Positions 1-64,000 of a stretch of 64,000 nucleotides of DNA are shown piece after piece. Both the position numbers and the translations under genes were made by a program. This stretch comes from an uncultured Gammaproteobacteria bacterium. GTDB lineage: Bacteria > Patescibacteriota > Microgenomatia > PFEM01 > JAPLYW01. How positions within the stretch are numbered: the first letter of the stretch is position 1; every line of letters begins with the position of its first letter. The stretch spans positions 175,701 to 239,700 of the forward strand of contig OZ246397.1 of the NCBI GenBank assembly GCA_965230945.1, read 5' to 3'. The notes beneath the pieces were generated by a model, which made no database searches, was not told the DNA's origin, and saw only the letters and a program-made list of their open reading frames with translations.

Positions 1-415
1 TGTCAATAAATTTTTTTGTAAAATTTGAATTGCAAACAACCGCCTTAATTTTTCTTAATTTAATTCTATTCAGTAAATTTCGACCGTTAACGCCATGGAA
101 AGGAACCTGGAAATGTAAAATATTTGTCTTACTAGGCAGAAAAGGGATACTTCCATCGGAAAGAAAGAAAATCAAATCATATTCTTTCAATCCTTTTTTA
201 CCTATTTTAGAATCTTTATTGAAGATATTGGGAATAAAATTTACTCGTTCAATTTTTATACCCAATCTCTCTTTTATTTTTGGCTTTATCCCTTTATCAT
301 CCCAAAAAACATCAACCTGATAACCATTTTTACTCAAACAATCAGCCACAGTCAAGGCATACCTCTCACCTCCCCCTAAGGTATCTAAATATGGATCGTA
401 AATCGCCGCTTTCAT
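1..415 (-). CDS. glycosyltransferase, group-1 (GT4-like) N-terminal part; gene continues beyond window start
   Basis: Reverse translation from ATG (413-415) gives MKAAIYDPYLDTLGGGERYALTVADCLSKNGYQVDVFWDD..., a typical GT4 N-terminus. No stop codon before position 1. The ORF track missed it because it is open-ended. Confidence 0.5.
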   Translation of the reverse strand, partial: MKAAIYDPYLDTLGGGERYALTVADCLSKNGYQVDVFWDDKGIKPKIKERLGIKIERVNFIPNIFNKDSKIGKKGLKEYDLIFFLSDGSIPFLPSKTNILHFQVPFHGVNGRNLLNRIKLRKIKAVVCNSNFTKKFID

Positions 416-422
416 CTTTTTT

Positions 423-1127
423 CTATTTTTCATTTTTTTCGATAAAAAGATAAATCCGATTGGTAAAATTTTCTTGGCTCTCTGAACCTGAAAAAGGAAA
501 ATAAAATAGGTTTAAAATTAAATTCAATAACTTCTTGGTCAAGTAAAAAATTTTATCTAATTTTGGATTGGGCAATGATTTGATGTCCATCATAGTTAAA
601 AAACGATTGAGACGATAGTCACCTGAATAAAAAAATTTACAAGAGTGTGCTTGAATGTAGTTTTTCAATTCGCTAAAAGCCGGTAACCCCTTTTTAAGAT
701 GTTCCTCAAGAAAATCAGACTTAATACCTTTTTGCTGTAAAAGGGAAAAAAGTTTTTTTTCGGCTTCAATATGCTGTTTGGTTCCTAAGGGGGCTGAAAC
801 AATTACTCTTTTTCTGGCGACTCTCAAAAGCTCCTGAATAAATTTTTTTCTGTCTTTTTTGGACATATGCTCGATAACATCAATACTCGTCACTACGTCA
901 AAAGAATTATCTTTTAAGGGTAATTCTCTGCCGTCAGCCAAGATATCGCCGCTTTTAAGGTTAGTGACAGTGATTTTATTTTTGATAAATTTTCCTAAAG
1001 CATCAACTCCGCCACCAACATCCAAAACTGCTTCACCTGGCTTAATTTTTTTGGCAACCCTTTGATGTCTCTCAAAAACATCAAAGGGTAATAATATTGA
1101 ATTCATCTTTGGTTTTGCAATTCCCAT
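423..1127 (-). CDS. class I SAM-dependent methyltransferase
   Basis: VLDVGGGVDALGKF glycine-rich SAM-binding motif followed by D-x-acidic motifs. The start may be the internal Met at about 1106, which would give a 4-nt overlap with the upstream gene. Confidence 0.6.
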   Translation of the reverse strand: MGIAKPKMNSILLPFDVFERHQRVAKKIKPGEAVLDVGGGVDALGKFIKNKITVTNLKSGDILADGRELPLKDNSFDVVTSIDVIEHMSKKDRKKFIQELLRVARKRVIVSAPLGTKQHIEAEKKLFSLLQQKGIKSDFLEEHLKKGLPAFSELKNYIQAHSCKFFYSGDYRLNRFLTMMDIKSLPNPKLDKIFYLTKKLLNLILNLFYFPFSGSESQENFTNRIYLFIEKNEK

Positions 1128-1867
1128 AATCTGGCATAAATCAAAAACTTATTAAATACCTGAAAAAGACCCTCTATCCAACCTACTACTCCATCGCGCC
1201 AAGCCTGATGTTTAACAAATCTCTGCCAAAATTCGACTGTCATAACTTTTAATATTCGCCACCAAGTTACTGGTGGATGTTTAGCCTTATATAACAATTC
1301 TGCCTCTATCTTAGACCAATCAGAGGTTTTCTTTACCATCAAAGATAAATTCCGATGAGTAATATGAATCATCGGTTGTTTCAAATACCCCAATGCCCCC
1401 TCGAAGACCGGTTCTTCGTGAAGATCTCCTTTCCAACTCTCAAGCTTTCCTCTCCGATAAAGTCTCTTAACATAATCCGGCCACCAGCCACCCCAATGTA
1501 ATTCTTTCCCTAGAAGAAAATTTCTTCTGGGAATGGCATAAGCAAAAAATTCAGGTTTATTAATAACCTCCTCTATTTCTTTTTTCAAATCAGCGGTCAT
1601 TCTTTCATCAGCATCTAAATAAAAAATCCAATCCCCAATCGCCTCTTTAAGACCTTCATTTCTTAATTGAGAGAAGACTGTTTTTTTGGGTAAAGAATCG
1701 ATTCTGACCCCATATCTTTTAGCAATATCAAGAGTTTTATCAGTTGAAGCATCATCAATGACCAAAATCTCATCAGCCCAATTACCGATGGATTTCAAAC
1801 AATCCTCAATCATCTCCTCTTCGTTTCTAGTAATAATTATGACTGATAATTTTTTTTTGCTTTTCAT
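1103..1867 (-). CDS. family 2 glycosyltransferase
   Basis: N-terminal LSVIIITRNEE...DDASTDKT...YLDADE motifs (GT-A fold, DxD). Confidence 0.7.
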   Translation of the reverse strand: MKSKKKLSVIIITRNEEEMIEDCLKSIGNWADEILVIDDASTDKTLDIAKRYGVRIDSLPKKTVFSQLRNEGLKEAIGDWIFYLDADERMTADLKKEIEEVINKPEFFAYAIPRRNFLLGKELHWGGWWPDYVKRLYRRGKLESWKGDLHEEPVFEGALGYLKQPMIHITHRNLSLMVKKTSDWSKIEAELLYKAKHPPVTWWRILKVMTVEFWQRFVKHQAWRDGVVGWIEGLFQVFNKFLIYARLWELQNQR

Positions 1868-2550
1868 TGGTAAAGAAAATCAATCATCAAAGCTGAAATT
1901 AAAAGAAAAACTCCGCCTAATAAAAAACCACCAATAATATCAGTTAAAAAATGATAGCCAAGATAAATCCGGCTTAAGGCCACCAAAAAAATCAAGAAAC
2001 CAAAAATCATAGCTAAAAGCAAAACGTATCTTTTTCTTAATTTGACAAAACGAGTTGTCAGATTAAAAAGCACCCCATAGAAGTAAAAGGCGATAGTCGC
2101 ATGTCCAGAAGGAAAAGAAAAACAATCCCGTTCAGAAAAACAACCAAAAGGTCGTGGACGACTGAAGAAGTTTTTAAAAAACCAAATAAAGAAGCCGCTA
2201 CCGATTAGGGTTAAAAAAACCGTAAAGGCCGCTTTTCTTCTTCTTTTTCTAACCAAAAAGATGGTTAAAATTAAAAAGGCGGTAATAATAAAATAGTCTG
2301 AGGCAAAATTCGTCAAAAAAAGAAAAAAACCATCCAGCACAGGAATTCTTAATCGTTCTATCTGTTCAACAACCCACTTATCCCAAGTATTAATCGCCTG
2401 AAAAGAAGTCATTGTCCATAAGCGGAAAAGGGCTAAAAAGAGAAGGGTAACCCCTAAAATTAGCCATAAAATTTTCCTTTTGGGATAGGCATAAAAACCG
2501 CCCCTTAAACCGTTTTTTTCTAACTTTAGCCAATTTTTAAAGTCAAACAT
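1864..2550 (-). CDS. PAP2-family phosphatase (polyprenyl-diphosphate/phosphatidic acid phosphatase-like)
   Basis: The three PAP2 motifs are present: KNFFSRPRP, PSGHA, SRIYLGYHFLTD. Multi-TM protein. Confidence 0.7.
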   Translation of the reverse strand: MFDFKNWLKLEKNGLRGGFYAYPKRKILWLILGVTLLFLALFRLWTMTSFQAINTWDKWVVEQIERLRIPVLDGFFLFLTNFASDYFIITAFLILTIFLVRKRRRKAAFTVFLTLIGSGFFIWFFKNFFSRPRPFGCFSERDCFSFPSGHATIAFYFYGVLFNLTTRFVKLRKRYVLLLAMIFGFLIFLVALSRIYLGYHFLTDIIGGFLLGGVFLLISALMIDFLYQ

Positions 2551-2556
2551 TTTAAG

Positions 2557-2946
2557 TTAAAACAACTTTTGCCACAAAGGAGGGAAAAGCACCAAAAAAC
2601 CAATAATCGCTGCCCCAATGGAAACAATCAACATGACACCAGCAGATAAATCTTTAATAATTTTGGCGGCGGGATGGTATTTTTCAACCATTAAGTCAAC
2701 TATCTTTTCCACAGTAGTATTAATCATTTCCACAGTTAAACCTAGAAAAATAGCTAAAATCAAAAACAAAAATCTTTCATAAGAAACCCGCAACCATAAA
2801 GCTAAAAAAAGAACGAATAAAGACAAAAGGAAGTGGACGATAAAATTTTTCTGGGTAGTAAAGGCATACCGACAACCAACCAGAGCACTTTTAAAAGCCT
2901 GGAGCCAATTACCATTTTTAAAATCTGATTTATTGTTTTTCTCCAT
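2557..2946 (-). CDS. dgkA: DgkA-family diacylglycerol/undecaprenol kinase
   Basis: 129-aa three-TM protein with TVEMINTTVEKIVD...KDLSAGVMLIV pattern of the prokaryotic DAGK family. Adjacent to the PAP2 gene, which fits lipid-carrier recycling. Confidence 0.6.
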   Translation of the reverse strand: MEKNNKSDFKNGNWLQAFKSALVGCRYAFTTQKNFIVHFLLSLFVLFLALWLRVSYERFLFLILAIFLGLTVEMINTTVEKIVDLMVEKYHPAAKIIKDLSAGVMLIVSIGAAIIGFLVLFPPLWQKLF

Positions 2947-2967
2947 CTTTTCTTAATTTTATCATTT

Positions 2968-3882
2968 TTAAGGCTTAAAGCCAGCTTGCCCGAATTTCTT
3001 AAGATAAAAATTTCTAATCCCCAGTTTCTGCCAATGACTACCTTTAAAAAGTATTTTCAAACTTTCCCTGATTAGGGCAAATTTTGTCCTTAAAGAGGCA
3101 TATTTAAAACCGAAGAGTAAGCGGTTACGGGTTAAATAATAATCATGAAGTGGACCACCAACTTCACTGGAGCTGGCATTAAGATGCCAGAGTTTTGCCG
3201 TCGGGGTATAAAAAATTTTAAAACCGGCTTTTTTGGCTCGTTGACAAAAATCCACATCTTCTAAATAAAGAAAATATTTCTCGTCCAAAAAACCGACTTT
3301 TTCAAAAACCTCTTTTTTAATCAGCATGCCGCAGCCAGAGGCAAAATCAACCGGGATTATCTGATTATATTGGCCGTGGTCAACCTCATCAACACCGCGA
3401 TGTGAGGCAATGACATTCTGCCAATCAATTAAACCGCCGGCATACCAGATAACCTTGCCTTTGTCTTTTTCCTGGTATCTTCCTTGATGAAATTCATAGC
3501 CTGGGGCAAAATAAATTTTCGGGGCCAAAATGCCAATCTTCGGATCCTTCTGAGCCGTTTTTAACAATTCCCTTACTAGCTTTTCATCCAAAAAAGTATC
3601 ATTGTTAAGCAGGAAGACGGAAGCAACGCCATCTTTTAAAACCCTTTTAATGCCGAAATTGTTACCGGCGGCATAACCCAGATTTTCCGAAGTTTTAAGA
3701 AAAATAAATTCGGGGAATTTCTTTTTTAAAAAATCAATCTTCTCTAAAGGGTTGTTATTGACAACAATCACCTCAATCTTAAAATCTTTGGTTTCCAATT
3801 GTTTGACTGACTCCAAACAAGCCTCAGTCAATTCCGGCTTGCTGAAATGAAGAATCACTAAACCAACTTTAGTCATCGACAT
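2968..3882 (-). CDS. family 2 glycosyltransferase
   Basis: VIVVNNNP...LNNDTFL...YLEDVDFCQRAKKAGFKIFY, a rhamnosyltransferase-like GT2. Confidence 0.7.
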   Translation of the reverse strand: MSMTKVGLVILHFSKPELTEACLESVKQLETKDFKIEVIVVNNNPLEKIDFLKKKFPEFIFLKTSENLGYAAGNNFGIKRVLKDGVASVFLLNNDTFLDEKLVRELLKTAQKDPKIGILAPKIYFAPGYEFHQGRYQEKDKGKVIWYAGGLIDWQNVIASHRGVDEVDHGQYNQIIPVDFASGCGMLIKKEVFEKVGFLDEKYFLYLEDVDFCQRAKKAGFKIFYTPTAKLWHLNASSSEVGGPLHDYYLTRNRLLFGFKYASLRTKFALIRESLKILFKGSHWQKLGIRNFYLKKFGQAGFKP

Positions 3883-3884
3883 GC

Positions 3885-4769
3885 TTAAATTTTTTTCTTA
3901 ATCTTCAAACGAATTTTTCCGATTAAACCGGAGGCTTTTACCTGCCAATGAAGATAATCGTTAATGTTTTCTTCCAGAACTTCGTCATAGGCGCTGATGT
4001 CCTGTTCAACAAACTTCTCCTTCTCCCAGACTTTGACATACTTGACCATCTCGGAAAAAGCCTGAAGCAAAGCCAAAACCAGACCGTGAAGACCGTCCTT
4101 GTAAGCCTCACCGACAAAAAAACGACTGAGAAACTCGCCCATCGGTTTTTTCAGTATATCCTGCCAGCGAAACTTATAGCCGGTTTTAATTAATTCCTCA
4201 ACCTGGATACCGGTATAACGGTTCATTCTCTCCAGATATTGGGAAACAGATTGATAATGATGATGAACAATGGTATTGGCCTCTTTGGCTTCCAAATCCT
4301 TGCCTTCACCCCGTGTCAAGGGCACGCTGTGGATTCTCTCAGACCACTGAACGCAGCCTTTTTTGAAGAAACGGATATTGTAATCCGGCCACCAACGGGA
4401 ATGTTTCATCCATTTGCCGAAGATAATGTTTTTTCTCGGCAGACAGAAATAGGTTAAACCTTTGTGATCTTCACTTAAATTTTTAATTATTTTAGCCAAG
4501 CTTGGAGGAATTTCTTCATCTGCATCCAAAATTAAAATCCAATCACCGCTTGTTTTGCTGATGGCAAAATTCCTGGCCGGCTCGACATAAGACATATATT
4601 TATAGAAAAAAACTTTTGCTCCCAATTTTTTGGCAATCGCGGCCGTTCTATCTTTAGAATACATATCAATAACGATAATCTCGTCAGCTATTCTTCGAAC
4701 TGATTCTAAACATCTTTTGATGTTTTCTTCTTCATTCCAGGTATTAATGATAACCGAAATTTTAGACAT
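3885..4769 (-). CDS. family 2 glycosyltransferase
   Basis: ISVIINTWNEEENI...LDADEEI motifs. Confidence 0.7.
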   Translation of the reverse strand: MSKISVIINTWNEEENIKRCLESVRRIADEIIVIDMYSKDRTAAIAKKLGAKVFFYKYMSYVEPARNFAISKTSGDWILILDADEEIPPSLAKIIKNLSEDHKGLTYFCLPRKNIIFGKWMKHSRWWPDYNIRFFKKGCVQWSERIHSVPLTRGEGKDLEAKEANTIVHHHYQSVSQYLERMNRYTGIQVEELIKTGYKFRWQDILKKPMGEFLSRFFVGEAYKDGLHGLVLALLQAFSEMVKYVKVWEKEKFVEQDISAYDEVLEENINDYLHWQVKASGLIGKIRLKIKKKI

Positions 4770-4797
4770 AACTTAATTTTGATCCGCCACTTAGCGG

Positions 4798-4880
4798 AGA
4801 AAAACAAGGTTCTGAACTTTGTTCATGGTTCTCATTTGAAAAACAAGGTTCTGAACTTTATTCGTGGTTCTTATTTTATC
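4798..4880. repeat. tandem direct repeat, 2 x about 40 nt at about 85% identity, each unit carrying a GTTC-N-GAAC palindrome
   Basis: Units AAAAACAAGGTTCTGAACTTTGTTCATGGTTCTCATTTG and AAAAACAAGGTTCTGAACTTTATTCGTGGTTCTTATTTT in the only large intergenic gap (4770-4898) of the minus-strand operon. A small hairpin TCCGC-CACTTA-GCGGA lies at 4782-4797. Confidence 0.6.
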
Positions 4881-4898
4881 AAAAAGGGCCTAAAAGAG

Positions 4899-6452
4899 CT
4901 AATTTTCAAGCCGATAAATTTTTACCTGATAATCGGTATCCCATTTTTGGCTGATTTTTTTGGGACGGAAAGAAGTAATTTCCCAAACGGAATAATTAAT
5001 AGTTTCTGAATCACCTTTATCACTAATGACATAAAGAATTTTAGCCTCAGGGTAAACCTCAACACTCATTGGCTTTTGACCTAAAACATTTAAAAAATAG
5101 CGATAATAAATCGCTCGGGTATTACCATCAACAATATTGGCAATGTTAAATTTATTTTGAAAATTATTTTGAGAAACATCATTGGCAATAATCATGGCAA
5201 TTTGTTTGGCACCTTGAAGGTTAACATTATTAAAATCAATCGAAATTTTTCGATTGACTATTTGCCAATCTTTTTTAAAAGCCGATAAAGATAGCACTAT
5301 AAAAAATGAAAAGAAAATAACCAAAAAAACATATCTTAATAAATGATTAAAACTGGCTAATTTTTCGATTATTTTTTGAGTAAAAAAAACAAGAAAAATA
5401 ACTAAGATTGGTAAAAGCGGCAATAGATAACGATCCTCAATACGTTCTTTTTGAAACTGGCCGAAGATTGAGGCAAAAAACAAACCCAAAAACAAACCGA
5501 CGGTTAAAAATAAAATTATTTTTCTTTCCTTATGTCTTTTATCAATTAATAAAAAAATCAGGAGGGCGGCAAAAATAAAAACGCTAATCAAGCTGATTAT
5601 CGAATGGCTTTTCTCCATGAAAAGAATTGAATACTGCTCAAAACCGAAAAATCTTCCTATAAGAATTCTTAAATAACTAAAAATTCCGTTTAAGGAAAAC
5701 CAAAAGTTGCCACTACTAACCGTCAAGTTCCTAATGGTACTTTTTGTCAGGAAAAAATTATGTCTTATCTCAAAAATAATTATCGGTAAGATACCAAAAA
5801 TAAAACCTAAACCCCAAAGAAAAAGACGAGAAAGTATTTTTTTAGTATTAAAAATAAAAAGGCCGATCAGTAGTGAAAGAATTATTCCCAGAGAAACGTA
5901 GTGAAGCTGAAAGAGACAACCAGATAAAAAACCCAAGACAAAAAGCCAAAACCATTTTTTCCTTTGAAGATATAGGCTCAAGAAAAATAAAATCAAAACA
6001 GTAAAAAAGGGTAAAAAATTTGGGTTCCAAGGGAAACGACTATATTCAACTGTCAAAGGTGAAATCAAATAGAAGAAAAAACCAAAAAGGGCCAGCCAAT
6101 GGTTAGTAACGATTTTCCTTAAAAAAAGAAAAAATAAAATGGCGCCCAAAAAACTAAAAAAGGCCGTTAAAATCGCCGGACCCAAAGGATCAAGGCGACT
6201 CAATAATAAGGCTGGGGCCACTAAATAATAATAAAGGGGGCCGAAATAAGTTTCTAAAGGGCTATTAAGGCCAAAAGAGGTTTGTGGTCCTAATAAGGTT
6301 AATTTCCCCTCGACAATCATTTGTCTAACAACCTCCATATCTCGAGCCACGTCATAAAAAAAGTTTTGTGTAGCCCTCAGTCGATAGAAATTTAAAAAAA
6401 GCCCTAAAAGAATAACAAAAGTAAAAAGAAGCCAATAGATTTTCTTATTCAT
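4899..6452 (-). CDS. GT-C fold glycosyltransferase, ArnT/PMT-like (GT39/GT83 family)
   Basis: Polytopic membrane protein with an N-terminal YRL...D..RD loop motif, FYDVARDMEVVRQMIVEGKLTLLGPQTS.... Paralogous to 13706..15229 and 15226..16779. Confidence 0.6.
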   Translation of the reverse strand: MNKKIYWLLFTFVILLGLFLNFYRLRATQNFFYDVARDMEVVRQMIVEGKLTLLGPQTSFGLNSPLETYFGPLYYYLVAPALLLSRLDPLGPAILTAFFSFLGAILFFLFLRKIVTNHWLALFGFFFYLISPLTVEYSRFPWNPNFLPFFTVLILFFLSLYLQRKKWFWLFVLGFLSGCLFQLHYVSLGIILSLLIGLFIFNTKKILSRLFLWGLGFIFGILPIIIFEIRHNFFLTKSTIRNLTVSSGNFWFSLNGIFSYLRILIGRFFGFEQYSILFMEKSHSIISLISVFIFAALLIFLLIDKRHKERKIILFLTVGLFLGLFFASIFGQFQKERIEDRYLLPLLPILVIFLVFFTQKIIEKLASFNHLLRYVFLVIFFSFFIVLSLSAFKKDWQIVNRKISIDFNNVNLQGAKQIAMIIANDVSQNNFQNKFNIANIVDGNTRAIYYRYFLNVLGQKPMSVEVYPEAKILYVISDKGDSETINYSVWEITSFRPKKISQKWDTDYQVKIYRLEN

Positions 6453-8307
6453 TCGTTTTCATTTTAAAAATTTTAACTAAATCGTTTTCAAAGATTTTAT
6501 TAAAGCCAATTTGCGATTCAGCAACTTCTAATTTCTGTTCTTCAACTAAGTAAAGATATTTTATCTTATTCTTGTCAAGGAATTTTTTAGCCTCATTAAC
6601 ACTTTTTGTCTTGAAAAATTTTTCAATCTCTTCTCTCCTGACCCGCCAGGGAACCTGCATGATTTCCAAAGTCATTTCATCCTCCAAAAAAGTTTGTTTA
6701 TCCCCAAAAGCAGAGACATAAGCAGTAGTTTCATAAATATAAAGCGGTTGAGGTGTTTCTTTGGTTTTTTCTCTTGCCCGATAATTATGAGGATAAGTTA
6801 AAACAATACCCGCCGATTGTTCTCTTAGAAATTCCAAACCTTCAAGTTCCTGAAAGTCAATCTTGGCTGGCGACTGATAACCAAGATAGTTCTTTAAATC
6901 CCCGATCGTCGTTGGTAAAGTCAAAAGAAGCAGTAAAGCAATAAAAAGGCTTTTGAGCCAAATTCTCTTCCTAGATAGGAAGTTAGCCAACCATAAACCA
7001 GCCAGCAAACCAAAAAGAAACTGAAAATAATAAAAAAACTGAATGCTATTCCAAGGATTTCCTTTTTGGATAAAAAACAAGGGAATCAGACCACTTGGTA
7101 ATAAACAGGCCAAAAAAAGAACTTGAAAAGAACTAATTTCCCGCCAATTTTTAAACCAATGGCAAAGCTTACCCAAACCAATGATTCTTGTTCCCAAATT
7201 ACCGATAAAGAAAATGGCTAGACCTAAACCTTCAGCTAGCAACCACTTTAACCAAAGACCGGTGGCAAAATAGGCCTGTCGAGCCTGAGCCAGTCGTAGC
7301 CAACCAACACGGTCAGGGGCGTCAATCATCACCCGAGGCAACCATAAAGGAGAAAAAACAAAAAGCGAGGATGAGGCCCAATTATTAGGCAAAAAAACCA
7401 ATAAACTAACCACCAGACTTCCCAAAAAAACTTTGAAGGTCTTCAATTTTTTCTTAGTTATCAATTCCCAAAAAGTGGTTGCTCCTAAACCAGAAAGAAT
7501 AATAATCCCTCCATAGGCTTTAATGCCAATAATCAAGCCAAAAATAAAACTTAAAAACCAGAGCTTTTTCCCAGATGGTTTTTCAAGATAATTTAAATAA
7601 AGATAAAAACCATAAAGCATTAAAATTAAAGAAAGAAAAAACTGCAAGTTAAGCGGAAAAGAGATTGATTGATTAGCCCAAAACATTGATTCCCCACTTA
7701 AACCTTGACGACGTAATAAGGTTACTAACCAACCGAAATTACCGCCAAAATAGGCAAAAAAGACAGACAGACAAGCAGCCAAATTATTCTTAGTCAGTTT
7801 TTTGATTAAAAGAAAAACCAAAATTCCCAAAAAACCGGAAAGAATAATGGGAATAATTTGAAAATAAAGATTAAGAGTCGGCAGAAAAGTAATTTTATGG
7901 ATTAAAGCCACTGACAAATCAAATAAAAAGTGGTAGTTTTTTAAATTAAAATGAGCCAGGATAGGATTTTGGAGAAGAGAGAAAAAATCTCCAGAAAATC
8001 TAAGATGTCTGGCCAAACTATTAATTAAAGCCAGATGCCAAACACCGTCATGACCATTCGGCCCCCAAAAACCCATCCCATATGAATATAAAAGCCCGCT
8101 TTTGATCGTGGTTAAACTCTGGGTAATCATGCCAAAAAACATAATTAAAACCAGCCATTTGTGCAAACGTAAAGCAAAAAACAAAAACCCCAAAAAGATT
8201 AAGGCCATTAGAAGAAAAACTAATGGCGAAGTTTCAAAAGGTAAAGAATTGGCGATTCCTTGGAAATTAACGATTCTTGAAAGCATAAAAGAGTTTTTTA
8301 ACATCAA
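6445..8307 (-). CDS. polytopic membrane protein, probable GT-C type glycosyltransferase
   Basis: About 14 predicted TM helices, a GPNGHDGVWH motif and a soluble C-terminal domain. The start is uncertain; an internal Met at about 8286 is possible. Confidence 0.45.
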   Translation of the reverse strand: MMLKNSFMLSRIVNFQGIANSLPFETSPLVFLLMALIFLGFLFFALRLHKWLVLIMFFGMITQSLTTIKSGLLYSYGMGFWGPNGHDGVWHLALINSLARHLRFSGDFFSLLQNPILAHFNLKNYHFLFDLSVALIHKITFLPTLNLYFQIIPIILSGFLGILVFLLIKKLTKNNLAACLSVFFAYFGGNFGWLVTLLRRQGLSGESMFWANQSISFPLNLQFFLSLILMLYGFYLYLNYLEKPSGKKLWFLSFIFGLIIGIKAYGGIIILSGLGATTFWELITKKKLKTFKVFLGSLVVSLLVFLPNNWASSSLFVFSPLWLPRVMIDAPDRVGWLRLAQARQAYFATGLWLKWLLAEGLGLAIFFIGNLGTRIIGLGKLCHWFKNWREISSFQVLFLACLLPSGLIPLFFIQKGNPWNSIQFFYYFQFLFGLLAGLWLANFLSRKRIWLKSLFIALLLLLTLPTTIGDLKNYLGYQSPAKIDFQELEGLEFLREQSAGIVLTYPHNYRAREKTKETPQPLYIYETTAYVSAFGDKQTFLEDEMTLEIMQVPWRVRREEIEKFFKTKSVNEAKKFLDKNKIKYLYLVEEQKLEVAESQIGFNKIFENDLVKIFKMKTNE

Positions 8308-9742
8308 CCATCAAAGATTTCCCGACCATTAAAAAAACCAAACCGCCATAAAACAAACCACCGATAAAAATCAATAAAATTAAGCTGAAAATATTTAACG
8401 GCAAAAAATTTCTTAAAAAGAAAAGGCCAAAACCCATCGCCAGACAACCAATAGTGGGTTTTAGTAAAGGAGCAAAAAAATCAAAATCAATATATTTCTT
8501 GGTCAACCAAATGGCAATCGCCGAGCTAAAAGAAACCACAGCAGCTCCCAAAGCCACTCCGTTAAAGCCATATTTAATGGCTAAAACCGGGTAAATAATC
8601 CAGGTTAAAACTGTCCACATCACCATTAGTTTAAAAACGATTTTAATTTTGCCAACCGCGGTTAAAGCGTTCATTAAAGGCGTCGTTACGGCCGCCCAAA
8701 AACTGTTAACTAAAAAAAGATACAAAGCCACTAAAGCCACCTCCCACTTGCTGTATTTAGGAATCAAATGAACTAGAGGTTGGGCTAAAACACTAATTCC
8801 CACCAAAAGCGGAAAAATAATTAAGCCCAGAAAAAACAGCGTTTTCTCGATTGCCTTTTTTAATTCTTTTTTATCGGTTTGCATCCGGGCATAAGCCGGA
8901 AAGGTCACCTTCATCACTGCATCCATGACAAAACGGAGAGGCATTTGGGCCCATTTTTGCGCCCAACCCAAAATACCCACCCCAGAAGCGCCAACAATTT
9001 TCCAAAGAAAAACATTCATTAACCGGTCTTTAATTACCGCCAAAAAGGTGTTAGCTTGATAAGGAACCCCGAATCGCAAAAGATGACGCAGGGATTCTTT
9101 CTCAAAAGCAAAACCAATCCGCCAAGGAGAGATAATATAAATTAAAATTACCCCCACCATCCCCCTTAGTAAAACTGCCCAGGCATAACTAACCACCCCA
9201 AAACCTTTCCAAGCCAACAAGACAGCCGCCCCATAGAAAAGAATTGACTCTACTATTTCTACTATTACAAGCAGATCAAAACGTAACTTCCGCTCTAATA
9301 AAATCGAGGGGATGGTCTTTAAGGAAGCCAAGAAAAAGCCAAAAGTTAATGCCCATAAAAGAAAAACGCCAGGCTGGGTAATATGATAAAATTGACGAAG
9401 CCAAGGCGTAAGAACCAAAACCAAGGAGACCAGAGTTAAAACTAATGCTTGTTGGATAGTGAAAGTGCTCCGAATATCCTTAATTGTCGGTTTTTCTTTC
9501 TTTTGAATTAAAGCACCAGCTAAACCAATATCGGAAAAATAGCCTAAAATGGCCACTAACTCAGAGATGGCAAAAAAGAGTCCAACCTCTGCTTTCCCTA
9601 GAAAAATAGTTAAGAGAAAAAAACCGGCAAAGGAAATTATCTGAAGAAGAAAAGTTCTTCCAGTTAAAGCAGCAATCCCTCTAATCGCCCGTCCCTTAAC
9701 CGTCGCCAAATCAATCTCAGGTACCCTTGTTAGCTCTACCAT
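8267..9742 (-). CDS. Wzx-like polysaccharide/oligosaccharide flippase (MOP superfamily)
   Basis: N-terminus ...VKGRAIRGIAALTGRTFLLQIISFAGFFLLTIFLG is typical of polysaccharide biosynthesis flippases. Polytopic (about 12-14 TM by eye). Confidence 0.65.
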   Translation of the reverse strand: MVELTRVPEIDLATVKGRAIRGIAALTGRTFLLQIISFAGFFLLTIFLGKAEVGLFFAISELVAILGYFSDIGLAGALIQKKEKPTIKDIRSTFTIQQALVLTLVSLVLVLTPWLRQFYHITQPGVFLLWALTFGFFLASLKTIPSILLERKLRFDLLVIVEIVESILFYGAAVLLAWKGFGVVSYAWAVLLRGMVGVILIYIISPWRIGFAFEKESLRHLLRFGVPYQANTFLAVIKDRLMNVFLWKIVGASGVGILGWAQKWAQMPLRFVMDAVMKVTFPAYARMQTDKKELKKAIEKTLFFLGLIIFPLLVGISVLAQPLVHLIPKYSKWEVALVALYLFLVNSFWAAVTTPLMNALTAVGKIKIVFKLMVMWTVLTWIIYPVLAIKYGFNGVALGAAVVSFSSAIAIWLTKKYIDFDFFAPLLKPTIGCLAMGFGLFFLRNFLPLNIFSLILLIFIGGLFYGGLVFLMVGKSLMVDVKKLFYAFKNR

Positions 9743-11423
9743 GTTTGTATTTTATCACAAATCCCATCATTCCCAACCAGGCCATTAGAGAAAGATAATT
9801 ACCCACTTTCCTGACAGGCGTATCTCTTAACTTGGCTTCAATTTGATAATAACCCTCCCTCAATCTGAGGGTAATTAAGCCTAACTCATTTTCGTGATTA
9901 ATCGCCACCGTCTGACCATTAGCTAAAACCTGCCAACCTGGAAAATAAAATAAAGGTAGCTGAAGCAGGCTCTCTGAAAAAACTTCAACTTCAAAACTTT
10001 GCCAGTTGGTGCCTTTTTGAAAATTTTTAATCTGTCCGCCTTCACCTCTGACAAAATAAGGCTGGTCTGAGGCTGGCCTGGCTGGCGGCATGGAAGTGTA
10101 AATCGGCAGATAATCAAAAATCGCGTCGGTTTGTAATTTAGACCAGCCTTTGGCGGAAAAAAGTTTTTCTTCATCAGTAATTTTTAAGATTTTTTCCGGA
10201 CGAAAAAAGGAAAAATTGGTAAAAACAACGGCTAAAATCAACAAAACGGTTAAAATTAAAGCTTTCTTCTGATTTTTAACCAAAAGCAGAAGACTTCCCG
10301 AAAGTATGGCCACAAAAAATGAAGACAAACCCACAAAGCGCCAAGGAAACTGCATATTGGCCAAAATTGGCAGGGCTTTCCATAAAAAAGTAGAACGTTG
10401 ATGAGCCAAAAAAGCTGTTCCTAGGAAAAAAACAAAGAAAAGAGAAAACAGCCAAAATTCTTTCTTTTTTTTCTTAAACCATAACCAGGCAAAAACCAGC
10501 AGGGCAATTATTCCTACTCCCCAATGGAGCCGGCCAATGAGAAAAGACATCCCGTCTTCCGACCCCCAAACTGAAGCACCGTAACCCCAAAAACGGCTGA
10601 AAAAAAGCTGTTTGACCGTGGCAAAATGAGCCAAATAATTAAAATAGCCAATAAACATTGTTTCAACATGGACAAATTGTTTTTCAAAAATAACCGGGAG
10701 AGTGAAAAAGGCAGATAAACCAACTCCCCAAAGGCCACCTGCTAATAATCTCCAAACCAGCCTTTTTGGTTTTTTTAGATACCAGACAAGAAAAACTCCC
10801 CAAATCGCCAAAGCTGGAGTTATAAAGAAGGCCATTAAATTGTGAGATAAAAGTAATAAAGCAAAGAAAAATGCTAAAATCGCAACAAAAACTTTTTTTT
10901 CTTCTTTAACAATTTTTAAGATTGCCCAAAAAACCGCCGGGAAGAAAACCAACCCCCAAAATTCATTTAAAGCTCCCCGCACATAAACATCCACGGCATG
11001 ATAAGGAGCGTAAAGATAAAAAGCCGCCACAACCAAACCTCCATATTTTCCCCATAATTCTTTACCTAACAAATAAGCAAAAATACCGGAGAAGATTAGT
11101 CCCAAAACGAATAAAATTTTTATTGAGTTAATATAACTGTTACCCAAAAGGTGAAAAATTTCCCCTATATAATAAGGCAAGGGTGGATAGTAATTAAAAA
11201 GCGGATAACCATAGCCATAGCCCATATCCGGCACCCAACGACAAGGAATTTGCCCATCACGAAAGCATAAATCCATTTGGTAAAGGCGTCCAATCTGTAA
11301 ATCATCATGCATGGGAAAATAGCCTGGGCCTAACAAACACCAAAAAGTAGGAAGGGCAATTAAAATAATTAAAATCACCCACCAGAAAGATTGTCCCTTG
11401 ATGTTTTTAAAGAATTTCTTCAC
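9717..11423 (-). CDS. large polytopic membrane protein with extracytoplasmic C-terminal domain (GT-C-like)
   Basis: N-terminal FPMHDDLQIGRLYQMD and GYGYGYPLFNYYPPLPYY loop motifs, many TM segments. Family not securely identified. Confidence 0.4.
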   Translation of the reverse strand: MKKFFKNIKGQSFWWVILIILIALPTFWCLLGPGYFPMHDDLQIGRLYQMDLCFRDGQIPCRWVPDMGYGYGYPLFNYYPPLPYYIGEIFHLLGNSYINSIKILFVLGLIFSGIFAYLLGKELWGKYGGLVVAAFYLYAPYHAVDVYVRGALNEFWGLVFFPAVFWAILKIVKEEKKVFVAILAFFFALLLLSHNLMAFFITPALAIWGVFLVWYLKKPKRLVWRLLAGGLWGVGLSAFFTLPVIFEKQFVHVETMFIGYFNYLAHFATVKQLFFSRFWGYGASVWGSEDGMSFLIGRLHWGVGIIALLVFAWLWFKKKKKEFWLFSLFFVFFLGTAFLAHQRSTFLWKALPILANMQFPWRFVGLSSFFVAILSGSLLLLVKNQKKALILTVLLILAVVFTNFSFFRPEKILKITDEEKLFSAKGWSKLQTDAIFDYLPIYTSMPPARPASDQPYFVRGEGGQIKNFQKGTNWQSFEVEVFSESLLQLPLFYFPGWQVLANGQTVAINHENELGLITLRLREGYYQIEAKLRDTPVRKVGNYLSLMAWLGMMGFVIKYKHGRANKGT

Positions 11424-12970
11424 CTTGTTTTAGATTGCCAATAATCTTTATCTAATTCAAACAACAATAACTTATCCCGATGACCATCCGGCCAAAAAGC
11501 TTTAGGGTATTCTTTAATTAATTTCAAGCCATGGCTTTCCGGCAATAAGTTTAAACGGCTCTGATTGACCAAAAGATAAACCTCATTATCGACCAAAGAA
11601 TTAACTAAACTCGGGTGAACTTCCACGACCGGCCAACCCACACCAATGACTCTAATATTTGAGGTTCCCTCAAGATAAATTTGCAAACCATCAGGCAAAG
11701 TACCAAAAAATCCTTCGGTACCGACAAAAATTTGATTGACTTTGGTCCTCTCTTTCAAGAACGCAGCGCTTTCCTTAATTCCCTGACCGGCCGTCCACTC
11801 TTCCAAATGGCCATTGCGAAGATTTCTGGGCAAAGGTGCCTTTTCCGGGTTGGTCAAAAGATACCAATCATATGTAAAAGCAGGAACTAAAATGATTACC
11901 AACACTATGACCAACCAATATTTACGCTTGAGTTGAACCCAAAGCCATTCTAAGAAGAAAGCAGTAAAAAGTAAAAGCGGCCAAATGGTAAAAAGAATGT
12001 AGCGTGGGGTAAAAACTTTGGCAAAAACTGCTTGACTCAAAAGTGGCACTATCATCCAAATCAGTAAAAATATGCTGGCTTTCCATTTTTTTCTTAAAGC
12101 GACGATCATTCCCCCTAAACTTGCCAGAAAAATAGGCCAGGTCAAAAGATTGGGAAACCAACTAGCCAAATCACCAAGGTGAGGTTTTAAGGGATCAAGT
12201 GGATGAGATAAAATTTCTTTAACACTAAAAAGGTAATCTTTATTGCGAAGAGCAATCATCTGAAAACCGGGACCCAAACGCAGCAAAAAATTATAAATGC
12301 CAAAACCAAAAAGCCAAACGACCGCCCATAAAGATAAAATTTTGCCAAAATTATTTTTGGGTAAAAATAACAAAGCAACAGGGAAAAAAATAGCAAAAAA
12401 GACGGCCGGTGATTTAGTCAACATCGCTCCACCTAAAATCATTCCCGATATCATGGCCAAATCCCATCTTTGATATTTAATCAGCCATAAACTTAAACAA
12501 GCCAACCAAATGCCAAACATTGCCAGAAGCGAATCAACCAAAGCCAGTCGATCAAAGAAAACAAAAAAAGGCAAAATGGCGTACAAAAGAGCCGCTATCA
12601 AAGAAATTCTTTTTTCTTTAAACAGCAACCAGGCCAAAAAACCAAGACCAATCATAGAGCCCAAACCAGCTAGAACTGACAAGAATCGGCCGGCCAAAAG
12701 TGGATCGGAAAAAACTTTTAAAAAAGGAATGGTCAGCCACATAAAAAGAGGCTGTTTGCCATCAGAAAGGGGTAAAAACCTCAAAGTTGGTTCTGCTCTC
12801 ATTACTTGAGACCAGCGAAGATAAATGGCCTCGTCGGCAAAAACCGGGAGAATGGTCAGATGAAATAATCTCAAGAAAAAGAAGACGGCCAAAATACCGA
12901 GGCCTAAAAGAATAAGTAGCCAGATGTTAGTTTTAAATTTTAAATTTTTAATTTTTAATTTAATTATCAT
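11420..12970 (-). CDS. ArnT/PMT-like GT-C glycosyltransferase (GT39/83)
   Basis: LRLFHLTILPVFADEAIYLRWSQVM, the DE-containing first periplasmic loop of 4-amino-arabinose / protein-O-mannosyl transferases. Polytopic. Confidence 0.65.
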   Translation of the reverse strand: MIIKLKIKNLKFKTNIWLLILLGLGILAVFFFLRLFHLTILPVFADEAIYLRWSQVMRAEPTLRFLPLSDGKQPLFMWLTIPFLKVFSDPLLAGRFLSVLAGLGSMIGLGFLAWLLFKEKRISLIAALLYAILPFFVFFDRLALVDSLLAMFGIWLACLSLWLIKYQRWDLAMISGMILGGAMLTKSPAVFFAIFFPVALLFLPKNNFGKILSLWAVVWLFGFGIYNFLLRLGPGFQMIALRNKDYLFSVKEILSHPLDPLKPHLGDLASWFPNLLTWPIFLASLGGMIVALRKKWKASIFLLIWMIVPLLSQAVFAKVFTPRYILFTIWPLLLFTAFFLEWLWVQLKRKYWLVIVLVIILVPAFTYDWYLLTNPEKAPLPRNLRNGHLEEWTAGQGIKESAAFLKERTKVNQIFVGTEGFFGTLPDGLQIYLEGTSNIRVIGVGWPVVEVHPSLVNSLVDNEVYLLVNQSRLNLLPESHGLKLIKEYPKAFWPDGHRDKLLLFELDKDYWQSKTR

Positions 12971-13709
12971 ATTTCCTCTTTAAATCATTAATTTTAACTC
13001 TTAAAATTTCTATCAGCATCTCCTTTGACTCTTTGAAATATTTCTTTTCTTTCCTCACATCTTTATCTTCCCAGTCAACAATGACTTCGGCTATTCGATA
13101 ACCCTTTTTTTGCGCGATAAAAAGCAATTCCACGTCAAAAGCCCCTACTTTCCAACCTTGAGTTTTTTTGGCTTCTTTGAAAATCAACAAGCGGGAAAAA
13201 AGGTCTTTGGCAACCCTGTTTTTAAAAGCCTTAAAACCGCATTGAGTATCAATAATGTTTTTTAAAAGAAGTTTTTGTCTTACTAAACGAAAGACGTTAG
13301 AACCAACTAATCTTAGAAGAGAGAAACCTTCTCTCTTTTCGCCGCGAGAACCGATAACAACCTCAAATCCTTTTTCAAAAAAGGGTAAAAGTTTAGCTAA
13401 TTCACGAATAGGAGCTGATTGATCCATATCGGTAAATAAAATTATTTCACCTTGGGCTTTTTGTACACCCGCCCTGATGGCAAAAGGTTTACCGGCATGT
13501 TTGTTTTGAAGAAGTTTAAAACGGGGATGAAGTTCGAGGTAGTTTCTGATAAATTCCAAACTTCCATCAGTTGATTCATCATCGGAAATAATTACTTCAC
13601 TTTGATATTTTTGCTTTTGCAAATAATTCTCCACCTCATCCAGAACGCCTCTTTTGAGATTTTTTTCTTCGTTGTAACAGGGAATAATTACTGATAAAAA
13701 GGGTCTCAT
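12960..13709 (-). CDS. GT2 polyprenyl-phosphate glycosyltransferase (DPM1/ArnC-like)
   Basis: LSVIIPCYNEEKNL...ISDDESTDGS...DMDQS motifs. Overlaps the downstream GT-C gene by 11 nt. Confidence 0.7.
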   Translation of the reverse strand: MRPFLSVIIPCYNEEKNLKRGVLDEVENYLQKQKYQSEVIISDDESTDGSLEFIRNYLELHPRFKLLQNKHAGKPFAIRAGVQKAQGEIILFTDMDQSAPIRELAKLLPFFEKGFEVVIGSRGEKREGFSLLRLVGSNVFRLVRQKLLLKNIIDTQCGFKAFKNRVAKDLFSRLLIFKEAKKTQGWKVGAFDVELLFIAQKKGYRIAEVIVDWEDKDVRKEKKYFKESKEMLIEILRVKINDLKRKYDN

Positions 13710-15229
13710 TTGTTTTTCCTCAATCTTCTTTCCACCGTCACGCCACCGAATTTTTGACTTTTAACCGTTTCGGCAATTTCATCCTGCCTGGCCAGCCAAG
13801 CGTCTAAGAAAAAGGGGTGTTCTAAATCCACTTCATAAAGAGTATACAAGAGTGGCACATTTTCCACCACTGGTTGGTAATGGTAGACTCTTTCTCCCCG
13901 CCATTTAAATAAATATTCATAAGCATAAGGAATCACCGGCGGAACATAAACATCAACATTAAAGTTTTCTTCCTTGGCATCTTCATAAATCCAGTCAACT
14001 GACTGCAATTGATTGCCTAAAGTGATATGGGTTGGGCCGTCAACACCGGCAGATAAATAATTTTTCAAAAAGGGCAGATTAAAATAGGCAAACCAGAAAA
14101 TAATCAGGGCAAAAAGCGGCCAGTAAATTTTTTTCTTAAATAAAAAGGCCACAAAAAGGGCAAAAAGAAGGATAAAAGCTGGGAAAAAACCGGTGAGGTA
14201 ATAATCATAAAGCTGGCCATAATTACCGACAAAAAACAACAAAAAGAAAAGGGGGACAAAAAGAAAAATCAGCAAAATTAGAATCATTGAATTTTCTTCG
14301 CTTTTTCTTTTAATAGCCAGCGGCAGTTTAAAGATTAAAAAGATTAGCCATAGGGCAGATAAAAATTTAGAACCATATGACGGGTTAGTCTCTAATTTTG
14401 AAAAGAAGATATTAAAGTAGGCAAAAATTCTTTCTTTGATAAATTCTAAGGTTGGTAAAGCCCAAGTTTTGGCTATATCTGTATTAATCCCTCCCCTGCT
14501 GAAGCTGAAAAAATTTCTAGTCATTAAAAATTTATTCTTCACCTCAAATAAGGCTTGAGGTACCAAAAAGGCAAGGAAAATCCCTATCGCCCAGAAAAGA
14601 TTTTTTTTACTTTTTATTTTTGGCCGGAAAATCAGCCACATTAAAGCGATTGAGGGAATAAAGAAAATGGCACTCGCCATTTCCAATTGTAAAGAAACCG
14701 CCAAACATAAAGAAACCAAAATTAGATATTTATCTTTCTTTTGAAGAAAAAATCTCCCCAAACCATAAAGTAACAAAATGGTAAAAAAGGGTACCGGCGA
14801 AGGGTTAGAAAGCCAACGGGCCGAAAGAGTCAAATAATAAGAAAAGCCCCAGAAAAAAGCCGCTAGCAAACCAACCCTCCGGTTGTAAAATTCCTTTCCT
14901 AACCAATACATTAAAAAAACCGCCCCGACGTCAAAAAGGGCCACAAAACTCGCTGCCACCGTCGGATTACCTCGTCCGATAAAATAAAAAGGGGTCAAAA
15001 AATAAAACCAGAAAGGGCCTAAAAACAAACCGGCAATCCCTGTCGTTGGACCAATAGCCGGAAAATCCTTTAAAGCCAGAATTTCCTGGACTTTTAAAGC
15101 ATCGCGACCTTGATCATAATAAAAACCCAAAAGAGCATCAACCCGATAAAGACGAAAAAAGACAGAGGCCAGAATAATCACCAGCAGTAAAAAATAAACA
15201 ATTTTGTTTTCTTTAATTTCTTTTTTCAT
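13706..15229 (-). CDS. ArnT/PMT-like GT-C glycosyltransferase
   Basis: FRLYRVDALLGFYYDQGRDALKVQEILALKDFPAIGPTTG... Paralogue of 4899..6452 and 15226..16779. Confidence 0.6.
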   Translation of the reverse strand: MKKEIKENKIVYFLLLVIILASVFFRLYRVDALLGFYYDQGRDALKVQEILALKDFPAIGPTTGIAGLFLGPFWFYFLTPFYFIGRGNPTVAASFVALFDVGAVFLMYWLGKEFYNRRVGLLAAFFWGFSYYLTLSARWLSNPSPVPFFTILLLYGLGRFFLQKKDKYLILVSLCLAVSLQLEMASAIFFIPSIALMWLIFRPKIKSKKNLFWAIGIFLAFLVPQALFEVKNKFLMTRNFFSFSRGGINTDIAKTWALPTLEFIKERIFAYFNIFFSKLETNPSYGSKFLSALWLIFLIFKLPLAIKRKSEENSMILILLIFLFVPLFFLLFFVGNYGQLYDYYLTGFFPAFILLFALFVAFLFKKKIYWPLFALIIFWFAYFNLPFLKNYLSAGVDGPTHITLGNQLQSVDWIYEDAKEENFNVDVYVPPVIPYAYEYLFKWRGERVYHYQPVVENVPLLYTLYEVDLEHPFFLDAWLARQDEIAETVKSQKFGGVTVERRLRKNK

Positions 15230-16779
15230 TGGTTAGGATAATTATGAATCAATTTATAAACGTCTACTCCTTCAATTTGCCATTTTTCGGCAATCTTTGT
15301 CCAGCCGAACATGGCAATTTCGGCTTTAGGATGGTAAATCGGCTGGCAAGATGCTTGTTCACAGATGACAAAAAGCTGCTGGGTAATGGTTTCTTTGGCT
15401 TTTTCCGGTTCGATTCTTGTTGGCGGTTTACCCCACTTTTCCATAAAAAAAGCATAAGCCTCATCGTAATTCCTTTCCGCCACCAAAGCCAGATTAAAAG
15501 GTTTACTTCCAGTCTTATCCAGAATAAAACGGGCGATAACCTGGGTTCTTTGTAACTGTCGGGCCGGCGGATAACGCAAGGGTGATTCTTTGACCGCCAG
15601 AAAAACCAAAAAACCAATAATCAATAAAGTAAAAAGCTTCCTCCAAATTTTTCCCACCCAAATCATGCCCAAAAACCAGCCGACCAACAAAAAAGGAACT
15701 GGAAAAAAGAAACCGAAATAATGGTCATAAATAGGCTGTTTGTAGTTGCCCAAACCAAACAAACCAACCAAAAACCAAACCAGAATTAAGAATAAACCGG
15801 CGTTTCGGGTGATAAAACGATGCCAGTCAGTCAATAAATTCTCTCTGATGACTTTCAAGCCCACTATTAGACTCATTATCAAAGCTAGCCATCTTCCCCA
15901 GTAAACATCTTTCCCAGCCACCAGGCGGGTGAAAACTTCTTTGGTCAAAAGCCATAAATGAGGAATAGCTTTGTAAATTTTAAAGTTGACTGTTTCCTGA
16001 GAATCGGTAAAGAATTTTTTGAAAGCCTGGTAGTTAATAAAACCATGACGCAGATCAAACCAAACCAAAGGGGTCACGGTTAAAAAAAGAAAAATAATTA
16101 AAGCCCAAAAGCTGTGAAGCCCAAAACGTTTGGCTGGTTGTTTACTCCTTTTCAGTTCAAGGAAAGTCATCAGCCAAAAAAGACCAATGGTTGGCAGCAG
16201 CAACAAACCAAGCCAATGGGATTGTAAGGCAAAAGAAAGGGACACACCGAGAACCGGCAGCCACCAAAATTGTTTTTTTTGCCAAACTCGCCAAAGACCG
16301 TAGATCGAAAGAAGAGCAAAAAAGGGCATGACGTTAGGATTCCAAGAAGAACGAGAATAAATAATGACAACTGGTGAGATGGCATACAAAAAAGAGGCGA
16401 TGATTGCTCCTTTTTTGCCGACCCATTCCCGGCCGAAAAAATAAATCAGGGCAGTAGTTGTAATCCCCAAAAGCGCCACCAGCGCCGCCGGACCGACCGG
16501 CGAAAGACGGAAGACAGCCATAGCCGGCAACATTAAATAATAATAAAGGGGGCCTAAATACATATTGCCGACGGAAGTCACCGGTCCGATTAAGCGAAAC
16601 TTATAGTCAACAATCATCCGCTTGACCGCCAGGGCATCGCGCCCTTCATCGCCTAAAAAAGCCATGTACTCCGGTAAGCGCCAGAAACGCAAAAAAGCGG
16701 CCACAACAAGAATTAAAAGTAATATCAATAAATAATTGTTTTTCCTTAAAAATTTCATCCTTATCTTAATTTTCTCCAA
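15226..16779 (-). CDS. ArnT/PMT-like GT-C glycosyltransferase
   Basis: FLRFWRLPEYMAFLGDEGRDALAVKRMIVDYKFRLIGPVTS.... 4-nt overlap with the next gene. Confidence 0.6.
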   Translation of the reverse strand: MEKIKIRMKFLRKNNYLLILLLILVVAAFLRFWRLPEYMAFLGDEGRDALAVKRMIVDYKFRLIGPVTSVGNMYLGPLYYYLMLPAMAVFRLSPVGPAALVALLGITTTALIYFFGREWVGKKGAIIASFLYAISPVVIIYSRSSWNPNVMPFFALLSIYGLWRVWQKKQFWWLPVLGVSLSFALQSHWLGLLLLPTIGLFWLMTFLELKRSKQPAKRFGLHSFWALIIFLFLTVTPLVWFDLRHGFINYQAFKKFFTDSQETVNFKIYKAIPHLWLLTKEVFTRLVAGKDVYWGRWLALIMSLIVGLKVIRENLLTDWHRFITRNAGLFLILVWFLVGLFGLGNYKQPIYDHYFGFFFPVPFLLVGWFLGMIWVGKIWRKLFTLLIIGFLVFLAVKESPLRYPPARQLQRTQVIARFILDKTGSKPFNLALVAERNYDEAYAFFMEKWGKPPTRIEPEKAKETITQQLFVICEQASCQPIYHPKAEIAMFGWTKIAEKWQIEGVDVYKLIHNYPNQ

Positions 16780-17474
16780 AGCCGTAAAAGATCAATAAAA
16801 CTTTTAACAATGACTTTCAAATCAGCACCCGTTGAACTCCCAGCAATGTCGGGGTAATGATGAACCCCTACCTCAGCAATCTTAAAACCAGCCTTTTTGG
16901 CTTTGATTAAAAATTCACTGCTGATAAAAGCACCTCTTTCCGATTCCAGTTTAGGAATTTTATCAACAACTTCTTTTCTAAAAAGCCTAAAGCCGCAATC
17001 AATCCACTTCACCCTTAAGCCAAAAAACAAGGAAATGATAGTATGCCATAGAAAAGTATTAATTTTTCTGACAAAAGTGACGCCTCTTTTCAGGGTATAA
17101 CCCCAAACAATATCGGCGCCAGTTTCCTTCTGTTTCTTAAAAAACTTTCTCACCTCATTAAAGTCAAATTGGCCGTCGGCATCAATTAAAACCACCCAGG
17201 GAAAACGCGCCGCATACATGCCTGATTTCAAAGCCGCTCCATAACCACGATTAGGTTGATGGTGAATAACTTTGACTTTTTTATTCTGTGAAGCGAGTAA
17301 ATCGGCAATCTCTCCTGTTCTATCCTTGGACCCATCATTAACAATAATAATCTCGTAATTACCGGCGATTTTTCTTAAAATCTCATCAACATTTTTTGTG
17401 GTTTTGGCCAGCATTTTTTCTTCATTGTAAGCCGGCAAAAAAACAGAAAGTTCGTCAACGGCCTTCATGTACAA
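16761..17474 (-). CDS. GT2 polyprenyl-phosphate glycosyltransferase (DPM1/ArnC-like)
   Basis: LSVFLPAYNEEKML...VNDGSKDRTGEIA...DADGQFD. First gene of the minus-strand array. Confidence 0.7.
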   Translation of the reverse strand: MYMKAVDELSVFLPAYNEEKMLAKTTKNVDEILRKIAGNYEIIIVNDGSKDRTGEIADLLASQNKKVKVIHHQPNRGYGAALKSGMYAARFPWVVLIDADGQFDFNEVRKFFKKQKETGADIVWGYTLKRGVTFVRKINTFLWHTIISLFFGLRVKWIDCGFRLFRKEVVDKIPKLESERGAFISSEFLIKAKKAGFKIAEVGVHHYPDIAGSSTGADLKVIVKSFIDLLRLWRKLR

Positions 17475-17529
17475 AAGTATAGCATAAAAAATTATTTTTT
17501 AGAATTGATTTATGCTATTATAGATATTA

Positions 17530-18687
17530 ATGAAAAAATCCGGACGAGATTGCCTTTTAATCGCTTTTGTCTCTCTGCTTTCTACTTTTTTCATTTGGCT
17601 TCCTTTTTTCCTAAGGTTATCCAGTTTTTGGAAAATGCCGCTGCCGGGTGAAGGAATGGCAACGATTATGAAAAACTTTGACGGGCTTTATTATGTAGTC
17701 ATCGCCAAGTCTTTTTATCACCCAGAGATAATTAACAACCTTTTTTCTTTCCCCTTACCAGCCATTTATTATACAGCTCATTTCCCTCTTTATCCGTTAT
17801 TAATTAAACTTTTTTCTCCAATTTTTGGCTATCTTTGGTCAATGCTTTCCATTACTCTCATTTCTTCTACTCTAGCCGCTGTTGTTTTTTATCTGTTTGT
17901 TAAAGAATTTAAATATTCCAAATCAGTCCTCTGGCTGACTTTTGTCTTTCTTCTTTTTCCCGCTCGCTGGTTGGTAGTCCGCTCAGTTGGCTCACCTGAA
18001 CCTTTGTTTATTCTGCTTATTTTAACTTCTTTTTTCTTTTTTAAGAAAAAAAATTATTGGCTGGCGGGGATTTTCGGAGCTTTAACCCAACTAACCAAAC
18101 CGCCGGGAATTTTACTCTTCCTGGGCTATACAGCCTTCCTTTTGGTGGAAAACTGGCCGGAATTAAGAAAAAGGGCAATGACTACTCTAGTTAATCTTTT
18201 CAAGAAAGCTTATCCTCTGCTTTTAATTCCTTTAGCCTTGCTTTGTCTCTTCACCTACTATCGTTTTGCCTACGGTGATTTTTGGGCTTACTTTCATTCC
18301 GGTATTAATGTTCATCCTATTTTTTGGCCACCTTTCCAGGTTTTCAATATCAGTGCCCGTTGGGTAGGAACTTTTTGGTTGGAAGAGATTATCTATGTTT
18401 TCCTTTTGGGAATTTTGGGAGTTGTTTATCTTTTCAAACAAAAACGCCTTGATTTAGGAATTTTTACAGCGGTTTTCTTTCTCAGTACCTTGTTTGTCGC
18501 CCATCGTGACATTTCACGCTATAGTCTGCCATTAGTACCCTTTTTGTTAATTGCTTTTGAGCCGTTTTTAATTAAGAAAGAATTTAAAATTGCTTTTGCC
18601 GTTATTCTTTTGCCGATTTTCCTTTATGCTATTAACTTTCTCGCCGGCAATACCTTGCCCTTAGCCGACTGGGCACCATTTTTATAA
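17530..18687 (+). CDS. polytopic membrane protein (possible mannosyltransferase-like)
   Basis: 385 aa, about 11 TM helices. Divergently transcribed from the glycosylation array. No diagnostic motif recognised. Confidence 0.4.
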   Translation: MKKSGRDCLLIAFVSLLSTFFIWLPFFLRLSSFWKMPLPGEGMATIMKNFDGLYYVVIAKSFYHPEIINNLFSFPLPAIYYTAHFPLYPLLIKLFSPIFGYLWSMLSITLISSTLAAVVFYLFVKEFKYSKSVLWLTFVFLLFPARWLVVRSVGSPEPLFILLILTSFFFFKKKNYWLAGIFGALTQLTKPPGILLFLGYTAFLLVENWPELRKRAMTTLVNLFKKAYPLLLIPLALLCLFTYYRFAYGDFWAYFHSGINVHPIFWPPFQVFNISARWVGTFWLEEIIYVFLLGILGVVYLFKQKRLDLGIFTAVFFLSTLFVAHRDISRYSLPLVPFLLIAFEPFLIKKEFKIAFAVILLPIFLYAINFLAGNTLPLADWAPFL

Positions 18688-18694
18688 AAGAAAA

Positions 18695-19867
18695 TTAGCC
18701 AAGTTTTTCTTGAAGTTTCTTTAAGAAGGGAATTTTCCAGCTTTTCCAAATAAAGATATTATACATAGAATAGTTATAAGGGATAACGAAAAAGGCAATG
18801 GCAATTATCAAATAAAGCTGGCGGTATTGGTCACCAAAGAACTTTGCTAAAAGACCTACCACCACTCCTTGAATTAAAACCGCCCCTAGAGAAGTAAGAT
18901 TAAACTGGAAGAATTTCCAAATAATCTTTTTAAAACCAGTAATCTTTTCCTTACCAAAGGTCCAAACATTATTTAAAGTAAAATTAGAGATAATGGCCAA
19001 CTCCGCTCCTAAAGCAGCCGCTATACCAGGCATTAACCCTAATCTGTAAAAACCCTCTAACCCTAAAGCATTAATCAAATAACCAATAAAACCAACTGTA
19101 GCAAATTTTAAAAATTTAAGCGTTTTAGGATCAGTTAATCTAATGATAATAATGGCAATAAAAGTACCTATAACGGTACTAAAAGGCATTTTCGTCTCTC
19201 CCGCTTCTCTTAACCTAAACTGAAGAGGAATTTCTATTACTTTCACACCTTCTAGATTAACAATCTGATAAAGCATCTGTGTTTTGTAATAAAAACCTTC
19301 AGAAATCCTATTAAAGTCAACCTTATCCAAAACCCCTTTTATTCTGGTTAGCTTAAGACCAGTACTTACATCTTTAACTTTGTTAATATGAGGAAAAAAG
19401 AGCACAGCCCGAGAAAACAAACCGCCATATTTAGTCAAAAAATTACGATAGAAGCCCCAATCTTCAGGAATTGAACCACCTTTGACAAAACGAGAACCAA
19501 TAACATAATCATAACCTTCGTTAAACTTTTTAACCAAGTCAATAATATGTTTTGGATCATGTTGAAAATCGGCATCAAACTCAATCACGGCATCGGCTTT
19601 CATCTCTTTCATGGCATAATTCATGCCTCTTTGATAAGCGGCCCCTAAACCCTGCCTATTACCTAAAGAAAGAATGACATTAGAATATCTCTTCATCTTT
19701 TCTTTAACTATATCTGCCGTCCCATCAGGAGATTTATCATCAACAACTAAAACCTCCATTTGAGTATCCTTGATCTGAGGGAAAACTTCTTCTTCTAAAA
19801 CATCGATCATACGACCAATGTTTTCTTTTTCATTATAAGTGGGAATGATGACAACAACTTCTTTCAT
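18695..19867 (-). CDS. GT2 glycosyltransferase fused to C-terminal GtrA-like membrane domain (polyprenyl-phosphate hexose synthase)
   Basis: VVVIIPTYNEKENI...VVDDKSPDGTADIV...DADFQHDP, then four C-terminal TM helices as in GtrA/DPM synthase fusions. Confidence 0.7.
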   Translation of the reverse strand: MKEVVVIIPTYNEKENIGRMIDVLEEEVFPQIKDTQMEVLVVDDKSPDGTADIVKEKMKRYSNVILSLGNRQGLGAAYQRGMNYAMKEMKADAVIEFDADFQHDPKHIIDLVKKFNEGYDYVIGSRFVKGGSIPEDWGFYRNFLTKYGGLFSRAVLFFPHINKVKDVSTGLKLTRIKGVLDKVDFNRISEGFYYKTQMLYQIVNLEGVKVIEIPLQFRLREAGETKMPFSTVIGTFIAIIIIRLTDPKTLKFLKFATVGFIGYLINALGLEGFYRLGLMPGIAAALGAELAIISNFTLNNVWTFGKEKITGFKKIIWKFFQFNLTSLGAVLIQGVVVGLLAKFFGDQYRQLYLIIAIAFFVIPYNYSMYNIFIWKSWKIPFLKKLQEKLG

Positions 19868-19985
19868 TATCTTAATTATATGATAACATTTTCCAAAAAA
19901 TAATAGCCATTTATCTTAATACAAGTAGTCCAAGAATAAGACTAGCTTCAAACTAAAGCAATTAAATGATAGAATTACAGCTACT

Positions 19986-20660
19986 ATGAAAATAGATATT
20001 CTTACTCTCTTTCCAGAAATGTTTAAAGGACCTTTTTCTGAGTCTATTATTAAAAGGGCTCAAGAAAAAAATCTTGTTAAGATAAAAATTCATAATCTAA
20101 GGAATTGGTCCAAAGACAAGCATAAAACTGTTGACGATCACCCCTTTGGAGGTGGTATAGGGATGATTTTAATGATCGAACCTATCTATAAAGCAATAAA
20201 AGAACTTAGAAAAAAAGATAGTAAGGTAATCCTTCTAACACCTCAAGGAAAGGTCCTTAAACAAAAAACATCCAAAAGACTATCAAAAGAAAAACATCTT
20301 ATCTTCATCTGTGGCCATTATGAAGGGATTGATGAAAGGGTAAAGGAATATCTCGTTGATGAAGAAGTTTCTATTGGTGATTATGTTTTAACTGGTGGAG
20401 AACTGCCAGCGATGGTAGTTATTGATTCAATCGTTAGATTAGTTCCCAAAGTATTAAGTAAAAAAGAGGCTATCGAATCTGAATCTTTTTCTCTTAAAGA
20501 ACTTCTCGAATATCCCCAATACACTCGACCAGCTAATTTTAAAGGCTGGCAAGTACCTGAAATTCTCCTTTCGGGAAATCACAAAAAAATAAAAGACTGG
20601 AGAAAGAAAAAAGCCCTAGAAAAAACAAAAAACAATAGACCAGACTTAATTAAAAAGTAG
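19986..20660 (+). CDS. trmD: tRNA (guanine37-N1)-methyltransferase
   Basis: MKIDILTLFPEMF...DDHPFGGGIGMILMIEP...SIGDYVLTGGELPAMVVIDS, a full TrmD signature. Confidence 0.9.
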   Translation: MKIDILTLFPEMFKGPFSESIIKRAQEKNLVKIKIHNLRNWSKDKHKTVDDHPFGGGIGMILMIEPIYKAIKELRKKDSKVILLTPQGKVLKQKTSKRLSKEKHLIFICGHYEGIDERVKEYLVDEEVSIGDYVLTGGELPAMVVIDSIVRLVPKVLSKKEAIESESFSLKELLEYPQYTRPANFKGWQVPEILLSGNHKKIKDWRKKKALEKTKNNRPDLIKK

Positions 20661-20677
20661 TTTAATTAATTAAACTA
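20658..20677. repeat. perfect 20-bp AT-rich palindrome TAGTTTAATTAATTAAACTA spanning the stop codons of two convergent genes
   Basis: The sequence equals its own reverse complement. The TAG of trmD and the TAG (minus strand) of 20675..21181 form its two ends. Possible bidirectional terminator. Confidence 0.5.
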
Positions 20678-21181
20678 GGTATGTCTGTCGGCAACTACAA
20701 AGGCTCCGTAAGATTCTGGCTTTGTTTTAGCAGCAAATCCGTTCCCATTGACCATACCTACAACTTCTTTAATCATTTCCCTGGTTGGACCAACATCACC
20801 AACATCAATGTGAATTTCTAGCTTATATCTTTCGCCATTCAATCTCTTGGTAAATCCGGGAACTAATTTTTCAGCCATTCTTATAGAAAGCCATGTTTCC
20901 GTATAAATCTTGTCTCTTAAACTACCGATTTTGTCAATCTTGTTTTTTTGCCAGAAATAACAACCGCCTTTTCCTTTTCGATACAAAACCACCGCCGTTA
21001 TAAAATTAATTTTCTCTTTGGCATCGGGTTTACCTGACTTAGAATCTGTCCCAATAATTAAGCTATAGAAGTAGTCTTTTTCCTCTCTCATAAAAGTCAC
21101 TAAACTATCTACCATCTCATCGATGTTTAATTTACCTTTAGTTGGACTTATAAAAGAATCCTTTAACATAAACTCTGGCAA
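20675..21181 (-). CDS. YkuK/DUF458-like RNase-H-fold protein (tentative)
   Basis: 168 aa with an IIGTDSKSG motif resembling the YkuK family. No other diagnostic feature. Confidence 0.4.
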   Translation of the reverse strand: MPEFMLKDSFISPTKGKLNIDEMVDSLVTFMREEKDYFYSLIIGTDSKSGKPDAKEKINFITAVVLYRKGKGGCYFWQKNKIDKIGSLRDKIYTETWLSIRMAEKLVPGFTKRLNGERYKLEIHIDVGDVGPTREMIKEVVGMVNGNGFAAKTKPESYGAFVVADRHT

Positions 21182-21226
21182 GTTACTGTCCTATTATACC
21201 ATTAAAGAGAGCCAAAAGAGAAGTTG

Positions 21227-21475
21227 TTAACTTCTTAATAAAAGAAAGATGACAATTACACAGGCAATAGCAGCCACAATTACGTATTCCCAAATAATAC
21301 GCCAATGGAAATCCTTCTTTATAAGATGATAGGTAAGTCCCCAAATCACATAGGCAATCCCCAATCCGATGGTAATAAAAACCTGAATTTGACGATTAAA
21401 ATTAAAAATCCAAAAAAGGCCAAAACCAATTGAGAGAAAAGCTAATAATGATAAATAATGTTTCAAATCTTTCAT
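21227..21475 (-). CDS. small membrane protein (2-3 TM)
   Basis: 82-aa hydrophobic ORF immediately upstream of and co-oriented with the CAP-domain gene. Confidence 0.3.
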   Translation of the reverse strand: MKDLKHYLSLLAFLSIGFGLFWIFNFNRQIQVFITIGLGIAYVIWGLTYHLIKKDFHWRIIWEYVIVAAIACVIVIFLLLRS

Positions 21476-21476
21476 A

Positions 21477-22445
21477 TTAAAGTATGGCTCCCGGTGTTGT
21501 TAAAATAGCTGATAATAACAAAGCACCAATAAAAATTAAATGAGCTAAATTTTTACCAGATAAACGAACTATTCTCCTTCGATAAACTAAAACCACATCA
21601 AGCAATAAAGCGCCTAGGATAAGCCCCAATAAAAAGATGGCAATAGTTTTGGTTAACATAAAAGGTGAAAACAAAGGAGGACTACTGACTTCTCCTCTGC
21701 TTTGGGCTAAAGCCACCCTTGATAAAGAAGTTGTTTGCCCCACAGTTTGTTGCTCAGGTTCTCTTTGGGTTTCTTGCGTCTCAGCTATCATCTTTGCCGA
21801 TGGTGTAGGCGTAGCTGCAGGTATTAAACTAGCTGTTTGTTGAGAGGGAACGGTTTGTTTTTGAGCTGTAGCTGCAGGAGTGGGCGTACCAAATAATTCA
21901 ACTACCAAAGTAGTCTCTACTCCATTTAAAGTCCCATTAACTACCGATAAGCCGATTTCTTTGTAATTTCCATTTAGAAGGTTATCTCTGTGTGTAGGCG
22001 AATTCATCCAAGCCTCAACGACTGAATCTGAATTCATAAAATCTTTGGCTAAATTTTCGCCAGCATAAAGGTAGTGATAACCAACTTCTTTAAAAAAAGA
22101 CCAGGGACTTCTGCCTGAAGGAGAAATATGAGCCCAATAGTCAAAAGCAAACATATCACCAGCTTTCCTCTGGGCCGCCTCATTAAGCTGGTTATTAATC
22201 ACTAAAGGAGACAAGCCATCTTCAGCCCGTTTTTGATTGGTAAGCTCAATTACTCTTTCTGGGGTAATGTTAGAGGCAAAGCCTAAAACGGAGGGAGAAA
22301 CTAAAAGATAAAAATTTAAGGCAAACTGTCCAAACAAAAAAAGAACTACTATTAAAGATAATACTGAAGGGTGAAGAATTCTAGCCCGACAGTTATTAGT
22401 ATGGTGAGGAATAAAAAGATGCCTCAACCAACCGGTCAAGTTCAT
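21477..22445 (-). CDS. CAP/SCP/PR-1 domain secreted protein with Thr/Gln-rich linker and C-terminal TM anchor
   Basis: ...EAAQRKAGDMFAFDYWAHISPSGRSPWSFFKEVGYHYLYAGENLAKDF...VVEAWMNSPTHRDNLLNGNYKEIG, the CAP-domain signature. Confidence 0.65.
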   Translation of the reverse strand: MNLTGWLRHLFIPHHTNNCRARILHPSVLSLIVVLFLFGQFALNFYLLVSPSVLGFASNITPERVIELTNQKRAEDGLSPLVINNQLNEAAQRKAGDMFAFDYWAHISPSGRSPWSFFKEVGYHYLYAGENLAKDFMNSDSVVEAWMNSPTHRDNLLNGNYKEIGLSVVNGTLNGVETTLVVELFGTPTPAATAQKQTVPSQQTASLIPAATPTPSAKMIAETQETQREPEQQTVGQTTSLSRVALAQSRGEVSSPPLFSPFMLTKTIAIFLLGLILGALLLDVVLVYRRRIVRLSGKNLAHLIFIGALLLSAILTTPGAIL

Positions 22446-22643
22446 ATTATTTTATTGTAGGCTTAATTGAAAGATGAAGTCAAGAGAATTAGCTTAGATT
22501 AAGGCTCTATTTCTTTTTCTTCTCCTTAATTCTCTCGACAACTACCAATTTTAAAGTTTTAAGGCGGTGCAGAAACCTGGCAAGCCGGATTTACTTACAA
22601 CTAAAAAGTCTCTGCATCACCAAAAAACCATCAAAATTTTGAC

Positions 22644-22668
22644 ACAAAAAAACCGGACTTATTCCGGC
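22644..22668 (-). terminator. rho-independent terminator of galE (minus strand)
   Basis: On the minus strand: CCGGA-ATAAG-TCCGG hairpin followed by a U run (plus strand AAAAAAAACCGGACTTATTCCGG). Confidence 0.55.
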
Positions 22669-22716
22669 TTATTAATTAAATTAAAAGGGAATCAGAAGGA
22701 TGTGTCAAGTCCTAAA

Positions 22717-23712
22717 TTAAGAAGTGTAGCCATTAGGATGAGACTTATGCCACTTCCAAGCAGACTCAATAATAGTTCTTAAATCAGAATATTTAGACTG
22801 CCAACCCAATTCTTTTTTAATCTTTTCTGCCCTGGCAATCAGCTGGCTAGGATCACCAGCTCTACGAGAACCAAAAGGTGAATTAAAATCAATACCACTT
22901 ATCTTCTTAACCATCTTAACCACTTCTAAAACAGAAAAACCTTTACCAGCACCAACATTATAAGCATTAAAGCCATTCTTTCCTTTATCAAAAGATTTCA
23001 AAGCGGCAATATGAGCTTCAGCTAAATCAAGAACATGAATATAATCCCTAATACATGTTCCATCAGGGGTTTGGTAGTCATTACCGAAAATCTTAAATTC
23101 TTTTCTTTTCCCCAAAGCCGCTTGAATAGCTAAAGGAATCAAATGACTTTCTGGTTGATGATCTTCACCCAATGATCCATCTAAAGCAGCCCCACAGGCA
23201 TTAAAATAACGCAAGGCTGCTGAAGATAAACCGCGACATTGGCCATACCACTTTAAAGCTTTTTCTACCATCAATTTCGACTCACCATAAGGATTAGTTG
23301 GCTCTTTGGGATCCCTCTCATCAATGGGAATTTTCTTAGGCTCTCCATAAACAGCCGCTGTTGAAGAAAGAACGAATTTCATTACTTTGTTCTTCATCAT
23401 CATCTTTAAAATATTTAAACTACCCAAGGTATTGTTTAAAAAATACTTTTGGGGATTTTCCATAGATTCGCCCACCAAACTCCAAGCCGCAAAATGAATT
23501 ACCGCTTGAGGTTTTTCCTCTTTAAAAATCTTATCTAATAAAAGGGTGTCTGTTTTGGAGTCGCCAATATAGAGCTTCGTTACTGGGATAGATTGTTTAT
23601 GTCCAGTGCCTAAATTATCAAAAACAATCGGTTCATAACCCGCCTCTTTTAAGGCTCTAACAGTAATACTGCCAATATAACCGGCACCGCCACTAACAAG
23701 AACTTTTATCAT
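22717..23712 (-). CDS. galE: UDP-glucose 4-epimerase
   Basis: MIKVLVSGGAGYIGS Rossmann motif, YxxxK, end-to-end GalE similarity. Start placed at MIKVLV, not at the upstream Met of the ORF track. Confidence 0.85.
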   Translation of the reverse strand: MIKVLVSGGAGYIGSITVRALKEAGYEPIVFDNLGTGHKQSIPVTKLYIGDSKTDTLLLDKIFKEEKPQAVIHFAAWSLVGESMENPQKYFLNNTLGSLNILKMMMKNKVMKFVLSSTAAVYGEPKKIPIDERDPKEPTNPYGESKLMVEKALKWYGQCRGLSSAALRYFNACGAALDGSLGEDHQPESHLIPLAIQAALGKRKEFKIFGNDYQTPDGTCIRDYIHVLDLAEAHIAALKSFDKGKNGFNAYNVGAGKGFSVLEVVKMVKKISGIDFNSPFGSRRAGDPSQLIARAEKIKKELGWQSKYSDLRTIIESAWKWHKSHPNGYTS

Positions 23713-23998
23713 ACTTAGGTGATAATAATTGTCGCTTACCATTAACAGGGATGTCAAGAGCCCAGCCTAAAATATTGGCTACGGAAACCCCCACCCTTAA
23801 ACCAGTAAAAGACCCCGGTCCCAAATTAACTTCGATTTCTTTAATATCCTTAATCGTTTTCTTTTTCTTTTTTAAAACCTTATCAATTAAAACCAATAGC
23901 TTTTGAGATTTATGATCCTTTGTCTCAAACTCATAAATCTGGTCATTTAAACCAACCTTGGTTTTAAAACTATCAGCAGTGTTTATATAAAGTTTCAT
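23693..23998 (-). CDS. tsaB: TsaB (YeaZ)-like N-terminal domain protein, t6A pathway
   Basis: GPGSFTGLRVGVSVANILGWALDIPV motif. Truncated relative to classical TsaB. Confidence 0.55.
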   Translation of the reverse strand: MKLYINTADSFKTKVGLNDQIYEFETKDHKSQKLLVLIDKVLKKKKKTIKDIKEIEVNLGPGSFTGLRVGVSVANILGWALDIPVNGKRQLLSPKYDKSSC

Positions 23999-24429
23999 TT
24001 TTCTTTAATAACAATTTTTCTTTTATTAGGCCCTAAATAACTAAAGAAAATATCAATTCTTTTTTTAGGCAACATCTTTTTAATCTTTCCCGCCCACTCG
24101 ACAACGACAATGGCTTTTTTATCAGCAAACATTTCCTGAAGGCCAAGATGCAAAGCTTCCTTTAATTTTTCAATCCGATACAAATCAATGTGATAAAAAT
24201 TGGCCGCTAAATTCTCTTTTTTGAAAATTGGGTATTCTTTAACAAAGACAAAAGTAGGCGAAATAACTCTTCTTTTTACCCCTAAACCCTTAGCCAAACC
24301 TTGTAAAAAAGTGGTCTTGCCACTGCCTAAATCTCCATAAAGAGCTATTATCTTTTTGGGCTTTAACCTATGCCCCATTTCTTCGCCCAAACTTTGAGTT
24401 TCTCTGGCGTTTTTGGTAATAATCTCCAT
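23995..24429 (-). CDS. tsaE: tRNA threonylcarbamoyladenosine biosynthesis ATPase TsaE
   Basis: [22 protein letters not shown]...[11 protein letters not shown]...HIDLYRIE. Confidence 0.8.
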
Positions 24430-24776
24430 ATAATTAAAAATCCTAAAAAGACTCCCAAGATATCAACGAGTAAGTCTTTTAACTGAAAAACCCGGGTAGG
24501 CACAAATAACTGATGGCTTTCATCAGAAAAACCATATAATGAACCTAGCCAAAAAGGAAGCCAAAAATTCTTTTTTGTTTTCCCAGAATTCAAAGCTCTA
24601 AAAAAAAGACCATATAAAATGGCATAAAACAAGCCATGAATAGAACTTCTAATAATCTCGTCCCAAAATGGATCTTCAGATGCCCTTAAATTTTGGATCG
24701 AAGAAAGATAAAAAATCAAACCACACCATAAAAGCACCGGTAACCAAAGACTAACTATCGACTTTACTTTCTTCAT
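24363..24776 (-). CDS. VanZ-like membrane protein
   Basis: Four TM helices, FSDESHQLFVPTRVFQLKDLLVDILG, the VanZ family pattern. The 3' end overlaps tsaE by 67 nt. Confidence 0.5.
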   Translation of the reverse strand: MKKVKSIVSLWLPVLLWCGLIFYLSSIQNLRASEDPFWDEIIRSSIHGLFYAILYGLFFRALNSGKTKKNFWLPFWLGSLYGFSDESHQLFVPTRVFQLKDLLVDILGVFLGFLIIWRLLPKTPEKLKVWAKKWGIG

Positions 24777-24782
24777 TAAAAC

Positions 24783-25613
24783 TCAATCTTCTTGGTAATG
24801 TTTTAAATTATACCACACCCAAAAGCCGGCAACTAAAAGTAAAACCAACCCTACCACTAAAAAAACCTTAGGTAAAAAATCTAAAGAACTATCCTCCAAT
24901 TCTTCTTCTAAATCAGCACTTTGTGTTGTTTCCAACGGATAAAAACCACCCGATTCTGAAGATTGGTTGCCTAAAATTTCTCCTGAAAGAGTAGCTGAAA
25001 TACTAACTGCCTTAAGTGTTAGTGTTGGAGTAGTTGTCTTTGGGGTAACTGTCGACGTCGGCGTGGGTGTTTTGGTAGATGTTGGTGTCAGTGGCTTTGA
25101 AGTTGGAGAAGGCGATGGGATAGGAGTTGAAGTCGGGGTTGGGGTAGGAGTTGGGCAAAGATCTTCTTGTGCGCCGTTATTAGAAACCCCTTGTGTGTTA
25201 TCGAGAAAACGCACTATAGACGAGCCACCATCTGGAAACCGACCTATAGACCCACTTCCGGTAGGTGTGCATAACCCACCAGCGCTTCCGTATGGCATTT
25301 CTTCTAACAATTCCTCCTTCTCTCCGACTACTCTTATCAGCTTTACTACATCTCCATCATTGTTTAACCAATTTGAAAAAGTAACCACTTGGAATTCCCT
25401 TGCGCCAAGTTCACCCGATAAGTCTTTTTTATTAGAGCTGGTCGAATCCCCTATCCGAAAGCCTGAAAGCTGAGCCGATACCGTTCCTGTATTATAAATT
25501 TCAACCCAATCAGTGGTTGTTCCAGAAGAAAATTCATTAATTACCATTTCTGCCGAAACTTGCTTAGGAAAAATAAAAAAGAAAATTAAAAATAATAATA
25601 ATTTTTTAGTCAT
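24783..25613 (-). CDS. secreted lamin-tail-domain (LTD) protein with Pro/Thr-rich stalk and C-terminal TM anchor
   Basis: Signal peptide, VINEFSSGTTTDWVEIYNTG...GFRIGDS (LTD), about 45 aa of PTPTPTSTP... and a hydrophobic C-terminus. The start is the ATG one codon inside the listed ORF. Confidence 0.55.
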   Translation of the reverse strand: MTKKLLLFLIFFFIFPKQVSAEMVINEFSSGTTTDWVEIYNTGTVSAQLSGFRIGDSTSSNKKDLSGELGAREFQVVTFSNWLNNDGDVVKLIRVVGEKEELLEEMPYGSAGGLCTPTGSGSIGRFPDGGSSIVRFLDNTQGVSNNGAQEDLCPTPTPTPTSTPIPSPSPTSKPLTPTSTKTPTPTSTVTPKTTTPTLTLKAVSISATLSGEILGNQSSESGGFYPLETTQSADLEEELEDSSLDFLPKVFLVVGLVLLLVAGFWVWYNLKHYQED

Positions 25614-25638
25614 CAAAAAAACCGGATTTAATCCGGCT
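25614..25638 (-). terminator. rho-independent terminator after the ftsEX-M23 operon
   Basis: Minus strand CCGGA-TTAAA-TCCGG hairpin plus a U7 run. Nearly identical to the galE terminator. Confidence 0.55.
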
Positions 25639-25674
25639 TGTCTAACAAGAATAATTTATATTATTTATAACATA

Positions 25675-26874
25675 TTATTGTAAATGTAGATAAAGAGTCA
25701 TTTTCCCGTTGGGATGGAAAACACGAACGTTATTACCCATCGACTCCTGTCCCCTATAAAAGTAAGCCTCTCCTTCCTCGATAGCACGAACTAAAACATT
25801 GGCGCTATCAACCATATCCACTCCATGATGAAAATTATATCCTTTATACATCCAAGAATAAGGTGTATGCCCAAAGCATTGCGTAATCCGAGGATTATTC
25901 AATGGCCAATCTTTAGAACCAGAACCAACAGACCTCATTTGACTCGAAGAAATATCGTCACAAGAATACGAATCAAACAAAACTGTTCGGTTAGATAAAT
26001 AGCTAAAAGGATCTAAAACTCTCGAGTAGTAATCAAAACTGTTCGCTTCTGACTCCTTAATTTCATAAACACCAAAATGCAAATGAGGCCCAGTAGAAAA
26101 ACCAGTGTTACCCATCAGGCCAATAACCTCACCTTTATTCACATGTCTCTTTTCGCTAAACTTGGAATTTAAAAGAGCTTGGAGCTCCTTCTGTGCTTCA
26201 TTTAAAAGAGTTTGATATCTTTTTTCGCTATTTTGTGTTACTTCAAGTAGGGAAGCTCTCTCTTGTCGATGCCGATTCAATAAAGCTCTTTGCAATTCCA
26301 ACTTCTTCTTGGCTATCTCTAATTCCTCCTGCTTTTCTTCCTTGAGAGTTTTTTGTTCATCAAAATTTATTCTGACTGTTTCTAGCTGAACCATTAAATT
26401 CCTGTCGTGTAATTGAACAACCTTCAGATATTTATAACGACTAACAAAATTAGAAAATGAATCCGAAGAAAAAAATAAATTAACAATATTAACCCTGCCT
26501 TTTTTATAAGTAGCCACAATCCTCTCTAATAAAATCTCTGACAGTTTATCTAATGAGATATCCAAACGACCAATCTTATCTGATAAATCAGCTATTTCCT
26601 CTTCTAGTTTTTCAATCTGCTTAGTTGTTTGGAAAACCTGGGCGGAAGTAATAGCGATACTGGCATCTATTTGGGTTAATTCCCGTTTTAAAGACTTCGC
26701 TCTCTGACTTGTTTCACTTTTCAAACCACTCCATAAATCGATACACTCGTTTATATGATCCTTCCAACTAGAATCACATTCGGACTCGGTAATCGCCAAA
26801 GAAACACCAAAGAAACAAGTAATAAAAAGAAAAAAAATAAGAAAGGCAGTAAAAAATTTAAGAAGAAACTTCAT
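25675..26874 (-). CDS. coiled-coil M23 (LytM-type) metallopeptidase, EnvC/PcsB-like FtsEX partner; catalytic domain appears circularly permuted
   Basis: Signal/TM, then about 200 aa of heptad-rich sequence. GEVIGLMGNTGFSTGPHLHFGV (the canonical C-terminal M23 motif) then precedes YNFHHGVDM...GNNVRVFHPNGKMTLYLHL (the canonical N-terminal HxxxD half) by about 90 residues. The protein ends right after it. Confidence 0.7.
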   Translation of the reverse strand: MKFLLKFFTAFLIFFLFITCFFGVSLAITESECDSSWKDHINECIDLWSGLKSETSQRAKSLKRELTQIDASIAITSAQVFQTTKQIEKLEEEIADLSDKIGRLDISLDKLSEILLERIVATYKKGRVNIVNLFFSSDSFSNFVSRYKYLKVVQLHDRNLMVQLETVRINFDEQKTLKEEKQEELEIAKKKLELQRALLNRHRQERASLLEVTQNSEKRYQTLLNEAQKELQALLNSKFSEKRHVNKGEVIGLMGNTGFSTGPHLHFGVYEIKESEANSFDYYSRVLDPFSYLSNRTVLFDSYSCDDISSSQMRSVGSGSKDWPLNNPRITQCFGHTPYSWMYKGYNFHHGVDMVDSANVLVRAIEEGEAYFYRGQESMGNNVRVFHPNGKMTLYLHLQ

Positions 26875-26875
26875 T

Positions 26876-27745
26876 CTATTTAAGATAACGTCTAACGGCA
26901 ATTAAACTGCCTAAGGAGCCAATGATAATACCAGCTAAAATTTCAAGGCCCAAAATAATTAACATAAAGATCACCGGTACCGGCAAAATGGGAATTCCTG
27001 TTAAGAACTGAACTACAAAGGGAGTGGCATACAAAAGCAAAATGTAAGATGAGCCCCAAGCTATAACTGCCCCGGTAATTCCATATAAAATCCCTTCTAA
27101 AACAAAAGGGGCTCTAATATAAGAATTTGAGGCTCCGATTAATTGCAGAATTTCAATTTCCGATTTCCTAATGGTAATCTTCATGCCAATAATAACCAAA
27201 ATAACCAAAAGGGAGACCAAGCTTAAAACGCTAATCAAGCCGATGCCCACCTTTCTTATGATTCCGGTCCAGCGATACAACGCTTCAACGACGTCTTCTT
27301 GAAAAACCACCTCTTCAACCATACTTTCACTTCTTAATAGAGCCGCCACCTGCTCTATATCAGTAATGTTGGTAATAGATACCTCTAGTGAAGCTGGCAA
27401 AATATTAGCTGTTACCATTTCCAACAGCAAAGGTTCATCCTTATTCTGTTCTTTATAAATCTGTAAAGCTTCTTCTTTAGAAATATATTTAGTCTCCTTA
27501 ACTCTGTTTGTTTGCGCCAATTTAGCCTTAAGATTATCTATTTGCTGGAGGGTAGCTTCATCTTTGAAAAAAGCAGTTACTTGAGGTCGGCTTTCAAAAT
27601 AACGCAAAACAGTCTGCGAACCCCCAGCAGCCAGCACAAAAACCGTGGCCATAAAAAAAGTCAAAAACATAATCAGCACCGCCGCCAAAGACTGATAAGG
27701 CGAGCGTCTGATATGAGTCCAAGCTATTTTAAAATGTTCTTTCAT
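26876..27745 (-). CDS. ftsX: cell-division ABC transporter permease FtsX
   Basis: N-terminal cytoplasmic segment, one TM, a large periplasmic loop, three C-terminal TMs. Position between ftsE and the M23 gene. Confidence 0.8.
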   Translation of the reverse strand: MKEHFKIAWTHIRRSPYQSLAAVLIMFLTFFMATVFVLAAGGSQTVLRYFESRPQVTAFFKDEATLQQIDNLKAKLAQTNRVKETKYISKEEALQIYKEQNKDEPLLLEMVTANILPASLEVSITNITDIEQVAALLRSESMVEEVVFQEDVVEALYRWTGIIRKVGIGLISVLSLVSLLVILVIIGMKITIRKSEIEILQLIGASNSYIRAPFVLEGILYGITGAVIAWGSSYILLLYATPFVVQFLTGIPILPVPVIFMLIILGLEILAGIIIGSLGSLIAVRRYLK

Positions 27746-28422
27746 GAAATGTGATATTTTCCTTTCTTTTTATCAGAAACTACTTTACCTTTATCCAATT
27801 CAATAACGCGCTTGTTCATTGAATTAACGATTTCGAAATTATGAGTGGCCATAATAACTATTTTACCTGCTTCGTTAACTTTTTCAAAAATACCAACGAT
27901 TTGTCTGGCAATGCCAATATCAAGATTACCAGTCGGTTCATCGGCAATAAGAATATCAGGATCACCGACTACGGCCCTGGCTAAACAAGCCCGCTGCAAT
28001 TCTCCTCCAGATAACTGAGCCGGAAAAAAATCTCTTTTATCTTTAAGACCTGCCAATTCCAGAATACTACTAACACGTTCTTCAATATCCTCTTCCTTCT
28101 CTTTTAATAGTCTCAAAACTAAACCCACATTTTCAAAAACGGTGCGATCAGGCAACAACTTAAAATCTTGAAAAACAACACCAATAGCCTTTCTGTAGTC
28201 AGGAATTTGTTTTTTGCGAAGATCTTGAAGATTTAAACCATTAACGATAATAGTACCTTCCGTAGGTAAATATTCTCTCAAAATCAGCTTCACTAAAGTG
28301 CTTTTACCGGCCCCGGAAGGCCCAATCACAAAGACAAACTCACCCTTACTTATTTCAAAGCTAACTCGGTCAAGGGCAGTTGTCTCACCAAATTTTTTTG
28401 TGACATTATCTAATTTAAGCAT
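27742..28422 (-). CDS. ftsE: cell-division ABC transporter ATPase FtsE
   Basis: GPSGAGKST Walker A, LSGGELQR signature, ILIADEPTGNLD Walker B. Confidence 0.9.
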   Translation of the reverse strand: MLKLDNVTKKFGETTALDRVSFEISKGEFVFVIGPSGAGKSTLVKLILREYLPTEGTIIVNGLNLQDLRKKQIPDYRKAIGVVFQDFKLLPDRTVFENVGLVLRLLKEKEEDIEERVSSILELAGLKDKRDFFPAQLSGGELQRACLARAVVGDPDILIADEPTGNLDIGIARQIVGIFEKVNEAGKIVIMATHNFEIVNSMNKRVIELDKGKVVSDKKKGKYHIS

Positions 28423-28425
28423 TAA

Positions 28426-28926
28426 TTAAATTCCCTCAGGACAAGAATCTAAAACTTTTACCCGACCAATATCCATTAACCAACCCACCTTCTCACTGGA
28501 AAAAGTCTCTCCCCAAACCTGTACACATTTACCTGCAAATTGATTCAGATCTAAAACAGAACTCGTCAGATAAGCAGTCTGGCTAGGACCACCAGGACGA
28601 ATTAATTTATGACTTCCCTCCATAACTTCTCCATTATCATTAACCTCAATTTTTCCTTCAGCCGTATCTTTAAAAACTTTTTCATCTTTAATACCCACTT
28701 CCTTAGGACCCTGAATCATCTCAGCACCACCAATTAACTTTTTAGATTCTGTAACTGCAGTACCTCTCTTAGAAAACAAGTAGCCGGTCAAACTACCGAC
28801 ACCAATAATCAAAAGAATAGCCACAACGGGAATAATAACTTCTTTAAGAATTGGCTTCTTTCTCTTATCTGGAAAATCTTGAACTAGGTTGGGTTCCACT
28901 GTTTGTTTTTGCTCTTCCATACTCAC
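28426..28926 (-). CDS. membrane-anchored hypothetical protein
   Basis: 166 aa with a single N-terminal TM. No recognisable domain. Confidence 0.35.
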   Translation of the reverse strand: MSMEEQKQTVEPNLVQDFPDKRKKPILKEVIIPVVAILLIIGVGSLTGYLFSKRGTAVTESKKLIGGAEMIQGPKEVGIKDEKVFKDTAEGKIEVNDNGEVMEGSHKLIRPGGPSQTAYLTSSVLDLNQFAGKCVQVWGETFSSEKVGWLMDIGRVKVLDSCPEGI

Positions 28927-28942
28927 CTCCTTTAGTTATTTT

Positions 28943-29953
28943 TCAGTTTAGCATACTTTTTAACTCGGCTTCAACAAAGCCATCAAGATCACCATCCAAA
29001 ATAGCTTCTGGATTAGAACTTTCAAAACCAGTACGTAAATCCTTTACCATTTTATAAGGATGGAGCACATAAGAACGAATTTGAGTTCCCCAGGCGGCCA
29101 TTTTTTTACCACCTTTTAATTTTTGTTCTTCTGCCTTGCTTTCTTTTCCCTTTAAAGCCCAGAGCTTGGCCCTAAGGAGATCCAAGGCAATCTTTCTATT
29201 TTGCTCTTGGTGTCTTTGCGTCTGACAGGTAACGACAATACCTGTTGGTTTATGAATCAAGCGTACGGCAGTAGAAACTTTCTGTACATTTTGGCCTCCT
29301 TGAGAAGAAGCCCTAAAAAATTGCCATTCGAGATCATCATCTTTAATTTCTATTCCAGGTGGTTCTTTAATCTGGGGTAAAACTTCTACCAAGGCAAAGG
29401 ATGTTTGCCTAAGATTATCAGCATTGAAAGGGGACTGGCGTACCAACCTATGAGTGCCTGCCTCAAGTTTTAGATAACCATATACATAAGGAGCATTAAC
29501 AGCTAAAGTAGTACTTTTGATACCTGCCTCATCACCCATTGTTTCGTCAATAATTTGATATTGCCAACCTTTTTTTTCAAAATATTTAATATACATTCTC
29601 TTCAGCATATCAGCCCAATCCATAGCTTCAATCCCTCCCTGCCCAGCATGAATTGAAAAGATAGCCGCTAAATCATCATACTTGCCGGATAAAAAAGTCT
29701 TTAACTCCAACTCCCCTAACATTTTCTCTAATTCCGACTTCTTGTTTTCTCTTAACAACTCATCCAACTCTTCAATCTCTTCTAAATCTTTTTGTAATTC
29801 CCCTAACTTCTTCATCCTTTCTGTAGCTTTTAGATGATCTTGCCAAAAATCAGGCTGACTTGATTCTTTTTCAATCTCCTTTATCTGCTTAACCAAGCTA
29901 TCAGGATTAATTTTCTTTTTAATAGATTCTATTCTTTTTTTTATCTCTTCCAT
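28943..29953 (-). CDS. prfB: peptide chain release factor 2 (encoded in a single frame, no programmed frameshift)
   Basis: SPF tripeptide (RF2-specific) and GGQ ([10 protein letters not shown]). Confidence 0.85.
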
Positions 29954-30366
29954 TATTCCTCCTCCTTTACCTCTACTTCCAAAACATTCTCACAAAACTC
30001 CCTAAAAATCTGCTTTTTAATACTTTCCGCCTGCTCTTGAGGCAACTCTTTAATAATCTTAATTATCTCTTGTGTCTGGATTTCTATTTTTTCCACCTCT
30101 GTTTCTCCTTCAGTCTCTTTGATAGTTTCTACTTTTATAAACCTCTCTTTTAACCCCTCACTGCCAGGAATAATATCCACTGTCCTACCTAGAACATCCT
30201 GGCTAAACTCACCTACTTTTTCCCCTATCTGTTTAGTTGGTGAAGAAAAGGACTCTCCCTCAGCCTCTCTCTTGGCTTGCCAATCAGCGAAAACCTTAGC
30301 TCCAAAGGCAAGAAAAACCAAAATAGCTAAAATGACTAATATTCTTTTTAATCTTGTTTCTCCCAT
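29953..30366 (-). CDS. membrane-anchored Glu-rich hypothetical protein
   Basis: N-terminal TM followed by an acidic low-complexity region. No homology recognised. Confidence 0.3.
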
Positions 30367-30644
30367 ATTTACTTTCTCTAACCACTATTATATAATTTTC
30401 CCATCATGGTGGAAAGAAGGACAGGCAATCACCAAAAAGCTTTTTTCTTCTAAGAAAAATAATACTCTTTATAAGTCAGAAGAATTTAATCGTTCTTGAA
30501 CTTTCTCACTCGTCAATTCTCTTAAAGCGTCGTTAGCAATCCACCTTGCCGTTTTATCATCTTTATAAATTTTTAAAATCTCTTTAGATTCTCTGTCAGT
30601 CATTCTATTTAATAACCGTTGTTTAAATAATTAAATCATTTATT

Positions 30645-33314
30645 CTATCCATATTTCGGATAACAACATTTTTTGTATTTCTTCCCACTTCCACATGGGC
30701 AAGGGTCATTCCGGCCAGGCTTCTCTTTACCTTTTCTTACCTGTGTAGTAGCCTGACTTACCGGTTGTTGTCTTAATCCCATCTGATCTCTGATATCAAT
30801 ATTGGTTCGTATTTGTTGGGGCATTACTGGCGGCCTTTGTGCCACCTGAACCCTAAAGATTCTCCTAACGACTTCATGTTCAATCATCCCCATTAACTTT
30901 TCAAAAGAGCTATAAGCTTCCTTTTTGTATTCCACTAAAGGATCTTGTTGGCCATAACCTCTTAAGCCCACCGCCTGTCTTAAATTCTCCATGGTATCTA
31001 AATGACTTACCCATAATCTGTCAATGGCCTGAAGCCAAACAAACTTTTCCATTTCTCTGGATATTTGAGAACCAACCTGTTTTTCTCTTGTTTCATAAGC
31101 ATTAAGCAAAACTTTATCTAAAAAATCAGTTAATTTATGAACATCTTTAAATTCTTTAATTTTCTTTTTAAATTCTATTTGAGAGTGGCTATCCAAAGGC
31201 AGAATTTCAAAGAAGCTATTGGCTGCATTCTCTGTATTAATTTTATCTGTATTTTCTTCATCAAAAGCATGCATACTGACTAAACTACTGACCGCCTCTT
31301 TGATCTTTTCCTGGGTTTCTGTTTTTAAATTATCCTTACCACTGTCTGTAAATTTCAAAATATTTCCTCTCTTCTTGTAAATAATTTCTCTTTGTTTATT
31401 CATGACATTATCGTATTCCACTACCCTTTTTCGCATATCAAAGTTAAAGCCTTCAACTTTAACCTGCGATTGTCTGATGGCCTTGGTAACTAAGGCATGC
31501 TCAATCGGCTGATCTTCGGGAATGCGCAACATTTCCATCAACTTAGAAACCTGCTCCCCACCAAAAAGCCTCATAATATCATCCTCTAAGGAAACAAAAA
31601 ACCTTGAAGAACCAGGATCACCCTGCCTTCCTGATCGGCCTCGTAGTTGATTATCAATTCTTCTTGATTCATGATGTTCGGTACCAATAACATGCAGTCC
31701 GCCCAGCTTAATAACCTCGTCATGCTCTTTTTGCCACTCTTTTAATTTTCTTCCCTCTTTAGAACCACCCAAGATAATATCAACTCCACGACCAGCCATG
31801 TTGGTAGCCGCAGTAATTGCTTTTCTTCTTCCTGCTTCGGCAATAATTTTAGCTTCTCCTTCGTGATACTTAGCGTTTAAGATATTGTGAGGAACGCCCT
31901 TTCTCTTTAGAAACTTGGCAATAATCTCGTTTTTTTCAATGGAGGTAGTACCAATTAAAACCGGCTGTCCTTTTTGATAATGCTCTTCTATCTCTCTGAC
32001 AATGGCCGCATATTTTGCCCGAGGTGTTTTATAAACCACATCGGCATGATTAACTCTTATCATCGGTAAGTTGGTCGGAACCACTACCGTATCTAAACCA
32101 TAAATTTTACGAAATTCTTCTGCTTCGGTAGCGGCCGTCCCCGTCATACCGGCTAGTTTTTTATACATTCTAAAGTAATTCTGAAAAGAAATGGTCGCCA
32201 GGGTAATTGACTCTTGTTGGATGGTGACTGCTTCTTTAGCCTCAATCGCCTGATGAAGACCATCAGACCACCTTCGTCCCGGCATTAATCTACCGGTAAA
32301 CTCATCAACAATGACCACCTGATTTTCTTTAACCACATAATCTTTATCTTTTAAATACAAAGTTCTTGCCTTAAGGGCATTTTCAATATGATGAAGGGTA
32401 TCAAAGTCTTTCTCGTAGAGATTATCAACCCCCAACCATTTTTCTACCTTTTTTATCCCGTGTTCGGTCAGGTTAGCTGTTTTTAATTTTTCATCAATGG
32501 TGTAATCAGTATCTGCTGAGAGATCTTTAATTAAATTGGCAAAGTCATAATATTTTTCTGTTGGTTCTGTATCTGGAGCAGAAATAATCAAAGGAGTCCT
32601 GGCTTCATCAACCAAAATTGAATCAACCTCATCAACAATGGCAAAGCTATGAGCTTTTTGTACCTGATCCTCTAACCTTCGGGCCATGTTATCTCGTAGA
32701 TAGTCAAAACCAAATTCATTATTCGTTCCGAAGGTCACATCAGCCTCATAGGCCTCTTTCCTCTCCACTGGCCGTAAATGACGTAGTCTTTCATCATCCT
32801 GTCCCTTTTCTTCATATTCCCTATCAAGCAAAAATGACTTTTCATGAATAATACAACCCAAGGATAAACCAGCAAAATCTAAAGCCTCCCCATACCAACC
32901 TGTATCTCGGCGAGCCAAATAATCATTAACAGTAACAATATGAACTCCTTTACCTGAAAGACCATTCAGATAGGCGGCAATAGCCGCGGCCAGTGTTTTA
33001 CCTTCTCCTGTCTTTTGCTCAGCTACCTTTCCCTGATGAAGAACAACAGCCGCCACCAGCTGAACATCATAAGCCCTCTCACCAACAACCCTAAAGATAG
33101 CCTCTCTTGCTAAGGCAAAAGCCTCGGGAAGTAAATCATCTAAAGCTTCTCCTTTAGACAGTCTTTGTTTAAAAGATTCTGTTTTCTTAGGAAAATCTTT
33201 ATCTTTCAATTTCTTCATCTTTGGCTCTAAAGAATTTATCTTTTCTACCAAAGGACGGAGTTTATTTAATTCCTTCTCATTAAAATCCAGTAAACGATTA
33301 AACAATTTAAGCAT
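30645..33314 (-). CDS. secA: preprotein translocase ATPase SecA
   Basis: DEAD-like motor motifs, end-to-end SecA similarity, C-terminal zinc finger CPCGSGKKYKKCC. Confidence 0.95.
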   Translation of the reverse strand: MLKLFNRLLDFNEKELNKLRPLVEKINSLEPKMKKLKDKDFPKKTESFKQRLSKGEALDDLLPEAFALAREAIFRVVGERAYDVQLVAAVVLHQGKVAEQKTGEGKTLAAAIAAYLNGLSGKGVHIVTVNDYLARRDTGWYGEALDFAGLSLGCIIHEKSFLLDREYEEKGQDDERLRHLRPVERKEAYEADVTFGTNNEFGFDYLRDNMARRLEDQVQKAHSFAIVDEVDSILVDEARTPLIISAPDTEPTEKYYDFANLIKDLSADTDYTIDEKLKTANLTEHGIKKVEKWLGVDNLYEKDFDTLHHIENALKARTLYLKDKDYVVKENQVVIVDEFTGRLMPGRRWSDGLHQAIEAKEAVTIQQESITLATISFQNYFRMYKKLAGMTGTAATEAEEFRKIYGLDTVVVPTNLPMIRVNHADVVYKTPRAKYAAIVREIEEHYQKGQPVLIGTTSIEKNEIIAKFLKRKGVPHNILNAKYHEGEAKIIAEAGRRKAITAATNMAGRGVDIILGGSKEGRKLKEWQKEHDEVIKLGGLHVIGTEHHESRRIDNQLRGRSGRQGDPGSSRFFVSLEDDIMRLFGGEQVSKLMEMLRIPEDQPIEHALVTKAIRQSQVKVEGFNFDMRKRVVEYDNVMNKQREIIYKKRGNILKFTDSGKDNLKTETQEKIKEAVSSLVSMHAFDEENTDKINTENAANSFFEILPLDSHSQIEFKKKIKEFKDVHKLTDFLDKVLLNAYETREKQVGSQISREMEKFVWLQAIDRLWVSHLDTMENLRQAVGLRGYGQQDPLVEYKKEAYSSFEKLMGMIEHEVVRRIFRVQVAQRPPVMPQQIRTNIDIRDQMGLRQQPVSQATTQVRKGKEKPGRNDPCPCGSGKKYKKCCYPKYG

Positions 33315-33354
33315 AAGTTAATTTTAACATACTCTTTTTGTTTTTTAGGGAAAT

Positions 33355-34590
33355 TTACTTTTTAGGAGTAATCTTTTTAAAACCGGTGTACTTTTGCAGA
33401 ACCTTAGGCACCAAAACAGAACCATCTTTTTGTTGATAATTTTCTAAAATAGCTAAAATAGGCCTTTCTGAAAAAGCCGTTCCATTTAAAGTATGAACAA
33501 AATCTAGTTCCCCTGATTTTTTCCTATACTTAATGTTCAACCTTCTTGATTGATAGCCAGTACAAGCGCTGGTAGAATGAGTTTCTCTATATTTTTCCTC
33601 TGATGGGAACCAAGCTTCAATATCATATTTTCTTGCTGCCGGATCACCTAGATCACCGCTACACATTTTAACAACCCTATAAGGAATTTCTAATTTCTGC
33701 ATTAATTTCTCTTCTAAAGACAGAAAATATTCATGCTCTTTATCAGAATCTTTTGGATTTACAAAAGAAAACATCTCCACTTTATTAAATTGATGAACAC
33801 GTAAAATTCCTTTGGTATCTTTACCGTAGCTTCCTGCTTCTCTTCTAAAACATGGAGAAAAACCGACATATCTTTTAGGCAAATCTTTTTCATTAAAAAC
33901 TTCACCTTTATGCATCGGACCAATAGATTGTTCTGCAGTTCCTACTAAAACCAATTTATCCTTTTCCAAAACATACATCTCGCCAATACCTTCATTTTCC
34001 AGATAACCCATGGCTCTCATCGAATCTAAAGAAATCATGGCGGGAGGCAATATGGGAATAAAACCCTCTTTTAGCAAAAGTTCAAAGGCATAGTTTATTA
34101 AGGCTAGCTCCAATAAAACTGCTTCGTTTTTAATGTAGCCAAATCTGGCCCCAGAAACTTTAGCGGCTCTTTTTGTATCAATAATATCTAAATCCTCTCC
34201 TAGCTTGAAATAAGATTTTATCTTAAAAGAAAATTTAGGTATCTTTCCCCATTTTTTAATCTCTTTATTTTCTGATTCATCTTTACCCACATGTACATCA
34301 TCGGCAGGAAGATTAGGAATTTGATATAAAAGATCTTTAAATTGTTGCTTGATTGCTTTTAAGTCAGGCTCAAGTCGACGAAGCATCTCTTTGATCTTTT
34401 TACCCTTTTTAATATCTTTTTTGGCAAGCTTGTTTCTTTCCGCTCGCCATTTTTCAATCTCTGCAATTAATTGTCTTCTCGTCTCATCAACTTTTAAAAG
34501 GCGATCAACAATCTCAGGCTTATAGCCCTTATCTTTAACTCCTTTTTTAACTTTATCTTTGTTCTGATAAATAAAATTAATATCTAGCAT
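33355..34590 (-). CDS. serS: seryl-tRNA synthetase
   Basis: N-terminal coiled-coil arm (MLDINFIYQNKDKVKKG...) and class II core motifs. Confidence 0.9.
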   Translation of the reverse strand: MLDINFIYQNKDKVKKGVKDKGYKPEIVDRLLKVDETRRQLIAEIEKWRAERNKLAKKDIKKGKKIKEMLRRLEPDLKAIKQQFKDLLYQIPNLPADDVHVGKDESENKEIKKWGKIPKFSFKIKSYFKLGEDLDIIDTKRAAKVSGARFGYIKNEAVLLELALINYAFELLLKEGFIPILPPAMISLDSMRAMGYLENEGIGEMYVLEKDKLVLVGTAEQSIGPMHKGEVFNEKDLPKRYVGFSPCFRREAGSYGKDTKGILRVHQFNKVEMFSFVNPKDSDKEHEYFLSLEEKLMQKLEIPYRVVKMCSGDLGDPAARKYDIEAWFPSEEKYRETHSTSACTGYQSRRLNIKYRKKSGELDFVHTLNGTAFSERPILAILENYQQKDGSVLVPKVLQKYTGFKKITPKK

Positions 34591-34597
34591 ACTATTA

Positions 34598-35176
34598 TTA
34601 CAACTCTAGTTTATCACTAATTTTTTGCATAGCCTTTAAAGCAATCTCAACAAAATCTTTTAAAAGAATATCTAATTTTTCCCCACATAAGGCAATATCC
34701 TCTCTTCTTGTTCCTTTAGCAAAAGATTTATCTTTAAATTTCTTTAAGACTGATTCTATATTTAAAGAAGACAATTTTCTATCTGGATGAACTAAAGTGC
34801 AAGCGACAATCAAACCGGTCAAGCTATCACCACAAAAAATAGCCCAATCTATTTTAGATCCAGGCTTTACTCCTGTTCGAAGATTATGAGAAGCCATCGC
34901 CTGAGCTACATCTTTAGGAACATCAATTCCCTCTTCTTTTAACCATCTAGTTACTTCAATCCCTTGGTTTTCCTCAGGAACTTGTTCGCAATAATCCCCA
35001 TCATGCAAAAGACCAGCCATAGCCCACTCTTCTTTAATACCTAAATCAGTATCACCTCTATCTTTTAAAAATTCATAAAGGTCAGACATTAAGGCTTCTG
35101 TGGCCAACATATGCTTGATAATGTTTTTGTTTTTTACTTTTTTATTTAAAAAGTCTAATGCTTCTCCTCTATTCAT
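34598..35176 (-). CDS. HD-domain phosphohydrolase
   Basis: H...HD motif (LLHDGDY) and a further His/Asp. 192 aa. Confidence 0.55.
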   Translation of the reverse strand: MNRGEALDFLNKKVKNKNIIKHMLATEALMSDLYEFLKDRGDTDLGIKEEWAMAGLLHDGDYCEQVPEENQGIEVTRWLKEEGIDVPKDVAQAMASHNLRTGVKPGSKIDWAIFCGDSLTGLIVACTLVHPDRKLSSLNIESVLKKFKDKSFAKGTRREDIALCGEKLDILLKDFVEIALKAMQKISDKLEL

Positions 35177-35180
35177 TTTT

Positions 35181-36746
35181 TTATTTTAACACTTCTTTTA
35201 ATCTTTTAATAACAAAATCTTTATCTTGAGCTAACAGCAACCAGGCTGCTTTTGGCCCAAAAGTTTTATCAATAAAAACACTATAAATCGACTCAAAAGC
35301 TTCTGAAGAAGAAATTTTTTGCTTTTTTGCCTCTTCATAAAGTTCAAATTGTAAATCTTTCGGTTGCCAATTTTTCGTTTTAACTAATTGGAGCACTCTT
35401 TCTAAATATTTTTTTTGCTCTAAGTTTAGTTTTTTGGCTGCCTTTGGAACTTTCTTACTTATTTGATAGATTACTTCTTTAGGAGCATAACTTTCAAGCC
35501 AAGCTTTGGCATATTTTATCCTCTCTTTAAGAATTTTTTCCTCTTTAAGATTTAATTTACTCCCTTTTTCTTGTTCAAATTGAACTTTGACATTAATATT
35601 CGGCATTTGAATAAAGGTTGCTACTGAACGGAAGCGAGGTAAAAAGATTTGTTTTTTAAAATCTTTATTAACCTGCGATAATTCGAAAATACGACCCAAG
35701 TCATTTTCCCCACCATGCTGCCAAAATTCTTTGGCACAACGATCATGCTCATCAAAAAGATCAGCGATGGTATAACCTCTTGGATCAAAATTAATGGCTT
35801 TTTTGTAATGAGTTCTGGCCATTAAGAATCGCAAAAGTTCTGGGGGAATAACCTTAGCTACCCCAGAAGCAGAAGAACCCAAACCCTTAGAGGAACTCAT
35901 TTTCTTACCGCCAATCAAAAAGAATTCATAACCAAAGCCTAGCGGAGGTTTAATTTTAAAGATTTGTTGAGAGAAAGCAACGGCCATATCCCTGGATCCC
36001 CCAGCAGAGAAATGATCTTTTCCAGCTGTTTCAACTGTCACACCGATGGCCTTCCAATGAGCCGGCCAATCAACTTTCCATAAAAGTTTTCCGTTACCAC
36101 CAAATGGAGAAATCCTTCCTTTATACCCACAACCCTTTGCCCAAGAGACAAGATTGGGCAAACATTCAAAAGCAACTGTCTTTTTATCCCAGTCAAAGGC
36201 TTCAGTCGTCCCTACTTTACCACACTTAGGACAAACAACCTGAAAAGGAAGCCAACCTTTTCTCTTTTTGGGATAGCCAGCTATTTCTTGATAAATCTTT
36301 AAGACTTTAGGAGATTGATCAAGGGCTTCTTTTATAACAGAGTCCATCTTGCCACTTTTATACAATTCAGAAGACCAGATAATTAGGGGCTCTGCCCCTA
36401 AAGAATTAAAGACTTCGATAAATTCTTGAGCAAAATAGCGAGCAAAATTAGAAGAACCCTTAACTGGAGAAGGAATCATAAAAAGAGGTTTGCCAATATG
36501 AGGAAAGAACTTTTTTTCGGGTAAATAAACAGGCAAAGCATCCATGGGGTCGAAGTCATTAATGACATAAGAATAGGTTGTCTTTACCCCAATATCTTTA
36601 AGAGCCTGATAAATTAAATCATGAATAATGACCCCCCGTAAGGCGCCAACATGAATATGCCCCGAGGGTGTCTTCATATCATCCACCCATTCAAGAGGAA
36701 GTTTTCTCTCTTTTATTTTTTTAGCAACACTATCTGCCCAATACAT
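35181..36746 (-). CDS. lysK: lysyl-tRNA synthetase, class I (archaeal/spirochaete type)
   Basis: PSGHIHVGALRGV (HIGH-type) and KMSSSKG (KMSKS) motifs with a class I LysRS architecture. Not the class II enzyme. Confidence 0.7.
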   Translation of the reverse strand: MYWADSVAKKIKERKLPLEWVDDMKTPSGHIHVGALRGVIIHDLIYQALKDIGVKTTYSYVINDFDPMDALPVYLPEKKFFPHIGKPLFMIPSPVKGSSNFARYFAQEFIEVFNSLGAEPLIIWSSELYKSGKMDSVIKEALDQSPKVLKIYQEIAGYPKKRKGWLPFQVVCPKCGKVGTTEAFDWDKKTVAFECLPNLVSWAKGCGYKGRISPFGGNGKLLWKVDWPAHWKAIGVTVETAGKDHFSAGGSRDMAVAFSQQIFKIKPPLGFGYEFFLIGGKKMSSSKGLGSSASGVAKVIPPELLRFLMARTHYKKAINFDPRGYTIADLFDEHDRCAKEFWQHGGENDLGRIFELSQVNKDFKKQIFLPRFRSVATFIQMPNINVKVQFEQEKGSKLNLKEEKILKERIKYAKAWLESYAPKEVIYQISKKVPKAAKKLNLEQKKYLERVLQLVKTKNWQPKDLQFELYEEAKKQKISSSEAFESIYSVFIDKTFGPKAAWLLLAQDKDFVIKRLKEVLK

Positions 36747-36797
36747 ACAAATCCCTAGTAAAGTATAACATAAATACAGCTAAATCCTTGAGAAGAA

Positions 36798-37268
36798 CTA
36801 ATCAATTTTAGCGATAGTATAGATAATTTTTCCTGCAGGAGCTTCTACCTCTACCCTATCACCAAGGGCCTTACCTAAAAGAGACTGACCTAAAGGAGAT
36901 TGGTGAGAAATCTTAGCATTGGCTGGATCAGCCTCCCATTCACCCACTAAATGAAAGATTCGTCTTTTACCATCAACCCCAACAGTTACCTTGCAACCCA
37001 ATTTAATTTCTTTACAATTAACATGACCTTCATTAATAATAAAAGCCCTACTAACAACATCCTGTAACTCAGCAATTCGACCATCAATATAAGAAAGCTC
37101 TTGTTTGGCTTGAGTATATTCATTCTCTTCTACCAAATCACCAACCTTACGAGAAGCAACTAATCTTTCTACTGCCTTAGGCCGTTTTACTTCTATTAAT
37201 TCTTTCAGTTCTTTCTTTAGTTCCGCCAATCCTGTTTTAGTCAGAGGAACTTTATTTTCTTCTGCCAT
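36798..37268 (-). CDS. greA: transcription elongation factor GreA
   Basis: N-terminal coiled coil (LTKTGLAELKKELKELIEV...) with acidic tip residues and a C-terminal FKBP-like domain. Confidence 0.85.
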   Translation of the reverse strand: MAEENKVPLTKTGLAELKKELKELIEVKRPKAVERLVASRKVGDLVEENEYTQAKQELSYIDGRIAELQDVVSRAFIINEGHVNCKEIKLGCKVTVGVDGKRRIFHLVGEWEADPANAKISHQSPLGQSLLGKALGDRVEVEAPAGKIIYTIAKID

Positions 37269-37361
37269 AAATCAGTCCTAGAAAGAAAATGTTACCCCTT
37301 TAAAAAACAGCTGTCAAGTCATAGAAAAAGGAAGACAAAAAAGGTATAATTAGAATATTAA

Positions 37362-37434
37362 GGCCCCATCGTCTAGAGGCTTAGGACACTAGGTTCTCAT
37401 CCTAGAAACTCCGGTTCAAATCCGGATGGGGTCA
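37362..37434 (+). tRNA. tRNA-Glu (anticodon CUC)
   Basis: Hand-folded cloverleaf. Acceptor GGCCCCA/TGGGGTC, D stem GTCT/GGAC, anticodon stem CTAGG/CCTAG with loop TTCTCAT, T arm TCCGG-TTCAAAT-CCGGA, discriminator A. CCA is not encoded. A TATAAT lies 12 nt upstream. Confidence 0.8.
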
Positions 37435-37448
37435 CAGATCCAAAAAAA

Positions 37449-38075
37449 TCAAACCTCTTTTTCGAGAAGTATCTCAAATTCTTTATAAAACTTAAAAGTT
37501 GTCTCTTTAATTTTTGAATTACTATTCAACTTATTTATCAAAAAACGTAATTCTTCTAAAGAATCCTTAAATCCTTTCAGCTTAGAGAGAAACTCAATTG
37601 TATTCTCCACTTTAGGCTCTTTATTGAAATAGATCCTTAATAAACCGTGCCATTTTTCAATTCCAGCACGACTAACTCTAAAAGAAAACTCTTCTTTAGA
37701 GAAATCACTAAAGTAATCTCTAATCTCATCCCAGTTTTTTACTTTTGAATACAACAGTTTATCCTCAATTAATTTAACTGCCTCAACTATATATCTAGAG
37801 GCTGGAAGAAAAGAATAAATGTTTTGCTTATAAATAAATCTTTCCCTAATCTTATCGACTAAAGAGTGTAATTTAAAGCCTGCAAAAAATGAATTTTCTT
37901 TCTTAACTTCAGAAAGAGTAACACCTCCAAAATGAGTCTCACTTCTTCTAATTTCTCCTAAATATCTTATATCGGGAAAGAGTGTTCCTCTGTAAAAATC
38001 TGCCTTATCTTTATCTGAAAAATATTTATTAAAAACTTTATCAGCTAGGACTATGTGAGTAATTGGTCTGGCCAT
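37449..38075 (-). CDS. hypothetical protein (possible metal-dependent hydrolase)
   Basis: 208 aa. N-terminal ITHIVLADKVF...FPDIRYLGE resembles zinc-dependent phospholipase-C-like proteins. Weak. Confidence 0.3.
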   Translation of the reverse strand: MARPITHIVLADKVFNKYFSDKDKADFYRGTLFPDIRYLGEIRRSETHFGGVTLSEVKKENSFFAGFKLHSLVDKIRERFIYKQNIYSFLPASRYIVEAVKLIEDKLLYSKVKNWDEIRDYFSDFSKEEFSFRVSRAGIEKWHGLLRIYFNKEPKVENTIEFLSKLKGFKDSLEELRFLINKLNSNSKIKETTFKFYKEFEILLEKEV

Positions 38076-38110
38076 ATTTATATTTTATCAAGAAAATTAT
38101 AAATAAAATT

Positions 38111-38443
38111 TTAGAAGATAGCCAAGGAAATTACCAGAAGAAGAACGAAAAGTACAAGCCAACCAGTAGTATAACCAACAATCCTCAAGGCGTTTATTGT
38201 TTCTTTTTTCTGCCAGAATAAATAAATTGGATAACCTAAGGCAATTAAAGCACAGACTAAAGCCGAAGTGGTAAGTAAGACTAATAACAGAGTTGGTCCC
38301 CAAAAGGAAGTCATTTTCCCAAACCAATGTTCACCTTGCCAAAATAATAAAGCTACAATTCCACAATAAACAGCTAAACCTACAGCCTGAAGAAAAGAGA
38401 TAAGACACAAAGATTTTTTCTTTTTAGAGCGAAATAACATCAT
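38111..38443 (-). CDS. small membrane protein (3 TM)
   Basis: 110-aa hydrophobic ORF. The alternative overlapping frame 38097..38327 is judged less likely. Confidence 0.3.
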   Translation of the reverse strand: MMLFRSKKKKSLCLISFLQAVGLAVYCGIVALLFWQGEHWFGKMTSFWGPTLLLVLLTTSALVCALIALGYPIYLFWQKKETINALRIVGYTTGWLVLFVLLLVISLAIF

Positions 38444-38475
38444 AAGAAGATTATAACAGAAGGTAAAATTTTTTT

Positions 38476-38976
38476 CTAACGAAGCCTAGGTTTTATCATT
38501 GATTCTATTAATCTATCCCCTTTTTCAAAAATAAAATCACCCCTGATTTTTTGACCCATTAAGACAATCGGCAACCAATGCCTATCATCAGGCCACATAG
38601 AATCAAAAGGTATTTGATCCTTCTTAAACCATTTAGGTTTCATTTCTTTCGTTTCAATTGGTTCACCATTCCATTTTTCTGCAAGAAAAACATGAACCTG
38701 CTGGTTAGAATCTGGATTATAAGGATAGAGGAAATTTAAAATGGCTACCTTATAATAAGAAGTAGGAATAACTTTAATTTCTTCTTGAGTTTCCCGAACA
38801 AGAGCTTTTTCAATCTTTTCTCTCTGTTTTGGCTTACCGCCAACGCCATTCCATTTTCTTTTACCAAAACCACGCTTTTTCTTAGCCAACAAGATTTCAT
38901 TTTCCTTTATTAGAAAACATAAGGTAGCTTTTTTAAGAGGTTTACTTAAAGATTCTTTATACTCTTCAACTCTCAT
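38476..38976 (-). CDS. NUDIX hydrolase
   Basis: Nudix box GVGGKPKQREKIEKALVRETQEEIKV (GX5EX7REUXEEXGU). Confidence 0.7.
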   Translation of the reverse strand: MRVEEYKESLSKPLKKATLCFLIKENEILLAKKKRGFGKRKWNGVGGKPKQREKIEKALVRETQEEIKVIPTSYYKVAILNFLYPYNPDSNQQVHVFLAEKWNGEPIETKEMKPKWFKKDQIPFDSMWPDDRHWLPIVLMGQKIRGDFIFEKGDRLIESMIKPRLR

Positions 38977-38993
38977 TATAAAGAGAAAGCAGA

Positions 38994-41369
38994 TTATTTT
39001 TTTAAAGCAAGTTTAATAACCTCATCCATATGAGAAACAAAGACAAACTTAATGTCTTTTTTAATCTTAGAGGGAATTTCTTCTAGATCTTTCTTATTTT
39101 CTTTAGATAAAATGATTGTTTTTAACCCTGCTCTATGAGCGGCAATAATTTTTTCCTTAATACCACCAATCTCTAGTACTCTGCCCCGTAAAGTAATTTC
39201 TCCAGTCATACCTACCTCTCTTCTGGTTGGTTTTTTACTAAAGGCAGAAATTAAAGCCATGGCAATGGCAATACCAGCTGATGGTCCGTCTTTGGGAATG
39301 GCTCCTTCCGGAACATGAATATGGACATCCAAATCTTTGTAAAAGTCTTTTTTAAGTCCTAGTTTTTGCCAACGAGTTCTAACGTAAGAGAAAGCGGCTT
39401 TTGCTGATTCCTGCATCACCTTACCTAGTTTTCCGGTTAGAAGTAAATTACCCTTCCCTGGCATTAAAGCGGCTTCGATAAACATAATTTCACCACCAGC
39501 TTGGGTATAAGCTAAGCCGGTAGCCATCCCTATCTCATCTTTTTTCTCAGCCAAGGTTTCTGAATATTTCCTTGGACCTAAGTATTTATCAACATCAGCT
39601 TTAATAACTGTTCTTTTAATTCTTCTGCCTTCAGCTTTTTTTCTGGCCAACTTTCGACAAATGGTAGCCAAAGATCTTTCTAATTCTCTTACTCCTGCTT
39701 CTTTAGTATAACGATGAATAATTTCTAAAACGGCACCATTTGCAATTTCAATTGATTTACTTCTAAGTCCATGAGCCACTAATTGTTTATTCCATAAAAA
39801 CTTTTTGGCAATTTGGAATTTTTCATCTTCGGTATAGCCCGGGAAATGAATAGTCTCCATTCGATCCCGCAAAGCAGGCGGGATAGTATCAAGTAAATTT
39901 CCGGTGGTGATAAACATTACCTTAGATAAATCAAAAGGGACTTCTAAATAATGATCAGAAAACTCAGAGTTTTGCTCAGGATCTAAAGCCTCAAGCAAGG
40001 CAGCTGAAGGATCGCCTCTAAAGTCAGTTCCAATCTTATCAATTTCATCAAGCATAAAAATAGGATTGTTACTGCCAGCATTTTTAACACCCTGAATAAT
40101 TCTTCCCGGCATAGAGCCAACATAGGTTCGACGATGACCGCGAACTTCTGCCTCATCACGAATACCACCCAAACTTATTCTGACAAACTTTCTCTCTAAA
40201 GATCGAGCAATTGACTTGCCAATGGAAGTTTTACCTACTCCTGGAGGACCAATGAAACATAAAATGGTTGGCCCGCCTACTTCTTTAACTTCTTTACCAT
40301 TTCTCTTTAAAAAACTCTTTTGGGATTTTTCTTTTAACTTCATAACCGCTAAATACTCAATTATTCTTTCTTTAACTTTTTTGAGACCATGATGGTCTTC
40401 ATTTAAAATTTTAGCTGCTTTAGCAATTGAGGTTTTGTTAGGAGTACTTATGGACCAGGGCATTTCCAGTAAAACATCTAAATAGGTACGAATATAGCTA
40501 AATTCCGGGTGGGCCGGATTTAAAGCAGTCAACCTTTTAAGCTCCTTTTTAGCTTTCTGAGCTACCATCTTAGGCATTTTAGCTTTTTTAATTTTTTCTT
40601 CTAGTTGTTTAAATTCGTTGTCTTCTCCGCCTAATTCGCCCAATTCTTCTTCAATGGCTCTTTTTCTCTCTCGTAAGACAGTCTCTTTCATTGATTTATC
40701 AAAACGACTCTGAGTTTTAGTATCAATCTCTCGCTCTAACTTTAAAACCTTAATCTCTTCTGTTAAAAAGCGCAGAACTTGTTTTAAACGATCCTTAACA
40801 GAGAATGTTTCTAAAATCTTTTGTTTATCTCTAGTTGGTAAATTTAAAACATAAGCAACCTGATCAGCTAATTGATTTGGGGAAATACCCTCCATTAATT
40901 TACTAATAGTAAGAAAATCGAGGCTTTTACCCAAGCCGACCATCTTTTGGAAGTTTTCCATAACTCCTTTGGCTAAAAGTTTAATTTCAGGAGAGTCTTC
41001 AATAATTTCCGGCATTTCTGTTACCCTAGCAACTAAAAACGGCTTTTGGGATTCAATTGAATCAATTCTTATTCTTTGCAGGCCTTTGACCCAAGCATTC
41101 ATTCCCATTTTACCTGAATAAATTAGTCGTTCCACCCTAGCTAAAATACCTATTTGATAAAGATCGTTCTTTTGAGGACTGATGGTTCTAGCCTTTTTTT
41201 GAGTAACAAAAGCCACAACTTGATCAGTTTTGTAAGCAGCTTCAGTAGCAGCAATTGACCCAGGACGGCCAATACTTAAAACAGTCTCCACATGAGGAAA
41301 GACAACCCCTTCTCGAATGGGAACTAAAGGAACGATTTTTTCTTTGTTAGCTCCAAGAATTACAGGCAT
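38994..41369 (-). CDS. lon: ATP-dependent Lon protease
   Basis: LON N domain, AAA+ module GPPGVGKTS, catalytic [17 protein letters not shown] Ser-Lys dyad region. Confidence 0.95.
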
Positions 41370-41423
41370 TTAAAATAAAAAAGAAACTAAGTTTTAGCAG
41401 TCTATCATATTATTTGCTAATTG

Positions 41424-42095
41424 TCAATCGTGGATAACAACTTTCGTTCCTGGATTTTCCTTTGAAGAATAGGCCACCCACCTACTTTGGCCTAACAAAG
41501 GTGAAGTCCAATAAAATAATTTCTCTGCATCAGGAATCGACATATTAACACAACCATGGCTCATAGGATAGCCAAAGTTATTATGCCAATAAGCCCCATG
41601 AATACCGTAACCTCTGTAAAAATATTGAACGTAAGGGACATTGGGTAAGTAATAATAAGTATTGTTTTCTTTCCTGCCCCCTTCCATCTTGGTGTATTTA
41701 AGTTTTATCCAAATTCTAAACTCACCCGTAGGAGTCGGCGCCCATTTTCCTCCAGAAATAAAAAACTCATAATCAATATTATTGCCATTATGGGCATATA
41801 ATTTCTGATCTGATAAATCAATTTCAATCCAACGCTCATCACTAATCGCTCCTAAAACAGCCTCATCAGAAGCAGCCAAGATATCTAAAGAAGGTACCAA
41901 CTCCGCTAATTTATAATCAACAATCTTATTATCAAAAATCGCTATTTCTTCATCAGTACTATATTTCCCATCAGCCTCAGGAGGTGGCGGTCCACAACCA
42001 CAAGAAAAGTCATCAAAAATATCACGGGCGGAAAAAAATAAGACAAAGATAGATAAAAACAATGCCAATGGTATTAAAACTTTCAATGATTTCAT
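41424..42095 (-). CDS. L,D-transpeptidase (YkuD fold)
   Basis: Signal peptide. YGIHGAYWHNNFGYPMSHGCVNM contains the conserved His and the catalytic SHGC Cys. Confidence 0.75.
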   Translation of the reverse strand: MKSLKVLIPLALFLSIFVLFFSARDIFDDFSCGCGPPPPEADGKYSTDEEIAIFDNKIVDYKLAELVPSLDILAASDEAVLGAISDERWIEIDLSDQKLYAHNGNNIDYEFFISGGKWAPTPTGEFRIWIKLKYTKMEGGRKENNTYYYLPNVPYVQYFYRGYGIHGAYWHNNFGYPMSHGCVNMSIPDAEKLFYWTSPLLGQSRWVAYSSKENPGTKVVIHD

Positions 42096-42162
42096 TAATT
42101 GAAGTTTACTACAAAAACTTTCTTGTTTCCAGGTTCAAAAAATGATAGAATCAAACCATCAC

Positions 42163-42233
42163 TGCGGGATCGTCTAATGGTAGGACGCTTGACTCTGGAT
42201 CAAGTAATCTTGGTTCGAATCCCAGTCCCGCAG
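42163..42233 (+). tRNA. tRNA-Gln (anticodon CUG)
   Basis: Hand-folded. Acceptor TGCGGGA/TCCCGCA with U1:A72 and G73 (a bacterial Gln identity set), D stem GTCT/GGAC, anticodon stem CTTGA/TCAAG, loop CTCTGGA, T loop TTCGAAT (one T-stem mismatch), 4-nt variable loop. Confidence 0.7.
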
Positions 42234-42354
42234 CAAACTTGAGAACTCAATTGGCTAAGTTACAAATTTAGTTTGTTAAGCCTTGTTTGAAGACCAATTG
42301 AACTAAAATTAACTATTCAGCTCAAATTTCCGTTAGAAATAGACTACTCAAGAT

Positions 42355-43092
42355 ATGAATTTATATAAAAGGAACCAAAAATTAATGGCTTGTTTCACAA
42401 CTAAAGAATTGATTAATTTAATGCTATGGCCGAAAGAGCAGGTCTTACTGAATACCATGCTGGACGCAAGACTACAAGGAACAAACATTGATGATATGAA
42501 GCTAAAGCAATCGGTATTAAAATTAGCCAAAAATTCAGTAAAGTCGACAGACTATGAATATTGGGTATCAATTTTTACTTTATCTGAAGAATTTGGTAAA
42601 GACTGTGAGGTTTGTTTTTACCTGAAGGACACCTTTGATCATCATAAACAGTCGATAACCACATATACTGATTTAGAAAAGTTTAAAGAGCAAAATACTC
42701 CAGCTGATGTGATACTTAAACAAGGCTCTAATCGATTCTTTGAATTCCAGCTAAAGAGATATCAAGGTGACTTAAATCAAGATAGTCTATTTACTTTCAT
42801 CAAAAAGAAAATAATGCACTACAGTTCTCCTATCAACTATTGTATCATTCTACAACATAGTCCTGGCACAAAATTGCCCACATTTTTATTTGAAGATTTG
42901 TGTGCAAAAATTAAAACAATGCCTTTACAAAAAAGAGACTTGGGTAGAATTTGCTTTTTGTTTAATGCAAACAATAAATATATGATATTAGCACATGTTT
43001 ATCCGGAACTAGCAATGTACAAGCGTCCTTTTATAAAAGGGAGCGAACAAGCCAAAGAGATAATTAGTCCAAAAATGAGTTATAAGGATTAA
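42355..43092 (+). CDS. hypothetical protein, first ORF of the island
   Basis: 245-aa ORF with no recognisable motif. Followed immediately by repeat copy R1. Confidence 0.35.
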   Translation: MNLYKRNQKLMACFTTKELINLMLWPKEQVLLNTMLDARLQGTNIDDMKLKQSVLKLAKNSVKSTDYEYWVSIFTLSEEFGKDCEVCFYLKDTFDHHKQSITTYTDLEKFKEQNTPADVILKQGSNRFFEFQLKRYQGDLNQDSLFTFIKKKIMHYSSPINYCIILQHSPGTKLPTFLFEDLCAKIKTMPLQKRDLGRICFLFNANNKYMILAHVYPELAMYKRPFIKGSEQAKEIISPKMSYKD

Positions 43093-43220
43093 AGGGTCCT
43101 AGACCAGCCTATTCAATTATTTTGGAATAAGAACCCTAGGCACTCTATCTAATTATAAAGACTAAGTGAATCCAAACCCACAAAGCTCAAGCCAAACTAG
43201 ATTGGCTAGTTATAAAGAAG
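43093..43220 (+). repeat. island repeat family, copy R1 (long form with CCTAGG and CTAGATTGG sub-motifs)
   Basis: AGGGTCCTAGACCAGCCTATTCAATTATTTTGGAATAAGAACCCTAGGCAC...AAACTAGATTGGCTAG. Homologous over about 100 nt to R2 at 48508..48600. Confidence 0.7.
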
Positions 43221-43390
43221 GATATTTGACCAGTATATCGGTATACTTCTGAGGTTCGAGCCAATCCGAATATTTTTCTTCCCATTTTTCACTTTCAGAA
43301 AGCGTCTGATATGTTTTTTCCAGTGTTATAAGCACTTTTTTGTCATAAAATTCCGTAGTAATTCTCCCGAAGTAAAAAAAGTCCCATAGT

Positions 43391-43419
43391 TTGACAAAAT
43401 CAAGGTTTAATGCTATACT
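43391..43419 (+). promoter_or_regulatory. near-consensus sigma70-type promoter TTGACA-N17-TATACT for first tasA-like gene
   Basis: Exact hexamers read from the sequence with a 17-nt spacer, about 125 nt upstream of the ATG at 43544. Confidence 0.55.
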
Positions 43420-43543
43420 GCATTTTCACTTAGGAGTTAATTTGAGAACCAAAAGTAGAAGCACTCAAAAGTTCTCTTTTTAATCCTTAAAGGTATTCAG
43501 TTTTTGGCACTTTAACAACAAAATAAGAGAAAGGGAAAGAAAA

Positions 43544-44104
43544 ATGAAGAAGAAATTATTAATTATTCTTCCTGTTGTAGCTGCAATGATTTTAGTGATG
43601 GCTTTTGGAGCAGTTGGTGCTAATGCTTGGTTTACAGACCAAGACAAGAGTACCGACAACTTTATCCAAGCAGGGACGGTCAATCCAGAAGTTAGAGGAG
43701 CAAGCTTTACTGTAAGTAATGCCGCTCCTGATATTTGGTACGGTCCATCCGATCCGATTACTTTCTTTAATCATACCCATAATTCAACTTTGCCGGTTAA
43801 ATACAAAATTTCCTCCGAGTTTGTTTCCCAATCGGTCGGTGGTTTTTATGACAAAGTCAGCATCAGGGTTGAAAGAAGAGAAGGAAGCAGTTGGGTTGAA
43901 TACTATAATGGGGCGCTTAATTCCGTAATCATTGGACCCAGTAAATGTGGAGCAATGGCAAATGTCCCCAGTGGTAACAGCCATGAGTGGAGAATTTGGC
44001 TTCAGGTTAATAAATCAGCTGGCAATGGTTTCCAGGGAGCAACAACCACTTTTAATCTGGTATTTGACAGTACTCAAGAAAACAACCCAGGATGGAGTGA
44101 ATAA
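43544..44104 (+). CDS. TasA/camelysin-family secreted protein with SipW-cognate class signal peptide
   Basis: MKKKLLIILPVVAAMILVMAFGAVGANAWFTDQDKSTDNFIQAGTV matches the SipW-cognate signal peptide / TasA N-terminal pattern. Confidence 0.65.
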   Translation: MKKKLLIILPVVAAMILVMAFGAVGANAWFTDQDKSTDNFIQAGTVNPEVRGASFTVSNAAPDIWYGPSDPITFFNHTHNSTLPVKYKISSEFVSQSVGGFYDKVSIRVERREGSSWVEYYNGALNSVIIGPSKCGAMANVPSGNSHEWRIWLQVNKSAGNGFQGATTTFNLVFDSTQENNPGWSE

Positions 44105-44130
44105 AAACTTAAAGGAAGGAGATGGGCTAA

Positions 44131-45123
44131 ATGAAGAAAAAAACAGCTTCCTTCTTCAAGAAATTTGGCATTAGCCTTTTAGTTTTATTTATTATATTTA
44201 TCCTCTTTCTTGCGTATGGTCATATAAACAACCGTTGGTATAAACTTATTTATATTAAAAGTGACAGTATGTTTCCTATTTTTAAGGCAGGAGACCTAAT
44301 TTGTATCACCAAACCGCCTTATGAAATAAAATCTGGAATGATTATTTGTTTTCAAATTAAAGGAGATATTGTCACCCATCGAGTTGTAGCCATAAATGAA
44401 AATGGTAGTTTTAAAACCAAGGGTGATGCCAATAAGGTTGTTGATGATTGGGATGATTATAAAATTAAAAAGGTAGCTGGAATTTATCGCTTCAAAATTC
44501 CCTACTTGGGCTATCCAATTGGATATTGTAGTTACTGGGCCAAAAGAGCAACTCTAGGAGTTAACGATTTTCTAAGAAATACTATTGATAAAATAGGCAA
44601 CATTTTTATTGGAAGCAGTGCCTATTTTGTCAACCAGGATAAAATTCTGATGGGTATCACGGCTGAAGATCCACCCATTCTGATGGGTACCACGGCTGAA
44701 GATCCACCCAAGGAAGAAAATCCAAATTCTGAAGAAGATCAAAATACTACGGAGAATCAGTCACCGGAAGATAAAGCACCAACAATAGATGTTTTTAACA
44801 TTAACAATGACGAGTCAACTACAGAAAGCCGTGAGGTAGTTCTCAATATTTCTGCTTCCGATGATATCACTCCTCCAGAAAAACTCCAAATGAGAATTGC
44901 TAATGATGAGAAAACTTGGCCAGACGAAAACGCAGACTGGGAAGCCTACTCAACAAATAAAAACTGGCAACTTTCAGAGGAAGAAGGAGAAAAAAAGGTT
45001 TGCCTTCAAGTCAAAGATGAGGCAGGCAATATTACCAGCGCCTCGGATACTATCAGCTATAAACCAGTTGATAACGAAGATAACGAAAACACCGAAGAAA
45101 CAACCGAGGACGAAGAAAGCTAA
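44131..45123 (+). CDS. sipW: SipW-type (ER/archaeal-type, S26B) signal peptidase I with about 140-aa C-terminal extension
   Basis: TM anchor, then SDSMFPIFKAGDLI (the SGSMEP box), THRV and TKGDAN motifs. The extension contains a 33-nt tandem duplication (ILMGITAEDPP / ILMGTTAEDPP), an acidic linker and an Ig/FN3-like segment. Confidence 0.7.
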   Translation: MKKKTASFFKKFGISLLVLFIIFILFLAYGHINNRWYKLIYIKSDSMFPIFKAGDLICITKPPYEIKSGMIICFQIKGDIVTHRVVAINENGSFKTKGDANKVVDDWDDYKIKKVAGIYRFKIPYLGYPIGYCSYWAKRATLGVNDFLRNTIDKIGNIFIGSSAYFVNQDKILMGITAEDPPILMGTTAEDPPKEENPNSEEDQNTTENQSPEDKAPTIDVFNINNDESTTESREVVLNISASDDITPPEKLQMRIANDEKTWPDENADWEAYSTNKNWQLSEEEGEKKVCLQVKDEAGNITSASDTISYKPVDNEDNENTEETTEDEES

Positions 45124-45247
45124 AATTAAGCCAAAAACTGAATATTAACAAACGAGACCACTTCGTGGAAAACTATAATCTTTTTTGATTATAAACCCCC
45201 ACGCAGTGGTCTTTTCTTATAGAAAATAAAAATTAAAGTCCTATAAG

Positions 45248-45276
45248 TTGACACGATTAAGATTTAGTGTTATATT
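45248..45276 (+). promoter_or_regulatory. near-consensus sigma70-type promoter TTGACA-N17-TATATT for second tasA-like gene
   Basis: Exact hexamers with a 17-nt spacer. The downstream leader, about 95 nt, is 85-90% identical to the leader of the first tasA-like gene. Confidence 0.55.
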
Positions 45277-45412
45277 AAAACTCCTTCATGGGATAAAAGA
45301 AAGAATTAAAAGTGAAAGCACTTTAAAAAAGCTCTTTTTTTAATCCTCAAAGGTATTCAGTTTTTGGCACTTTAACAACAAAATAAGAAAAAAAAGAAAG
45401 GAAGGAAAGCAG

Positions 45413-45964
45413 ATGAAAAAGAAAAAACTCTTTATCATTCTTTCCGTAGCGGTTGTCTTTGTTCTCGTCCTTGCTTTTGGTGCTATTGGCACCAATGCTT
45501 GGTTTAACGACCAAGAGACAAGTGAAGGGAATCTCTTTGAAGCAGGAACCCTTGAGTTAGATGTGCAAGGTAGGAATGAAGCAAACGAGTCTTACACTTT
45601 TTCAAATATTAAACCTGGTGATAGCGCAGGGTGGGAAGGGGTTACTTCTCCTTGGATACCTGGCTTGAATTGGACAGTAAAAAATACTGGTTCAATCGAT
45701 GGCGTTCTAACTGTTAGCTTAAAGGACATTGTCAATGTAGGCAGTGCTCCATTAGCTACCCAGCTTAGACCACAGGTTCGAGTAAACGGTGTTTGGAAAA
45801 CAGAATCCTCTGGTTTTCATAATCTTAATCCGTTTACCGTTGATTTACCTGCTGGACAAAGTGTTACTATTGCCATTGCATGGAGTTTCTACGAAAATGC
45901 TGGTAACGAGTATCAAGGTGCAAGTACAACCTTTGATGTTCATTTTGACTTAGCGCAAAAATAA
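45413..45964 (+). CDS. TasA/camelysin-family secreted protein, paralogue of 43544..44104
   Basis: MKKKKLFIILSVAVVFVLVLAFGAIGTNAWFNDQETSEGNLFEAGTLELDV. Confidence 0.65.
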   Translation: MKKKKLFIILSVAVVFVLVLAFGAIGTNAWFNDQETSEGNLFEAGTLELDVQGRNEANESYTFSNIKPGDSAGWEGVTSPWIPGLNWTVKNTGSIDGVLTVSLKDIVNVGSAPLATQLRPQVRVNGVWKTESSGFHNLNPFTVDLPAGQSVTIAIAWSFYENAGNEYQGASTTFDVHFDLAQK

Positions 45965-46124
45965 TATATAACAAGACCAACATCCTTAACTTCTCAAGAA
46001 GTTAAAAACCAATCTTTCTAGAGCCAAAAACTGAAAAATATACCACTTGAGGTGAAATTTGATAATCTTTGGTTATCACTTTCCGCTTCAGGTGGTTCTT
46101 TTATGACTATTTTCCACTAAAAAA

Positions 46125-46151
46125 CCCTCCGCAAAGGAGGGTTTTCTTTTT
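46125..46151 (+). terminator. rho-independent terminator of the tasA-sipW-tasA module
   Basis: CCCTCC-GCAAA-GGAGGG hairpin followed by TTTTCTTTTT. Confidence 0.7.
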
Positions 46152-46204
46152 GACAACTAAGATGTGGTAAGAAAAAGGGGTTTAAATTGATAAAATCTGT
46201 TTTT

Positions 46205-46290
46205 CTTTTTTATACTGTCTCATTTGTCTCATTTACTCTTGAGTTATAATGATAGAAAGGTCTTAGACCAACCCGCTCAACTTAGAAAAG
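46205..46290 (+). repeat. island repeat family, copy R6 (short form)
   Basis: TTTTATACTGTCTCATTTGTCTCATTTACTCTTGAGTTATAATGATAGAAAGGTCTTAGACCAACCCGCTCAAC. Confidence 0.7.
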
Positions 46291-46334
46291 CCCTAAATAT
46301 TGGGCTTTTTTTAATTATATGTTAAAATAAAAAT

Positions 46335-47576
46335 ATGATTGACTTGATTTTTGTAGTTTCTCAATCAAATAGAAACAGCATTGCCGCTCTCTTAGGTACC
46401 CTCGATACCGAAAAACAGATTATTGAACGTTTTAATATAAAGCTAATTAATGAAAAAGGTGTTGAAAAAGAAATAAAATCCAAAAAAAAGAAAATTATTT
46501 GTTTTTCTTTTCAAACTCCCGATGTTTTTAAACTCCAACCATTAATAAGGAAAATTAAAAAAGATAAAGAAACTCTTCTGATAGCAGGAGGCGCTCACCC
46601 ATCAGGTAGTCCTCAACATACCTTAAAAATGGGCTTTGACTTTGCTTTTATAGGAGAAAGCGAGGAAACATTTAAGAGCTTTTTAGAAAAATATCATTCA
46701 AGCCAAAACAACTATGAAAAAATAAACGGCATTGCCTTTAAACAAAATAGCAAATTTATTGTCACTGAAAAAGCGAAACCAGTTGATATCACAAAATATT
46801 TACCTGTTTCTGAAAGATTCCAATTTTTCACTCCTATCGAGATAACTAGAGGTTGTCCATATGGTTGTCGTTTTTGCCAAACTACTTATCTTTTTGGGAA
46901 AATAAGACACCGAACGATAAAACAAATTATTGACTCAGCTAAAATTCTGACTGAGCAGGGTTGGACAAAAATAAGATTTATAAGCCCTAACATCCTATCT
47001 TATGGCTCTGTAGATGGTAAGAAAACCAATCTACCAGAATTAAAAAGAATACTAGAATCAGTTAGAAAAATTAACGGTGTTGAAAAGATTTATGCTGGTA
47101 GTTTTCCTTCCGAAATCAGACCAGAAAATGTTACAAAAGAAGCTTTATCAATTTTAAAAAAATATGCTAATAATGACAATATTATTATCGGGCTCCAATC
47201 AGGAAGTAATAATGTTTTAAAAAGAATGCATAGACAGCACACTGTTAGAGAGGGTTTAGAAGCAATTGAAAAAGCACTTGAGATTGGATTTAAGGTAAAT
47301 GTTGACTTTATCTTTGGAACCCCAGGAGAAACAAAGGAAAATGAAAAAGAGACGATTGAAATAATTAAAAAATTAACTAAATTACAGGGCGTTAGAATTC
47401 ACGGGCATACTTTTCTACCTTTACCTGGAACGCCTTGGGAAAATGAAAAAGCAGGGAAAATCTCAGATGGATTAAAAAAATTTCTTAAAGGGCTAATTGA
47501 TTCTTCGAAGGTTTATGGTGATTGGGAAAAACAAGAACAGTTATCTAAAATGATCAGTCATCTTCTAAAGAAATAA
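46335..47576 (+). CDS. B12-binding-domain radical SAM protein
   Basis: N-terminal cobalamin-binding-like domain and ITRGCPYGCRFCQT (CxxxCxxC radical SAM cluster). Confidence 0.7.
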   Translation: MIDLIFVVSQSNRNSIAALLGTLDTEKQIIERFNIKLINEKGVEKEIKSKKKKIICFSFQTPDVFKLQPLIRKIKKDKETLLIAGGAHPSGSPQHTLKMGFDFAFIGESEETFKSFLEKYHSSQNNYEKINGIAFKQNSKFIVTEKAKPVDITKYLPVSERFQFFTPIEITRGCPYGCRFCQTTYLFGKIRHRTIKQIIDSAKILTEQGWTKIRFISPNILSYGSVDGKKTNLPELKRILESVRKINGVEKIYAGSFPSEIRPENVTKEALSILKKYANNDNIIIGLQSGSNNVLKRMHRQHTVREGLEAIEKALEIGFKVNVDFIFGTPGETKENEKETIEIIKKLTKLQGVRIHGHTFLPLPGTPWENEKAGKISDGLKKFLKGLIDSSKVYGDWEKQEQLSKMISHLLKK

Positions 47577-47579
47577 TTC

Positions 47580-47725
47580 TGTCTTTGATAAACCACCTCA
47601 GGATAAGCTATAATCTTTTCTAAGTTACTAGTTCAAAAATCGTCTGCTAAGGCAACTCGTTGGGAATAATACTGTAGATATGGGATCGAAAGGGCCTAGA
47701 CCGACTTGCTCAGCATAAGTTTGTG
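47580..47725 (+). repeat. island repeat family, copy R3 (promoter-like module plus GGGAATA-N-ATGGGATCGAARGGGCCTAGACC module)
   Basis: TTGATAAACCACCTCAGGATAAGCTATAAT...CGTTGGGAATAATACTGTAGATATGGGATCGAAAGGGCCTAGACCGACTTGCTCAGC. Confidence 0.7.
47585..47614 (+). promoter_or_regulatory. promoter-like TTGATA-N18-TATAAT module inside repeat R3
   Basis: Read directly from the sequence. The same module recurs at 50995..51024 (TATAAC) and 51709..51738. Confidence 0.4.
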
Positions 47726-47750
47726 GGTATAAAATAGAAGTATCAGACTA

Positions 47751-48500
47751 ATGAATAGAGAACAAAATACATTTTTCTCAGATTTATTACAGAATCTTGG
47801 TTTTATTGCTGCAGCAGTTGTAGCGTTGTCTCAATATGCTTTAAACGAAAGCTTTAAATTCTTGTTTGAAAATAATACGGAATTAATGAAGATGTCTAGT
47901 TTGGTCGCACTTATTTTGTCCGGTGCTATTTTTTTTGGCTTTTTTGCAATTAGATTTAATCTACTTACCAAAGTGTATCCAAATAAGAAGAAAAAGGGCG
48001 AATATTTTGCGAGTCTTAGAGAAGAGTCTAAGGTAGAACAACCCAAAAGCCCTCTTGGAGATAAGGAAAAGAAAATCAAAACTGGAAAAAAAATTTCTGA
48101 ACCTTTTAATTTTACATTAATCCAACTTGCATTCCTTTTTATTCTGCTTTCGTTGATTAGTTTTATGGCGAGTATTTTCTCTGTTAACCCATACTTGGTT
48201 TCGTTGTTTTATATTTTGTTCATCTGTTTTATTGTGGCCTCTATATCAATCTTTTCTATCCAACTTTATAGGGACAAGGAGACAAAAAGGAAAAGAGAAG
48301 AAACTAACGAATTAATAATGAACAAAATTCGTCAATACTTTATTGGTGATATTCAAATTCTTTATGATAGTACAAACCTCTTTACTTTAACTGGACCAAA
48401 TAGACACATAATTTTTGAGTATAAGGGAACAAAATATGATGTTTTTACGAAGTCATATGATCCCGAAAGTTATTTCTTATTGAGTGTACACAAGAATTGA
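47751..48500 (+). CDS. hypothetical membrane protein
   Basis: 249 aa with several TM helices and a Lys/Glu-rich loop. No family recognised. Confidence 0.4.
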   Translation: MNREQNTFFSDLLQNLGFIAAAVVALSQYALNESFKFLFENNTELMKMSSLVALILSGAIFFGFFAIRFNLLTKVYPNKKKKGEYFASLREESKVEQPKSPLGDKEKKIKTGKKISEPFNFTLIQLAFLFILLSLISFMASIFSVNPYLVSLFYILFICFIVASISIFSIQLYRDKETKRKREETNELIMNKIRQYFIGDIQILYDSTNLFTLTGPNRHIIFEYKGTKYDVFTKSYDPESYFLLSVHKN

Positions 48501-48507
48501 ATTGAAC

Positions 48508-48600
48508 AGGTTCTAGACCGACCTGCTCAATTATCTGGGATTAAGAACCCTAGGCATACGGTTCAGTTACAAGGACTAGATTGGTCTAGACCGGGGAGTT
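48508..48600 (+). repeat. island repeat family, copy R2 (long form)
   Basis: CAGGTTCTAGACCGACCTGCTCAATTATCTGGGATTAAGAACCCTAGGCATAC...GGACTAGATTGGTCTAGACCGG. Confidence 0.7.
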
Positions 48601-48652
48601 CAACAAATAATGACAAATCGCTCTTTGAGTGGTTTTTTGATAAAGTAAACAT

Positions 48653-49582
48653 ATGACGAAATTAAAAAGAGAAGTAATCATAGGGTTTGTTGTTATTATC
48701 GTAAGCATTACGGTTTTATTTATTTGCCGCCATATAGGTCTTATTGGGATCCCTTGGCTTGATTTTCGCACGGTCTATACCGCTTATACAAAAGATGGTT
48801 TTTATTTTACTGAAAAGCAAAAAGTTTGGAGAATGTTTGACCCTACCACAGGTTTGGTTTGGGAAGACGGAACAATCGCTATATACGGTGTGGATTTTAT
48901 GAGAACAAAAAAGAGGGAAATTATAGATAACAAGACAGGACAGAGTATAATCGGTCTTGCTTTGATTGTCAGTAAAGACGGAAAGAGATTTGAAAGAAAG
49001 CCGATTGCAATGGTCAATCTTGATCGTAGCATGCATGGTGCCGACCCAACGATTGTTCGCAGACCGGAAGGCGGCTACCGTATTTATTTTGTGGAATGTG
49101 TTTCAAAAGAAATATTCAGCGCAGTTTCAGATAACGGATATGATTTTGTCTTTGAAGGATCTTTGAACGATATTTATGAAGCTGACCCCGAGATTATCTT
49201 AAGCAAAAACAAAGACAAATATTATATGTTTACCCGCACAGAAGAGCAGGACGGATTTTTATATGTCAGAGAATCTTATGACGGCAGAAGTTTTGGGGAG
49301 CCTTTAAAAATCCGCTCGCCATTCAATGTTAAGTTTGATGTTGTTGATACTGGAGATAAATATATTGCCTATGGAAGGCCATTTTACGGAATAAGAGGAG
49401 GGGGGCTTTCCGATGAGGTGGATTTTGACTTGCGTTATCCAATATTGGCTGAATCAGAAGATGGACTACACTGGGTTTGGGTTGGCAGAACACTTTCCGG
49501 ACCATGGAAAAGCAATAAACCGCTTATAGGTTCAGCTGTTGTTATTAAAGAAAAGAGTGGCGGTTACAGGCTTTTTTGGTAA
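48653..49582 (+). CDS. hypothetical N-terminally anchored protein, possibly a beta-propeller glycoside-hydrolase-like fold
   Basis: 309 aa. TM, then a repeated pattern of D/G-rich beta-strand-like segments (DGTIAIYGVD..., SKDGKRF..., DNGYDFVFEG..., DGRSFGEP...). Assignment weak. Confidence 0.35.
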   Translation: MTKLKREVIIGFVVIIVSITVLFICRHIGLIGIPWLDFRTVYTAYTKDGFYFTEKQKVWRMFDPTTGLVWEDGTIAIYGVDFMRTKKREIIDNKTGQSIIGLALIVSKDGKRFERKPIAMVNLDRSMHGADPTIVRRPEGGYRIYFVECVSKEIFSAVSDNGYDFVFEGSLNDIYEADPEIILSKNKDKYYMFTRTEEQDGFLYVRESYDGRSFGEPLKIRSPFNVKFDVVDTGDKYIAYGRPFYGIRGGGLSDEVDFDLRYPILAESEDGLHWVWVGRTLSGPWKSNKPLIGSAVVIKEKSGGYRLFW

Positions 49583-49682
49583 TAGAAGTAGTATCAGAAA
49601 TACGCCTGCGATCATAGTTTAACAGAAAAATACCTTGTAGAAAACAGATTAAATTAGTATTCTGCTCGGACAAAAGGTACTC

Positions 49683-49790
49683 TTTTTTTATAGTGTCTCA
49701 TTTGTCTCATTTAGCCTCGAGGTGATACGCTTAGATTGTTGAGTTATAATGACTAAAAGGTTCTAGACCGGCCTGTTCAGCAAAATATCC
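49683..49790 (+). repeat. island repeat family, copy R7 (105-nt form)
   Basis: TTTTTATAGTGTCTCATTTGTCTCATTTAGCCTCGAGGTGATACGCTTAGATTGTTGAGTTATAATGACTAAAAGGTTCTAGACCGGCCTGTTCAGCAAAAT. Confidence 0.75.
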
Positions 49791-49844
49791 TATAATTTGA
49801 CTTTGTGCCTTTCTTATATTAACATTTAAAATAATAAAGACATT

Positions 49845-51014
49845 ATGGAAAAAATTAATTCAGAAATATCTCCACCTATCCAAGAAAAAAATGAACCTGC
49901 TAAAAGTCATATTGAAAAATTAGGCAGGTTGTTTCTTTGTAGAAAAATTGTTACTGTTCCATCAAAAACTAAAGATGGTATTGAACGGCCTCTTTCTGTA
50001 AGGGCGTCAAGAGCTGAACTTTATAAAAAATATCGATCCACAGAAAAAGAAAACACTATCAAGCGAAAACAAATAATTGAACAAGCTCATATAAGAGACG
50101 AAATCTTAAAACAGTATTTAAACCAAGGTGAAGTTATTGTAAGCATACCTCACTTAGGCGAACAAAAAGCAAGATATACAACAATAAATCCTTCTGAAAC
50201 TCTCAAAAATAAAGAAAAAGAAGATCAGAACCATGTTTTCCTAATCCCCGGCCTCTCTAATGACATTGACTGTGTCGGAGCTCTAGCCCAAGAAGCTGCT
50301 TTTTTAGGAAAAAGAATTACTGTTATAGCTTTTCCTGAATCGTTCAAAGGAAAAGCTACCCAAGAATTCGCTAATGCAGTAGAAAAAGATAAAGGTTATG
50401 GACCACATGTAGAGTTTTTTAAAAACGCCATCAAACAATTAAGCAAAGAAAAGGACTCTCTTGAGCTTTGGGGACTTTCAACTGGAGCCCCAATTGTTTG
50501 TTCTATACTAAACGACCCGCAATTCGTCCAAAAAACAGAAAATGCCGTTCTCTTTGCTCCCGCAAGTTCTGTTAGCCAACTAGCCATTAGTTTAAATACT
50601 GGAATAATTAACGATTTTTTAGGTTTAAAAAAATTCCGCACTTTTCCTTATTGGAACTACACTTATGAGAGTAAAAAGCCCAGAGAAAAAGAACAAATAA
50701 AATTAAGAAAAGAAATTTATAAATCTCTTCTAAAAAGAACTCGTACCAGACTTGATTATTGGAAAACAGCTAAAGTTAAAGAAAAAGGAAGTATTGTAGT
50801 AGTATCAGGAAGAAAAGATAAAATTACAAAAAGCTCTAATATTAATAATGAAGTATTAAGAAATCCCCAAGTAAAGCTTCTTGATCTGCAAAACATGTAT
50901 CATATAACACCTAATTTAGAACCAAATGAGATTTTGTCTTTGGTTTTTAAATTCCAGAAGGAAGAAAAAGAAAATCTTTGGTCTTTTGATAAACCACCTC
51001 AGGATAAGCTATAA
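49845..51014 (+). CDS. alpha/beta-hydrolase fold protein; last 9 codons encoded by repeat R4
   Basis: GxSxG nucleophile elbow LWGLSTGAP. C-terminal FDKPPQDKL-stop is read from the TTGATAAACCACCTCAGGATAAGCTATAA repeat module. Confidence 0.5.
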   Translation: MEKINSEISPPIQEKNEPAKSHIEKLGRLFLCRKIVTVPSKTKDGIERPLSVRASRAELYKKYRSTEKENTIKRKQIIEQAHIRDEILKQYLNQGEVIVSIPHLGEQKARYTTINPSETLKNKEKEDQNHVFLIPGLSNDIDCVGALAQEAAFLGKRITVIAFPESFKGKATQEFANAVEKDKGYGPHVEFFKNAIKQLSKEKDSLELWGLSTGAPIVCSILNDPQFVQKTENAVLFAPASSVSQLAISLNTGIINDFLGLKKFRTFPYWNYTYESKKPREKEQIKLRKEIYKSLLKRTRTRLDYWKTAKVKEKGSIVVVSGRKDKITKSSNINNEVLRNPQVKLLDLQNMYHITPNLEPNEILSLVFKFQKEEKENLWSFDKPPQDKL

Positions 51015-51150
51015 CCTCTATGGGTTTGAAACCTTCGGCTATAATGATAGAAAGGACCTAGACCATCCTGCTCAGCTCGTTGGGAATAGTACCGTAAGTA
51101 TGGGATCGAAGGGGCCTAGCCCAACCTGCTTCAGCTACGATTTGTTTATT
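50990..51150 (+). repeat. island repeat family, copy R4 (composite: promoter-like module, TATAATGATAGAAAGG module, two CTAGNCC-CCTGCT-CAGC motifs)
   Basis: ...GGACCTAGACCATCCTGCTCAGCTCGTTGGGAATAGTACCGTAAGTATGGGATCGAAGGGGCCTAGCCCAACCTGCTTCAGC. Confidence 0.75.
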
Positions 51151-51638
51151 TTACGAAGTAGGTAGGCGGCAAAATTGTTTCCATATTTTACCTGTAAAGA
51201 TTTCTTTTGCCAGTCTTTACCTGTAACAATTTTTCGGCAATTTTTTACTCGGCAATTACATATCAGCTTATTGTTATTATTTTCAAAAGTCCCATAGTCT
51301 ACAGTAAGTTCCTCCCCTTTTGAAATGTTCCCTAAGGTAAAAAATACATTCTTACCTCGTATGCCGATATTTGGTTCGCATGAATGATTTATATAAAGCA
51401 TGCTTTTCTTTAATTCCTCATTAGTAGTCGGGGCAATATAATGATTGTCATCGATTTGGAGTTCTGAGCCTTTAATAATTTCTTTATTATTATCAATAAA
51501 TTGCTGGTCAACAATACGGCCATTTTTTATAGCCACCTTTTCTCCTTCACGTATATCTTCTTTTGTAAACAAACCCTTACCATGTATCTTACTTTTTTTG
51601 ACTTCAGCTCTAAAAAATGTTTGAGATTCTAACTGCAT
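51135..51638 (-). CDS. SET-domain protein (putative lysine methyltransferase) with post-SET Cys cluster
   Basis: GKGLFTKEDIREGEKV, NHSCEPN and ELTVDYG signature motifs, then CNCRVKNC. Confidence 0.7.
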   Translation of the reverse strand: MQLESQTFFRAEVKKSKIHGKGLFTKEDIREGEKVAIKNGRIVDQQFIDNNKEIIKGSELQIDDNHYIAPTTNEELKKSMLYINHSCEPNIGIRGKNVFFTLGNISKGEELTVDYGTFENNNNKLICNCRVKNCRKIVTGKDWQKKSLQVKYGNNFAAYLLRKINKS

Positions 51639-51704
51639 TAACGAAATTATATCATATAAAAATTCTAATTATAATTATTCATCTTTATGCTAAAAATTCC
51701 AAAG

Positions 51705-51915
51705 TCTTTTGATAAACTTCTCGAGGATAAGCTATAATATTCTTCAGTCGGTGGTTTGGAAATCATCAACTAAGACCAGCAGATTAGGAATAGCACCGTA
51801 AGTATGGGATCGAAGGGGCCCTAGACTAATCTGCTCAATTTTTTCGGAATTAAAACCGTAGGAACACCGTCCAGCTTTAAGGACTAGAAAGATCCAAACT
51901 GTGGAACTCAGCCAA
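51705..51915 (+). repeat. island repeat family, copy R5 (composite, longest copy)
   Basis: TTGATAAACTTCTCGAGGATAAGCTATAAT...AGGAATAGCACCGTAAGTATGGGATCGAAGGGGCCCTAGACTAATCTGCTCAATTTTTTCGGAATTAAAACCGTAGGAAC...GGACTAGAAAGATCC. Lies between two minus-strand genes but keeps plus orientation. Confidence 0.7.
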
Positions 51916-52172
51916 ACAGGACACCCAGGTATTAATTAGTTTATTTGACTTGTTAACTACAACTGATATACCATGTGGAACAACTGTAGAAGGCGGCAAT
52001 CAAGGTCTGGCTCCGGGTACTTCTTCGGGAAGTGAAGGAACGGCAGTTGTTGGAGAATAAATATTAGTTTAAAGAAAAAGAGGAAAAAACATACCCAACG
52101 TCGTCATAAAAGATTTCAATCTTGAAAGAAGATTCAATCAAGAACGCAAAATTACTTACGAAAATATATATA

Positions 52173-52667
52173 TTAAAATTGATTTAAAGCTTCCCTTGCA
52201 ACAATGCCAACTAAATCTTTAAAGCCTTCGGGATTTACTTGATAAGTAATTGCTAGCGCACCGATAAAAATAATGACTGCCAACCACCTGGTATATTTGC
52301 CGCGGGTGCGGACAAACAAAATAATCGAAAGAATAGCCATTATTGCTGGGAATATTGCTTTCAAATCCCCAAAAGTTACATAATAACCGGCTACATACTC
52401 GCCTTCGGTTCCTAAAAATTCAGCTAGATTAAAATTAATCTTAAAAATTACCAGGATAAATTCTAAGATAATGACAGTCAGCATGGTCAAGGAAGCCCAT
52501 TTAGTGGACTTCCCTTCTGTCCTGTAAACCTGGTAAATTACTGCTGGCAGTAAAAAGCCCAGAATATAAAGGACGTTTTTCTGCCAAAATCCCAAAACAA
52601 TGCCAATGACAAGAAGGACTAAAAGGACAGTACATGTTGCTGTTGCGTATTTTGTTGGTTTCGCCAT
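52173..52667 (-). CDS. hypothetical membrane protein (5 TM)
   Basis: 164-aa hydrophobic ORF. Confidence 0.4.
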   Translation of the reverse strand: MAKPTKYATATCTVLLVLLVIGIVLGFWQKNVLYILGFLLPAVIYQVYRTEGKSTKWASLTMLTVIILEFILVIFKINFNLAEFLGTEGEYVAGYYVTFGDLKAIFPAIMAILSIILFVRTRGKYTRWLAVIIFIGALAITYQVNPEGFKDLVGIVAREALNQF

Positions 52668-52735
52668 AGGTTTTGTTTAATTTATTATATTATTTATTTA
52701 TTTGTTTGTTAAGTCAATCTCTAAATATTTAAAAA

Positions 52736-52760
52736 CTTTCTAAACCGGCCTGCTTAACAT
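52736..52760 (+). repeat. island repeat family, degenerate copy R12
   Basis: CTTTCTAAACCGGCCTGCTTAACAT keeps the ACCGGCCTGCT core but has lost the CTAGACC half. Confidence 0.35.
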
Positions 52761-52812
52761 ATGTTTTTTAAAACGATACAACAGTCTTTTTTTGTTATGG
52801 TAAAATTGTTTA

Positions 52813-53811
52813 ATGATAAAAAATAAAACAATACTGGTTGCTGGAGGAGTTGTTTTAGCTATCGTTATGGTTTGGTTGATTGCTTCTTTTATATTATTTA
52901 ATGCCCCTCAGACTCAATCTCAAAAGGAAGAAGTTTTTACAGTTGCATTGAAAACTACTGAAACAGAAATAATAGATAAACTAAAAAACCAGGGGTTTAT
53001 TCGTAATACTTGGGCATTCAATCTAGCCTTAACTATTAAGGATAAACATAATAAAATTGAGAAGGGAGGATACTATCTTTCAAAAAATTTAAACGCTTGG
53101 CGGGTTGCAGATAAACTTACAAGCCCACCCGATATGAAATGGGTAGTTATTCCGGAAGGGCTAAGAAAAGAAGAAATTGGTGAAATCCTAGCCAAGACTT
53201 TTAACTGGAGCAGTGATGATTTAGATAAATGGAATAACACTTATACAGCTATGAAATTTGATTATCTTGAGGGCGTTTATTTCCCTGATACTTATCTTAT
53301 TCCTAAGAAAGAAAATGGATTAGATATCGCTAACCGCATGATTAACCGTTTTAATGAAAAATTTACTCCTTACCTTAATCAGTTTGAAAAACAAAATATC
53401 ATTTGGACAACTGGATTAAGACTTGCCTCTGTAGTTCAGAGAGAGGCAGCAGGTAAACAAGATATGCCGCTTATTGCTGGAATTCTTTGGAATAGACTAT
53501 TAAAAGAGATGAAATTAGAGGTGGATGCTACGGTCCAATATGCACGAGGTAAAACCGATAAAGGCTGGTGGACACCTATTAAACCTGAGGATATAACAGA
53601 GATTGATTCCCCATATAACACTTATAAATATAAAGGGTTACCCCCACATCCAATTGGTAATCCTGGAATTGACGCTATTGAAGCAGTTTTAAACCCAACA
53701 GAAACAGATTGTTTATATTACCTACATGATAGCAATAGACAAATTCATTGTTCCAAAACTTACGAAGAGCATAAAGCTAATATTGAGAAGTATTTAAAAA
53801 ACAAAAAATAG
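52813..53811 (+). CDS. mltG: endolytic murein transglycosylase MltG (YceG family)
   Basis: N-terminal TM. GLPPHPIGNPGIDAIEAVLNPTETDCLYYL...HCSKTYEEH corresponds to the conserved YceG C-terminal block. Confidence 0.75.
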   Translation: MIKNKTILVAGGVVLAIVMVWLIASFILFNAPQTQSQKEEVFTVALKTTETEIIDKLKNQGFIRNTWAFNLALTIKDKHNKIEKGGYYLSKNLNAWRVADKLTSPPDMKWVVIPEGLRKEEIGEILAKTFNWSSDDLDKWNNTYTAMKFDYLEGVYFPDTYLIPKKENGLDIANRMINRFNEKFTPYLNQFEKQNIIWTTGLRLASVVQREAAGKQDMPLIAGILWNRLLKEMKLEVDATVQYARGKTDKGWWTPIKPEDITEIDSPYNTYKYKGLPPHPIGNPGIDAIEAVLNPTETDCLYYLHDSNRQIHCSKTYEEHKANIEKYLKNKK

Positions 53812-53825
53812 GAATTATTTTCTAT

Positions 53826-53930
53826 TTCTTTTTATAGTACCTCATTTGTCTCATTTGGCCTCGGAGTGATACACTTAGAGTATTGAGTTATAGGAACTAA
53901 TAGGTCCCAGACCGACCCGCTTAGCATAGA
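53826..53930 (+). repeat. island repeat family, copy R8 (105-nt form)
   Basis: TTTTTATAGTACCTCATTTGTCTCATTTGGCCTCGGAGTGATACACTTAGAGTATTGAGTTATAGGAACTAATAGGTCCCAGACCGACCCGCTTAGCATAG. Confidence 0.75.
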
Positions 53931-53938
53931 AATTCTTT

Positions 53939-54271
53939 ATGATAGACAAATGTTCTCAGTGTGGTCTTTGCTGTTGTTTATTTTTAGTGAATTTAGCCGA
54001 AGAAGAATACCGGTCAGGCAAATACAGAACTTAGTTTGAGGAGTTTGGCTTGATTGATAACTTCCACAAGGCAGCCGCGTGTGGGGCAAACATTCTCAAA
54101 CAAAAAGAAGATGGCAATTGCATCTATCTTAAGGGAAACAAATGTTCTATTCATAAAATCAGGCCTCAAGTTTGCAGAGAGTTTTTCTGCACCTCGAAGT
54201 TGAAAAAGTTCAGAAAAATGATTGAACAGATTGAAAAGAAGCGAGCTAGTCTGGAAAAGAGAAAGAAGTAA
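53939..54271 (+). pseudogene. YkgJ-family (CxxCxxCC) Fe/Zn-cluster protein gene interrupted by an in-frame TAG at 54032-54034
   Basis: MIDKCSQCGLCC...YRT-TAG-FEEFGLIDNFHKAAACGAN...CIYLKGNKCSIHKIRPQVCREFFC. Both halves are in the same frame (verified codon by codon). The second half is listed as ORF 54050..54271 starting at TTG. Confidence 0.55.
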
Positions 54272-54300
54272 AAGTTCCTAGACCAGCCTACTCAGTTCTA
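54272..54300 (+). repeat. island repeat family, short copy R11
   Basis: GTTCCTAGACCAGCCTACTCAGTTC directly after the ykgJ-like stop codon. Confidence 0.6.
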
Positions 54301-54318
54301 AAAAATAAAATGGTCATG

Positions 54319-55317
54319 CTAATTTTTCTTAAACAAAAATTCAACAATATCGCTTGCTACTTTTCTGGATTGGCCAAAGACGGGGCAATGGTGAATATCA
54401 ATACCAGGACAGTCATTTAACTCTAATACATATGGTTTATTTGCTGATTCATCGTAAATAATATCTACCCCAGTTATTACCATACCAATAGCTTTAGCTG
54501 CCTTAATAGCGATTTTCTTTAGCTCGCAGCTTATTTCATCAGTGACATCTCTGCCGATTCCCCCAGTGCTGATGTTGGCATTTTGTCTTAAAAAAACTTT
54601 TTCTCTTTTTTGCGGAATATAAGTTAACTTTTTATCCTGTTTCTTTAAATTTCTTTTTATTTCCCCGTTAAGCCTTATTTTACATAAAGGTTTTTCATAT
54701 CTTTCTCCTACAAGCGGATTCTGATTAAATTTCTTAATAAGCTGGCGAATGTTGCTGAATCCATCACCAATAACATGAGCAGGAACTCTTTCTATTGCTG
54801 CTGGAACTTTATTGCCAATAACCAACAAACGATAATCTTTCCCCTTAATAAATTCCTCAATCAAAACATTTTTCTTTCCTGGTGTATTAAAAACTAAGGG
54901 CAAAACCTCATCAAATTCTTTTAATGATTCGATGTTGGCAAAGACCTTTTTTCCATGAGCTCCTTTAGCGGGTTTTAAAACGCAGGGAAATAAATTCTTT
55001 TTTGAAATTATTCTTTTTGCTTCTCTTGGAGTTCTGACAAGCCAGCTTTTGGGGATGGGAATTTTATGGCTCCGTAAAATACTTTTAGTTAAAAACTTAT
55101 TATTAGCAATGAAACAGGCTGGTTGGGAGTTAACAGGAAGGGAAGTGCCTTTAATAAACAAAGATTTTCCATTAAAAGTTAGCTTTAAAAGGTGAAAGCG
55201 CTTAGAAATAACCTCAACTTTTATTCCCTTCTCTAGAGCAGCATCTAAAATAACTTGAGTGCTTTGACTTCTAAGCCTTATTTCTCTAGAAACAAATTTG
55301 TTTATTTTATTTGTCAT
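54319..55317 (-). CDS. ATP-grasp domain ligase (RimK/cyanophycin-synthetase-N-like)
   Basis: C-terminal ...RQNANISTGGIGRDVTDEI...VDIIYDESANKPYVLELNDCPG is the ATP-grasp nucleotide/Mg-binding region. N-terminal pre-ATP-grasp domain. Confidence 0.55.
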   Translation of the reverse strand: MTNKINKFVSREIRLRSQSTQVILDAALEKGIKVEVISKRFHLLKLTFNGKSLFIKGTSLPVNSQPACFIANNKFLTKSILRSHKIPIPKSWLVRTPREAKRIISKKNLFPCVLKPAKGAHGKKVFANIESLKEFDEVLPLVFNTPGKKNVLIEEFIKGKDYRLLVIGNKVPAAIERVPAHVIGDGFSNIRQLIKKFNQNPLVGERYEKPLCKIRLNGEIKRNLKKQDKKLTYIPQKREKVFLRQNANISTGGIGRDVTDEISCELKKIAIKAAKAIGMVITGVDIIYDESANKPYVLELNDCPGIDIHHCPVFGQSRKVASDIVEFLFKKN

Positions 55318-55482
55318 TTTTTACCTCGTTTAAACATAGTCATGTCATGATACTAGCCAATCGCATAGGGCAAATAAATAAAAAGATCCCGAGGGAGGGC
55401 AATTAAAGAAAGACTTTTTTTCCTTTTAATTAAGCTTTTCTAATTAAAATTATACCATTTTTTATTAAAAACTTCTAGATTT

Positions 55483-55734
55483 TTGTGGTTGGGCTTCATG
55501 GTTCACAACAGATTGGGAATGTCAACCTTAGATTATGCGTGCTATAATGAACTTATTAATAGTAAAAAAGATACAATAGACAATTTAATAGCTACCTTTC
55601 TCGAAAAAGGCGGTCGGATCAATAAATTTTACCTCCGAAATCGAAAGAAGGGGCCTTCTCTTGTCTATTTGAATGGCTGGTATCGCGGTCGCAATATTCG
55701 TGAAGCAGTGTTGAGGGCGCTTGCAGACCAATAA
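55483..55734 (+). CDS. small hypothetical protein
   Basis: 83-aa ORF with no motif. Confidence 0.3.
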   Translation: MWLGFMVHNRLGMSTLDYACYNELINSKKDTIDNLIATFLEKGGRINKFYLRNRKKGPSLVYLNGWYRGRNIREAVLRALADQ

Positions 55735-55833
55735 TCAATTTTACTCCACGCAAAATATATCTACTTTTCTGACACTTCTCAGGTAAAATTTGGCCTTTTA
55801 TGGTTTTCTTTCTATAAGAAATTAAACCAGGAG

Positions 55834-56160
55834 CTAACGATAACCTCCCCTTCTTGGCCCTCGGTTGTCTCTTCTGGGACCTCCCCCTCTGTTGTCGAAC
55901 CTTGGTTTCTCTTCTCTTGGTTTTGCAACATTAACAGCAATCTTTCTTCCTTCCAACTCAGTCTCATTTAACTTTTCAATAGCTTCATCTGCTTCTTTGT
56001 CGTTTTCCATTTCAACAAAACCAAATCCCTTGCTTTGACCACTATATCTGTCAGTGATTACATCACAAGAAACAACCTTGCCAAATTTGGAGAATATTTC
56101 TTCTAGTTGGGAGCTAGCTATGGTATAAGGAAGCCCTCCAACGAATAATCTTTTGGACAT
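55834..56160 (-). CDS. RRM-type RNA-binding protein with Arg/Gly-rich tail
   Basis: RNP-2 LFVGGL and RNP-1 KGFGFVEM octamer, C-terminal RGGGPRRDNRGPRRGGYR. Confidence 0.75.
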   Translation of the reverse strand: MSKRLFVGGLPYTIASSQLEEIFSKFGKVVSCDVITDRYSGQSKGFGFVEMENDKEADEAIEKLNETELEGRKIAVNVAKPREEKPRFDNRGGGPRRDNRGPRRGGYR

Positions 56161-56340
56161 TTATTTTTCACCACCTTTCTGTTTTAAAATACTGTCTCTG
56201 TCTGACGGATAGAAAAAATCTTTGGAGGATATCTTCTTATCTAACTAGAAGAAACAGGTGTTAACATATCCCTCCTTAAGGAATATGTTCATATTATAAC
56301 ACATTATTTCTTCAACTGCACTGTTTTCTCAAATATAGGG

Positions 56341-56400
56341 TGATTAGACTCTAGACCGACCTGCTCAGCAAATTGGGAATAGTTGGCCGTACTTTTTATA
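56341..56400 (+). repeat. island repeat family, copy R10
   Basis: GACTCTAGACCGACCTGCTCAGCAAATTGGGAATAGTTGGCCGTAC. Here the CTAGACC motif precedes the GGGAATAG module. Confidence 0.65.
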
Positions 56401-56433
56401 GAAAAATATCAAAGGTGTGGTAAGATTGAGTCA

Positions 56434-57117
56434 ATGAAAAAGATTTTGATTATCTTTGCCATTACCATTCTTGTTGTGGTGGTTGTTTTTGGCGCTTTAC
56501 GGCTTTTAGTGGGCGGCGGTGAAGATACTTGGATTTGCGTCGATGGTCAGTGGGTGAAGCACGGCGCGCCTGTCATGCCTAAACCTGAAGAGGGTTGCGG
56601 TGAAGAGAAACTAATTGGCGGCGATAAGGATGAGCATGGCTGCATTGGCTCAGCAGGATATACTTGGTGCGAGTCAAAACAAAAGTGTTTGAGGGAATGG
56701 GAAGAGCCTTGCGAACAAGAAGAAGTTTTTAACTTGCTCAAGGAATTAGAGAAAGAAACACAAATTGATTTTTCGGGGATTGTTAAAACTGAATTCGTTT
56801 GGAAAATAGAAGGCGAGAAGGTAGGTAAAGAGCAAAAAACTGAAGAACTGGTAACAGCTGGTAAAGGTTTTGATGTTGAGAAGATCTCCGATGAGCAGCA
56901 TAGAAGTATCGAGGAATTTTTTAGGGACAATGGTTTTGAAATAGATGTTTACAATGTGGCTGACGGGACTATTGTTAGGGCAACTGGTTACAAGAAGAGT
57001 CAAATTGCTTGTCTAGTTATTGGTGGTGCTAGCGGATACAAAGAAGCAACCGGTCAATGGACTCCGCCCGAGCCAGACATAAAAGATGTTGAAGTAAAAT
57101 GTGGGATGTTGGAGTGA
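56434..57117 (+). CDS. secreted Cys-rich hypothetical protein
   Basis: Signal peptide/TM MKKILIIFAITILVVVVVFG, then 12 Cys in CxxxxC-like spacing. Start taken at the internal Met preceded by AAGATTGAG. Confidence 0.45.
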   Translation: MKKILIIFAITILVVVVVFGALRLLVGGGEDTWICVDGQWVKHGAPVMPKPEEGCGEEKLIGGDKDEHGCIGSAGYTWCESKQKCLREWEEPCEQEEVFNLLKELEKETQIDFSGIVKTEFVWKIEGEKVGKEQKTEELVTAGKGFDVEKISDEQHRSIEEFFRDNGFEIDVYNVADGTIVRATGYKKSQIACLVIGGASGYKEATGQWTPPEPDIKDVEVKCGMLE

Positions 57118-57164
57118 TTTTTAAAAAGCTCACCAGATGATTGTTTTAAATAGATCATCATTTC

Positions 57165-57272
57165 CTTTTTTATACTGTTTCATTTGTCTCATTTAGCCTC
57201 GAAGTGATACACTTAGAATGTTGAGTTATAAGAAAAGAAAGGGCTTAGACCGAGCTACTCAGCAAATTGGAA
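57165..57272 (+). repeat. island repeat family, copy R9 (105-nt form)
   Basis: TTTTTTATACTGTTTCATTTGTCTCATTTAGCCTCGAAGTGATACACTTAGAATGTTGAGTTATAAGAAAAGAAAGGGCTTAGACCGAGCTACTCAGCAAATTGG. Confidence 0.75.
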
Positions 57273-57279
57273 AATAAAA

Positions 57280-57744
57280 ATGATAAAAATAGTATTTGGG
57301 TCTTTAGTAGGAATTTTTCTTTTGATCTTGAGTCAATTTTTCATTCCTGTTGTCAGGAATTTATTCAAGGGCTCATTTCTTTTTTTGCTCCCCCTTGCCA
57401 TCTTCTTTTCATTGGGAGGAATCTTGATATTTTTAACGGCCAAGAAAAAAATAGAAAGCAGGCTGAAAAAGTTTTTGATGTTAACAGGAACTTCTGCAGT
57501 GGGTTTTTTTGTCAGTATTTTATTACACAATTTCCTTTATGGTTTAGCTGAAATAACCAAGTATAGCTTTAGATTACATAGTTTAATGGAAACACTTCAT
57601 GTGACATTTTTTCTTATTGCAATCTTTATTTGTCCAATAGGATTTTTAGTAGGAATATTAGGAAGTGTAGTATTTTTTTGTAAAAAAATTTCCACTGAAA
57701 ATATAAAAACCGACCGCGAAAAAAATAAGCGGGGAAAAATCTAA
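57280..57744 (+). CDS. hypothetical membrane protein (4 TM)
   Basis: 154-aa hydrophobic ORF, last gene before housekeeping genes resume. Confidence 0.4.
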   Translation: MIKIVFGSLVGIFLLILSQFFIPVVRNLFKGSFLFLLPLAIFFSLGGILIFLTAKKKIESRLKKFLMLTGTSAVGFFVSILLHNFLYGLAEITKYSFRLHSLMETLHVTFFLIAIFICPIGFLVGILGSVVFFCKKISTENIKTDREKNKRGKI

Positions 57745-57752
57745 GGCTAGAA

Positions 57753-58148
57753 TTAAAATCTTCTTTTCATTGGAGGACGGCAATACCGGTCGCGTACTTT
57801 TACCAAAATACTGGAACCATTTTCATCCGGTTTTGTCAACCATTCATAAACCTCAGGAGTTTCTTTTTTTAATTTATTTAACTTTCGAACAATAGCAGAC
57901 ATACGTTTTCCCCCCTTAGTATGCCCGGCTAGGAATTGAGCCCATTCTTTTTCAATAGAAAATAAAGCCCTTCTATTTGGATCTAGATTATTGTTTTGAA
58001 GCAGATCTTTAAGTTCCTTAACTCTTTCTTCCGCATCTTCTTTTTCGATAATATACTGATTAAGATACTCAACACTTGCGCGTTCTTTAGCTTTCTCGCG
58101 ACGACGATGGATTCTCTCACCATGACTTAATCTCTCTTTACTAACCAT
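57753..58148 (-). CDS. basic hypothetical protein
   Basis: 131-aa Lys/Arg/Glu-rich ORF. No family recognised. Confidence 0.35.
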   Translation of the reverse strand: MVSKERLSHGERIHRRREKAKERASVEYLNQYIIEKEDAEERVKELKDLLQNNNLDPNRRALFSIEKEWAQFLAGHTKGGKRMSAIVRKLNKLKKETPEVYEWLTKPDENGSSILVKVRDRYCRPPMKRRF

Positions 58149-58216
58149 AAAGCAAACCTTATTATAACACTTTGATCAACTATTAAGGCGAGGGCAGTCT
58201 CGTAAAGAATTTAAAA

Positions 58217-59518
58217 TTATTTTTGAAGAGTCTTTTTTAACCTTTTGATAACTTTTTCTTTCCCTAAAACCTCCATTGTTTCAAAAAGAGGCGGGGTAGC
58301 AAACTTCCCGGTAATGGCAATTCTTGTGGCCATAAAGAACTTTCCTAAATGATATTTCTTATCTTCAACTATTTTTCTAAACAAATCTTCTAAAATCTTT
58401 GCCTTCCAGCTTTTAACTTTTTCTAATTCTTTTAAAACAATGCTAAATTGTTCTTTTATTAATTTAATATCCCTACCACCTTTTTTAAGTAAAAGCTTTT
58501 TATCCACTTCTGGCTCTTTGATGAAGAAATCAACTAACTGAGAATAATCTGAGAATTTTACTAATCTTTCTTTAACTAAAGGGACAGTTTGTTTAATTAA
58601 ACTGTCTTTCATCCCCTTGGGAACAAAAGACTTTAATAATTTAAACAGCTCTTTGTTTGTTTTTCCCCTGATATAAAAACCGTTTAGCCAGTCTAATTTT
58701 TTAAAGTCAAAAATAGGTGCCGAAGTGGAAACTCTTTTAAAAGAAAAGTTTTTGATAAACTCATCTAAAGAAAAAACTTCCTTTCCTTTAGGATGTGACC
58801 AACCTAATAAACATAGAAAATTAATTAAAGCCTCTGATAAGTAACCCTGTTCCTTATACCAAGAAACAGCCACCGGGTTTCTTCTCTTAGAAATTTTTGA
58901 ATGATCTGGATTTCTTAATAAAGGTAAATGGGCAAAGTCAGGAACATCTGCCTTTAAGGCTTTGTAAAGCATTATTTGTCTGGGAGTATTGGAAATATGT
59001 TCTTCGGCCCTAATAACCGGATCAATCTTCATCAAATAATCATCAACAACCACGGCAAAATTATAAGAAGGAAAACCATTCGATCTTAAAATAACAAAAT
59101 CTTTAATCTCAGTATTGTCAAACTCTATCTTTCCTCTTACCAAATCATTCCAGCCAGTCTTATTTTTTTTAGGAACCCTAAACCACAAAGCTCCTTCACT
59201 CCCATAGGCTAAATTTTCATCAACCAATTTTTTAGCATACTTTTTATAAAGATCAGTTCTTTCTGACTGATGGTAGGGTCCATAATTACCACCGATATCT
59301 GGACCTTCATCATACTTTAAGCCTAACCAATTTAAAGCATTGGTAATTATTTCTTCTGCTCCTCTTACAAAACGTTTAATATCGGTGTTTTCAATTCTTA
59401 GAACAAACTTTCCTTTGTTTTTCCTAGCGTAGGCAAAATTAAATAAAGCTGTATAAGCAGTACCAATATGAGCTAAACCTGTAGGAGATGGAGCGATGCG
59501 CACACGAACTTGCTTCAT
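58217..59518 (-). CDS. gltX: glutamyl-tRNA synthetase
   Basis: RIAPSPTGLAHIGTAYTALFN (HIGH region) and KISKR (KMSKS), catalytic domain similarity. Confidence 0.9.
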   Translation of the reverse strand: MKQVRVRIAPSPTGLAHIGTAYTALFNFAYARKNKGKFVLRIENTDIKRFVRGAEEIITNALNWLGLKYDEGPDIGGNYGPYHQSERTDLYKKYAKKLVDENLAYGSEGALWFRVPKKNKTGWNDLVRGKIEFDNTEIKDFVILRSNGFPSYNFAVVVDDYLMKIDPVIRAEEHISNTPRQIMLYKALKADVPDFAHLPLLRNPDHSKISKRRNPVAVSWYKEQGYLSEALINFLCLLGWSHPKGKEVFSLDEFIKNFSFKRVSTSAPIFDFKKLDWLNGFYIRGKTNKELFKLLKSFVPKGMKDSLIKQTVPLVKERLVKFSDYSQLVDFFIKEPEVDKKLLLKKGGRDIKLIKEQFSIVLKELEKVKSWKAKILEDLFRKIVEDKKYHLGKFFMATRIAITGKFATPPLFETMEVLGKEKVIKRLKKTLQK

Positions 59519-59564
59519 ACCTTGATTTTAACATACCTAACTTTTATACTCAAAGTAGCTGCCC

Positions 59565-60617
59565 ATGACAAATTTAACACAAACAACCTACTGGACAAGG
59601 CGTCTTTTAAAGATCGGCGGTATTCTCTTAGTTGCTATTATTGTTTTAAAAATCGCCTTTAATATCTTTTCTACTGTTTGGCGAAAAATCAATCCGCCAC
59701 CGCCACCACCACCCACAGTTGCTTTTGGTAAATTGCCGAAACTAGAATTTCCCGAGCAAAAAAATCTACCCAAACTTACCTTCAGACTGGAAACTATCCA
59801 AGGCGGCTTGCCTAAATTTCCTCCCGCCGCTAAAGTCTATTTTACTCCCAAATCAGGACCTAATCTTTTGGCTTTAGATCGAGCCACACAAAAAGCTCAA
59901 CAGCTTGGCTTTAAAGGCCAGCCACAACAGATAAGCGAAAAAGTTTATCGTTGGCAAACCGAAACTCACCCTTCAACCAGCTTAGAGATTGATACTAATA
60001 CCGGAAACTTCCATCTTTATTATGATTATCTAAGTGACCAAGAACTAATAAATAGTAAAAACTTGCCTACTAATCAACAAGCCGCTCAAGAAGCCAAAAA
60101 CTTCTTAGCTAATAATGGTCTTTTAGCTGATGAACTAGCCACAGGTAGTGCTGAGTTTCAGTATCTTAAATTCACTCCGCCTGGCCTTATCAGCGCTATT
60201 TCTTTATCAGAAGCTGACTTTGTAAGAGTTAATCTCTTTAAAGCTGATCTGGATGGCTTAAAAATTCTCCCACCTAATCCCAAAGATTCTTTAATCTCTT
60301 TTCTATTCTCAGGCAGTAAAAGTTTAGGCAAAAGAATTATAGAAATTAAGTACACTTACTATCAAATTAGGGCTGATAATTCTGCCACTTATCCTCTAAA
60401 ATTAGCTCAAAAAGCTTGGCAGGAAATGCAGGGAGAAAACGGTCATGTTGCCAACTTGGGAGAAAACCAAAGTGGCAATATTATTATCCGGCAGGTTTAT
60501 TTAACCTATTACGAATCAGGCCAGCCACAGCATTATCTCCAGCCTATCTATGTTTTTGAAGGTGATAACAACTTCATTGGCTATGTACCGGCAGTTGCCT
60601 CTGAGTGGATGGAATGA
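59565..60617 (+). CDS. membrane-anchored hypothetical protein with poly-Pro hinge
   Basis: N-terminal TM followed by PPPPPPP and a 300-aa extracytoplasmic domain. No motif. Confidence 0.4.
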   Translation: MTNLTQTTYWTRRLLKIGGILLVAIIVLKIAFNIFSTVWRKINPPPPPPPTVAFGKLPKLEFPEQKNLPKLTFRLETIQGGLPKFPPAAKVYFTPKSGPNLLALDRATQKAQQLGFKGQPQQISEKVYRWQTETHPSTSLEIDTNTGNFHLYYDYLSDQELINSKNLPTNQQAAQEAKNFLANNGLLADELATGSAEFQYLKFTPPGLISAISLSEADFVRVNLFKADLDGLKILPPNPKDSLISFLFSGSKSLGKRIIEIKYTYYQIRADNSATYPLKLAQKAWQEMQGENGHVANLGENQSGNIIIRQVYLTYYESGQPQHYLQPIYVFEGDNNFIGYVPAVASEWME

Positions 60618-61572
60618 AATTCTCCCATCGATGATTTGAAAAAGCCCAGTCAACCAATTTTTTAGTCTCACCAAAACGATCTTCACTCTTTAAAACCACG
60701 GTGATAACCCCCCGATTATCTCTCTGTGTATAGCCTACCAAACACTCACCGGCTTCTTCTGTCCAACCAGTCTTTAACCCTTTCATTCCCGGAATCTTCC
60801 CTAAAAGCTCATTAAGATTATAAAGATGATGAGTAATCTCTCCACTAACATCAGTAACTTTAATATAGGAAAGAGAAACCATTTCAAGAATCTTTTCATT
60901 TCTTAAAGCTACCGCCGCCAGTCTAGCCAAATCTAGAGCGGTCGTGTAAGAATAAACAGGCAACAAATCCCCCTCCTCATTACTATCCAAACCAGTTGGG
61001 TTGGCAAAAAAAGTGTCCTTCAAATGAAGCTCTTGAGCTTTTTGGTTCATTCTTTTGACAAAAGCTCCTTCTCCTCCAGGATAATTCTGGGCCAAGACTA
61101 AAGCCGCATCATTGGCCGAAGAAACCAAAACCCCCCAAAGTAAATTTTCAACGGTTATCCTTTCATCTTCCAAAAGCTCCATATCCTGCCCCTCATCATC
61201 AGGATTCTTAACCTCCAAAACATCATCAAAACTATAATGTTCTAAAGCTACCATGGCCGTTATAATTTTCACCGTTGAAGCCGGAAGAAGTTCTTCTTTC
61301 TCATTCTTGCCAAAAAGTGAAACAGCCGAATCTCTATCGACAACGACCGCTGATTCGGCCGTCAGAAAAGGGGCAGGAACATTATTAATATTTAAAGGAT
61401 AAAAAGAAGCTAAAGGAATGGGGAAATCAATTTCTTCCACCAAAGAAGAAACAGAAAAAGCCTGGATGGTGGCATACATGTTTTGACTGGGGATAAAGAA
61501 GAAACTCAAACAAAGACAGAATAAAAGAGCTCTTCTAACCTTCAGAGGCGTTATCTTGCTCTTCCTCATCAT
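60574..61572 (-). CDS. D-alanyl-D-alanine carboxypeptidase (S11 family, low-MW PBP)
   Basis: SxxK (ASTVKI), SxN (SSAND) and KTG (KTGWT) motifs in the correct order. Start placed at an internal Met to avoid overlap with aspS. Confidence 0.75.
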   Translation of the reverse strand: MMRKSKITPLKVRRALLFCLCLSFFFIPSQNMYATIQAFSVSSLVEEIDFPIPLASFYPLNINNVPAPFLTAESAVVVDRDSAVSLFGKNEKEELLPASTVKIITAMVALEHYSFDDVLEVKNPDDEGQDMELLEDERITVENLLWGVLVSSANDAALVLAQNYPGGEGAFVKRMNQKAQELHLKDTFFANPTGLDSNEEGDLLPVYSYTTALDLARLAAVALRNEKILEMVSLSYIKVTDVSGEITHHLYNLNELLGKIPGMKGLKTGWTEEAGECLVGYTQRDNRGVITVVLKSEDRFGETKKLVDWAFSNHRWENFIPSTQRQLPVHSQ

Positions 61573-62989
61573 CAACAATTTTGACAATTTTTTCAAATAA
61601 GCTATCATCTTTTTTACCTCTCCCTTTTTTAACTTTAGATAAAGAGACATCCACCCTTTCTAAGTCCCGCGGGAATAACGAAGCCTCCCGAACATTACTA
61701 AGCCCCAAAATATTTTGCGTAATTCTTTCTAAGCCCATACAAAACCCTCCTTCAGGCGGCATGCCATATTTAAAGGCCTGAAGATAGAAAGAAAATTTTT
61801 CTGGATTATAACCGCGGTCTTTAATACTCTTTAGAAGCTGTTGATAATCATTGATTCTCTGCCCGCCAGTAACCCATTCAACTCCTTTTCCTAAAATATC
61901 AAAGCTTAAGGTATGCTTTGGATCCTTGGGGTCAGGATAGGTATACATCGGTCTTTTGTCAGTCGGGTAATGAGTAATGATGATTAAATCAGAACCTTTT
62001 TCCTCTTTAGCCCAAAGACAAATTTCTCTTTCATCTTCCGGACTCAGATCCGGCTCCTGGCGATCATCTCTCTTGGTCCTTTTGTAAATAATTTCCTGGG
62101 CTTCTTTTAACTTTAAGATTGGTGTTTCTTTAACTGTTTTAGGAACTTCAAATTTCTTCCCTCTTAATTTTTCTATCTCTGGTTTTATCTTTTCTACTTC
62201 CTTAAAAATAAACTTTAAAAGCTCATCAACCAATTGATAAATGTCCTGCCAGCTTTCAATAAAACCCATTTCTGCATCTAAACCAATGTATTCTGTCAGA
62301 TGTCTGGTGGTAATACTTGGTTCGGCCCGATAAGCGTGAGCGATAGTAAAAACCCTTTCAAAAGCACCAATACCAATTTGTTTGTAAAATTGAGGGCTCT
62401 GGGCTAAATAAGCATCATAATCAAAATATTTAACCTTAAAAAGCTCTGCTCCACCTTCAGTAGCCGTGACGGTAATCGTCGGGCAAAAGATCTCGGTAAA
62501 ATCCTTCTCTTTTAAAAAGTTTCTAAAGGATTGAATAATCTTTTCTTGTACTTTAAAGATGGCTTTTTGAGAAGAATGACGTAAGGTCAAAGGGCGATAA
62601 TCAAGTAAGGTCGGCAATTGGACACTTAGCTCCTCACTACCAATATCAAAGGGTAATTCAGCGGCTTTAGAAAGAACAGTCAATTTTTCTATTTGAAGCT
62701 CAATCTTCCCCGTTGGCAAATCTCTATTAACCATTGAAGGGGGTCTTTTCCTAATCTTCCCCACCACCGAAATAACATCCTCATTCCTCAACTCACCTAA
62801 TTTCTTATCACCGACAACCTGAATTATTCCCGAACGATCACGTAGATCAATGAAAACCAGTTTGCCGTGATCACGATAAGCATCAACCCAACCTGAAAGA
62901 CAAACCTCTTTGCCTATTTTTTTAATTGCTTCTTTTATTAAAATTCTCTCCATCTTTTTAATTCTAGCTTTTATACCTATTTTTTGCAA
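61535..62989 (-). CDS. aspS: aspartyl-tRNA synthetase, archaeal/non-discriminating type (class IIb); Asn-tRNA synthetase not fully excluded
   Basis: OB-fold N-domain, class II motifs (FRAE-like AYRAEPSITTRHLTEY, GGFCMGLERI) and an acidic C-terminal tail. Confidence 0.7.
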   Translation of the reverse strand: MQKIGIKARIKKMERILIKEAIKKIGKEVCLSGWVDAYRDHGKLVFIDLRDRSGIIQVVGDKKLGELRNEDVISVVGKIRKRPPSMVNRDLPTGKIELQIEKLTVLSKAAELPFDIGSEELSVQLPTLLDYRPLTLRHSSQKAIFKVQEKIIQSFRNFLKEKDFTEIFCPTITVTATEGGAELFKVKYFDYDAYLAQSPQFYKQIGIGAFERVFTIAHAYRAEPSITTRHLTEYIGLDAEMGFIESWQDIYQLVDELLKFIFKEVEKIKPEIEKLRGKKFEVPKTVKETPILKLKEAQEIIYKRTKRDDRQEPDLSPEDEREICLWAKEEKGSDLIIITHYPTDKRPMYTYPDPKDPKHTLSFDILGKGVEWVTGGQRINDYQQLLKSIKDRGYNPEKFSFYLQAFKYGMPPEGGFCMGLERITQNILGLSNVREASLFPRDLERVDVSLSKVKKGRGKKDDSLFEKIVKIVDDEEEQDNASEG

Positions 62990-64000
62990 TCAATCCAACT
63001 TAATATCTTTTAGCCTGAGTTGTAATTTTCTCTGTCCATTCCATTCATTGACAAAAAGATTATAGGCAAGGTCAACGGGTTTATCTGGGCTAAGTTTTGA
63101 ATAGAATTCTCCCATATTAAAACCAACCGCCTCCAAGAGTAAATCGCTTCCATCGGTAACTTTTAATTTAAGATGCTGATTTTCACTACCCATCAATTGA
63201 GCATCAATGACTTTAACTTTAGAACTCGTAAAAACAGGCTCTGGGTTGTTTCTACCAAAAGGATATAATTTTTCTAACATTCTAAAAAGATCAAAATTTA
63301 AGATATCCAAATCCAGTTGAGCATCAATCTTTACTGTTGGCGAGAGATCAGTCTTGGCTAAAGATTCCTCGGCGATTTTTGAAAGTTTGTTCTTCAAAGT
63401 TTCTATTTTCTCTGTTCTAAAGGTAAAGCCAGCCGCTTTAGGATGCCCCCCTGAAGAAGTCAAAAGATAGGCACAAGTTTGAATTGCCTGAATAATATCA
63501 AATTCATCAACTGATCGTGCTGAAGCCCGCGAAAACCTTTCTCCTTTAGAAACAACAATGGCTGGTCTGTAAAATTCTTCCATTAATTTCCCAGCCACCA
63601 AACCAATAATTCCTTGCTGATAGCTTTCATGAGCGATAAAGATCAAATTACCCTTCTTCTCTTCCGCTAGATAAAGCTCCCTGGCGTGTAAGACAGTCTT
63701 TTTTGTTAAAGTCTGTCTTTCTTTATTTCTCTGATCAATTCTTTGAGCCAAACTGATGGCTCTATTCTCACTTAAAGTGCAAAGCAGCCTTAGTGATCCC
63801 ATTGGGTCTTCTACTCTTCCTGAAGCATTAAGTCGAGGACCAATGATAAAACCAATTTCATAAACGCCAATTGTTTTTCTATTTAAATTGGCAAACTCAA
63901 ACAATGATAAAAGACCTAATCTTTTCGTTTCTCTTAAGGCTTCAATTCCATACTTAACCAAGGAACGATTAACTTTTAGTAAAGGAACCATATCTGTAAC
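62990..64000 (-). CDS. recJ: single-stranded-DNA exonuclease RecJ, C-terminal part (gene continues beyond window end)
   Basis: DHHA1 motif GGHPKAAG and RecJ OB/C-terminal region. The reading frame stays open through position 64000. Confidence 0.7.
   Translation of the reverse strand, partial: VTDMVPLLKVNRSLVKYGIEALRETKRLGLLSLFEFANLNRKTIGVYEIGFIIGPRLNASGRVEDPMGSLRLLCTLSENRAISLAQRIDQRNKERQTLTKKTVLHARELYLAEEKKGNLIFIAHESYQQGIIGLVAGKLMEEFYRPAIVVSKGERFSRASARSVDEFDIIQAIQTCAYLLTSSGGHPKAAGFTFRTEKIETLKNKLSKIAEESLAKTDLSPTVKIDAQLDLDILNFDLFRMLEKLYPFGRNNPEPVFTSSKVKVIDAQLMGSENQHLKLKVTDGSDLLLEAVGFNMGEFYSKLSPDKPVDLAYNLFVNEWNGQRKLQLRLKDIKLD

Follow-up and report, generated by a model that had tools for sequence, protein, structure and literature searches.

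A lineage-wide Microgenomates gene locus that probably assembles a complex envelope glycan

The glycosyltransferase cluster at the left end of the window (the whole 64,000-nucleotide stretch that was analysed) is very probably responsible for building a complex glycan at the cell surface, and we consider it reasonably probable that the locus is a two-stage envelope-glycan assembly line belonging to the lineage-wide core of the Microgenomates. In the first stage, at the cytoplasmic face, a GT4 enzyme, three GT2 enzymes (g2a, g2b and g2rha) and a methyltransferase would assemble a polyprenyl-diphosphate-linked oligosaccharide, with priming by an enzyme encoded outside the locus. The product would be flipped by Wzx, after which the membrane protein U620 would act on the flipped lipid-linked glycan. 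In the second stage, P1, P2 and P3-GtrA would each load a single sugar onto polyprenyl phosphate. The resulting donors would also need to be flipped, the GtrA domain of P3 being one candidate flippase, and at the outer face C1a, C1b, C1c, C2, C3, M385 and a YfhO-family protein encoded outside the window would use them, each adding a defined residue. Polyprenyl phosphate would be regenerated by the PAP2 and DgkA proteins. The analysis directly supports the gene content, the domain families, the GT-C folds, the conserved motifs, the synteny and the fusions; the donors, their flipping, the order in which the enzymes act and the acceptor are inferred. An earlier suggestion that several lipid-linked sugars are made here and transferred on the outer face is upheld by the presence of GT2s related to GtrB, ArnC and Dol-P-Man synthase, GT-C enzymes, a Wzx branch and lipid-carrier enzymes.

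From position 17474 down to position 1, the ORF listing contains an unbroken minus-strand array of 16 co-directional genes, most of them overlapping, as the first-pass annotation had described. Its size of 17.5 kb needs correction. Neighbouring genes overlap by 4-41 nt or are separated by 2-21 nt, the single exception to this tight packing being a 129-nt gap at 4770-4898, and the array extends at least 3.3 kb beyond the left edge of the window. Contig L082 carries the genes of this left end (its copy of 1103-1867 has an identical translation), and beyond them the full GT4 gene, a remnant ORF of 102 aa and a GT-C gene of the YfhO family. The spacing suggests an operon; a promoter and terminator search at the locus gave matches only at chance level. 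Domains were assigned by Pfam and NCBIfam profile matches on the window ORFs. The array encodes two soluble GT2s of the DPM1/GtrB-like type, both with GT-C transferase genes behind them, together with Wzx, three other GT2s, a methyltransferase, the paired PAP2 and DgkA proteins and a GT4 that the window edge truncates. A third synthase-type GT2, fused to GtrA, adjoins a divergent short GT-C-like gene, and brings the Pfam GT2 genes to six. All NCBIfam equivalog matches in the locus lie far under their cut-offs, and the sugar identities are not readable from the sequences.

The product of P1 (16761-17474) is a soluble DPM1/GtrB-type GT2 of 237 aa with no TM helix (Glycos_transf_2, E value 9e-33) and a putative polyprenyl-phosphate sugar synthase. 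Its best PDB relatives are GtrB sll0501 (E value 6e-18), ArnC (1.5e-13) and the Pyrococcus Dol-P-Man synthase (8e-12). A second soluble DPM1-type GT2, P2 (12960-13709; 249 aa, no TM; Glycos_transf_2, 2e-27), has Dol-P-Man synthase (3.6e-13) and ArnC (3.5e-12) as best PDB relatives and was found in 75 of 80 related genome loci. The third synthase of the cluster, P3 (18695-19867, minus strand; 390 aa), combines a predicted GT2 polyprenyl-phosphate glycosyl synthase (Glycos_transf_2, 4e-27) with a C-terminal GtrA-type domain of four TM helices (GtrA_DPMS_TM, 1e-14). It has partial NCBIfam matches to PgfS, ArnC and PpgS, all under cut-off, and occupies the same position in 64 of the 80 loci. Three tandem modules of a GT2 and a GT-C had previously been counted, but the co-directional array holds only two in which a synthase precedes a GT-C; in the supposed third module, the GT-C gene at 4899-6452 adjoins a GT2 (3885-4769) that is GmaR/SunS-like and not a polyprenyl-phosphate synthase. 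P1 is fused in frame with the downstream GT-C gene, C1a, in approximately 10 of the 80 loci and in 5 of the best 120 homologues (P0014/16/18/106/108), and other loci contain another fusion of a GT2 to a GT-C, 703-713 aa in length. These fusions argue for a functional pairing of each synthase with the GT-C encoded beside it.

Seven GT-C-like proteins are encoded in the locus, five recognised through a family match, one through its modelled fold and one through its orthologues, and a conserved Asp after TM1 is common to all of them. They are linked by profile or predicted fold, none is transporter-like, and the acidic motif just after TM1 is kept in each family. C1a (15226-16779; 517 aa) belongs to the PMT/PMT_2 family (PMT, 1.6e-8; PMT_2, 4e-9) and contains the invariant motif F41-x-G43-D44-E45-G46-R47-D48 after TM1. 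Its AF2 model (pLDDT 84, pTM 0.84) has a GT-C fold, with Foldseek matches to AglB (2.5e-7) and ArnT (5e-7; TM 0.54) and the best TM-score to ALG12 (TMt 0.57). C1b (13706-15229; PMT_2, 2e-6) is a paralogue of C1a (30% identity; blastp, 3e-38; hhalign probability 100%) with a conserved D39-Q-G-R42-D43 and an orthologous clade of its own. C2 (11420-12970; 516 aa; PMT_2, 1.4e-12; PMT, 1e-7) aligns to C1a with an hhalign probability of 97.7%, and D46-E47 is invariant after TM1. These three proteins score above the Pfam threshold for PMT or PMT_2. C3 (9717-11423; 568 aa) matches PTPS_related (3.6e-7) and, slightly under the gathering score, PMT_2 (1.4e-5); it has a conserved H39-D40-D41 and aligns to C1a with an hhalign probability of 97.4%, and relatives have between one and three copies of it in tandem. 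The third member of the C1 family, C1c (4899-6452; 517 aa; PMT_2, 4.6e-5, just under gathering; blastp to C1a, 5e-41), contains the motif D34...R37-D38. It has no adjacent synthase in this genome; relatives often carry a P1-like GT2 of approximately 300 aa after it.

M385 (17530-18687, plus strand), which the first-pass annotation had left uncounted, is a short membrane protein of 385 aa and approximately 8 TM helices, divergent from the main array. Its PMT match is weak (E value 0.003), and PMT_2 is matched in 9 of 25 orthologues (best, 2e-8), so that it is classed as GT-C-like on these matches. It also matches the NCBIfam AZOBR_p60025 glycopolymer family (2.7e-11, under cut-off), has an invariant N49/D51/G52 after TM1, and is present in 67 of the 80 loci, on the opposite strand in every case.

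ArnC is one of the relatives of P1 and P2 in the PDB, ArnT is a top fold match of C1a, and JGI labels homologues 'L-Ara4N transferase-like', all of which would be in keeping with an ArnC/ArnT-type system that modifies lipid A or some other membrane lipid. We regard such a function as highly improbable. The ArnC matches reach 55-69 bits against an NCBIfam cut-off of 529, so 'ArnC/ArnT-like' cannot be kept as a statement of membership, and there is no ArnT equivalog match. L-Ara4N pathway enzymes, including those of the ArnA/B/D type, and lipid A genes are absent from the window ORFs scanned, and the Microgenomates have been described as having no LPS, which counts against this reading.

The flippase of the first stage (8267-9742; 491 aa, approximately 12 TM) belongs to the Wzx/MOP family (Polysacc_synt_3, 6e-49; NCBIfam MOP flippase, 2e-41, under cut-off). 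g2b (3885-4769; 294 aa; Glycos_transf_2, 4e-26) is a predicted cytoplasmic GT2 of the GmaR/SunS-like subfamily, with GmaR (7e-19) and ThuS/SunS-type enzymes (3e-10) as PDB relatives, and follows U620 in most loci, either directly or behind the C1c insert. Its paralogue g2a (1103-1867; Glycos_transf_2, 1e-24; 34% identity; blastp, 1.6e-42), also predicted to be cytoplasmic, is kept in relatives. g2rha (2968-3882; 304 aa) is of the rhamnosyl-/galactofuranosyl-transferase type, with an under-cut-off match to the NCBIfam rhamnosyltransferase TIGR01556 (7e-24) and a GlfT2-type galactofuranosyltransferase (7.6e-7) as PDB relative. The SAM-dependent methyltransferase (423-1127; 234 aa; Methyltransf_11, 3e-10) partially matches the oligosaccharide methyltransferase MftM (1.8e-13). 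The window contains the N-terminal part of the GT4 (1-433; translation MKNRKKMKAAIYDPYLDTLGGGERY...), whose full 372-aa form on L082 matches Glycos_transf_1 (1.6e-19) and Glyco_transf_4 (1e-8). The PAP2 phosphatase (1864-2550; PAP2, 1.5e-20), a candidate polyprenyl-diphosphate phosphatase, matches the undecaprenyl-diphosphatase SepP (1.2e-11) and a YbjG-type family (5e-7), both under the NCBIfam cut-off. Beside it lies a DgkA-type lipid kinase (2557-2946; 129 aa, 3 TM; DAGK_prokar, 4.5e-29), whose location here is shared only by the closest relatives (L085-L095). As seen, the Wzx branch is incomplete: the locus and the scanned window ORFs yielded no priming phosphoglycosyltransferase, no Wzy-type polymerase, no chain-length regulator and no LCP ligase.

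U620 (6445-8307; 620 aa) is an unannotated membrane protein for which, as for 42 homologues, no robust Pfam or NCBIfam match was obtained; its family comprises 1685 clusters at 50% identity. A confident AF2 model (pLDDT 86.9, pTM 0.89) predicts a GT-C fold closest to STT3, AglB and PglB. Foldseek matches are STT3 (2e-9), DPY19 (3e-7), AglB (1e-6), PglB (1e-5), AftA (3e-4) and ArnT (2e-2), with TM-scores of only about 0.5. There is a weak match between its C-terminal domain and the globular domain of AglB, and H86-D87-G88 is invariant after the first TM helices. Its gene comes immediately after Wzx in almost every related locus, although L143 and L151 have a C1-like gene between the two. This adjacency, with the fold, suggests that U620 may use the Wzx product. 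Long forms carry an additional secreted N-terminal domain of approximately 400 aa, and three of these have a precomputed Pfam match to DUF3863.

The resemblance of U620 to oligosaccharyltransferases, its position behind a MOP-family flippase, the DPM1-like lack of TM helices in P1 and P2, and ALG12 as top TM-score for C1a would also accord with an ER-like pathway, in which the GT-C series extends a flipped lipid-PP-oligosaccharide with polyprenyl-P-sugar donors from DPM1/ALG5-like GT2s and U620 transfers it en bloc to protein. This seems unlikely. U620 has no WWDYG motif, and it matches no STT3 Pfam model; its TM-scores are low, and AftA, an enzyme with a glycan acceptor, is matched too. Foldseek ranking inside the GT-C superfamily does not separate donors, and there is no sequon or acceptor evidence.

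Protein O-glycosylation, of the kind known from actinobacteria (Ppm1/Pmt), Streptococcus mutans (Pgf) and Caldicellulosiruptor (GT39), is possible, if doubtful. Here the GT-Cs would move polyprenyl-phosphate sugars directly onto Ser/Thr of PT-rich linkers in secreted or anchored proteins, pilins and surface proteins among them, and the other transferases would elaborate them. The PMT-type scores of C1a, C1b and C2, the D-E motif in C1a and C2, and partial PgfS matches of P1, P2 and P3 point this way, as do two genes just upstream. One (24783-25616, minus strand) encodes a secreted LTD-domain protein (LTD, 8.6e-7, under gathering) with a C-terminal TM anchor and a PT-rich linker of approximately 45 aa (PTPTPTPTSTPIPSPSPTSKPLTPTSTKTPTPTSTVTPKTTTPT; 87% S/T/P across 30 aa), circumstantially a candidate acceptor; the other (21477-22445) encodes a CAP-domain protein whose linker is TP-rich, and is syntenic in 23 of the 53 loci with enough flank. 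A loosely associated NAD-dependent sugar epimerase/dehydratase (22717-23757, minus strand; Epimerase, 1.8e-54; GDP_Man_Dehyd, 1.7e-49), possibly a nucleotide-sugar supplier, is encoded upstream in 25 of these 53 loci, as in pgf. A precedent is offered by Caldicellulosiruptor, where a single GT39 is reported to glycosylate PT linkers (PMC6151902). However, known bacterial O-mannosylation uses one synthase and one Pmt, which does not account for a conserved set of seven to ten GT-Cs of ancient divergence, or for a Wzx branch that includes four Leloir transferases. The long U620 forms also speak against it, neither a MIR domain nor any other peptide-binding domain was detected in the proteins scanned, and the proximity of PT-rich linkers is weak evidence, such linkers being common in secreted proteins.

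The envelope-glycan reading draws further on synteny. The order P3 / M385 / P1 C1a C1b P2 C2 C3 Wzx U620 g2b g2rha g2a GT4 (GT87-like) YfhO recurs in approximately 160 loci at 40-60% protein identity, including Woese-, Shapiro-, Ames-, Blackburn- and Daviesbacteria. The stacking of paralogues, at first thought unusual, is thus the norm across Microgenomates and not peculiar to this genome. The paralogues are ancient, and each forms its own orthologous clade; this implies many distinct specificities that have been retained, as would be expected of a defined complex glycan. The Wzx gene and mixed GT2/GT4 content resemble a horizontally acquired, strain-variable capsule or O-antigen-type island, to which we give very little credence given the conserved order, the orthologous clades, the housekeeping surroundings (TrmD, RF2, SecA, aaRS, Lon and FtsEX; TrmD syntenic in 39 of the 53 loci) and a GC content (0.34-0.40) close to that of the remaining window. 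The final product is most likely, by analogy, a wall- or membrane-anchored glycopolymer; with PT-rich secreted proteins adjoining the locus, a protein acceptor fits equally well. Sequence comparison supports the locus as a core, lineage-wide feature of the Microgenomates (Patescibacteria), represented here by an uncultured ultra-small bacterium, and we propose that their glycopolymer may follow the same logic as mycobacterial arabinogalactan/LAM and the decoration of streptococcal rhamnopolysaccharide.

The genes of the cluster form an array on the minus strand which, on the ORF map, is unbroken from 17474 to 423 and is followed by one more minus-strand gene that begins at 433 and exits the left edge of the window. 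Neighbouring genes overlap by 4–41 nt or are separated by 2–21 nt, and the sole real gap is that at 4770–4898. In this gap a terminator-like hairpin (4912–4887, minus strand) is directly followed by a promoter-like site (4882–4855), which may mark the boundary between two transcription units, promoter- and terminator-like matches being overall at chance frequency: match counts equalled the shuffled expectation, and this gap alone held a suggestive pair. The tRNA and Rfam scans of the cluster gave no matches inside it. Gene families were assigned with Pfam and NCBIfam, and these assignments bore out the gene inventory of the first-pass annotation in essentially every respect. The left part of the array encodes, on the minus strand, two GT2 enzymes, g2b (3885–4769) and the rhamnosyl-type g2rha (2968–3882), a DgkA-type kinase (DAGK_prokar; 2557–2946), a PAP2 protein (1864–2550), a further GT2, g2a (1103–1867), and a SAM methyltransferase (423–1127). 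The last gene (433–1, minus strand) provides the N-terminus only of a GT4, cut by the window edge, and was recognized from its translation and from the copy on L082, a related contig with the same left-end genes as the window, on which the copy of 1103–1867 has an identical translation. Beyond the position of the window edge, L082 supplies the rest of the GT4, which is 372 aa in full, followed by a 102-aa ORF and by a GT-C of the YfhO family that spans at least 503 aa. The array had been described as co-directional over 17.5 kb; the co-direction stands, whereas the length falls short, because L082 carries these genes further on. The 102-aa ORF (L082:7974–8282, left of the window) matches only the C-terminal 60 residues of a membrane protein of ~420 aa which, in relatives, sits between GT4 and YfhO and has a weak GT87 match (E value 1.6e-3). 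It is apparently a deletion remnant of the corresponding gene.

Three further GT2 proteins, P1 (237 aa; 16761–17474, minus strand), P2 (249 aa; 12960–13709, minus strand) and P3, which is fused to a GtrA domain (18695–19867, minus strand), match Pfam Glycos_transf_2 with E values of 1e-27 to 1e-33. P1 and P2 have no TM segment and their nearest solved structures are GtrB, ArnC and the Pyrococcus Dol-P-Man synthase, while P3 bears a GtrA_DPMS_TM domain (E value 1e-14). On these grounds all three are assigned as putative GT-A/GT2 enzymes of the polyprenyl-phosphate glycosyl synthase type. The nearest solved relatives of g2b are GmaR and ThuS/SunS-type enzymes, and g2a, as its paralogue, is presumably similar; for g2rha the nearest solved relative is a GlfT2-type galactofuranosyltransferase. 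These three are predicted to be ordinary cytoplasmic transferases. It follows from the contrast between the two sets of GT2 subfamilies that the cluster contains two tandem modules and a divergent pair, not the three tandem modules of synthase and GT-C previously proposed. The first module joins P1 to C1a (15226–16779) and C1b (13706–15229), both GT-Cs of the PMT/PMT_2 type, and the second joins P2 to C2 (PMT_2; 11420–12970) and C3 (PTPS_related, weak PMT_2; 9717–11423), all on the minus strand. The divergent pair consists of P3-GtrA and M385, a 385-aa membrane protein with ~8 TM segments (17530–18687, plus strand). The supposed third module around 4899–6452 is unsupported in this genome, where the GT2 beside C1c (weak PMT_2; 4899–6452, minus strand) is the GmaR/SunS-like g2b. 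In some relatives, C1c does have a GT2 of its own behind it, P1-like and ~300 aa long.

The results from the comparison of related loci indicate that a synthase and its neighbouring GT-C can be a single protein. P1 and C1a form one polypeptide of 720–745 aa in about 10 of 80 genome loci (L006, L048, L058, L060, L070, L072, L075, L078, L080, and L081) and in the homologous proteins P0014, P0016, P0018, P0106, and P0108. The fused P0014 is 73% identical to the split C1a of the window, and in the window's own lineage both states alternate between close relatives. A second kind of fusion, of 703–713 aa, joins a GT2 to a multi-TM part whose first TM helix is followed by a D-D motif, and lies ahead of Wzx (L020, L103, L110–L112, and L120). 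Both kinds fuse a DPM1-type GT2 in frame with a multi-TM, GT-C-like part, and they appear to be independent of each other. The N-termini of GT-C enzymes are cytoplasmic in ArnT, PMT, and oligosaccharyltransferase (OST), and a fused GT2 would therefore face the cytoplasm, where the nucleotide sugars are. The recurrence of such fusions argues that each TM-less synthase would be anchored by, and would work with, its own GT-C.

The identification of the large membrane proteins as GT-C enzymes is based on fold, profile, and motif. C1a, C1b and C1c share 28–30% pairwise identity. In profile-profile comparisons, C1a and C1b match C2 and C3 with a probability of 92–100%, and C2 matches C3 with 76%, while the Wzx control remained below 2% against every GT-C family. 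The AlphaFold2 model of C1a (pLDDT 84; pTM 0.84) retrieves with Foldseek AglB (E value 2.5e-7), ArnT (E value 5e-7; TM 0.54), ALG12, Pmt4 and PglB. The Pfam gathering score is exceeded by C1a (PMT, 34.8 bits), C2 (PMT_2, 48.6) and C1b (PMT_2, 28.4), and C1c (24.1) and C3 (25.8) are slightly under it. Among 25 orthologues of M385, nine match PMT_2 (best E value 2e-8) and three match PMT. An acidic motif, at least 90% conserved per family, follows the first TM helix in each family, or the first two helices in U620, a 620-aa protein encoded next to Wzx. It reads D44-E45-G-R47-D48 in C1a, D39-Q-G-R42-D43 in C1b, D46-E47 in C2, H39-D40-D41 in C3, N49-x-D51-G52 in M385, and H86-D87-G88 in U620, and C1c carries D34...R37-D38. 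The D-E motif of loop 1 that typifies PMT/GT39 is invariant in C1a (D44-E45) and C2 (D46-E47), and is D-Q in C1b and D-V in C1c. The position of the loop was judged from predicted topology rather than from an alignment, residue by residue, with a solved ArnT or PMT, and the equivalence of these motifs is positional only; sequence and profile searches of PDB chains with C1a, U620, M385, and C2 returned nothing usable, only a marginal match to Pmt4 (E value 0.03). The GT-C identity proposed in the first-pass annotation was thus upheld: fold and profile results rule out that these proteins are transporters, and acidic loop motifs, equivalent in position, are present in all families. Membership of ArnC/ArnT, which had also been suggested, is ruled out by scores and by pathway genes missing from the scanned ORFs. 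The ArnC model PRK10714 gave 55–69 bits against a cut-off of 529, none of the GT-Cs here matched an ArnT model, and neither L-Ara4N synthesis (ArnA/B/D) nor lipid A acceptor domains were found in the scanned ORFs of the window.

U620 (6445–8307, minus strand) has no family match. The results from its AlphaFold2 model (pLDDT 86.9; pTM 0.89) indicate a predicted GT-C fold which is closest to the catalytic subunits of OST. All 28 Foldseek matches at probability 1.00 are GT-C enzymes, led by STT3 (E value 2e-9), DPY19, AglB, PglB, and AftA, with ArnT at only 2e-2; the top 19 are STT3, AglB, PglB, and DPY19 (2e-9 to 8.5e-5), and the first matches outside the GT-Cs have probabilities of 0.12 or less. 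U620 resembles STT3/AglB/PglB in this fold (Foldseek 2e-9 to 1e-5; TM ~0.5), in a conserved Asp in the first outer loop, in a C-terminal extracytoplasmic alpha/beta domain, and in genomic coupling to a MOP/Wzx flippase. However, the WWDxG motif is absent both from its sequence and from the conserved columns of its family, and Pfam STT3 had no match in any of 43 family members, for which searches at E≤1 gave scattered chance matches only. Lacking the defining WWDYG, U620 is not a member of STT3/AglB/PglB and belongs to a separate, unmodelled family. This family comprises 1685 clusters (50% identity; E≤1e-3), or 937 at E≤1e-30; all members are annotated as hypothetical, and neither Pfam nor NCBIfam has a model for any of them. 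The named homologues all come from Patescibacteria or from probably mislabelled MAGs, and P0121, on an NCBI contig, is 100% identical to U620. About half of the relatives have in addition an N-terminal signal peptide and a soluble domain of ~400 aa, an extension for which no homology to the GT87-like gene or to any cluster protein was found. U620 directly follows Wzx (8267–9742, minus strand) in nearly all loci that reach that far, the exceptions being L143 and L151, with a C1-like gene in between, and L063, with a U620-like ORF and no Wzx match. Based on predicted fold and flippase coupling, U620 is the best candidate for the enzyme handling a flipped lipid-PP-glycan.

The arrangement was compared across two sets of 80 loci each, one from genomes with C1a at the centre and one from metagenomes with U620 at the centre. 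The recurring order is P3, M385 (on the opposite strand), P1, C1a, C1b, in some loci an extra C1, P2, C2, one to three copies of C3, Wzx and U620, followed by an optional C1c with or without a GT2, g2b, g2rha, an optional Dgk-PAP2 pair, g2a, an optional methyltransferase, GT4, an optional 420-aa protein with a weak GT87 match, and YfhO. It is kept at 40–60% protein identity across both sets of loci, the named genomes including Woese-, Shapiro-, Ames-, Blackburn- and Daviesbacteria; homologues are named Patescibacteria, Shapirobacteria, Woesebacteria, and Microgenomates, and the DNA of the window was also found in Logan and JGI metagenome contigs. Only in the closest relatives does the Dgk-PAP2 pair sit at this place in the order. 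Upstream of the cluster, among 53 loci with enough flank, TrmD was present in 39, an epimerase in 25, and a CAP-domain protein in 23. In a neighbour-joining tree, C1a, C1b, the extra C1, C1c, and C2 form separate clades, each spread across many lineages; these paralogues are therefore older than the diversification of the class, and each has been retained. The stacking of paralogues, previously described as unusual, is on the evidence of gene order and tree no oddity of this genome; it is a core trait of the whole class, arguably a more interesting result than a strain peculiarity. The titles of many related genome records read "uncultured Gammaproteobacteria bacterium" (binchicken MAGs, e.g., L002, L005, L006, and L008), or Clostridia or Alphaproteobacteria, although the records contain a locus of the Microgenomates type at 45–63% identity; these titles are probably mislabelled taxonomy.

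The GC content of the cluster (0.34–0.40) is close to that of the rest of the window. The flanking housekeeping genes encode TrmD, RF2, SecA, SerRS, class-I LysRS, and Lon, along with FtsEX with a PcsB-like M23 peptidase, GluRS, MltG, and a D-Ala-D-Ala carboxypeptidase. Synteny, flanks, and GC content rule out a horizontally acquired O-antigen island. Elsewhere in the window, a class-I (archaeal-type, tRNA-synt_1f) lysyl-tRNA synthetase and a separate class-II D/K/N-type synthetase are encoded on the minus strand (35181–36746 and 61535–62989). The genes at 43544–44104 and 45413–45964 (plus strand) encode paralogous small secreted proteins with the common N-terminus MKKK...AFGA.G.NAWF.DQ, the second of which matches camelysin/Peptidase_M73, and between them lies a Peptidase_S24-like protein (44131–45123) whose C-terminal tail is very acidic. 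The whole (43544–45964) resembles a secreted-fibre cassette of the TasA/SipW type. At 46335–47576 (plus strand), a B12-binding radical SAM enzyme is encoded among small unannotated ORFs, one with a weak tetraspanin-like match (47751–48500) and two with no family (48653–49582 and 49845–51014).

Multi-component transmembrane glycosylation is known from Gram-positive bacteria, as in CsbB/GtcA/YfhO, GacI/J/K/L and the Csd pairs of L. lactis (PMC8035078; PMC11127046). There, a polyprenyl-phosphate sugar is synthesized by a GT-A/GT2 and moved by a flippase of the GtrA or Wzx type; a multi-TM GT-C (PMT_2, YfhO or unassigned), which has an acidic motif in an outer loop, then attaches the sugar on the outside. 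Some of the GT2s are soluble and depend on a membrane partner (GacI/GacJ), and such systems are usually dispersed single pairs decorating a polymer made elsewhere (PMC8035078; PMC11127046). The components of these multi-component (PMC8035078) and three-component systems (PMC11127046) match those found here, where they are multiplied and joined to a Wzx branch. The cluster has putative synthases of the same GT2 type, both flippase types (P3 GtrA, 1e-14; Wzx, Polysacc_synt_3, 6e-49), and multi-TM GT-C folds with the acidic outer-loop motif (Pfam; AlphaFold2 and Foldseek for C1a and U620). In contrast to those systems, three synthases and seven to ten GT-Cs occupy one locus kept class-wide, fusions of a synthase to its own GT-C recur, and a GT-C of OST-like predicted fold is coupled to Wzx.

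We consider it probable that the locus encodes a two-stage assembly line for an envelope glycan. Leloir transferases would build a lipid-PP-oligosaccharide, which Wzx would flip and U620 would then handle; on the outer face, seven to ten GT-Cs would elaborate the glycan from three polyprenyl-P-sugar donors, and PAP2 and DgkA would recycle the lipid carrier. Among known pathways, that of arabinogalactan and LM/LAM in mycobacteria and corynebacteria employs Ppm1, PpgS/Rv3779, GlfT2, AftA–D, Emb, and PimE/Mpt; cytoplasmic GT2s make a lipid-linked glycan, which paralogous GT-Cs elaborate outside with polyprenyl-phosphate sugars. The present locus likewise combines a paralogous GT-C series with putative polyprenyl-P-sugar synthases in a lineage-conserved cluster, in both cases a core trait that defines the lineage, and the structural or sequence matches of its proteins include AftA and an enzyme of the GlfT2 type. 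However, no DPA pathway (UbiA, DprE1/2), Emb/Aft orthologues, LCP ligase, or PimA/B-type genes were detected, sequence identity to the mycobacterial enzymes is negligible (10–15%), AftA, AftD, and Emb being fold-level matches only, and the genome of this organism is below 1 Mb. That so many GT-Cs have each been conserved points to a complex, defined glycan of the sort seen in mycobacterial AG/LAM, and we favour a wall- or membrane-anchored polymer as the acceptor. Wzx is present, while no priming phosphoglycosyltransferase (Bac_transf/MraY-type), Wzy_C, or Wzz was found in the locus or the scanned ORFs of the window, and no LCP in the scanned ORFs; equivalog matches all scored far under the NCBIfam cut-offs and so give no sugar identities. 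In L116, an alpha-L-rhamnosidase-like glycoside hydrolase (778 aa; L116:3365–5698) is inserted between g2b and the rhamnosyl-type GT2, which hints that rhamnose might be a component of the glycan.

Protein O-glycosylation would give the GT-Cs a different acceptor and is, in our judgement, less likely, yet a serious alternative. Two candidate Ser/Thr-rich acceptors are encoded near the locus, just upstream: an LTD protein whose linker of ~45 aa is PT-rich, and a CAP protein with a TP-rich linker. As in Ppm1/Pmt (GT39) and the Pgf system of S. mutans, PMT/PMT_2 GT-Cs with the D-E loop-1 motif lie beside GtrB/DPM-type synthases, with an epimerase gene and PT-rich surface proteins close by; unlike those systems, there are many more GT-Cs and a Wzx branch, and matches to NCBIfam PgfS are far under the cut-off. 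A logic like that of ER N-glycans, to which we give still less credence, would have the MOP flippase flip the Leloir-built lipid-PP-oligosaccharide, the GT-C series extend it on the outer face with sugars supplied by the DPM1/ALG5-like soluble GT2s, and the U620 family transfer it en bloc to protein. That family (~1,700 clusters, essentially only Patescibacteria so far) would then consist of previously unrecognised OST-fold enzymes without WWDYG; the adjacency of U620 to Wzx in nearly all related loci is consistent with a lipid-PP donor and such a transfer.

The building blocks of the locus are of known kinds. What appear to be new are a mega-locus conserved throughout a class, recurrent fusions of synthase and GT-C, and an unmodelled OST-fold family coupled to Wzx; our incomplete search of the literature found no report on this locus or on GT-C enzymes of Patescibacteria. 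Microgenomates are a large uncultured class with genomes below 1 Mb, and, to our knowledge, nothing is known experimentally of their envelope glycans. With ~23 kb, the locus accounts for ~3% of such a genome, complete relatives having 0.82–0.90 Mb. This share, together with the order kept class-wide, suggests a core envelope pathway with a role comparable to that of the mycobacterial arabinogalactan/LAM clusters. P1 and C1a, as a natural and at times fused pair of synthase and transferase, offer an entry point for study, and the U620 family of GT-Cs, which is large, unannotated and predicted to fold like OST, deserves a family model. The locus as a whole provides a class-wide marker with which to compare how episymbiotic ultra-small bacteria make the surface in contact with their hosts.

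Follow-up and report, generated by a model that had tools for sequence, protein, structure and literature searches.

A gene directly downstream of ftsE and ftsX in what appears to be a Patescibacteria (Microgenomates-like) bacterium encodes a coiled-coil protein whose C-terminal domain, judged from its sequence, is a genuine M23/LytM homologue that has been circularly permuted. We think it very likely that the product is an active septal peptidoglycan endopeptidase controlled by FtsEX. The analysis establishes the homology of the domain, its exact cut point, its conservation and its linkage to the operon, and yields a single-domain model of high confidence. Under our reading the protein would also bind zinc, cut peptidoglycan, contact FtsX and be regulated by it.

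The window analyzed here is a 64,000-nucleotide stretch of contig OZ246397.1, and the features discussed are listed in Table 1. The true start of the gene is likely the ATG at 26874, one base past the ftsX stop, but residue numbers throughout are those of the longer, 408-residue frame. An earlier note made from the DNA letters had drawn attention to positions 25675-26200, which encode residues 234-408 and the stop codon, and had proposed that the order of motifs there (HxH before HxxxD) is a circular permutation. The results below bear this out.

Table 1. Features of the ftsE-ftsX-peptidase locus (window coordinates; residues in 408-aa numbering).
Feature	Coordinates	Strand	Details
ftsE, ABC ATPase, operon gene 1	27742..28422	(-)	Pfam ABC_tran E 1.3e-37
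ftsX, extracellular and permease domains	26876..27745	(-)	Pfam FtsX_ECD E 3.4e-19, FtsX E 5.9e-10
Coiled-coil permuted-M23 peptidase gene	25675..26874	(-)	ATG start; 399 aa + stop
Longer ORF of the same peptidase gene	25675..26901	(-)	TTG start; 408 aa
N-terminal hydrophobic segment (signal peptide or membrane anchor), residues 10-36	26794..26874	(-)	MKFLLKFFTAFLIFFLFITCFFGVSLA; model helix 3-30
Antiparallel EnvC/PcsB-type coiled coil, residues 39-245	26167..26787	(-)	Model helices, Pfam, NCBIfam, Foldseek
Canonical C-terminal M23 half, now first, residues 247-305	25987..26163	(-)	Pfam 58-90; PDB alignments
HxH, His273-Leu274-His275	26077..26085	(-)	Conserved without exception in two alignments (66/66, 28/28)
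New connector, old C-terminus to old N-terminus, residues 306-328	25918..25986	(-)	Model: structured beta-hairpin
Canonical N-terminal M23 half, now last, residues 329-408	25678..25917	(-)	Pfam 2-53; PDB alignments
HxxxD, His358...Asp362	25816..25830	(-)	Invariant in both alignments
His406, equivalent of LytM His260 (YxHL strand)	25684..25686	(-)	Invariant in both alignments; two residues before C-terminus
Terminator-like hairpin and T-run	25619..25639	(-)	3' of TAA stop 25675-25677

An M23 domain in swapped order

The whole protein matches Pfam PF01551 with 62.3 bits, where the gathering cut-off for Peptidase_M23 is 28.7 bits, and each half of the domain exceeds that cut-off on its own. In the hmmscan output the two partial matches are swapped: residues 249-281 correspond to profile positions 58-90, with the GPHLH motif (39.4 bits), and residues 356-408 to positions 2-53, ending in LYLHLQ and then the stop (29.3 bits). 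Residues 257-278 hold the block GEVIGLMGNTGFSTGPHLHFGV, and YNFHHGVDM...GNNVRVFHPNGKMTLYLHLQ-stop occupies residues 354-408. Around them, the first half carries a GD-box-like strand (VNKGEVIG), GNTGFSTGPHLHF and a DPxxYL tail, and the last half carries WPL..ITQCFG, Tyr352, HHGVD, GNNVRVFH and LYLHLQ. The HxH lies 85 residues N-terminal of the HxxxD, close to the roughly 90 estimated previously. The canonical chain order of HxxxD...His...HxH is thus replaced by HxH (273)...HxxxD (358)...His406-COOH, and because of this non-canonical order we file the protein as an M23 homologue in permuted form and not as a canonical member of the family.

Alignment to solved structures gives the same picture. 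With phmmer, residues 329-407 align to 238-315 of 6muk and residues 248-277 to 318-348, which are adjacent segments of that structure taken in swapped order. The first half also aligns to 4rny (278-307) and 5j1l (126-154), and the last half to 3slu (219-295). The second block is therefore a true M23 N-terminal half, as the note had supposed, with about 80 residues aligning to several M23 structures; a chance HHGVD motif in an unrelated domain was considered and rejected on this alignment, the profile scores and conservation. Joining the C-terminus to residue 247 in silico restored a single uninterrupted M23 match with no residue lost or gained at the cut. The Pfam score rose from 64.4 bits in two pieces for the native sequence to 76.8 bits in one match over profile positions 2-89. 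The best PDB matches of this un-permuted sequence were 3slu and 6muk (62 bits), and the alignment to 3slu 222-328 ran gap-free across the junction (E 6.6e-16, compared to 4.2e-9 for the native full-length protein against the PDB). Since un-permutation yields one gap-free match, the protein ends exactly at the point where a normal domain would continue into the first block, which had also been suggested from the sequence.

The residues expected of an M23 active site are all present. In this family the zinc ligands are the His and Asp of the H(x)nD motif and the second His of HxH, and catalysis involves the first His of HxH, the equivalent of LytM H260 and an oxyanion Tyr equivalent to LytM Y204 (PMC9662197). 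By homology, His358, Asp362 and His275 would be the zinc ligands here and His273 would be catalytic, with His406 and Y352 in the other two catalytic positions; Y352 sits six residues before H358, as it does in LytM. All six residues are invariant across 66 homologues (41-88% identity), and the five His and Asp residues are invariant also in divergent members (32-40% identity). Because all six are kept, we predict that the domain folds as an ordinary M23 sandwich, that it binds zinc and that it cleaves peptidoglycan, acting on cross-bridges or stem peptides. A protein of this architecture could instead be one of the LytM factors, a class of degenerate M23 domains without catalysis of their own (EnvC, NlpD, DipM), and use its groove, as EnvC or NlpD would, to activate a separate amidase; its overall architecture and best structural matches are indeed those of EnvC, and JGI labels some relatives 'septal ring factor EnvC'. 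However, factors of the EnvC type are defined by loss of catalytic or zinc residues (PMC9662197, PMC7668044), and the invariance described above is hard to account for without catalysis. With the active-site residues invariant we do not file the protein as a LytM factor, and we hold that role to be quite improbable.

AlphaFold2 models are confident for both the full-length protein (pLDDT 90.6) and the domain alone (pLDDT 90.5, pTM 0.88), the latter forming a single compact beta domain. Coming from the coiled coil, the chain would enter at the strand that in a normal domain comes after the catalytic 'YxHL' histidine, pass through the HxH segment and the normal C-terminal tail, cross the new connector to the normal N-terminus, and finish with the Tyr, the HxxxD and a stop two residues past the 'YxHL' histidine. 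Strands 305-309 and 321-325 of the connector are modelled with pLDDT 95-98, and Cys314 in the connector and Cys342, which are predicted to pair in a disulfide, are invariant in the core family. In a short-linker subfamily the connector is reduced to only ~6 residues, so the old termini must be near each other in the fold. Permutants born of duplication can go through swapped intermediates and coiled-coil proteins often oligomerize, which raises the prospect of a domain-swapped dimer, obligatorily oligomeric, where each C-half is completed by the N-half of a different chain. Against this, both halves of one chain are placed in one compact domain, the connector is conserved and its model has high confidence, EnvC binds the FtsX dimer as a monomer (PMC7668044), and the module also occurs as the terminal domain of an unrelated protein. 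We consider a swapped dimer very improbable.

Relatives and origin of the permutation

The permuted order is found in 214 of the 405 proteins retrieved, including all 120 of the best homologues, and 185 of the 214 end exactly 2 residues past the catalytic His. The cut point is identical in all permuted subfamilies. The assemblies in which these relatives occur are independent of one another and carry the names Gottesman-, Curtiss- and Berkelbacteria and Microgenomates, all of them ultra-small bacteria (Patescibacteria); a homologue search with the domain profile gave 23 matches, mostly fragments, and added the Curtissbacteria name. Some relatives are marked 'Peptidase_M23 (weak)' in their annotation. 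A single partial locus, 89% identical to ours, was found by the genome contig scan in a MAG labelled Gammaproteobacteria, and is probably a mis-binned contig. One relative, encoded in a T4SS-like (type IV secretion) cluster, is an otherwise unrelated protein of 1118 aa that ends in the permuted module alone, which implies that the module is a self-sufficient domain. No phage or viral permutant was found: tblastn with the domain returned no match among 50,697 phage records, and Foldseek against BFVD gave only half-length matches to internal virion M23 proteins of cyanophages (TMq <=0.5).

Since the permutation is common to the relatives, an assembly rearrangement is excluded as its source. The window does come from a metagenome-type genome and a few relatives are fragmentary, as might be expected if the swapped order were an artefact of mis-assembly, a frameshift or the truncation of a tandem M23 pseudogene. 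However, the identical protein is called on three independently assembled contigs, the same order and C-terminal end recur in the 214 relatives down to ~30% identity, the stop and terminator lie 58 nt before the next gene, and the catalytic residues are strongly conserved. The conservation data and profile scores refute an artefact or pseudogene, and we give this explanation practically no credence.

Most likely, an M23 domain was first duplicated in tandem, and the permutation arose when the N-half of the first copy and the C-half of the second were lost. Tandem M23-M23 proteins exist, and the C-half of their first domain together with the N-half of their second aligns to the permuted domain as one continuous segment, for instance at residues 126-266 of P0161. 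The permuted sequences form one group with a long linker and two with a short one; similarity links the three in a chain, with one of the short-linker groups as the bridge. Monophyly of the permuted sequences with respect to canonical domains was not recovered with a neighbor-joining tree and identity matrix of the un-permuted domains.

Operon, coiled coil and predicted coupling to FtsEX

As had been read from the sequence, the peptidase gene is the third of an ftsE-ftsX-peptidase operon, which is supported by the Pfam matches of its neighbors and by stop and start codons that overlap or abut (ftsE and ftsX by 4 nt). The hairpin and T-run mark the end of this unit. An Rfam scan of the window found two tRNAs only, neither bearing on the peptidase gene. 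The order prfB, small ORF, ftsE, ftsX, permuted M23 is kept in relatives of 41-59% identity, the ftsE-ftsX-M23 linkage is kept at loci L001, L004-L006 and L010, and the operon is also found in a Berkelbacteria genome.

The signal or transmembrane segment and long coiled coil described previously are likewise recovered. Model helices span residues 39-65, 71-132, 149-222 and 226-245, the last leading straight into the peptidase domain; Pfam CC_PcsB matches residues 116-174 (E 2.4e-7) and the NCBIfam EnvC model matches region 21-200 (E 4.2e-9). The top Foldseek matches of the full-length model are EnvC (8tzl_E, 6tpi_A), RipC (8idc_E, 8jia) and PcsB (4cgk), which comprise FtsEX-EnvC, EnvC-FtsX, FtsEX-RipC and PcsB structures. 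The protein has the layout of an FtsEX partner: it is secreted or anchored, its wall-hydrolase-type domain comes after a long antiparallel coiled coil, and it is encoded together with ftsE and ftsX as FtsEX-coupled wall hydrolases are.

An active permuted M23 peptidase could still be co-transcribed with ftsEX for convenience and serve a purpose of its own, such as general wall turnover. The evidence for coupling consists of synteny and the EnvC/PcsB-like coiled coil, a CC_PcsB-CHAP protein takes the position directly after ftsX in L012 (where the gene for the permuted M23 precedes ftsE), and coiled-coil M23 proteins of canonical order in Parcubacteria, which are not close orthologues, have another gene context and do not adjoin ftsEX. 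We find such independence unlikely, as the tight ftsE-ftsX-M23 array with its overlapping or abutting codons is kept across distant lineages, the coiled coil matches CC_PcsB, and the closest structural neighbors of the full-length model are FtsEX-bound EnvC and RipC.

As a partner of FtsEX the enzyme would be extracytoplasmic, with the signal or anchor, long antiparallel coiled coil and C-terminal hydrolase arranged as in EnvC, PcsB and RipC. The coiled coil would dock on the extracellular domains of FtsX, and binding and hydrolysis of ATP by FtsE would move FtsX and the coiled coil to switch the peptidase on at the septum, a prediction made by analogy with EnvC, PcsB and RipC. Binding of FtsX and an ATP-dependent release from autoinhibition may likewise be expected from the EnvC system (PMC7668044).

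With the permutation, the coiled coil would no longer attach on the far side of the domain but at the strand beside the active site, and the strand that bears the catalytic His406 would be C-terminal and free. It is conceivable, though we regard it as rather unlikely, that the permutation is not neutral and that mechanotransmission by FtsEX could gate catalysis directly by seating or unseating the terminal or first strand. If so, this would be a control principle unlike that of EnvC, where the 'restraining arm' sterically plugs the groove, and selection for this geometry would account for the identical cut point and for the reuse of the module in a T4SS protein that breaches the wall.

Significance and comparison with known systems

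M23/LytM is among the most studied of wall-hydrolase folds, with lysostaphin, LytM and EnvC as members. Full-text literature searches on permutation of M23, LytM, lysostaphin and FtsX found no description of a permuted M23, and a search for FtsEX in Patescibacteria found nothing relevant. A term search in the text of a 2022 review of the family, which covers ~90,000 sequences, turned up no mention of permutation. What is new here is a topological variant, a natural circular permutant of M23 that is ancient and widespread; the M23 family and the coiled-coil partners of FtsEX are both known. The division machinery of the Candidate Phyla Radiation is, to our knowledge, almost unstudied, and the permuted M23 is probably the septal hydrolase of a large part of this group. 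The permutation also explains the weak or split domain annotation of these Patescibacteria proteins. The M23 fold would accept a re-threaded chain cut two residues away from a catalytic histidine, which could be of use in engineering enzybiotics of the lysostaphin type and biosensors. Because the coiled coil joins the same catalytic fold elsewhere, these proteins are a natural experiment on force transmission by FtsEX.

PcsB, RipC and CwlO are active hydrolases under direct control of FtsEX through a coiled coil. The protein described here resembles PcsB of S. pneumoniae, RipC of mycobacteria and CwlO of B. subtilis in its coiled-coil architecture, its CC_PcsB match and its Foldseek matches to RipC and PcsB, but those three have CHAP or NlpC/P60 cysteine peptidases as catalytic domains whereas this one is of the M23 metallopeptidase type. 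In EnvC (FtsEX-EnvC of E. coli and V. cholerae; PDB 6tpi, 8tzl, 8hd0) the LytM domain has the canonical order, is catalytically dead and activates amidases, and its groove is occluded by the 'restraining arm' of ~50 residues (PMC7668044). Here, in contrast, the domain is permuted, all catalytic residues are kept and only a 20-residue helix (226-245) stands in front of it. The motifs themselves (Tyr, HxxxD, the YxHL His and HxH) are those of LytM, lysostaphin, NMB0315/Mpg (3slu, 6muk), Csd3 (4rny) and ShyA; the M23B order of HxxxD...H...HxH has become HxH...HxxxD...H-COOH, and a new connector bridges the old termini.

A precedent among peptidoglycan peptidases is the permuted NlpC/P60 superfamily (YaeF/poxvirus G6R, LRAT-like), for which swapped catalytic residues are described by Anantharaman and Aravind (2003), as cited in PMC6403190, though its fold is unrelated and its chemistry is papain-like Cys/His. 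Permutations among HABAS/barrel-sandwich hybrid topologies involve distant members of the superfold such as NusG and RNAP insertions (PMC11515920). The cut seen here lies just before the motif (RHVNKGEVIG); unlike in those cases, the permutation is within the M23 family itself.

Swapped halves of the M23 domain and the active site

The earlier note had proposed that the coiled-coil peptidase encoded behind ftsE and ftsX carries a circularly permuted M23/LytM domain, and this reading is supported by profile scores, PDB alignments, an un-permuted construct and conservation. Both of the motif blocks it had quoted exist, GEVIGLMGNTGFSTGPHLHFGV at residues 257-278 and YNFHHGVDM...LYLHLQ-stop at residues 354-408, and Pfam gives Peptidase_M23 as two stretches with the halves swapped. 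Scored alone, residues 249-281 match profile positions 58-90 with 39.4 bits and residues 356-408 match positions 2-53 with 29.3 bits, both above the curated Pfam cut-off of 28.7 bits. A search of solved structures aligned residues 329-407 with residues 238-315 of the canonical M23 structure 6muk and residues 248-277 with its residues 318-348, neighbouring segments of the canonical domain that lie in reverse order here. The profile match and the 6muk alignment show the second block to be homologous to the M23 N-terminal half.

When residues 328-408 were joined in silico to 247-310, the un-permuted construct gave a single Pfam stretch (profile 2-89, 76.8 bits), compared to two stretches and 64.4 bits in the native order. 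Using phmmer, it aligned to residues 222-328 of canonical 3slu in a single alignment with an E of 6.6e-16, against 4.2e-9 for the native full-length protein. Here 'LYLHLQ|KFSEKR-HVNKGEVIG' lies over 'LYAHLSAFSQAQGNVRGGEVIG' with zero gap at the junction, so the cut point is exact and the protein stops where a normal M23 domain would run on into the first block.

In M23 enzymes zinc is bound by the His and Asp of H(x)nD together with the second HxH His; the first HxH His and another His ~30 residues upstream (LytM H260) serve catalysis, and LytM Tyr204 stabilises the oxyanion (PMC9662197). The equivalents in the permuted protein are H358, D362, H275, H273, H406 and Y352, with Y352 six residues before H358, the LytM spacing. 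An alignment of 66 sequences shows no variation at any of the six, whereas the EnvC LytM domain is without catalytic residues (PMC7668044), and the five His/Asp residues remain unchanged once the most divergent members and a T4SS-linked protein join the alignment. Cys314 in the connector and Cys342 (ITQC) are a family-specific pair, invariant in the core family, and may form a disulfide.

Gene boundaries and neighbourhood

The ftsE and ftsX genes overlap by 4 nt, and the most likely start of the M23 gene is the ATG at 26874, 1 base past the ftsX stop, giving a 399-aa product that is the same as the public gene callers' version. Nine codons upstream of this ATG lies the TTG from which the mechanical ORF starts, and the 408-aa numbering of that ORF is used throughout. 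A terminator-like hairpin with a T-run is found 3' of the gene, the next gene begins at 25616, and no M23 remnant was found downstream.

Coordinates of the operon, its neighbours and related loci
Feature	Sequence	Positions	Strand	Remark
ftsE	window	27742-28422	minus	Pfam ABC_tran E 1.3e-37
ftsX	window	26876-27745	minus	Pfam FtsX_ECD E 3.4e-19, FtsX E 5.9e-10
permuted M23 ORF	window	25675-26901	minus	third ORF, after ftsE and ftsX
TAA stop of M23 gene	window	25675-25677	minus	
hairpin and T-run	window	25639-25619	minus	terminator-like
coiled coil, residues 62-120	window	26542-26718		PDB 7o97, E 2.2e-4
166-aa protein	window	28426-28926	minus	between prfB and ftsE
277-aa protein	window	24783-25616	minus	directly past M23 gene
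tsaE and TsaB/TsaD-family ORF	window	23693-24429	minus	144 aa, then 101 aa
P0152 gene	L007	5001-8357		
P0152 gene	L008	3196-6552		
two hydrolases at one ftsEX	L012	4001-8898		
second small M23 protein	L010	6254-6853		199 aa
89%-identical C-terminal part	L003	16-348		start of 7-kb contig
canonical-order coiled-coil M23	L011	1911-3134		Parcubacteria-type
canonical-order coiled-coil M23	L013	4001-5191		Parcubacteria-type
canonical-order coiled-coil M23	L014	4001-5281		Parcubacteria-type

The order prfB, small ORF, ftsE, ftsX, permuted M23 is repeated in relatives of 59%, 45% and 41% identity. In the window the small ORF encodes a membrane-anchored protein without a significant Pfam family match that may be an uncharacterised division-associated component; ORFs of similar size (149-198 aa) hold this position in L001, L004, L005 and L006. 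The 277-aa protein has a signal peptide, a Pro/Thr-rich spacer, a C-terminal TM anchor and a weak Lamin-tail-domain match (29.8 bits, under the cut-off); in L005 and L006 the M23 gene is likewise followed by an ORF of about this size, and an LTD-SNase-LTD protein is nearby in L010. Further along, the very short TsaB/TsaD-family ORF overlaps the start of a UDP-glucose 4-epimerase-like gene, and a truncated TsaB-like gene is also present in L001 and L005.

A Berkelbacteria genome (L010) carries ftsE-ftsX-permuted M23 of the short-linker type, and its second M23 protein lies ~1 kb downstream. L012 reads prfB, permuted CC-M23, Exo_endo_phos, ftsE, ftsX, CC_PcsB+CHAP; with a different coiled-coil hydrolase on each side of its one ftsEX, this locus suggests that a single FtsEX may have two partners. 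Canonical-order coiled-coil M23 proteins from Parcubacteria are 24-28% identical to P0251, a divergent permuted homologue. Where the full upstream context is present (L013 and L014) they come after (mraY-)ftsW-murG-gltX, not ftsEX, and in L011, which begins at a contig end, gltX alone is visible upstream. Normal-order relatives therefore exist, and given the low identity and other gene context they are neither close nor positional orthologues.

Distribution and origin of the permuted order

All 120 best homologues (41-100% identity) carry the same permutation, with HxH before HxxxD, and nearly all have the ...LY[LWA]H[LM]Q end. A domain-only search of 1.84 billion cluster representatives added members just 32-40% identical, 42 of the 147 top new representatives sharing this end, and seeding with P0251 retrieved a second permuted group, the short-linker one, with ~6 residues between the old C-terminal DPxxYL tail and the old N-terminal WP motif. 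The permuted order is present in 214 of 405 proteins collected, their HxH-to-HxxxD spacings falling into clusters of 47-52 and 82-89 residues, and in 185 of the 214 the chain ends exactly two residues past the catalytic His. Three independently assembled contigs (JGI, Logan, NCBI) encode the identical protein, which together with the order common to 214 relatives excludes an assembly or frameshift artefact.

Relatives with a named source come from Gottesmanbacteria, Microgenomates, Curtissbacteria, Berkelbacteria and 'Patescibacteria group', and the variant is widespread in Patescibacteria. The L003 MAG is labelled 'uncultured Gammaproteobacteria' and the relative P0016 Clostridia; in both cases a binning or label error affecting Patescibacteria contigs is likely.

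The permuted module also ends P0152, a protein of 1118 aa with an unrelated N-terminal region (module at residues 977-1118), and it is therefore autonomous and reused. The P0152 cluster includes six T4SS_pilin genes, PrgI, TraC-like and VirB4-like ATPase genes, and P0152 is plausibly the wall-breaching hydrolase of a T4SS-like apparatus in a CPR-like genome.

Proteins with two M23 domains in tandem are common, and the segment running from C-half(1) through the linker to N-half(2) aligns with the permuted domain as a single stretch (for example P0161 residues 126-266, 35% identity). This is consistent with the classic route, in which a duplication is followed by truncation. The common cut point favours a single event, but monophyly of the permuted sequences was not recovered in an NJ tree of un-permuted domains.

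Predicted structure and relation to known division systems

The full-length AF2 model (mean pLDDT 90.6) has helices at 39-65, 71-132, 149-222 and 226-245, followed by a beta domain spanning 247-407 in which the long connector is a confident beta-hairpin. Modelled alone, the domain reached a pLDDT of 90.5 and a pTM of 0.88, and is therefore one compact unit, with a zinc site whose geometry is predicted by homology. Foldseek matched the full-length model to V. cholerae FtsEX-EnvC (8tzl_E), EnvC-FtsX (6tpi), M. tuberculosis FtsEX-RipC (8idc, 8jia) and PcsB (4cgk). The coiled-coil match, 7o97, is a fragment of a hypothetical protein of Candidatus Giovannonibacteria, so crystals of a CPR relative of this coiled coil may already exist, grown for another purpose.

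By analogy, the best reading is a predicted active zinc endopeptidase that its coiled coil would anchor to FtsX and the ATPase cycle of FtsE would switch, the model already put forward for EnvC, PcsB, RipC and CwlO (PMC7668044). With the permutation, the coiled coil enters the catalytic fold at a GD-box-like strand, immediately past the catalytic-His strand, instead of at the usual canonical N-terminal strand, and His406 lies two residues from the free C-terminus. It seems improbable to us that the permutation provides direct mechanical gating of catalysis.

No description of a permuted M23 was found in literature on M23, LytM, lysostaphin, Peptidase_M23 or FtsX, a search with much subscription literature outside its scope and so not proof of novelty, and nothing concerning this protein was found in literature on FtsEX in Patescibacteria. 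The terms 'permut', 'topology' and 'FtsEX' are absent from the text of a dedicated 2022 M23 review (PMC9662197). Precedents on record are the permuted NlpC/P60 families (cited in PMC6403190) and, at superfold level, permutations among the barrel-sandwich hybrid (HABAS) domains, of which M23 is one member (PMC11515920). The permuted M23 is of solid interest for protein-evolution and cell-wall specialists as a new topological form of a known enzyme family, within a known type of division system and not a new kind of system.

What the first reader, a model, noticed from the sequence alone, without database searches (positions are those of the whole stretch)
42234..57750. tRNA-Gln-adjacent accessory island built like a cassette array: unrelated single genes each followed by a co-oriented copy of one mosaic repeat family
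About 15.5 kb sit between tRNA-Gln (42163-42233) and the resumption of housekeeping genes at 57753/gltX. Inside it are 12 copies of a repeat family, all on the plus strand: 43093, 46205, 47580, 48508, 49683, 50990, 51705, 52736, 53826, 54272, 56341, 57165. They share the core YCTAGACC-RRCC-TGCTCAGC. Larger modules recur around it: TTTTTATA-TGTCTCATTTGTCTCATTT-GCCTCGRRGTGATACRCTTAGA-TTGAGTTATAAT (three copies near 90% identical, 49683, 53826, 57165), TTGATAAACCACCTCAGGATAAGCTATAAT (three copies), GGGAATAGTACCGTAAGTATGGGATCGAAGGGG (three copies), and a CCTAGG/CTAGATTGG module (R1, R2, R5). Eight copies start within 0-100 nt of a plus-strand gene stop. The intervening genes are functionally unrelated, mostly one per unit. 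Copies keep plus orientation even where the flanking genes are on the minus strand (R5 lies between two minus genes). That polarity argues against random MITE insertion. It favours an array assembled by site-specific recombination, in the manner of integron or CALIN cassettes, or a family of gene-3'-end-targeting elements. No integrase is in the window and no GTTRRRY attC core is evident, so this would be a non-canonical system.
Basis: seen in the sequence. Interest (0 to 1): 0.85.

Follow-up and report, generated by a model that had tools for sequence, protein, structure and literature searches.

The report
Gene-cassette array seeded at tRNA-Gln
A 16-kb stretch next to a tRNA-Gln gene in an ultra-small (Patescibacteria/CPR) bacterium is built from about 13 small gene modules, each ending in the same co-oriented ~40-base sequence; related genomes swap modules exactly at that sequence, so it looks like a previously undescribed, integron-like but integron-independent way of collecting genes.

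Summary
All 12 listed copies exist, all are on the + strand, and all lie within 43.07-57.27 kb; 0.01 core matches are expected by chance.

The repeat is not local. Its ~40-nt conserved unit (G.TATAAGGAY.RAAAGGTY-CTAGACCGRCCTGCTCAGC) occurs in Parcubacteria, Microgenomates, Woesebacteria, Shapirobacteria and Saccharibacteria. It is patchy between close relatives.
- In 18 loci with two or more copies (76 copies), no locus mixes strands. Median spacing is 921 bp.
- In 7 loci from several CPR lineages, tRNA-Gln(CTG) sits just 5' of the first copy and is co-oriented with it.
- An element-free relative (L066) has tRNA-Gln | RRM | gltX contiguous, an "empty site".
- A closer relative (L132) has the same flanks but shares only 2 cassettes.
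- 22 of 189 homology-block ends between genomes fall within 3 nt of a core 3' end (0.54 expected).
- The element travels with the upstream gene and often abuts the stop of a minus-strand gene, so it is not simply a promoter or 5' UTR.
- No hairpin, covariation or Rfam match was found, so it is not attC-like.
- The window has no recombinase. Elsewhere, large serine recombinases sit beside one element and overlap one tRNA-Gln 3' end, and small GIY-YIG genes recur.

Best reading: a tRNA-Gln-anchored cassette array with sequence-defined junction sites. The enzyme is inferred, not shown.

The parts
42163..42234 (+). tRNA-Gln(CTG). It is the 5' anchor of the array and is co-oriented with all repeats.
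   Evidence: ARAGORN and Rfam. The same tRNA lies 0.4-1.2 kb 5' of the first core in L012, L023, L035, L045, L046 and L047.
42235..43117 (+). Cassette 1: unknown 245-aa gene (42355-43092) plus element 1. The M4 box starts at 43074 and overlaps the ORF end. The core is at 43099-43117 and module D runs to 43164.
43118..46281 (+). Cassette 2: TasA/camelysin-like gene, SipW-like signal peptidase and a second TasA-like gene. Element 2 spans 46201-46282 (short module A + M4 + core 46263-46281). A terminator-like hairpin follows at 46289-46311.
46282..47714 (+). Cassette 3: TIGR04013-type B12/radical-SAM gene (46335-47576). Element 3 spans 47584-47715 (promoter-like module B, module C, core 47696-47714).
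   Evidence: Orthologues in other CPR genomes sit in unrelated contexts without cores.
47715..48604 (+). Cassette 4: membrane protein (47751-48500). Element 4 spans 48503-48605 and holds core 48513-48531, module D and a degenerate second core at 48586-48604, which forms a gene-less unit.
   Evidence: The same core-D-core unit occurs in L034.
48605..49781 (+). Cassette 5: unknown 309-aa gene (48653-49582). Element 5 spans 49679-49784 (long module A + M4 + core 49763-49781).
49782..51134 (+). Cassette 6: unknown 389-aa gene (49845-51014). Element 6 spans 50985-51134 (module B, core 51058-51076, module C, second core 51116-51134).
51135..51915 (.). Cassette 7: SET-domain gene on the minus strand (51135-51638). 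Its stop abuts the preceding core end with 0 nt between them. Element 7 spans 51708-51915 on the + strand (module B, module C, core 51821-51839, module D, degenerate core near 51897-51915).
51916..52758 (.). Cassette 8: minus-strand membrane protein (52173-52667) plus a degenerate core at 52740-52758 on the + strand.
52759..53925 (+). Cassette 9: yceG/mltG (52813-53811). Element 9 spans 53823-53928 (long module A + M4 + core 53907-53925).
   Evidence: YceG orthologues of 79-88% identity have entirely different neighbours, and homology to L003 covers only the gene plus ~20 nt upstream.
53926..54296 (+). Cassette 10: CxxCxxCC gene (53939-54271, with an in-frame TAG at 54032) plus core 54278-54296.
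   Evidence: The cassette is shared with L132 (91% nt), L039 and L035, each time with different neighbours.
54297..55510 (.). Cassette 11: RimK-type ATP-grasp gene on the minus strand (54319-55317) plus a degenerate core-like sequence at about 55474-55510. L039 has nothing at this position. L053/L132 have a GIY-YIG gene here.
   Evidence: The right-hand degenerate core was read by eye.
55511..56369 (.). Cassette 12: small ORF (55483-55734, +), RRM RNA-binding protein (55834-56160, -) with its long leader, and core 56351-56369 (+).
   Evidence: The unit is bounded by cores at both ends in L021. DNA after the core differs in the window, L021, L039, L053, L057 and L069.
56370..57263 (+). Cassette 13: secreted protein (about 56436-57117). 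Element 12 spans 57161-57266 (long module A + M4 + core 57245-57263).
57264..58216 (.). Tail of the variable region: membrane protein 57280-57744 (+) and 131-aa ORF 57753-58148 (-). Both are absent from relatives. The conserved flank resumes at the gltX stop (58217).

Best explanation
The 42.2-58.2 kb region is a hypervariable array of about 13 small gene modules (cassettes) that has built up at a conserved CPR hotspot, between tRNA-Gln(CTG) and gltX.

**The junction site.** Each module ends, in array orientation, with a sequence-defined ~40-bp site: G.TATAAGGAY.RAAAGGTY-CTAGACCGRCCTGCTCAGC. All sites are co-oriented with the tRNA. The site has a tRNA-3'-half layout and ends in ...CAGC, as tRNA-Gln does. 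Modules are gained, lost and exchanged between genomes by recombination at these sites.

**The promoter-like pieces.** The promoter-like modules attached 5' of many sites (A, B and the TATAAT form of M4) belong to the upstream module. They probably read out into the next module.

**What is shown.**
- The anatomy of the array.
- Strict co-orientation of the copies.
- The recurring tRNA-Gln anchor.
- An empty site in a relative.
- Module-level mosaicism, with breakpoints at the cores.

**What is inferred.**
- Exchange is site-specific and done in trans by a recombinase encoded elsewhere. The best candidate is a large serine recombinase acting at the dyad centred on CTAG.
- The small GIY-YIG nuclease genes are frequent selfish passengers or helpers.
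- The outward promoter function of the attached modules.
For: **1. Real, polar, clustered repeat.**

**2. Found across CPR lineages, patchy, always one strand.**
- A genome scan for the core returned 44 loci, about 35 of them CPR, with conserved upstream modules.
- Most close relatives carrying RRM homologues have none.
- In 18 multi-copy loci (76 copies), none mixes strands. Median spacing is 921 bp.

**3. Orientation is independent of genes.**
- L057 has 7 co-oriented copies among genes on both strands.
- In 21 of 79 cases the next gene is on the minus strand. Its stop lies a median ~20 nt after the core.
- Five upstream ORFs use the core's TAG as their stop codon.

**4. Sharp 3' boundary.** Information content falls to about 0 after ...CAGC.

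**5. tRNA-Gln(CTG) anchor.** It lies 5' of and co-oriented with the first copy in 7 loci. YkuD sits upstream of the tRNA in three of them.

**6. Empty site.** L066 is collinear with both window flanks but has tRNA-Gln | RRM | gltX with no cores.

**7. Module polymorphism.**
- The RimK(-) module is absent in L039 and replaced by GIY-YIG in L053/L132.
- L132 has the same gltX flank (66.8% nt identity) but shares only the CxxC (91.1%) and RRM (84.6%) modules.
- The ORF444(-) module is bounded by cores in both L050 and L057 (87.7% over 1620 nt).
- The ATP-grasp + module A + core unit is shared by L038, L057 and L132, with a different downstream in each.

**8. Breakpoints at cores.** 22 of 189 homology-block ends lie within 3 nt of a core 3' end. 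Random placement gives 0.54 on average and at most 5 in 2000 trials.

**9. tRNA link.**
- tRNA-Gln is the best-matching tRNA 3' end (mean 15.4 of 26; others 9.5-16).
- Partial tRNA-Gln 3' fragments occur in or near arrays.

**10. Enzyme leads.**
- An LSR gene starts ~90 nt from, and divergent to, a full-length element in L011.
- An LSR gene overlaps the tRNA-Gln(CTG) 3' end in L103.
- The dyad symmetry of the unit peaks on the TA of CTAG, z about 3.6.
- Seven GIY-YIG genes occur in 6 element loci, all co-oriented with the elements. They sit directly after tRNA-Gln, a tRNA-like fragment or a core.
Against: - **No recombinase or nuclease nearby.** None lies in the 64-kb window or in most element loci. 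The LSR link rests on one element-adjacent locus (L011) and one tRNA-adjacent locus (L103).
- **The CTAG centre is a poor fit for serine recombinases.** Its central TA is palindromic, and that would not by itself enforce the strict polarity seen.
- **The core is not a copy of the tRNA end.** It shares only ~58% identity with the resident tRNA-Gln 3' end, barely above other tRNAs.
- **The crossover point cannot be located.** Because all cores are alike, blast blocks must end at core edges whenever neighbours differ. The breakpoint statistic shows exchange at cores but does not separate site-specific from homologous recombination.
- **No direct sign of mobility.** No excised circle or strain-level polymorphism was observed.
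- **Some copies are singletons** outside any obvious array (L003).
- **Many copies do look like promoters.** They sit upstream of + genes with TATAAT-like boxes.
- **The mosaic has unexplained parts.** Tandem gene-less units (core-C-core, core-D-core) have no role in the model.
Confidence: 0.5

Rival explanations
1. Same modular exchange, but with no dedicated enzyme. The conserved cores act as portable homology anchors. Naturally competent CPR cells swap the genes between two cores by RecA-dependent double crossover, as proposed for Neisseria 'minimal mobile elements' and NIMEs.
For: - No recombinase lies in the window or in most arrays.
- Cores are nearly identical over 19-40 nt even between CPR lineages.
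- Cassettes can be more similar between genomes than the flanks are: 91% against 67%.
- The breakpoint statistic fits this model equally well.
- CPR competence is established knowledge and was not tested here.
Against: - It does not explain the recurrent tRNA-Gln(CTG) anchor and its co-orientation with the cores.
- It does not explain the sharp 3' boundary at ...CAGC.
- It does not explain partial tRNA-Gln fragments in or near arrays.
- It does not explain LSR genes at a tRNA-Gln 3' end and beside an element.
- 19-40 bp is near the lower limit for efficient RecA recombination.
Confidence: 0.17
2. A strand-specific selfish repeat: a non-autonomous, MITE/REP/PATE-like mosaic element. It is spread in trans by an HUH-type or other single-strand transposase and inserts at gene 3' ends. 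The module shuffling is then a by-product of recombination between copies.
For: - It is a mosaic, multi-module family with partial and tandem copies.
- Its distribution is patchy, with lineage-specific expansions.
- Copies keep a single orientation whatever the gene direction.
- The 3' end is sharp.
- Contigs often break at copies.
- Singletons exist.
Against: - There are no terminal inverted repeats and no stable subterminal hairpins.
- No transposase was seen in about 340 neighbouring ORFs.
- Copies cluster in arrays at one conserved hotspot next to tRNA-Gln/gltX rather than being scattered.
- Gene-level indels, not element-level indels, dominate the comparisons. One case looks like loss or gain of the core alone (L052).
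Confidence: 0.17
3. A conserved promoter plus 5'-leader or operator of a CPR regulon. The repeat is the -10 to +25 region of many transcription units. Co-orientation simply follows gene orientation, and the apparent cassettes reflect ordinary gene-order flux.
For: - TATAAT-type boxes lie ~11 nt upstream of the core in about a third of copies.
- Modules A and B score 10-11 of 12 as sigma-70 promoters.
- 58 of 79 copies have a + gene downstream, and the start is sometimes 0-20 nt after the core.
- GGTCTAGACC is palindromic, like an operator.
Against: - 21 of 79 copies face the 3' end of a minus-strand gene, yet still carry the promoter-like modules.
- The element and its upstream modules are inherited with the upstream gene, while the downstream gene varies.
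- yceG and the radical-SAM gene have their own proximal promoters downstream of the core.
- More than half the copies have TATGGG or TATAAG, which lack the conserved final T of a -10 hexamer.
- The element is absent from most close relatives that keep the same genes.
- 13 copies lie in 15 kb and none in the other 49 kb of the window.
Confidence: 0.1

Closest known systems
Integron cassette arrays and CALINs (clusters of attC sites lacking an integrase)
   Same: - Arrays of mostly single-gene modules.
- Each module ends in a co-oriented recombination-type site.
- ORFs nearly fill the modules and can lie in either orientation.
- Arrays differ between relatives.
- No integrase is adjacent, as in CALINs.
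   Different: - attC sites are defined by structure: imperfect hairpins with R''/L''-L'/R' boxes, recombined as folded single strands by the tyrosine recombinase IntI. This is established knowledge.
- Here the site is defined by sequence and is nearly invariant across CPR lineages. It shows no hairpin or covariation.
- The array is anchored at a tRNA gene rather than at attI.
- Many sites carry promoter-like modules.
Staphylococcal SCC composite islands at the rlmH (orfX) 3' end
   Same: - Tandem cassettes accumulate at one conserved gene's 3' end.
- They are separated by co-oriented direct repeats that hold a short integration-site sequence.
- Many modules lack their own recombinase and are moved in trans by large serine recombinases (CcrAB). 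This is established knowledge.
- LSRs are the only recombinases found here, and they occur as a pair in L011.
   Different: - SCC modules are 3-60 kb. Here they are 0.4-3 kb, usually one gene.
- The anchor is a tRNA, not rlmH.
- The repeat is ~40 nt with extra mosaic modules.
- The LSR link was seen in only two loci and never in the window.
tRNA-anchored additive genomic islands, e.g. Prochlorococcus tycheposons (bioRxiv 10.1101/2020.12.28.424599)
   Same: - Islands grow next to specific tRNA genes.
- Partial tRNA 3' copies mark module borders.
- Streamlined genomes hold their flexible genes there.
- Partial tRNA-Gln fragments and an integrase abutting tRNA-Gln are seen in CPR loci.
   Different: - Tycheposons carry their own tyrosine integrase and often a replication module. 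Their att repeats are copies of the tRNA end.
- Here the modules have no mobility genes.
- The repeat is only ~58% identical to the tRNA end, yet is conserved in its own right across lineages.
pdif (Xer) modules of Acinetobacter plasmids
   Same: Small one- to few-gene modules are bounded by short (28-bp) sequence-defined recombination sites. They are served in trans by housekeeping recombinases.
   Different: - pdif sites alternate in orientation (C/D, D/C) and have an 11-6-11 dyad.
- Here all sites are direct.
- No dif-like architecture was seen. This was checked by eye only.
Neisserial intergenic mosaic elements / minimal mobile elements, and enterobacterial BIME/REP
   Same: - Mosaic intergenic repeats built from recurring sub-modules.
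- They sit at gene ends and are associated with gene-level replacement between strains.
   Different: - Those repeats are palindromic or inverted, occur in both orientations, are spread genome-wide and are species-specific.
- This one is polar, clustered at a tRNA hotspot and shared across CPR lineages.
Putative mobile promoters (Promoter propagation in prokaryotes, PMC3488235)
   Same: Near-identical promoter-like sequences lie upstream of unrelated genes.
   Different: - Here the conserved part extends 19 nt past the -10 region.
- It travels with the upstream gene.
- It also occurs where there is no downstream co-oriented gene.

Membership tests
Integron / CALIN (attC cassettes) | attC site: an imperfect inverted repeat that folds into a hairpin with extrahelical bases. 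Structure is conserved rather than sequence. | tested here: not met
   - RNA-parameter folds (the DNA option was not run) of nine variants gave z-scores from -0.9 to +1.7 against shuffles.
- RNAalifold predicted 0 consensus pairs.
- Mutual information shows only a register shift, not pairing.
- The sequence itself is nearly invariant.
Integron / CALIN (attC cassettes) | R' core GTTRRRY and R'' RYYYAAC at the site ends | tested here: not met
   The consensus ends in ...CTGCTCAGC. RYYYAAC-like ends (GCTCAAC, GTTCAAC) occur in only 2 of 13 window copies.
Integron / CALIN (attC cassettes) | IntI tyrosine recombinase with attI next to the array (needed for a complete integron, not for a CALIN) | tested here: not met
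   - The window has no integrase.
- No recurrent Phage_integrase hit appears among 236 ORFs of element loci. Only the top 25 families per set were listed, so single hits could be hidden.
Integron / CALIN (attC cassettes) | Co-oriented sites separating mostly single-gene, variable modules | tested here: met
tRNA-targeted integrative island with att repeats | The island abuts the 3' end of a tRNA gene, and that position recurs across genomes. | tested here: met
   tRNA-Gln(CTG) lies 5' of the arrays in 7 loci. L066 shows the empty site.
tRNA-targeted integrative island with att repeats | The direct repeats are copies of the tRNA 3' end. | tested here: inconclusive
   - The core matches tRNA-Gln at 15-17 of 26 positions, has the same ...CAGC end and the same 5+7+5+7+1 layout.
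- Other tRNAs score 9.5-16.
- True partial tRNA-Gln copies exist in L004, L014, L021 and L026.
tRNA-targeted integrative island with att repeats | An integrase is encoded at one end of the integrated element. | tested here: not met
   The window and most arrays have none. It was seen only in L103, where an LSR overlaps the tRNA-Gln 3' end, and in L011.
Large-serine-recombinase cassette islands (SCC-like) | LSR (Resolvase + Recombinase + Zn-ribbon) linked to the repeats | tested here: inconclusive
   There are two LSRs in L011, one starting 90 nt from an element, and one in L103 at tRNA-Gln. There are none in about 35 other element loci or in the window.
Large-serine-recombinase cassette islands (SCC-like) | ~40-50-bp att site with imperfect dyad symmetry around a central, normally asymmetric, crossover dinucleotide | tested here: inconclusive
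   The conserved unit is ~39 nt. Its best dyad centre falls on the TA of CTAG, z about 3.6. TA is palindromic, and symmetry beyond GGTyC/GACC is weak.
MITE / REP / IS200-605-derived PATE | Terminal inverted repeats with target-site duplication, or subterminal hairpins | tested here: not met
   No inverted-repeat pairs flank the copies and there are no stable folds. Target-site duplications were not examined systematically.
MITE / REP / IS200-605-derived PATE | Dispersed genome-wide, with a cognate transposase somewhere in the genome | not testable with these tools
   Only windows of 20 kb or less around matches could be read. The 615-kb source contig named was not retrievable.
Known RNA family (Rfam) | Match to a curated covariance model | tested here: not met
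   Only tRNAs were found in the window and in 7 element-rich loci, even at E<=1-5.

The most novel reading that the evidence does not exclude
Patescibacteria/CPR bacteria possess their own gene-cassette system, independent of integrons.

- Single-gene modules each end in a ~40-bp, sequence-conserved, tRNA-Gln-3'-like recombination site.
- That site often carries an outward promoter.
- Arrays are seeded at tRNA-Gln(CTG).
- Modules are moved in trans by large serine recombinases, possibly helped by the ubiquitous small GIY-YIG nucleases.
- Because the site is nearly identical across CPR lineages, cassettes would be interchangeable among them, giving these minimal genomes a shared accessory gene pool.
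Probability: 0.3. Interest if true: 0.9.

Novelty: new variant of a known kind. Interest (0 to 1): 0.78.

Why it matters
CPR/Patescibacteria have tiny genomes and few recognised mobile elements, and it is not known how they acquire and reshuffle accessory genes.

**What a conserved junction site would provide.**
- A mechanism for modular gene flow within and between CPR lineages.
- A simple sequence tag (the core) for finding their flexible gene pool in metagenomes.
- A natural landing pad, and perhaps promoter parts, for the genetic tools now being developed for Saccharibacteria.

**Wider significance.** It would add a second, sequence-defined solution to the cassette-array problem, alongside the structure-defined attC/IntI system.

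**Practical note.** Assemblies break at these repeats, so the arrays are probably under-represented in CPR MAGs.

Tried and rejected
- **Known RNA family.** The Rfam gathering and E-value scans of the window and 7 element-rich loci returned only tRNAs.
- **attC-like or other conserved fold.** Single-sequence folds, RNAalifold and mutual information gave nothing.
- **TIGR-Tas arrays.** These surfaced in a literature search but are unrelated: they are tandem box C/D guide arrays.
- **Group I introns in Patescibacteria tRNAs.** The paper has no mention of tRNA-Gln or repeats.
- **Phage origin.** There is only 1 exact core match in 2.9 million viral contigs.
- **Replication-strand explanation.** GC skew follows coding strand only. 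The island is a + block inside minus-strand genes, and the residual replicative skew is small. This was uninformative.
- **Synteny around yceG.** Orthologues of 79-88% identity had entirely different neighbours, which showed gene-by-gene shuffling but gave no alignment of arrays.
- **Radical-SAM orthologues.** They lie in unrelated contexts with no cores, so they gave no cassette-boundary information.
- **Regex hunts for recombinase motifs.** These failed. The LSRs were found only through PHROG and Pfam counts.
- **Retrieval of the 615-kb NCBI contig** carrying the identical radical-SAM protein failed.
- **Literature searches** for any description of this element, for CPR integron-like cassettes, or for a tRNA-Gln hotspot found nothing.
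- **Sigma-54, ECF, dif/Xer, parS, Ter and DNA-uptake-sequence readings** of the core were considered by eye. They were dropped for poor fit to spacing, symmetry, density or orientation.

Full report
**1. Checking the observation**

ARAGORN and Rfam place tRNA-Gln(CTG) at 42163-42234 on the + strand.

The core CTAGACCRRCCTGCTCAGC has 10 matches at three or fewer mismatches. All are on the + strand and all lie between 46.2 and 57.3 kb. Dinucleotide-preserving shuffles give 0.01 matches.

A profile built from the core plus 30 nt upstream finds 13 copies in the window. All are on the + strand, between 43,074 and 57,268, and none lies in the other 49 kb.

- The ~104-nt module is 80-83% identical between copies, not ~90%.
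- The CCTAGG/CTAGATTGG module belongs to the 1st, 4th and 7th elements, not R1/R2/R5.

Pfam annotation of the interval gives these genes:
- two TasA/camelysin-like genes with a SipW-like peptidase;
- a B12/radical-SAM enzyme;
- a SET-domain protein (minus strand);
- YceG/MltG;
- a CxxCxxCC protein;
- a RimK-type ATP-grasp protein (minus strand);
- an RRM RNA-binding protein (minus strand);
- several unknown secreted or membrane proteins.

No integrase or transposase was found in the window. Pfam covered the island genes and 10 left-flank ORFs, and precomputed Pfam covered the right flank. The other left-flank ORFs were read as housekeeping from their translations only.

**2. The repeat is not a local curiosity**

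The source is a Parcubacteria/Moranbacteria-like member of the Patescibacteria (CPR).

A scan of one genome per species for the exact core gave 44 loci. About 35 are low-GC CPR genomes: Woesebacteria, Shapirobacteria, Microgenomates, Saccharibacteria and 'Patescibacteria group'. Several more are MAGs labelled Gammaproteobacteria that carry the same CPR-type sequence.

The sequence upstream of the core is conserved across these lineages. The long form is TTTTTATA-cTGTCTCATTTGTCTCATTT-AGCCTCAAGTGTGATACACTTGGAGTAAnCAGYTATGGGCYCGAAAGGGT-core. The short form is ...CCTTGAGTTATAATGATAGAAAGGTY-core. The window's other modules recur in distant genomes too.

A position-by-position count over 94 copies shows three things:
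- Conservation runs from about -20 to +18 (G.TATAAGGAY.RAAAGGTY|CTAGACCGRCCTGCTCAGC).
- Information drops abruptly to zero after ...CAGC.
- Decay is gradual on the 5' side.

A weak cAArwTGGGmA box follows in about 15% of copies.

The element is patchy. Of roughly 45 CPR loci fetched through the RRM protein, only three carry it. Loci of 10-20 kb with RRM 70-82% identical have none. It is essentially absent from viral contigs, matches no Rfam family, and I found no description of it in the literature.

**3. Polarity and position**

In every one of 18 loci with two or more copies (76 copies in all), every copy is on one strand. The median core-to-core distance is 921 bp, about one gene.

This is not just a reflection of gene orientation:
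- In L057, seven co-oriented copies are interspersed with genes on both strands.
- Over 79 copies with callable neighbours, the (upstream, downstream) gene orientations relative to the element are (+,+) 45, (+,-) 14, (-,+) 13 and (-,-) 7.
- When the downstream gene is on the minus strand, its stop codon lies a median of ~20 nt after the core end. In the window, the SET gene's stop abuts a core end with 0 nt between them.
- Five upstream ORFs use the core's own TAG as their stop codon.
- The promoter-like modules are present even where the next gene points the wrong way.

**4. A conserved anchor and an empty site**

tRNA-Gln(CTG) lies 0.4-1.2 kb 5' of the first core, and co-oriented with it, in the window and in L012, L023, L035, L045, L046 and L047. 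These include Saccharibacteria and Microgenomates. By a rough estimate, about 0.3 such coincidences would be expected among ~35 loci of 8 kb.

Other recurring neighbours:
- YkuD precedes the tRNA in the window, L035 and L045.
- gltX is within 8 kb in six element loci.

L066 is an element-free relative (Lon 70% and RRM 75% amino-acid identity). It is collinear with both flanks of the window: SerS-HD-GreA-tRNA-Glu...Lon-YkuD-tRNA-Gln on one side, gltX-g350 on the other. Between tRNA-Gln and gltX it has only the RRM gene, whose stop lies ~25 nt from the tRNA end. Relative to this, the window carries an extra 13.6 kb between tRNA-Gln and RRM and 2 kb between RRM and gltX. The conserved right border is therefore the gltX stop at 58217, not 57753.

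**5. Modules are exchanged at the cores**

*Presence, absence and replacement.* L039 joins the CxxCxxCC module (window 53886-54294) directly to the RRM module (55506-56370). It lacks the 1.2-kb RimK(-) segment. L053/L132 have a 0.36-kb GIY-YIG gene at that spot.

*A closer relative shares few cassettes.* L132 comes from a 61.9-kb contig. It has the same right flank as the window (gltX-g350-S11 peptidase, 66.8% nucleotide identity over 3.1 kb) and eight co-oriented cores over 13 kb. It shares only two modules with the window:
- CxxCxxCC, 91.1% identical, which is far above the flank;
- the RRM unit, 84.6% identical.

Between the RRM core and gltX it carries two GH130 genes and a 145-aa ORF in place of the window's genes.

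*The DNA after one core differs in six genomes.* The sequence immediately after the RRM-unit core differs in the window, L021, L039, L053, L057 and L069.

*Modules bounded by cores at both ends:*
- ORF444(-) in L050 and L057 (87.7% over 1620 nt);
- ORF113(-) in L010 and L021;
- the RRM unit in L021.

*The element belongs to the upstream gene.* The ATP-grasp(+) gene with its long module A, M4 and core is shared by L038, L057 and L132, and is followed by different DNA in each. So the element belongs to the 3' end of the upstream module.

*Breakpoint statistic.* Of 189 distinct homology-block ends between element-bearing loci, 22 fall within 3 nt of a core 3' end. Random placement gives 0.54 on average and at most 5 in 2000 trials.

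*Caveat.* All cores are alike, so an alignment that reaches a core will run through it. The statistic therefore shows that exchange happens at cores. It does not show where in the core, or by which mechanism.

*Other window genes move too.* YceG orthologues of 79-88% identity have wholly different neighbours. Homology to L003 covers only the gene plus ~20 nt upstream. Radical-SAM orthologues sit in unrelated, core-free contexts.

**6. What the site is not**

- *Not attC-like.* Nine variants, short and long, folded no better than shuffles (z from -0.9 to +1.7). The consensus fold has zero pairs, and mutual information shows only a one-base register difference between two subfamilies.
- *Not simply a promoter or 5' leader.* The points in sections 3 and 5 apply. 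In addition, more than half the copies have TATGGG or TATAAG instead of TATAAT. yceG and the radical-SAM gene have their own TGnTAAAAT promoters between the core and the start codon.

Some modules are good sigma-70 matches: module B scores 11 of 12 and module A 10 of 12. Most downstream genes are co-oriented. An outward promoter carried at the cassette's 3' end is therefore a reasonable secondary function. This is inferred, not shown.

**7. Relation to tRNA-Gln, and enzyme leads**

*tRNA likeness.* The 26 nt ending at the core's 3' edge (AAAGG-TTCTAGA-CCGAC-CTGCTCA-G-C) have the segment lengths of a tRNA T-arm plus 3' acceptor strand. They end in ...CAGC, as tRNA-Gln does. tRNA-Gln is the best-matching tRNA 3' end (mean 15.4 and maximum 17 of 26), but other tRNAs reach 9.5-16, so this is suggestive only.

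*Partial tRNA copies.* True partial tRNA-Gln 3' copies occur in or near arrays in L014, L021 and L026, and in L004.

*GIY-YIG genes.*
- Small (~90 aa) GIY-YIG nuclease genes occur seven times in six element loci, always co-oriented with the elements. They almost never occur in element-free CPR loci.
- They sit directly after tRNA-Gln (L035), after a tRNA-Gln-like fragment (L021), or after a core (L035, L053).
- A locus chosen only for a GIY-YIG homologue (L134) again has tRNA-Gln(CTG) immediately upstream, but has no cores.

*Recombinases.* Among ~236 ORFs from element loci there is no recurrent tyrosine integrase or transposase. Two large serine recombinases are present, both in the Woesebacteria locus L011. 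One starts ~90 nt from a full-length element and is divergent to it. In L103, a CPR locus without elements, an LSR gene (Resolvase + Recombinase + Zn-ribbon, E = 1e-41) overlaps the 3' end of tRNA-Gln(CTG) by 30 nt. That is the classic integrase-at-tRNA arrangement.

*Symmetry.* The ~39-nt conserved unit has its best dyad symmetry centred on the TA of CTAG, z about 3.6. This is the size and shape expected of a serine-recombinase att site by established knowledge. However, a palindromic TA would not by itself impose polarity.

**8. Interpretation**

The best-supported reading is that 42,235-58,216 is a cassette array of about 13 modules at a conserved CPR hotspot seeded by tRNA-Gln(CTG). The mosaic repeat is the junction element at which modules are gained, lost and exchanged.

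How much I would stake on each level:
- That much is well supported; I would give it ~0.7.
- A dedicated site-specific recombinase acting in trans, with an LSR as best candidate, is inference from two loci (~0.3).
- RecA-mediated exchange using the cores as portable homology explains the mosaicism, but not the tRNA anchor or the polarity.
- A strand-specific selfish repeat explains polarity and patchiness, but not the clustering at one hotspot or the dominance of gene-level indels.
- A promoter/operator regulon is the weakest rival.

**9. Comparison with known systems, and novelty**

| Known system | Shared | Different |
|---|---|---|
| Integrons / CALINs | Array logic | Fails the defining attC structure and IntI tests |
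| Staphylococcal SCC composite islands (CcrAB LSRs, direct repeats at the rlmH 3' end, recombinase-less pseudo-SCC modules) | Closest mechanistic analogue | Much larger modules; anchor is rlmH, not a tRNA |
| Tycheposon-type tRNA-anchored islands | Islands next to tRNA genes, partial tRNA copies at borders | Modules here are one gene long and carry no mobility genes; the repeat is conserved in its own right across lineages rather than copied from the resident tRNA |

I classify the finding as a new variant of a known kind (cassette or additive islands), with a real chance (~0.3) that it is a distinct, CPR-wide cassette system.

**10. Limits**

- Only windows of 20 kb or less around matches could be read, so a genome-wide census and a phyletic association with an enzyme could not be made.
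- No read-level evidence of excision is available.
- ORF calls in fetched loci came from a simple script.
- The degenerate cores at 48586, 51897 and 55474 were judged by eye.

Noticed in passing
window 53939-54271 (TAG at 54032-54034): The CxxCxxCC (PF03692) gene has an in-frame TAG after codon 31 (...GKYRT*FEEF...). The L053/L132 homologue reads Q at that position (YRTQLEEF). This is either a recent pseudogene or a read-through or recoding site.
   Followed up: partly
window 56161-56330 (minus strand); L052-L069: The RRM RNA-binding protein gene has a ~150-170-nt upstream leader. It is strongly conserved in many CPR loci, with or without the repeat (...CTGTCTCTGTCTGGTGGATAGAA..TCTTTGGAGGATATCTTCTTATC.AACTAGAGGAAACAG...), and ends at a TGTTATAAT promoter. 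It may be an autoregulatory RNA element. It has no Rfam match.
   Followed up: partly
L103 141-1667: A large serine recombinase gene (Resolvase + Recombinase + Zn-ribbon) overlaps by 30 nt the 3' end of a convergent tRNA-Gln(CTG) in a CPR contig that has no copies of the repeat. This suggests that tRNA-Gln(CTG) is an LSR attachment site in this phylum.
   Followed up: partly
L021, L035, L036, L134 (upstream of GIY-YIG genes): The small GIY-YIG genes carry their own conserved ~100-nt upstream sequence (…CCTTCGACTTCGCTCAGGCCTTCGGCTCTGAGGCTCAGGCTCGAAGAGGC…GGTCTTGAGCGACAGTGAG…GTCGAA…). Related pieces (CGCTTCACTCAGTGTAAACATTTGTGGTAAAAT) recur inside some repeat variants. Its function is unknown.
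   Followed up: no
window 43467-43532 and 45327-45392: The two TasA/camelysin-like genes are preceded by 66-nt segments that are 94% identical. Each follows a strong TTGACA-17-TATAnT promoter (43391, 45248). This looks like a local duplication of promoter plus leader within one cassette.
   Followed up: no
window 44644-44709: A perfect-frame 33-nt tandem duplication (97% identical) lies inside the SipW-like signal peptidase gene.
   Followed up: no
window 52790-52815 and 46310-46337: yceG and the radical-SAM gene have extended -10 boxes (TGGTAAAAT, TGTTAAAAT) only 6-8 nt before the ATG. This suggests leaderless or near-leaderless mRNAs.
   Followed up: no
window 46335-47576: The TIGR04013 B12/radical-SAM protein has 62-66% identical homologues in a few CPR genomes. 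The next-best matches, at ~40-45%, are in Asgard archaea and Thermodesulfobacteria. This is consistent with a horizontally acquired accessory gene.
   Followed up: partly
L011, L015, L027, L039 (locus ends): Several public contigs end within a few dozen bases of a core. The repeat probably breaks short-read assemblies, so these arrays are likely under-represented in CPR MAGs. Many GIY-YIG homologues also lie on very short contigs.
   Followed up: no
window 51940-52100: The 530-bp gap between the two minus-strand genes holds element 7 and a called 36-aa + ORF (about 51950-52060). This may be a small gene or an ncRNA driven by module B.
   Followed up: no
L010, L020, L033, L034, L038, L047 and others: Many low-GC MAGs that carry this CPR-type repeat, and CPR-like neighbours (gltX context, RRM, GIY-YIG), are titled 'uncultured Gammaproteobacteria' in the public records. 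This is probably a mislabelling.
   Followed up: no
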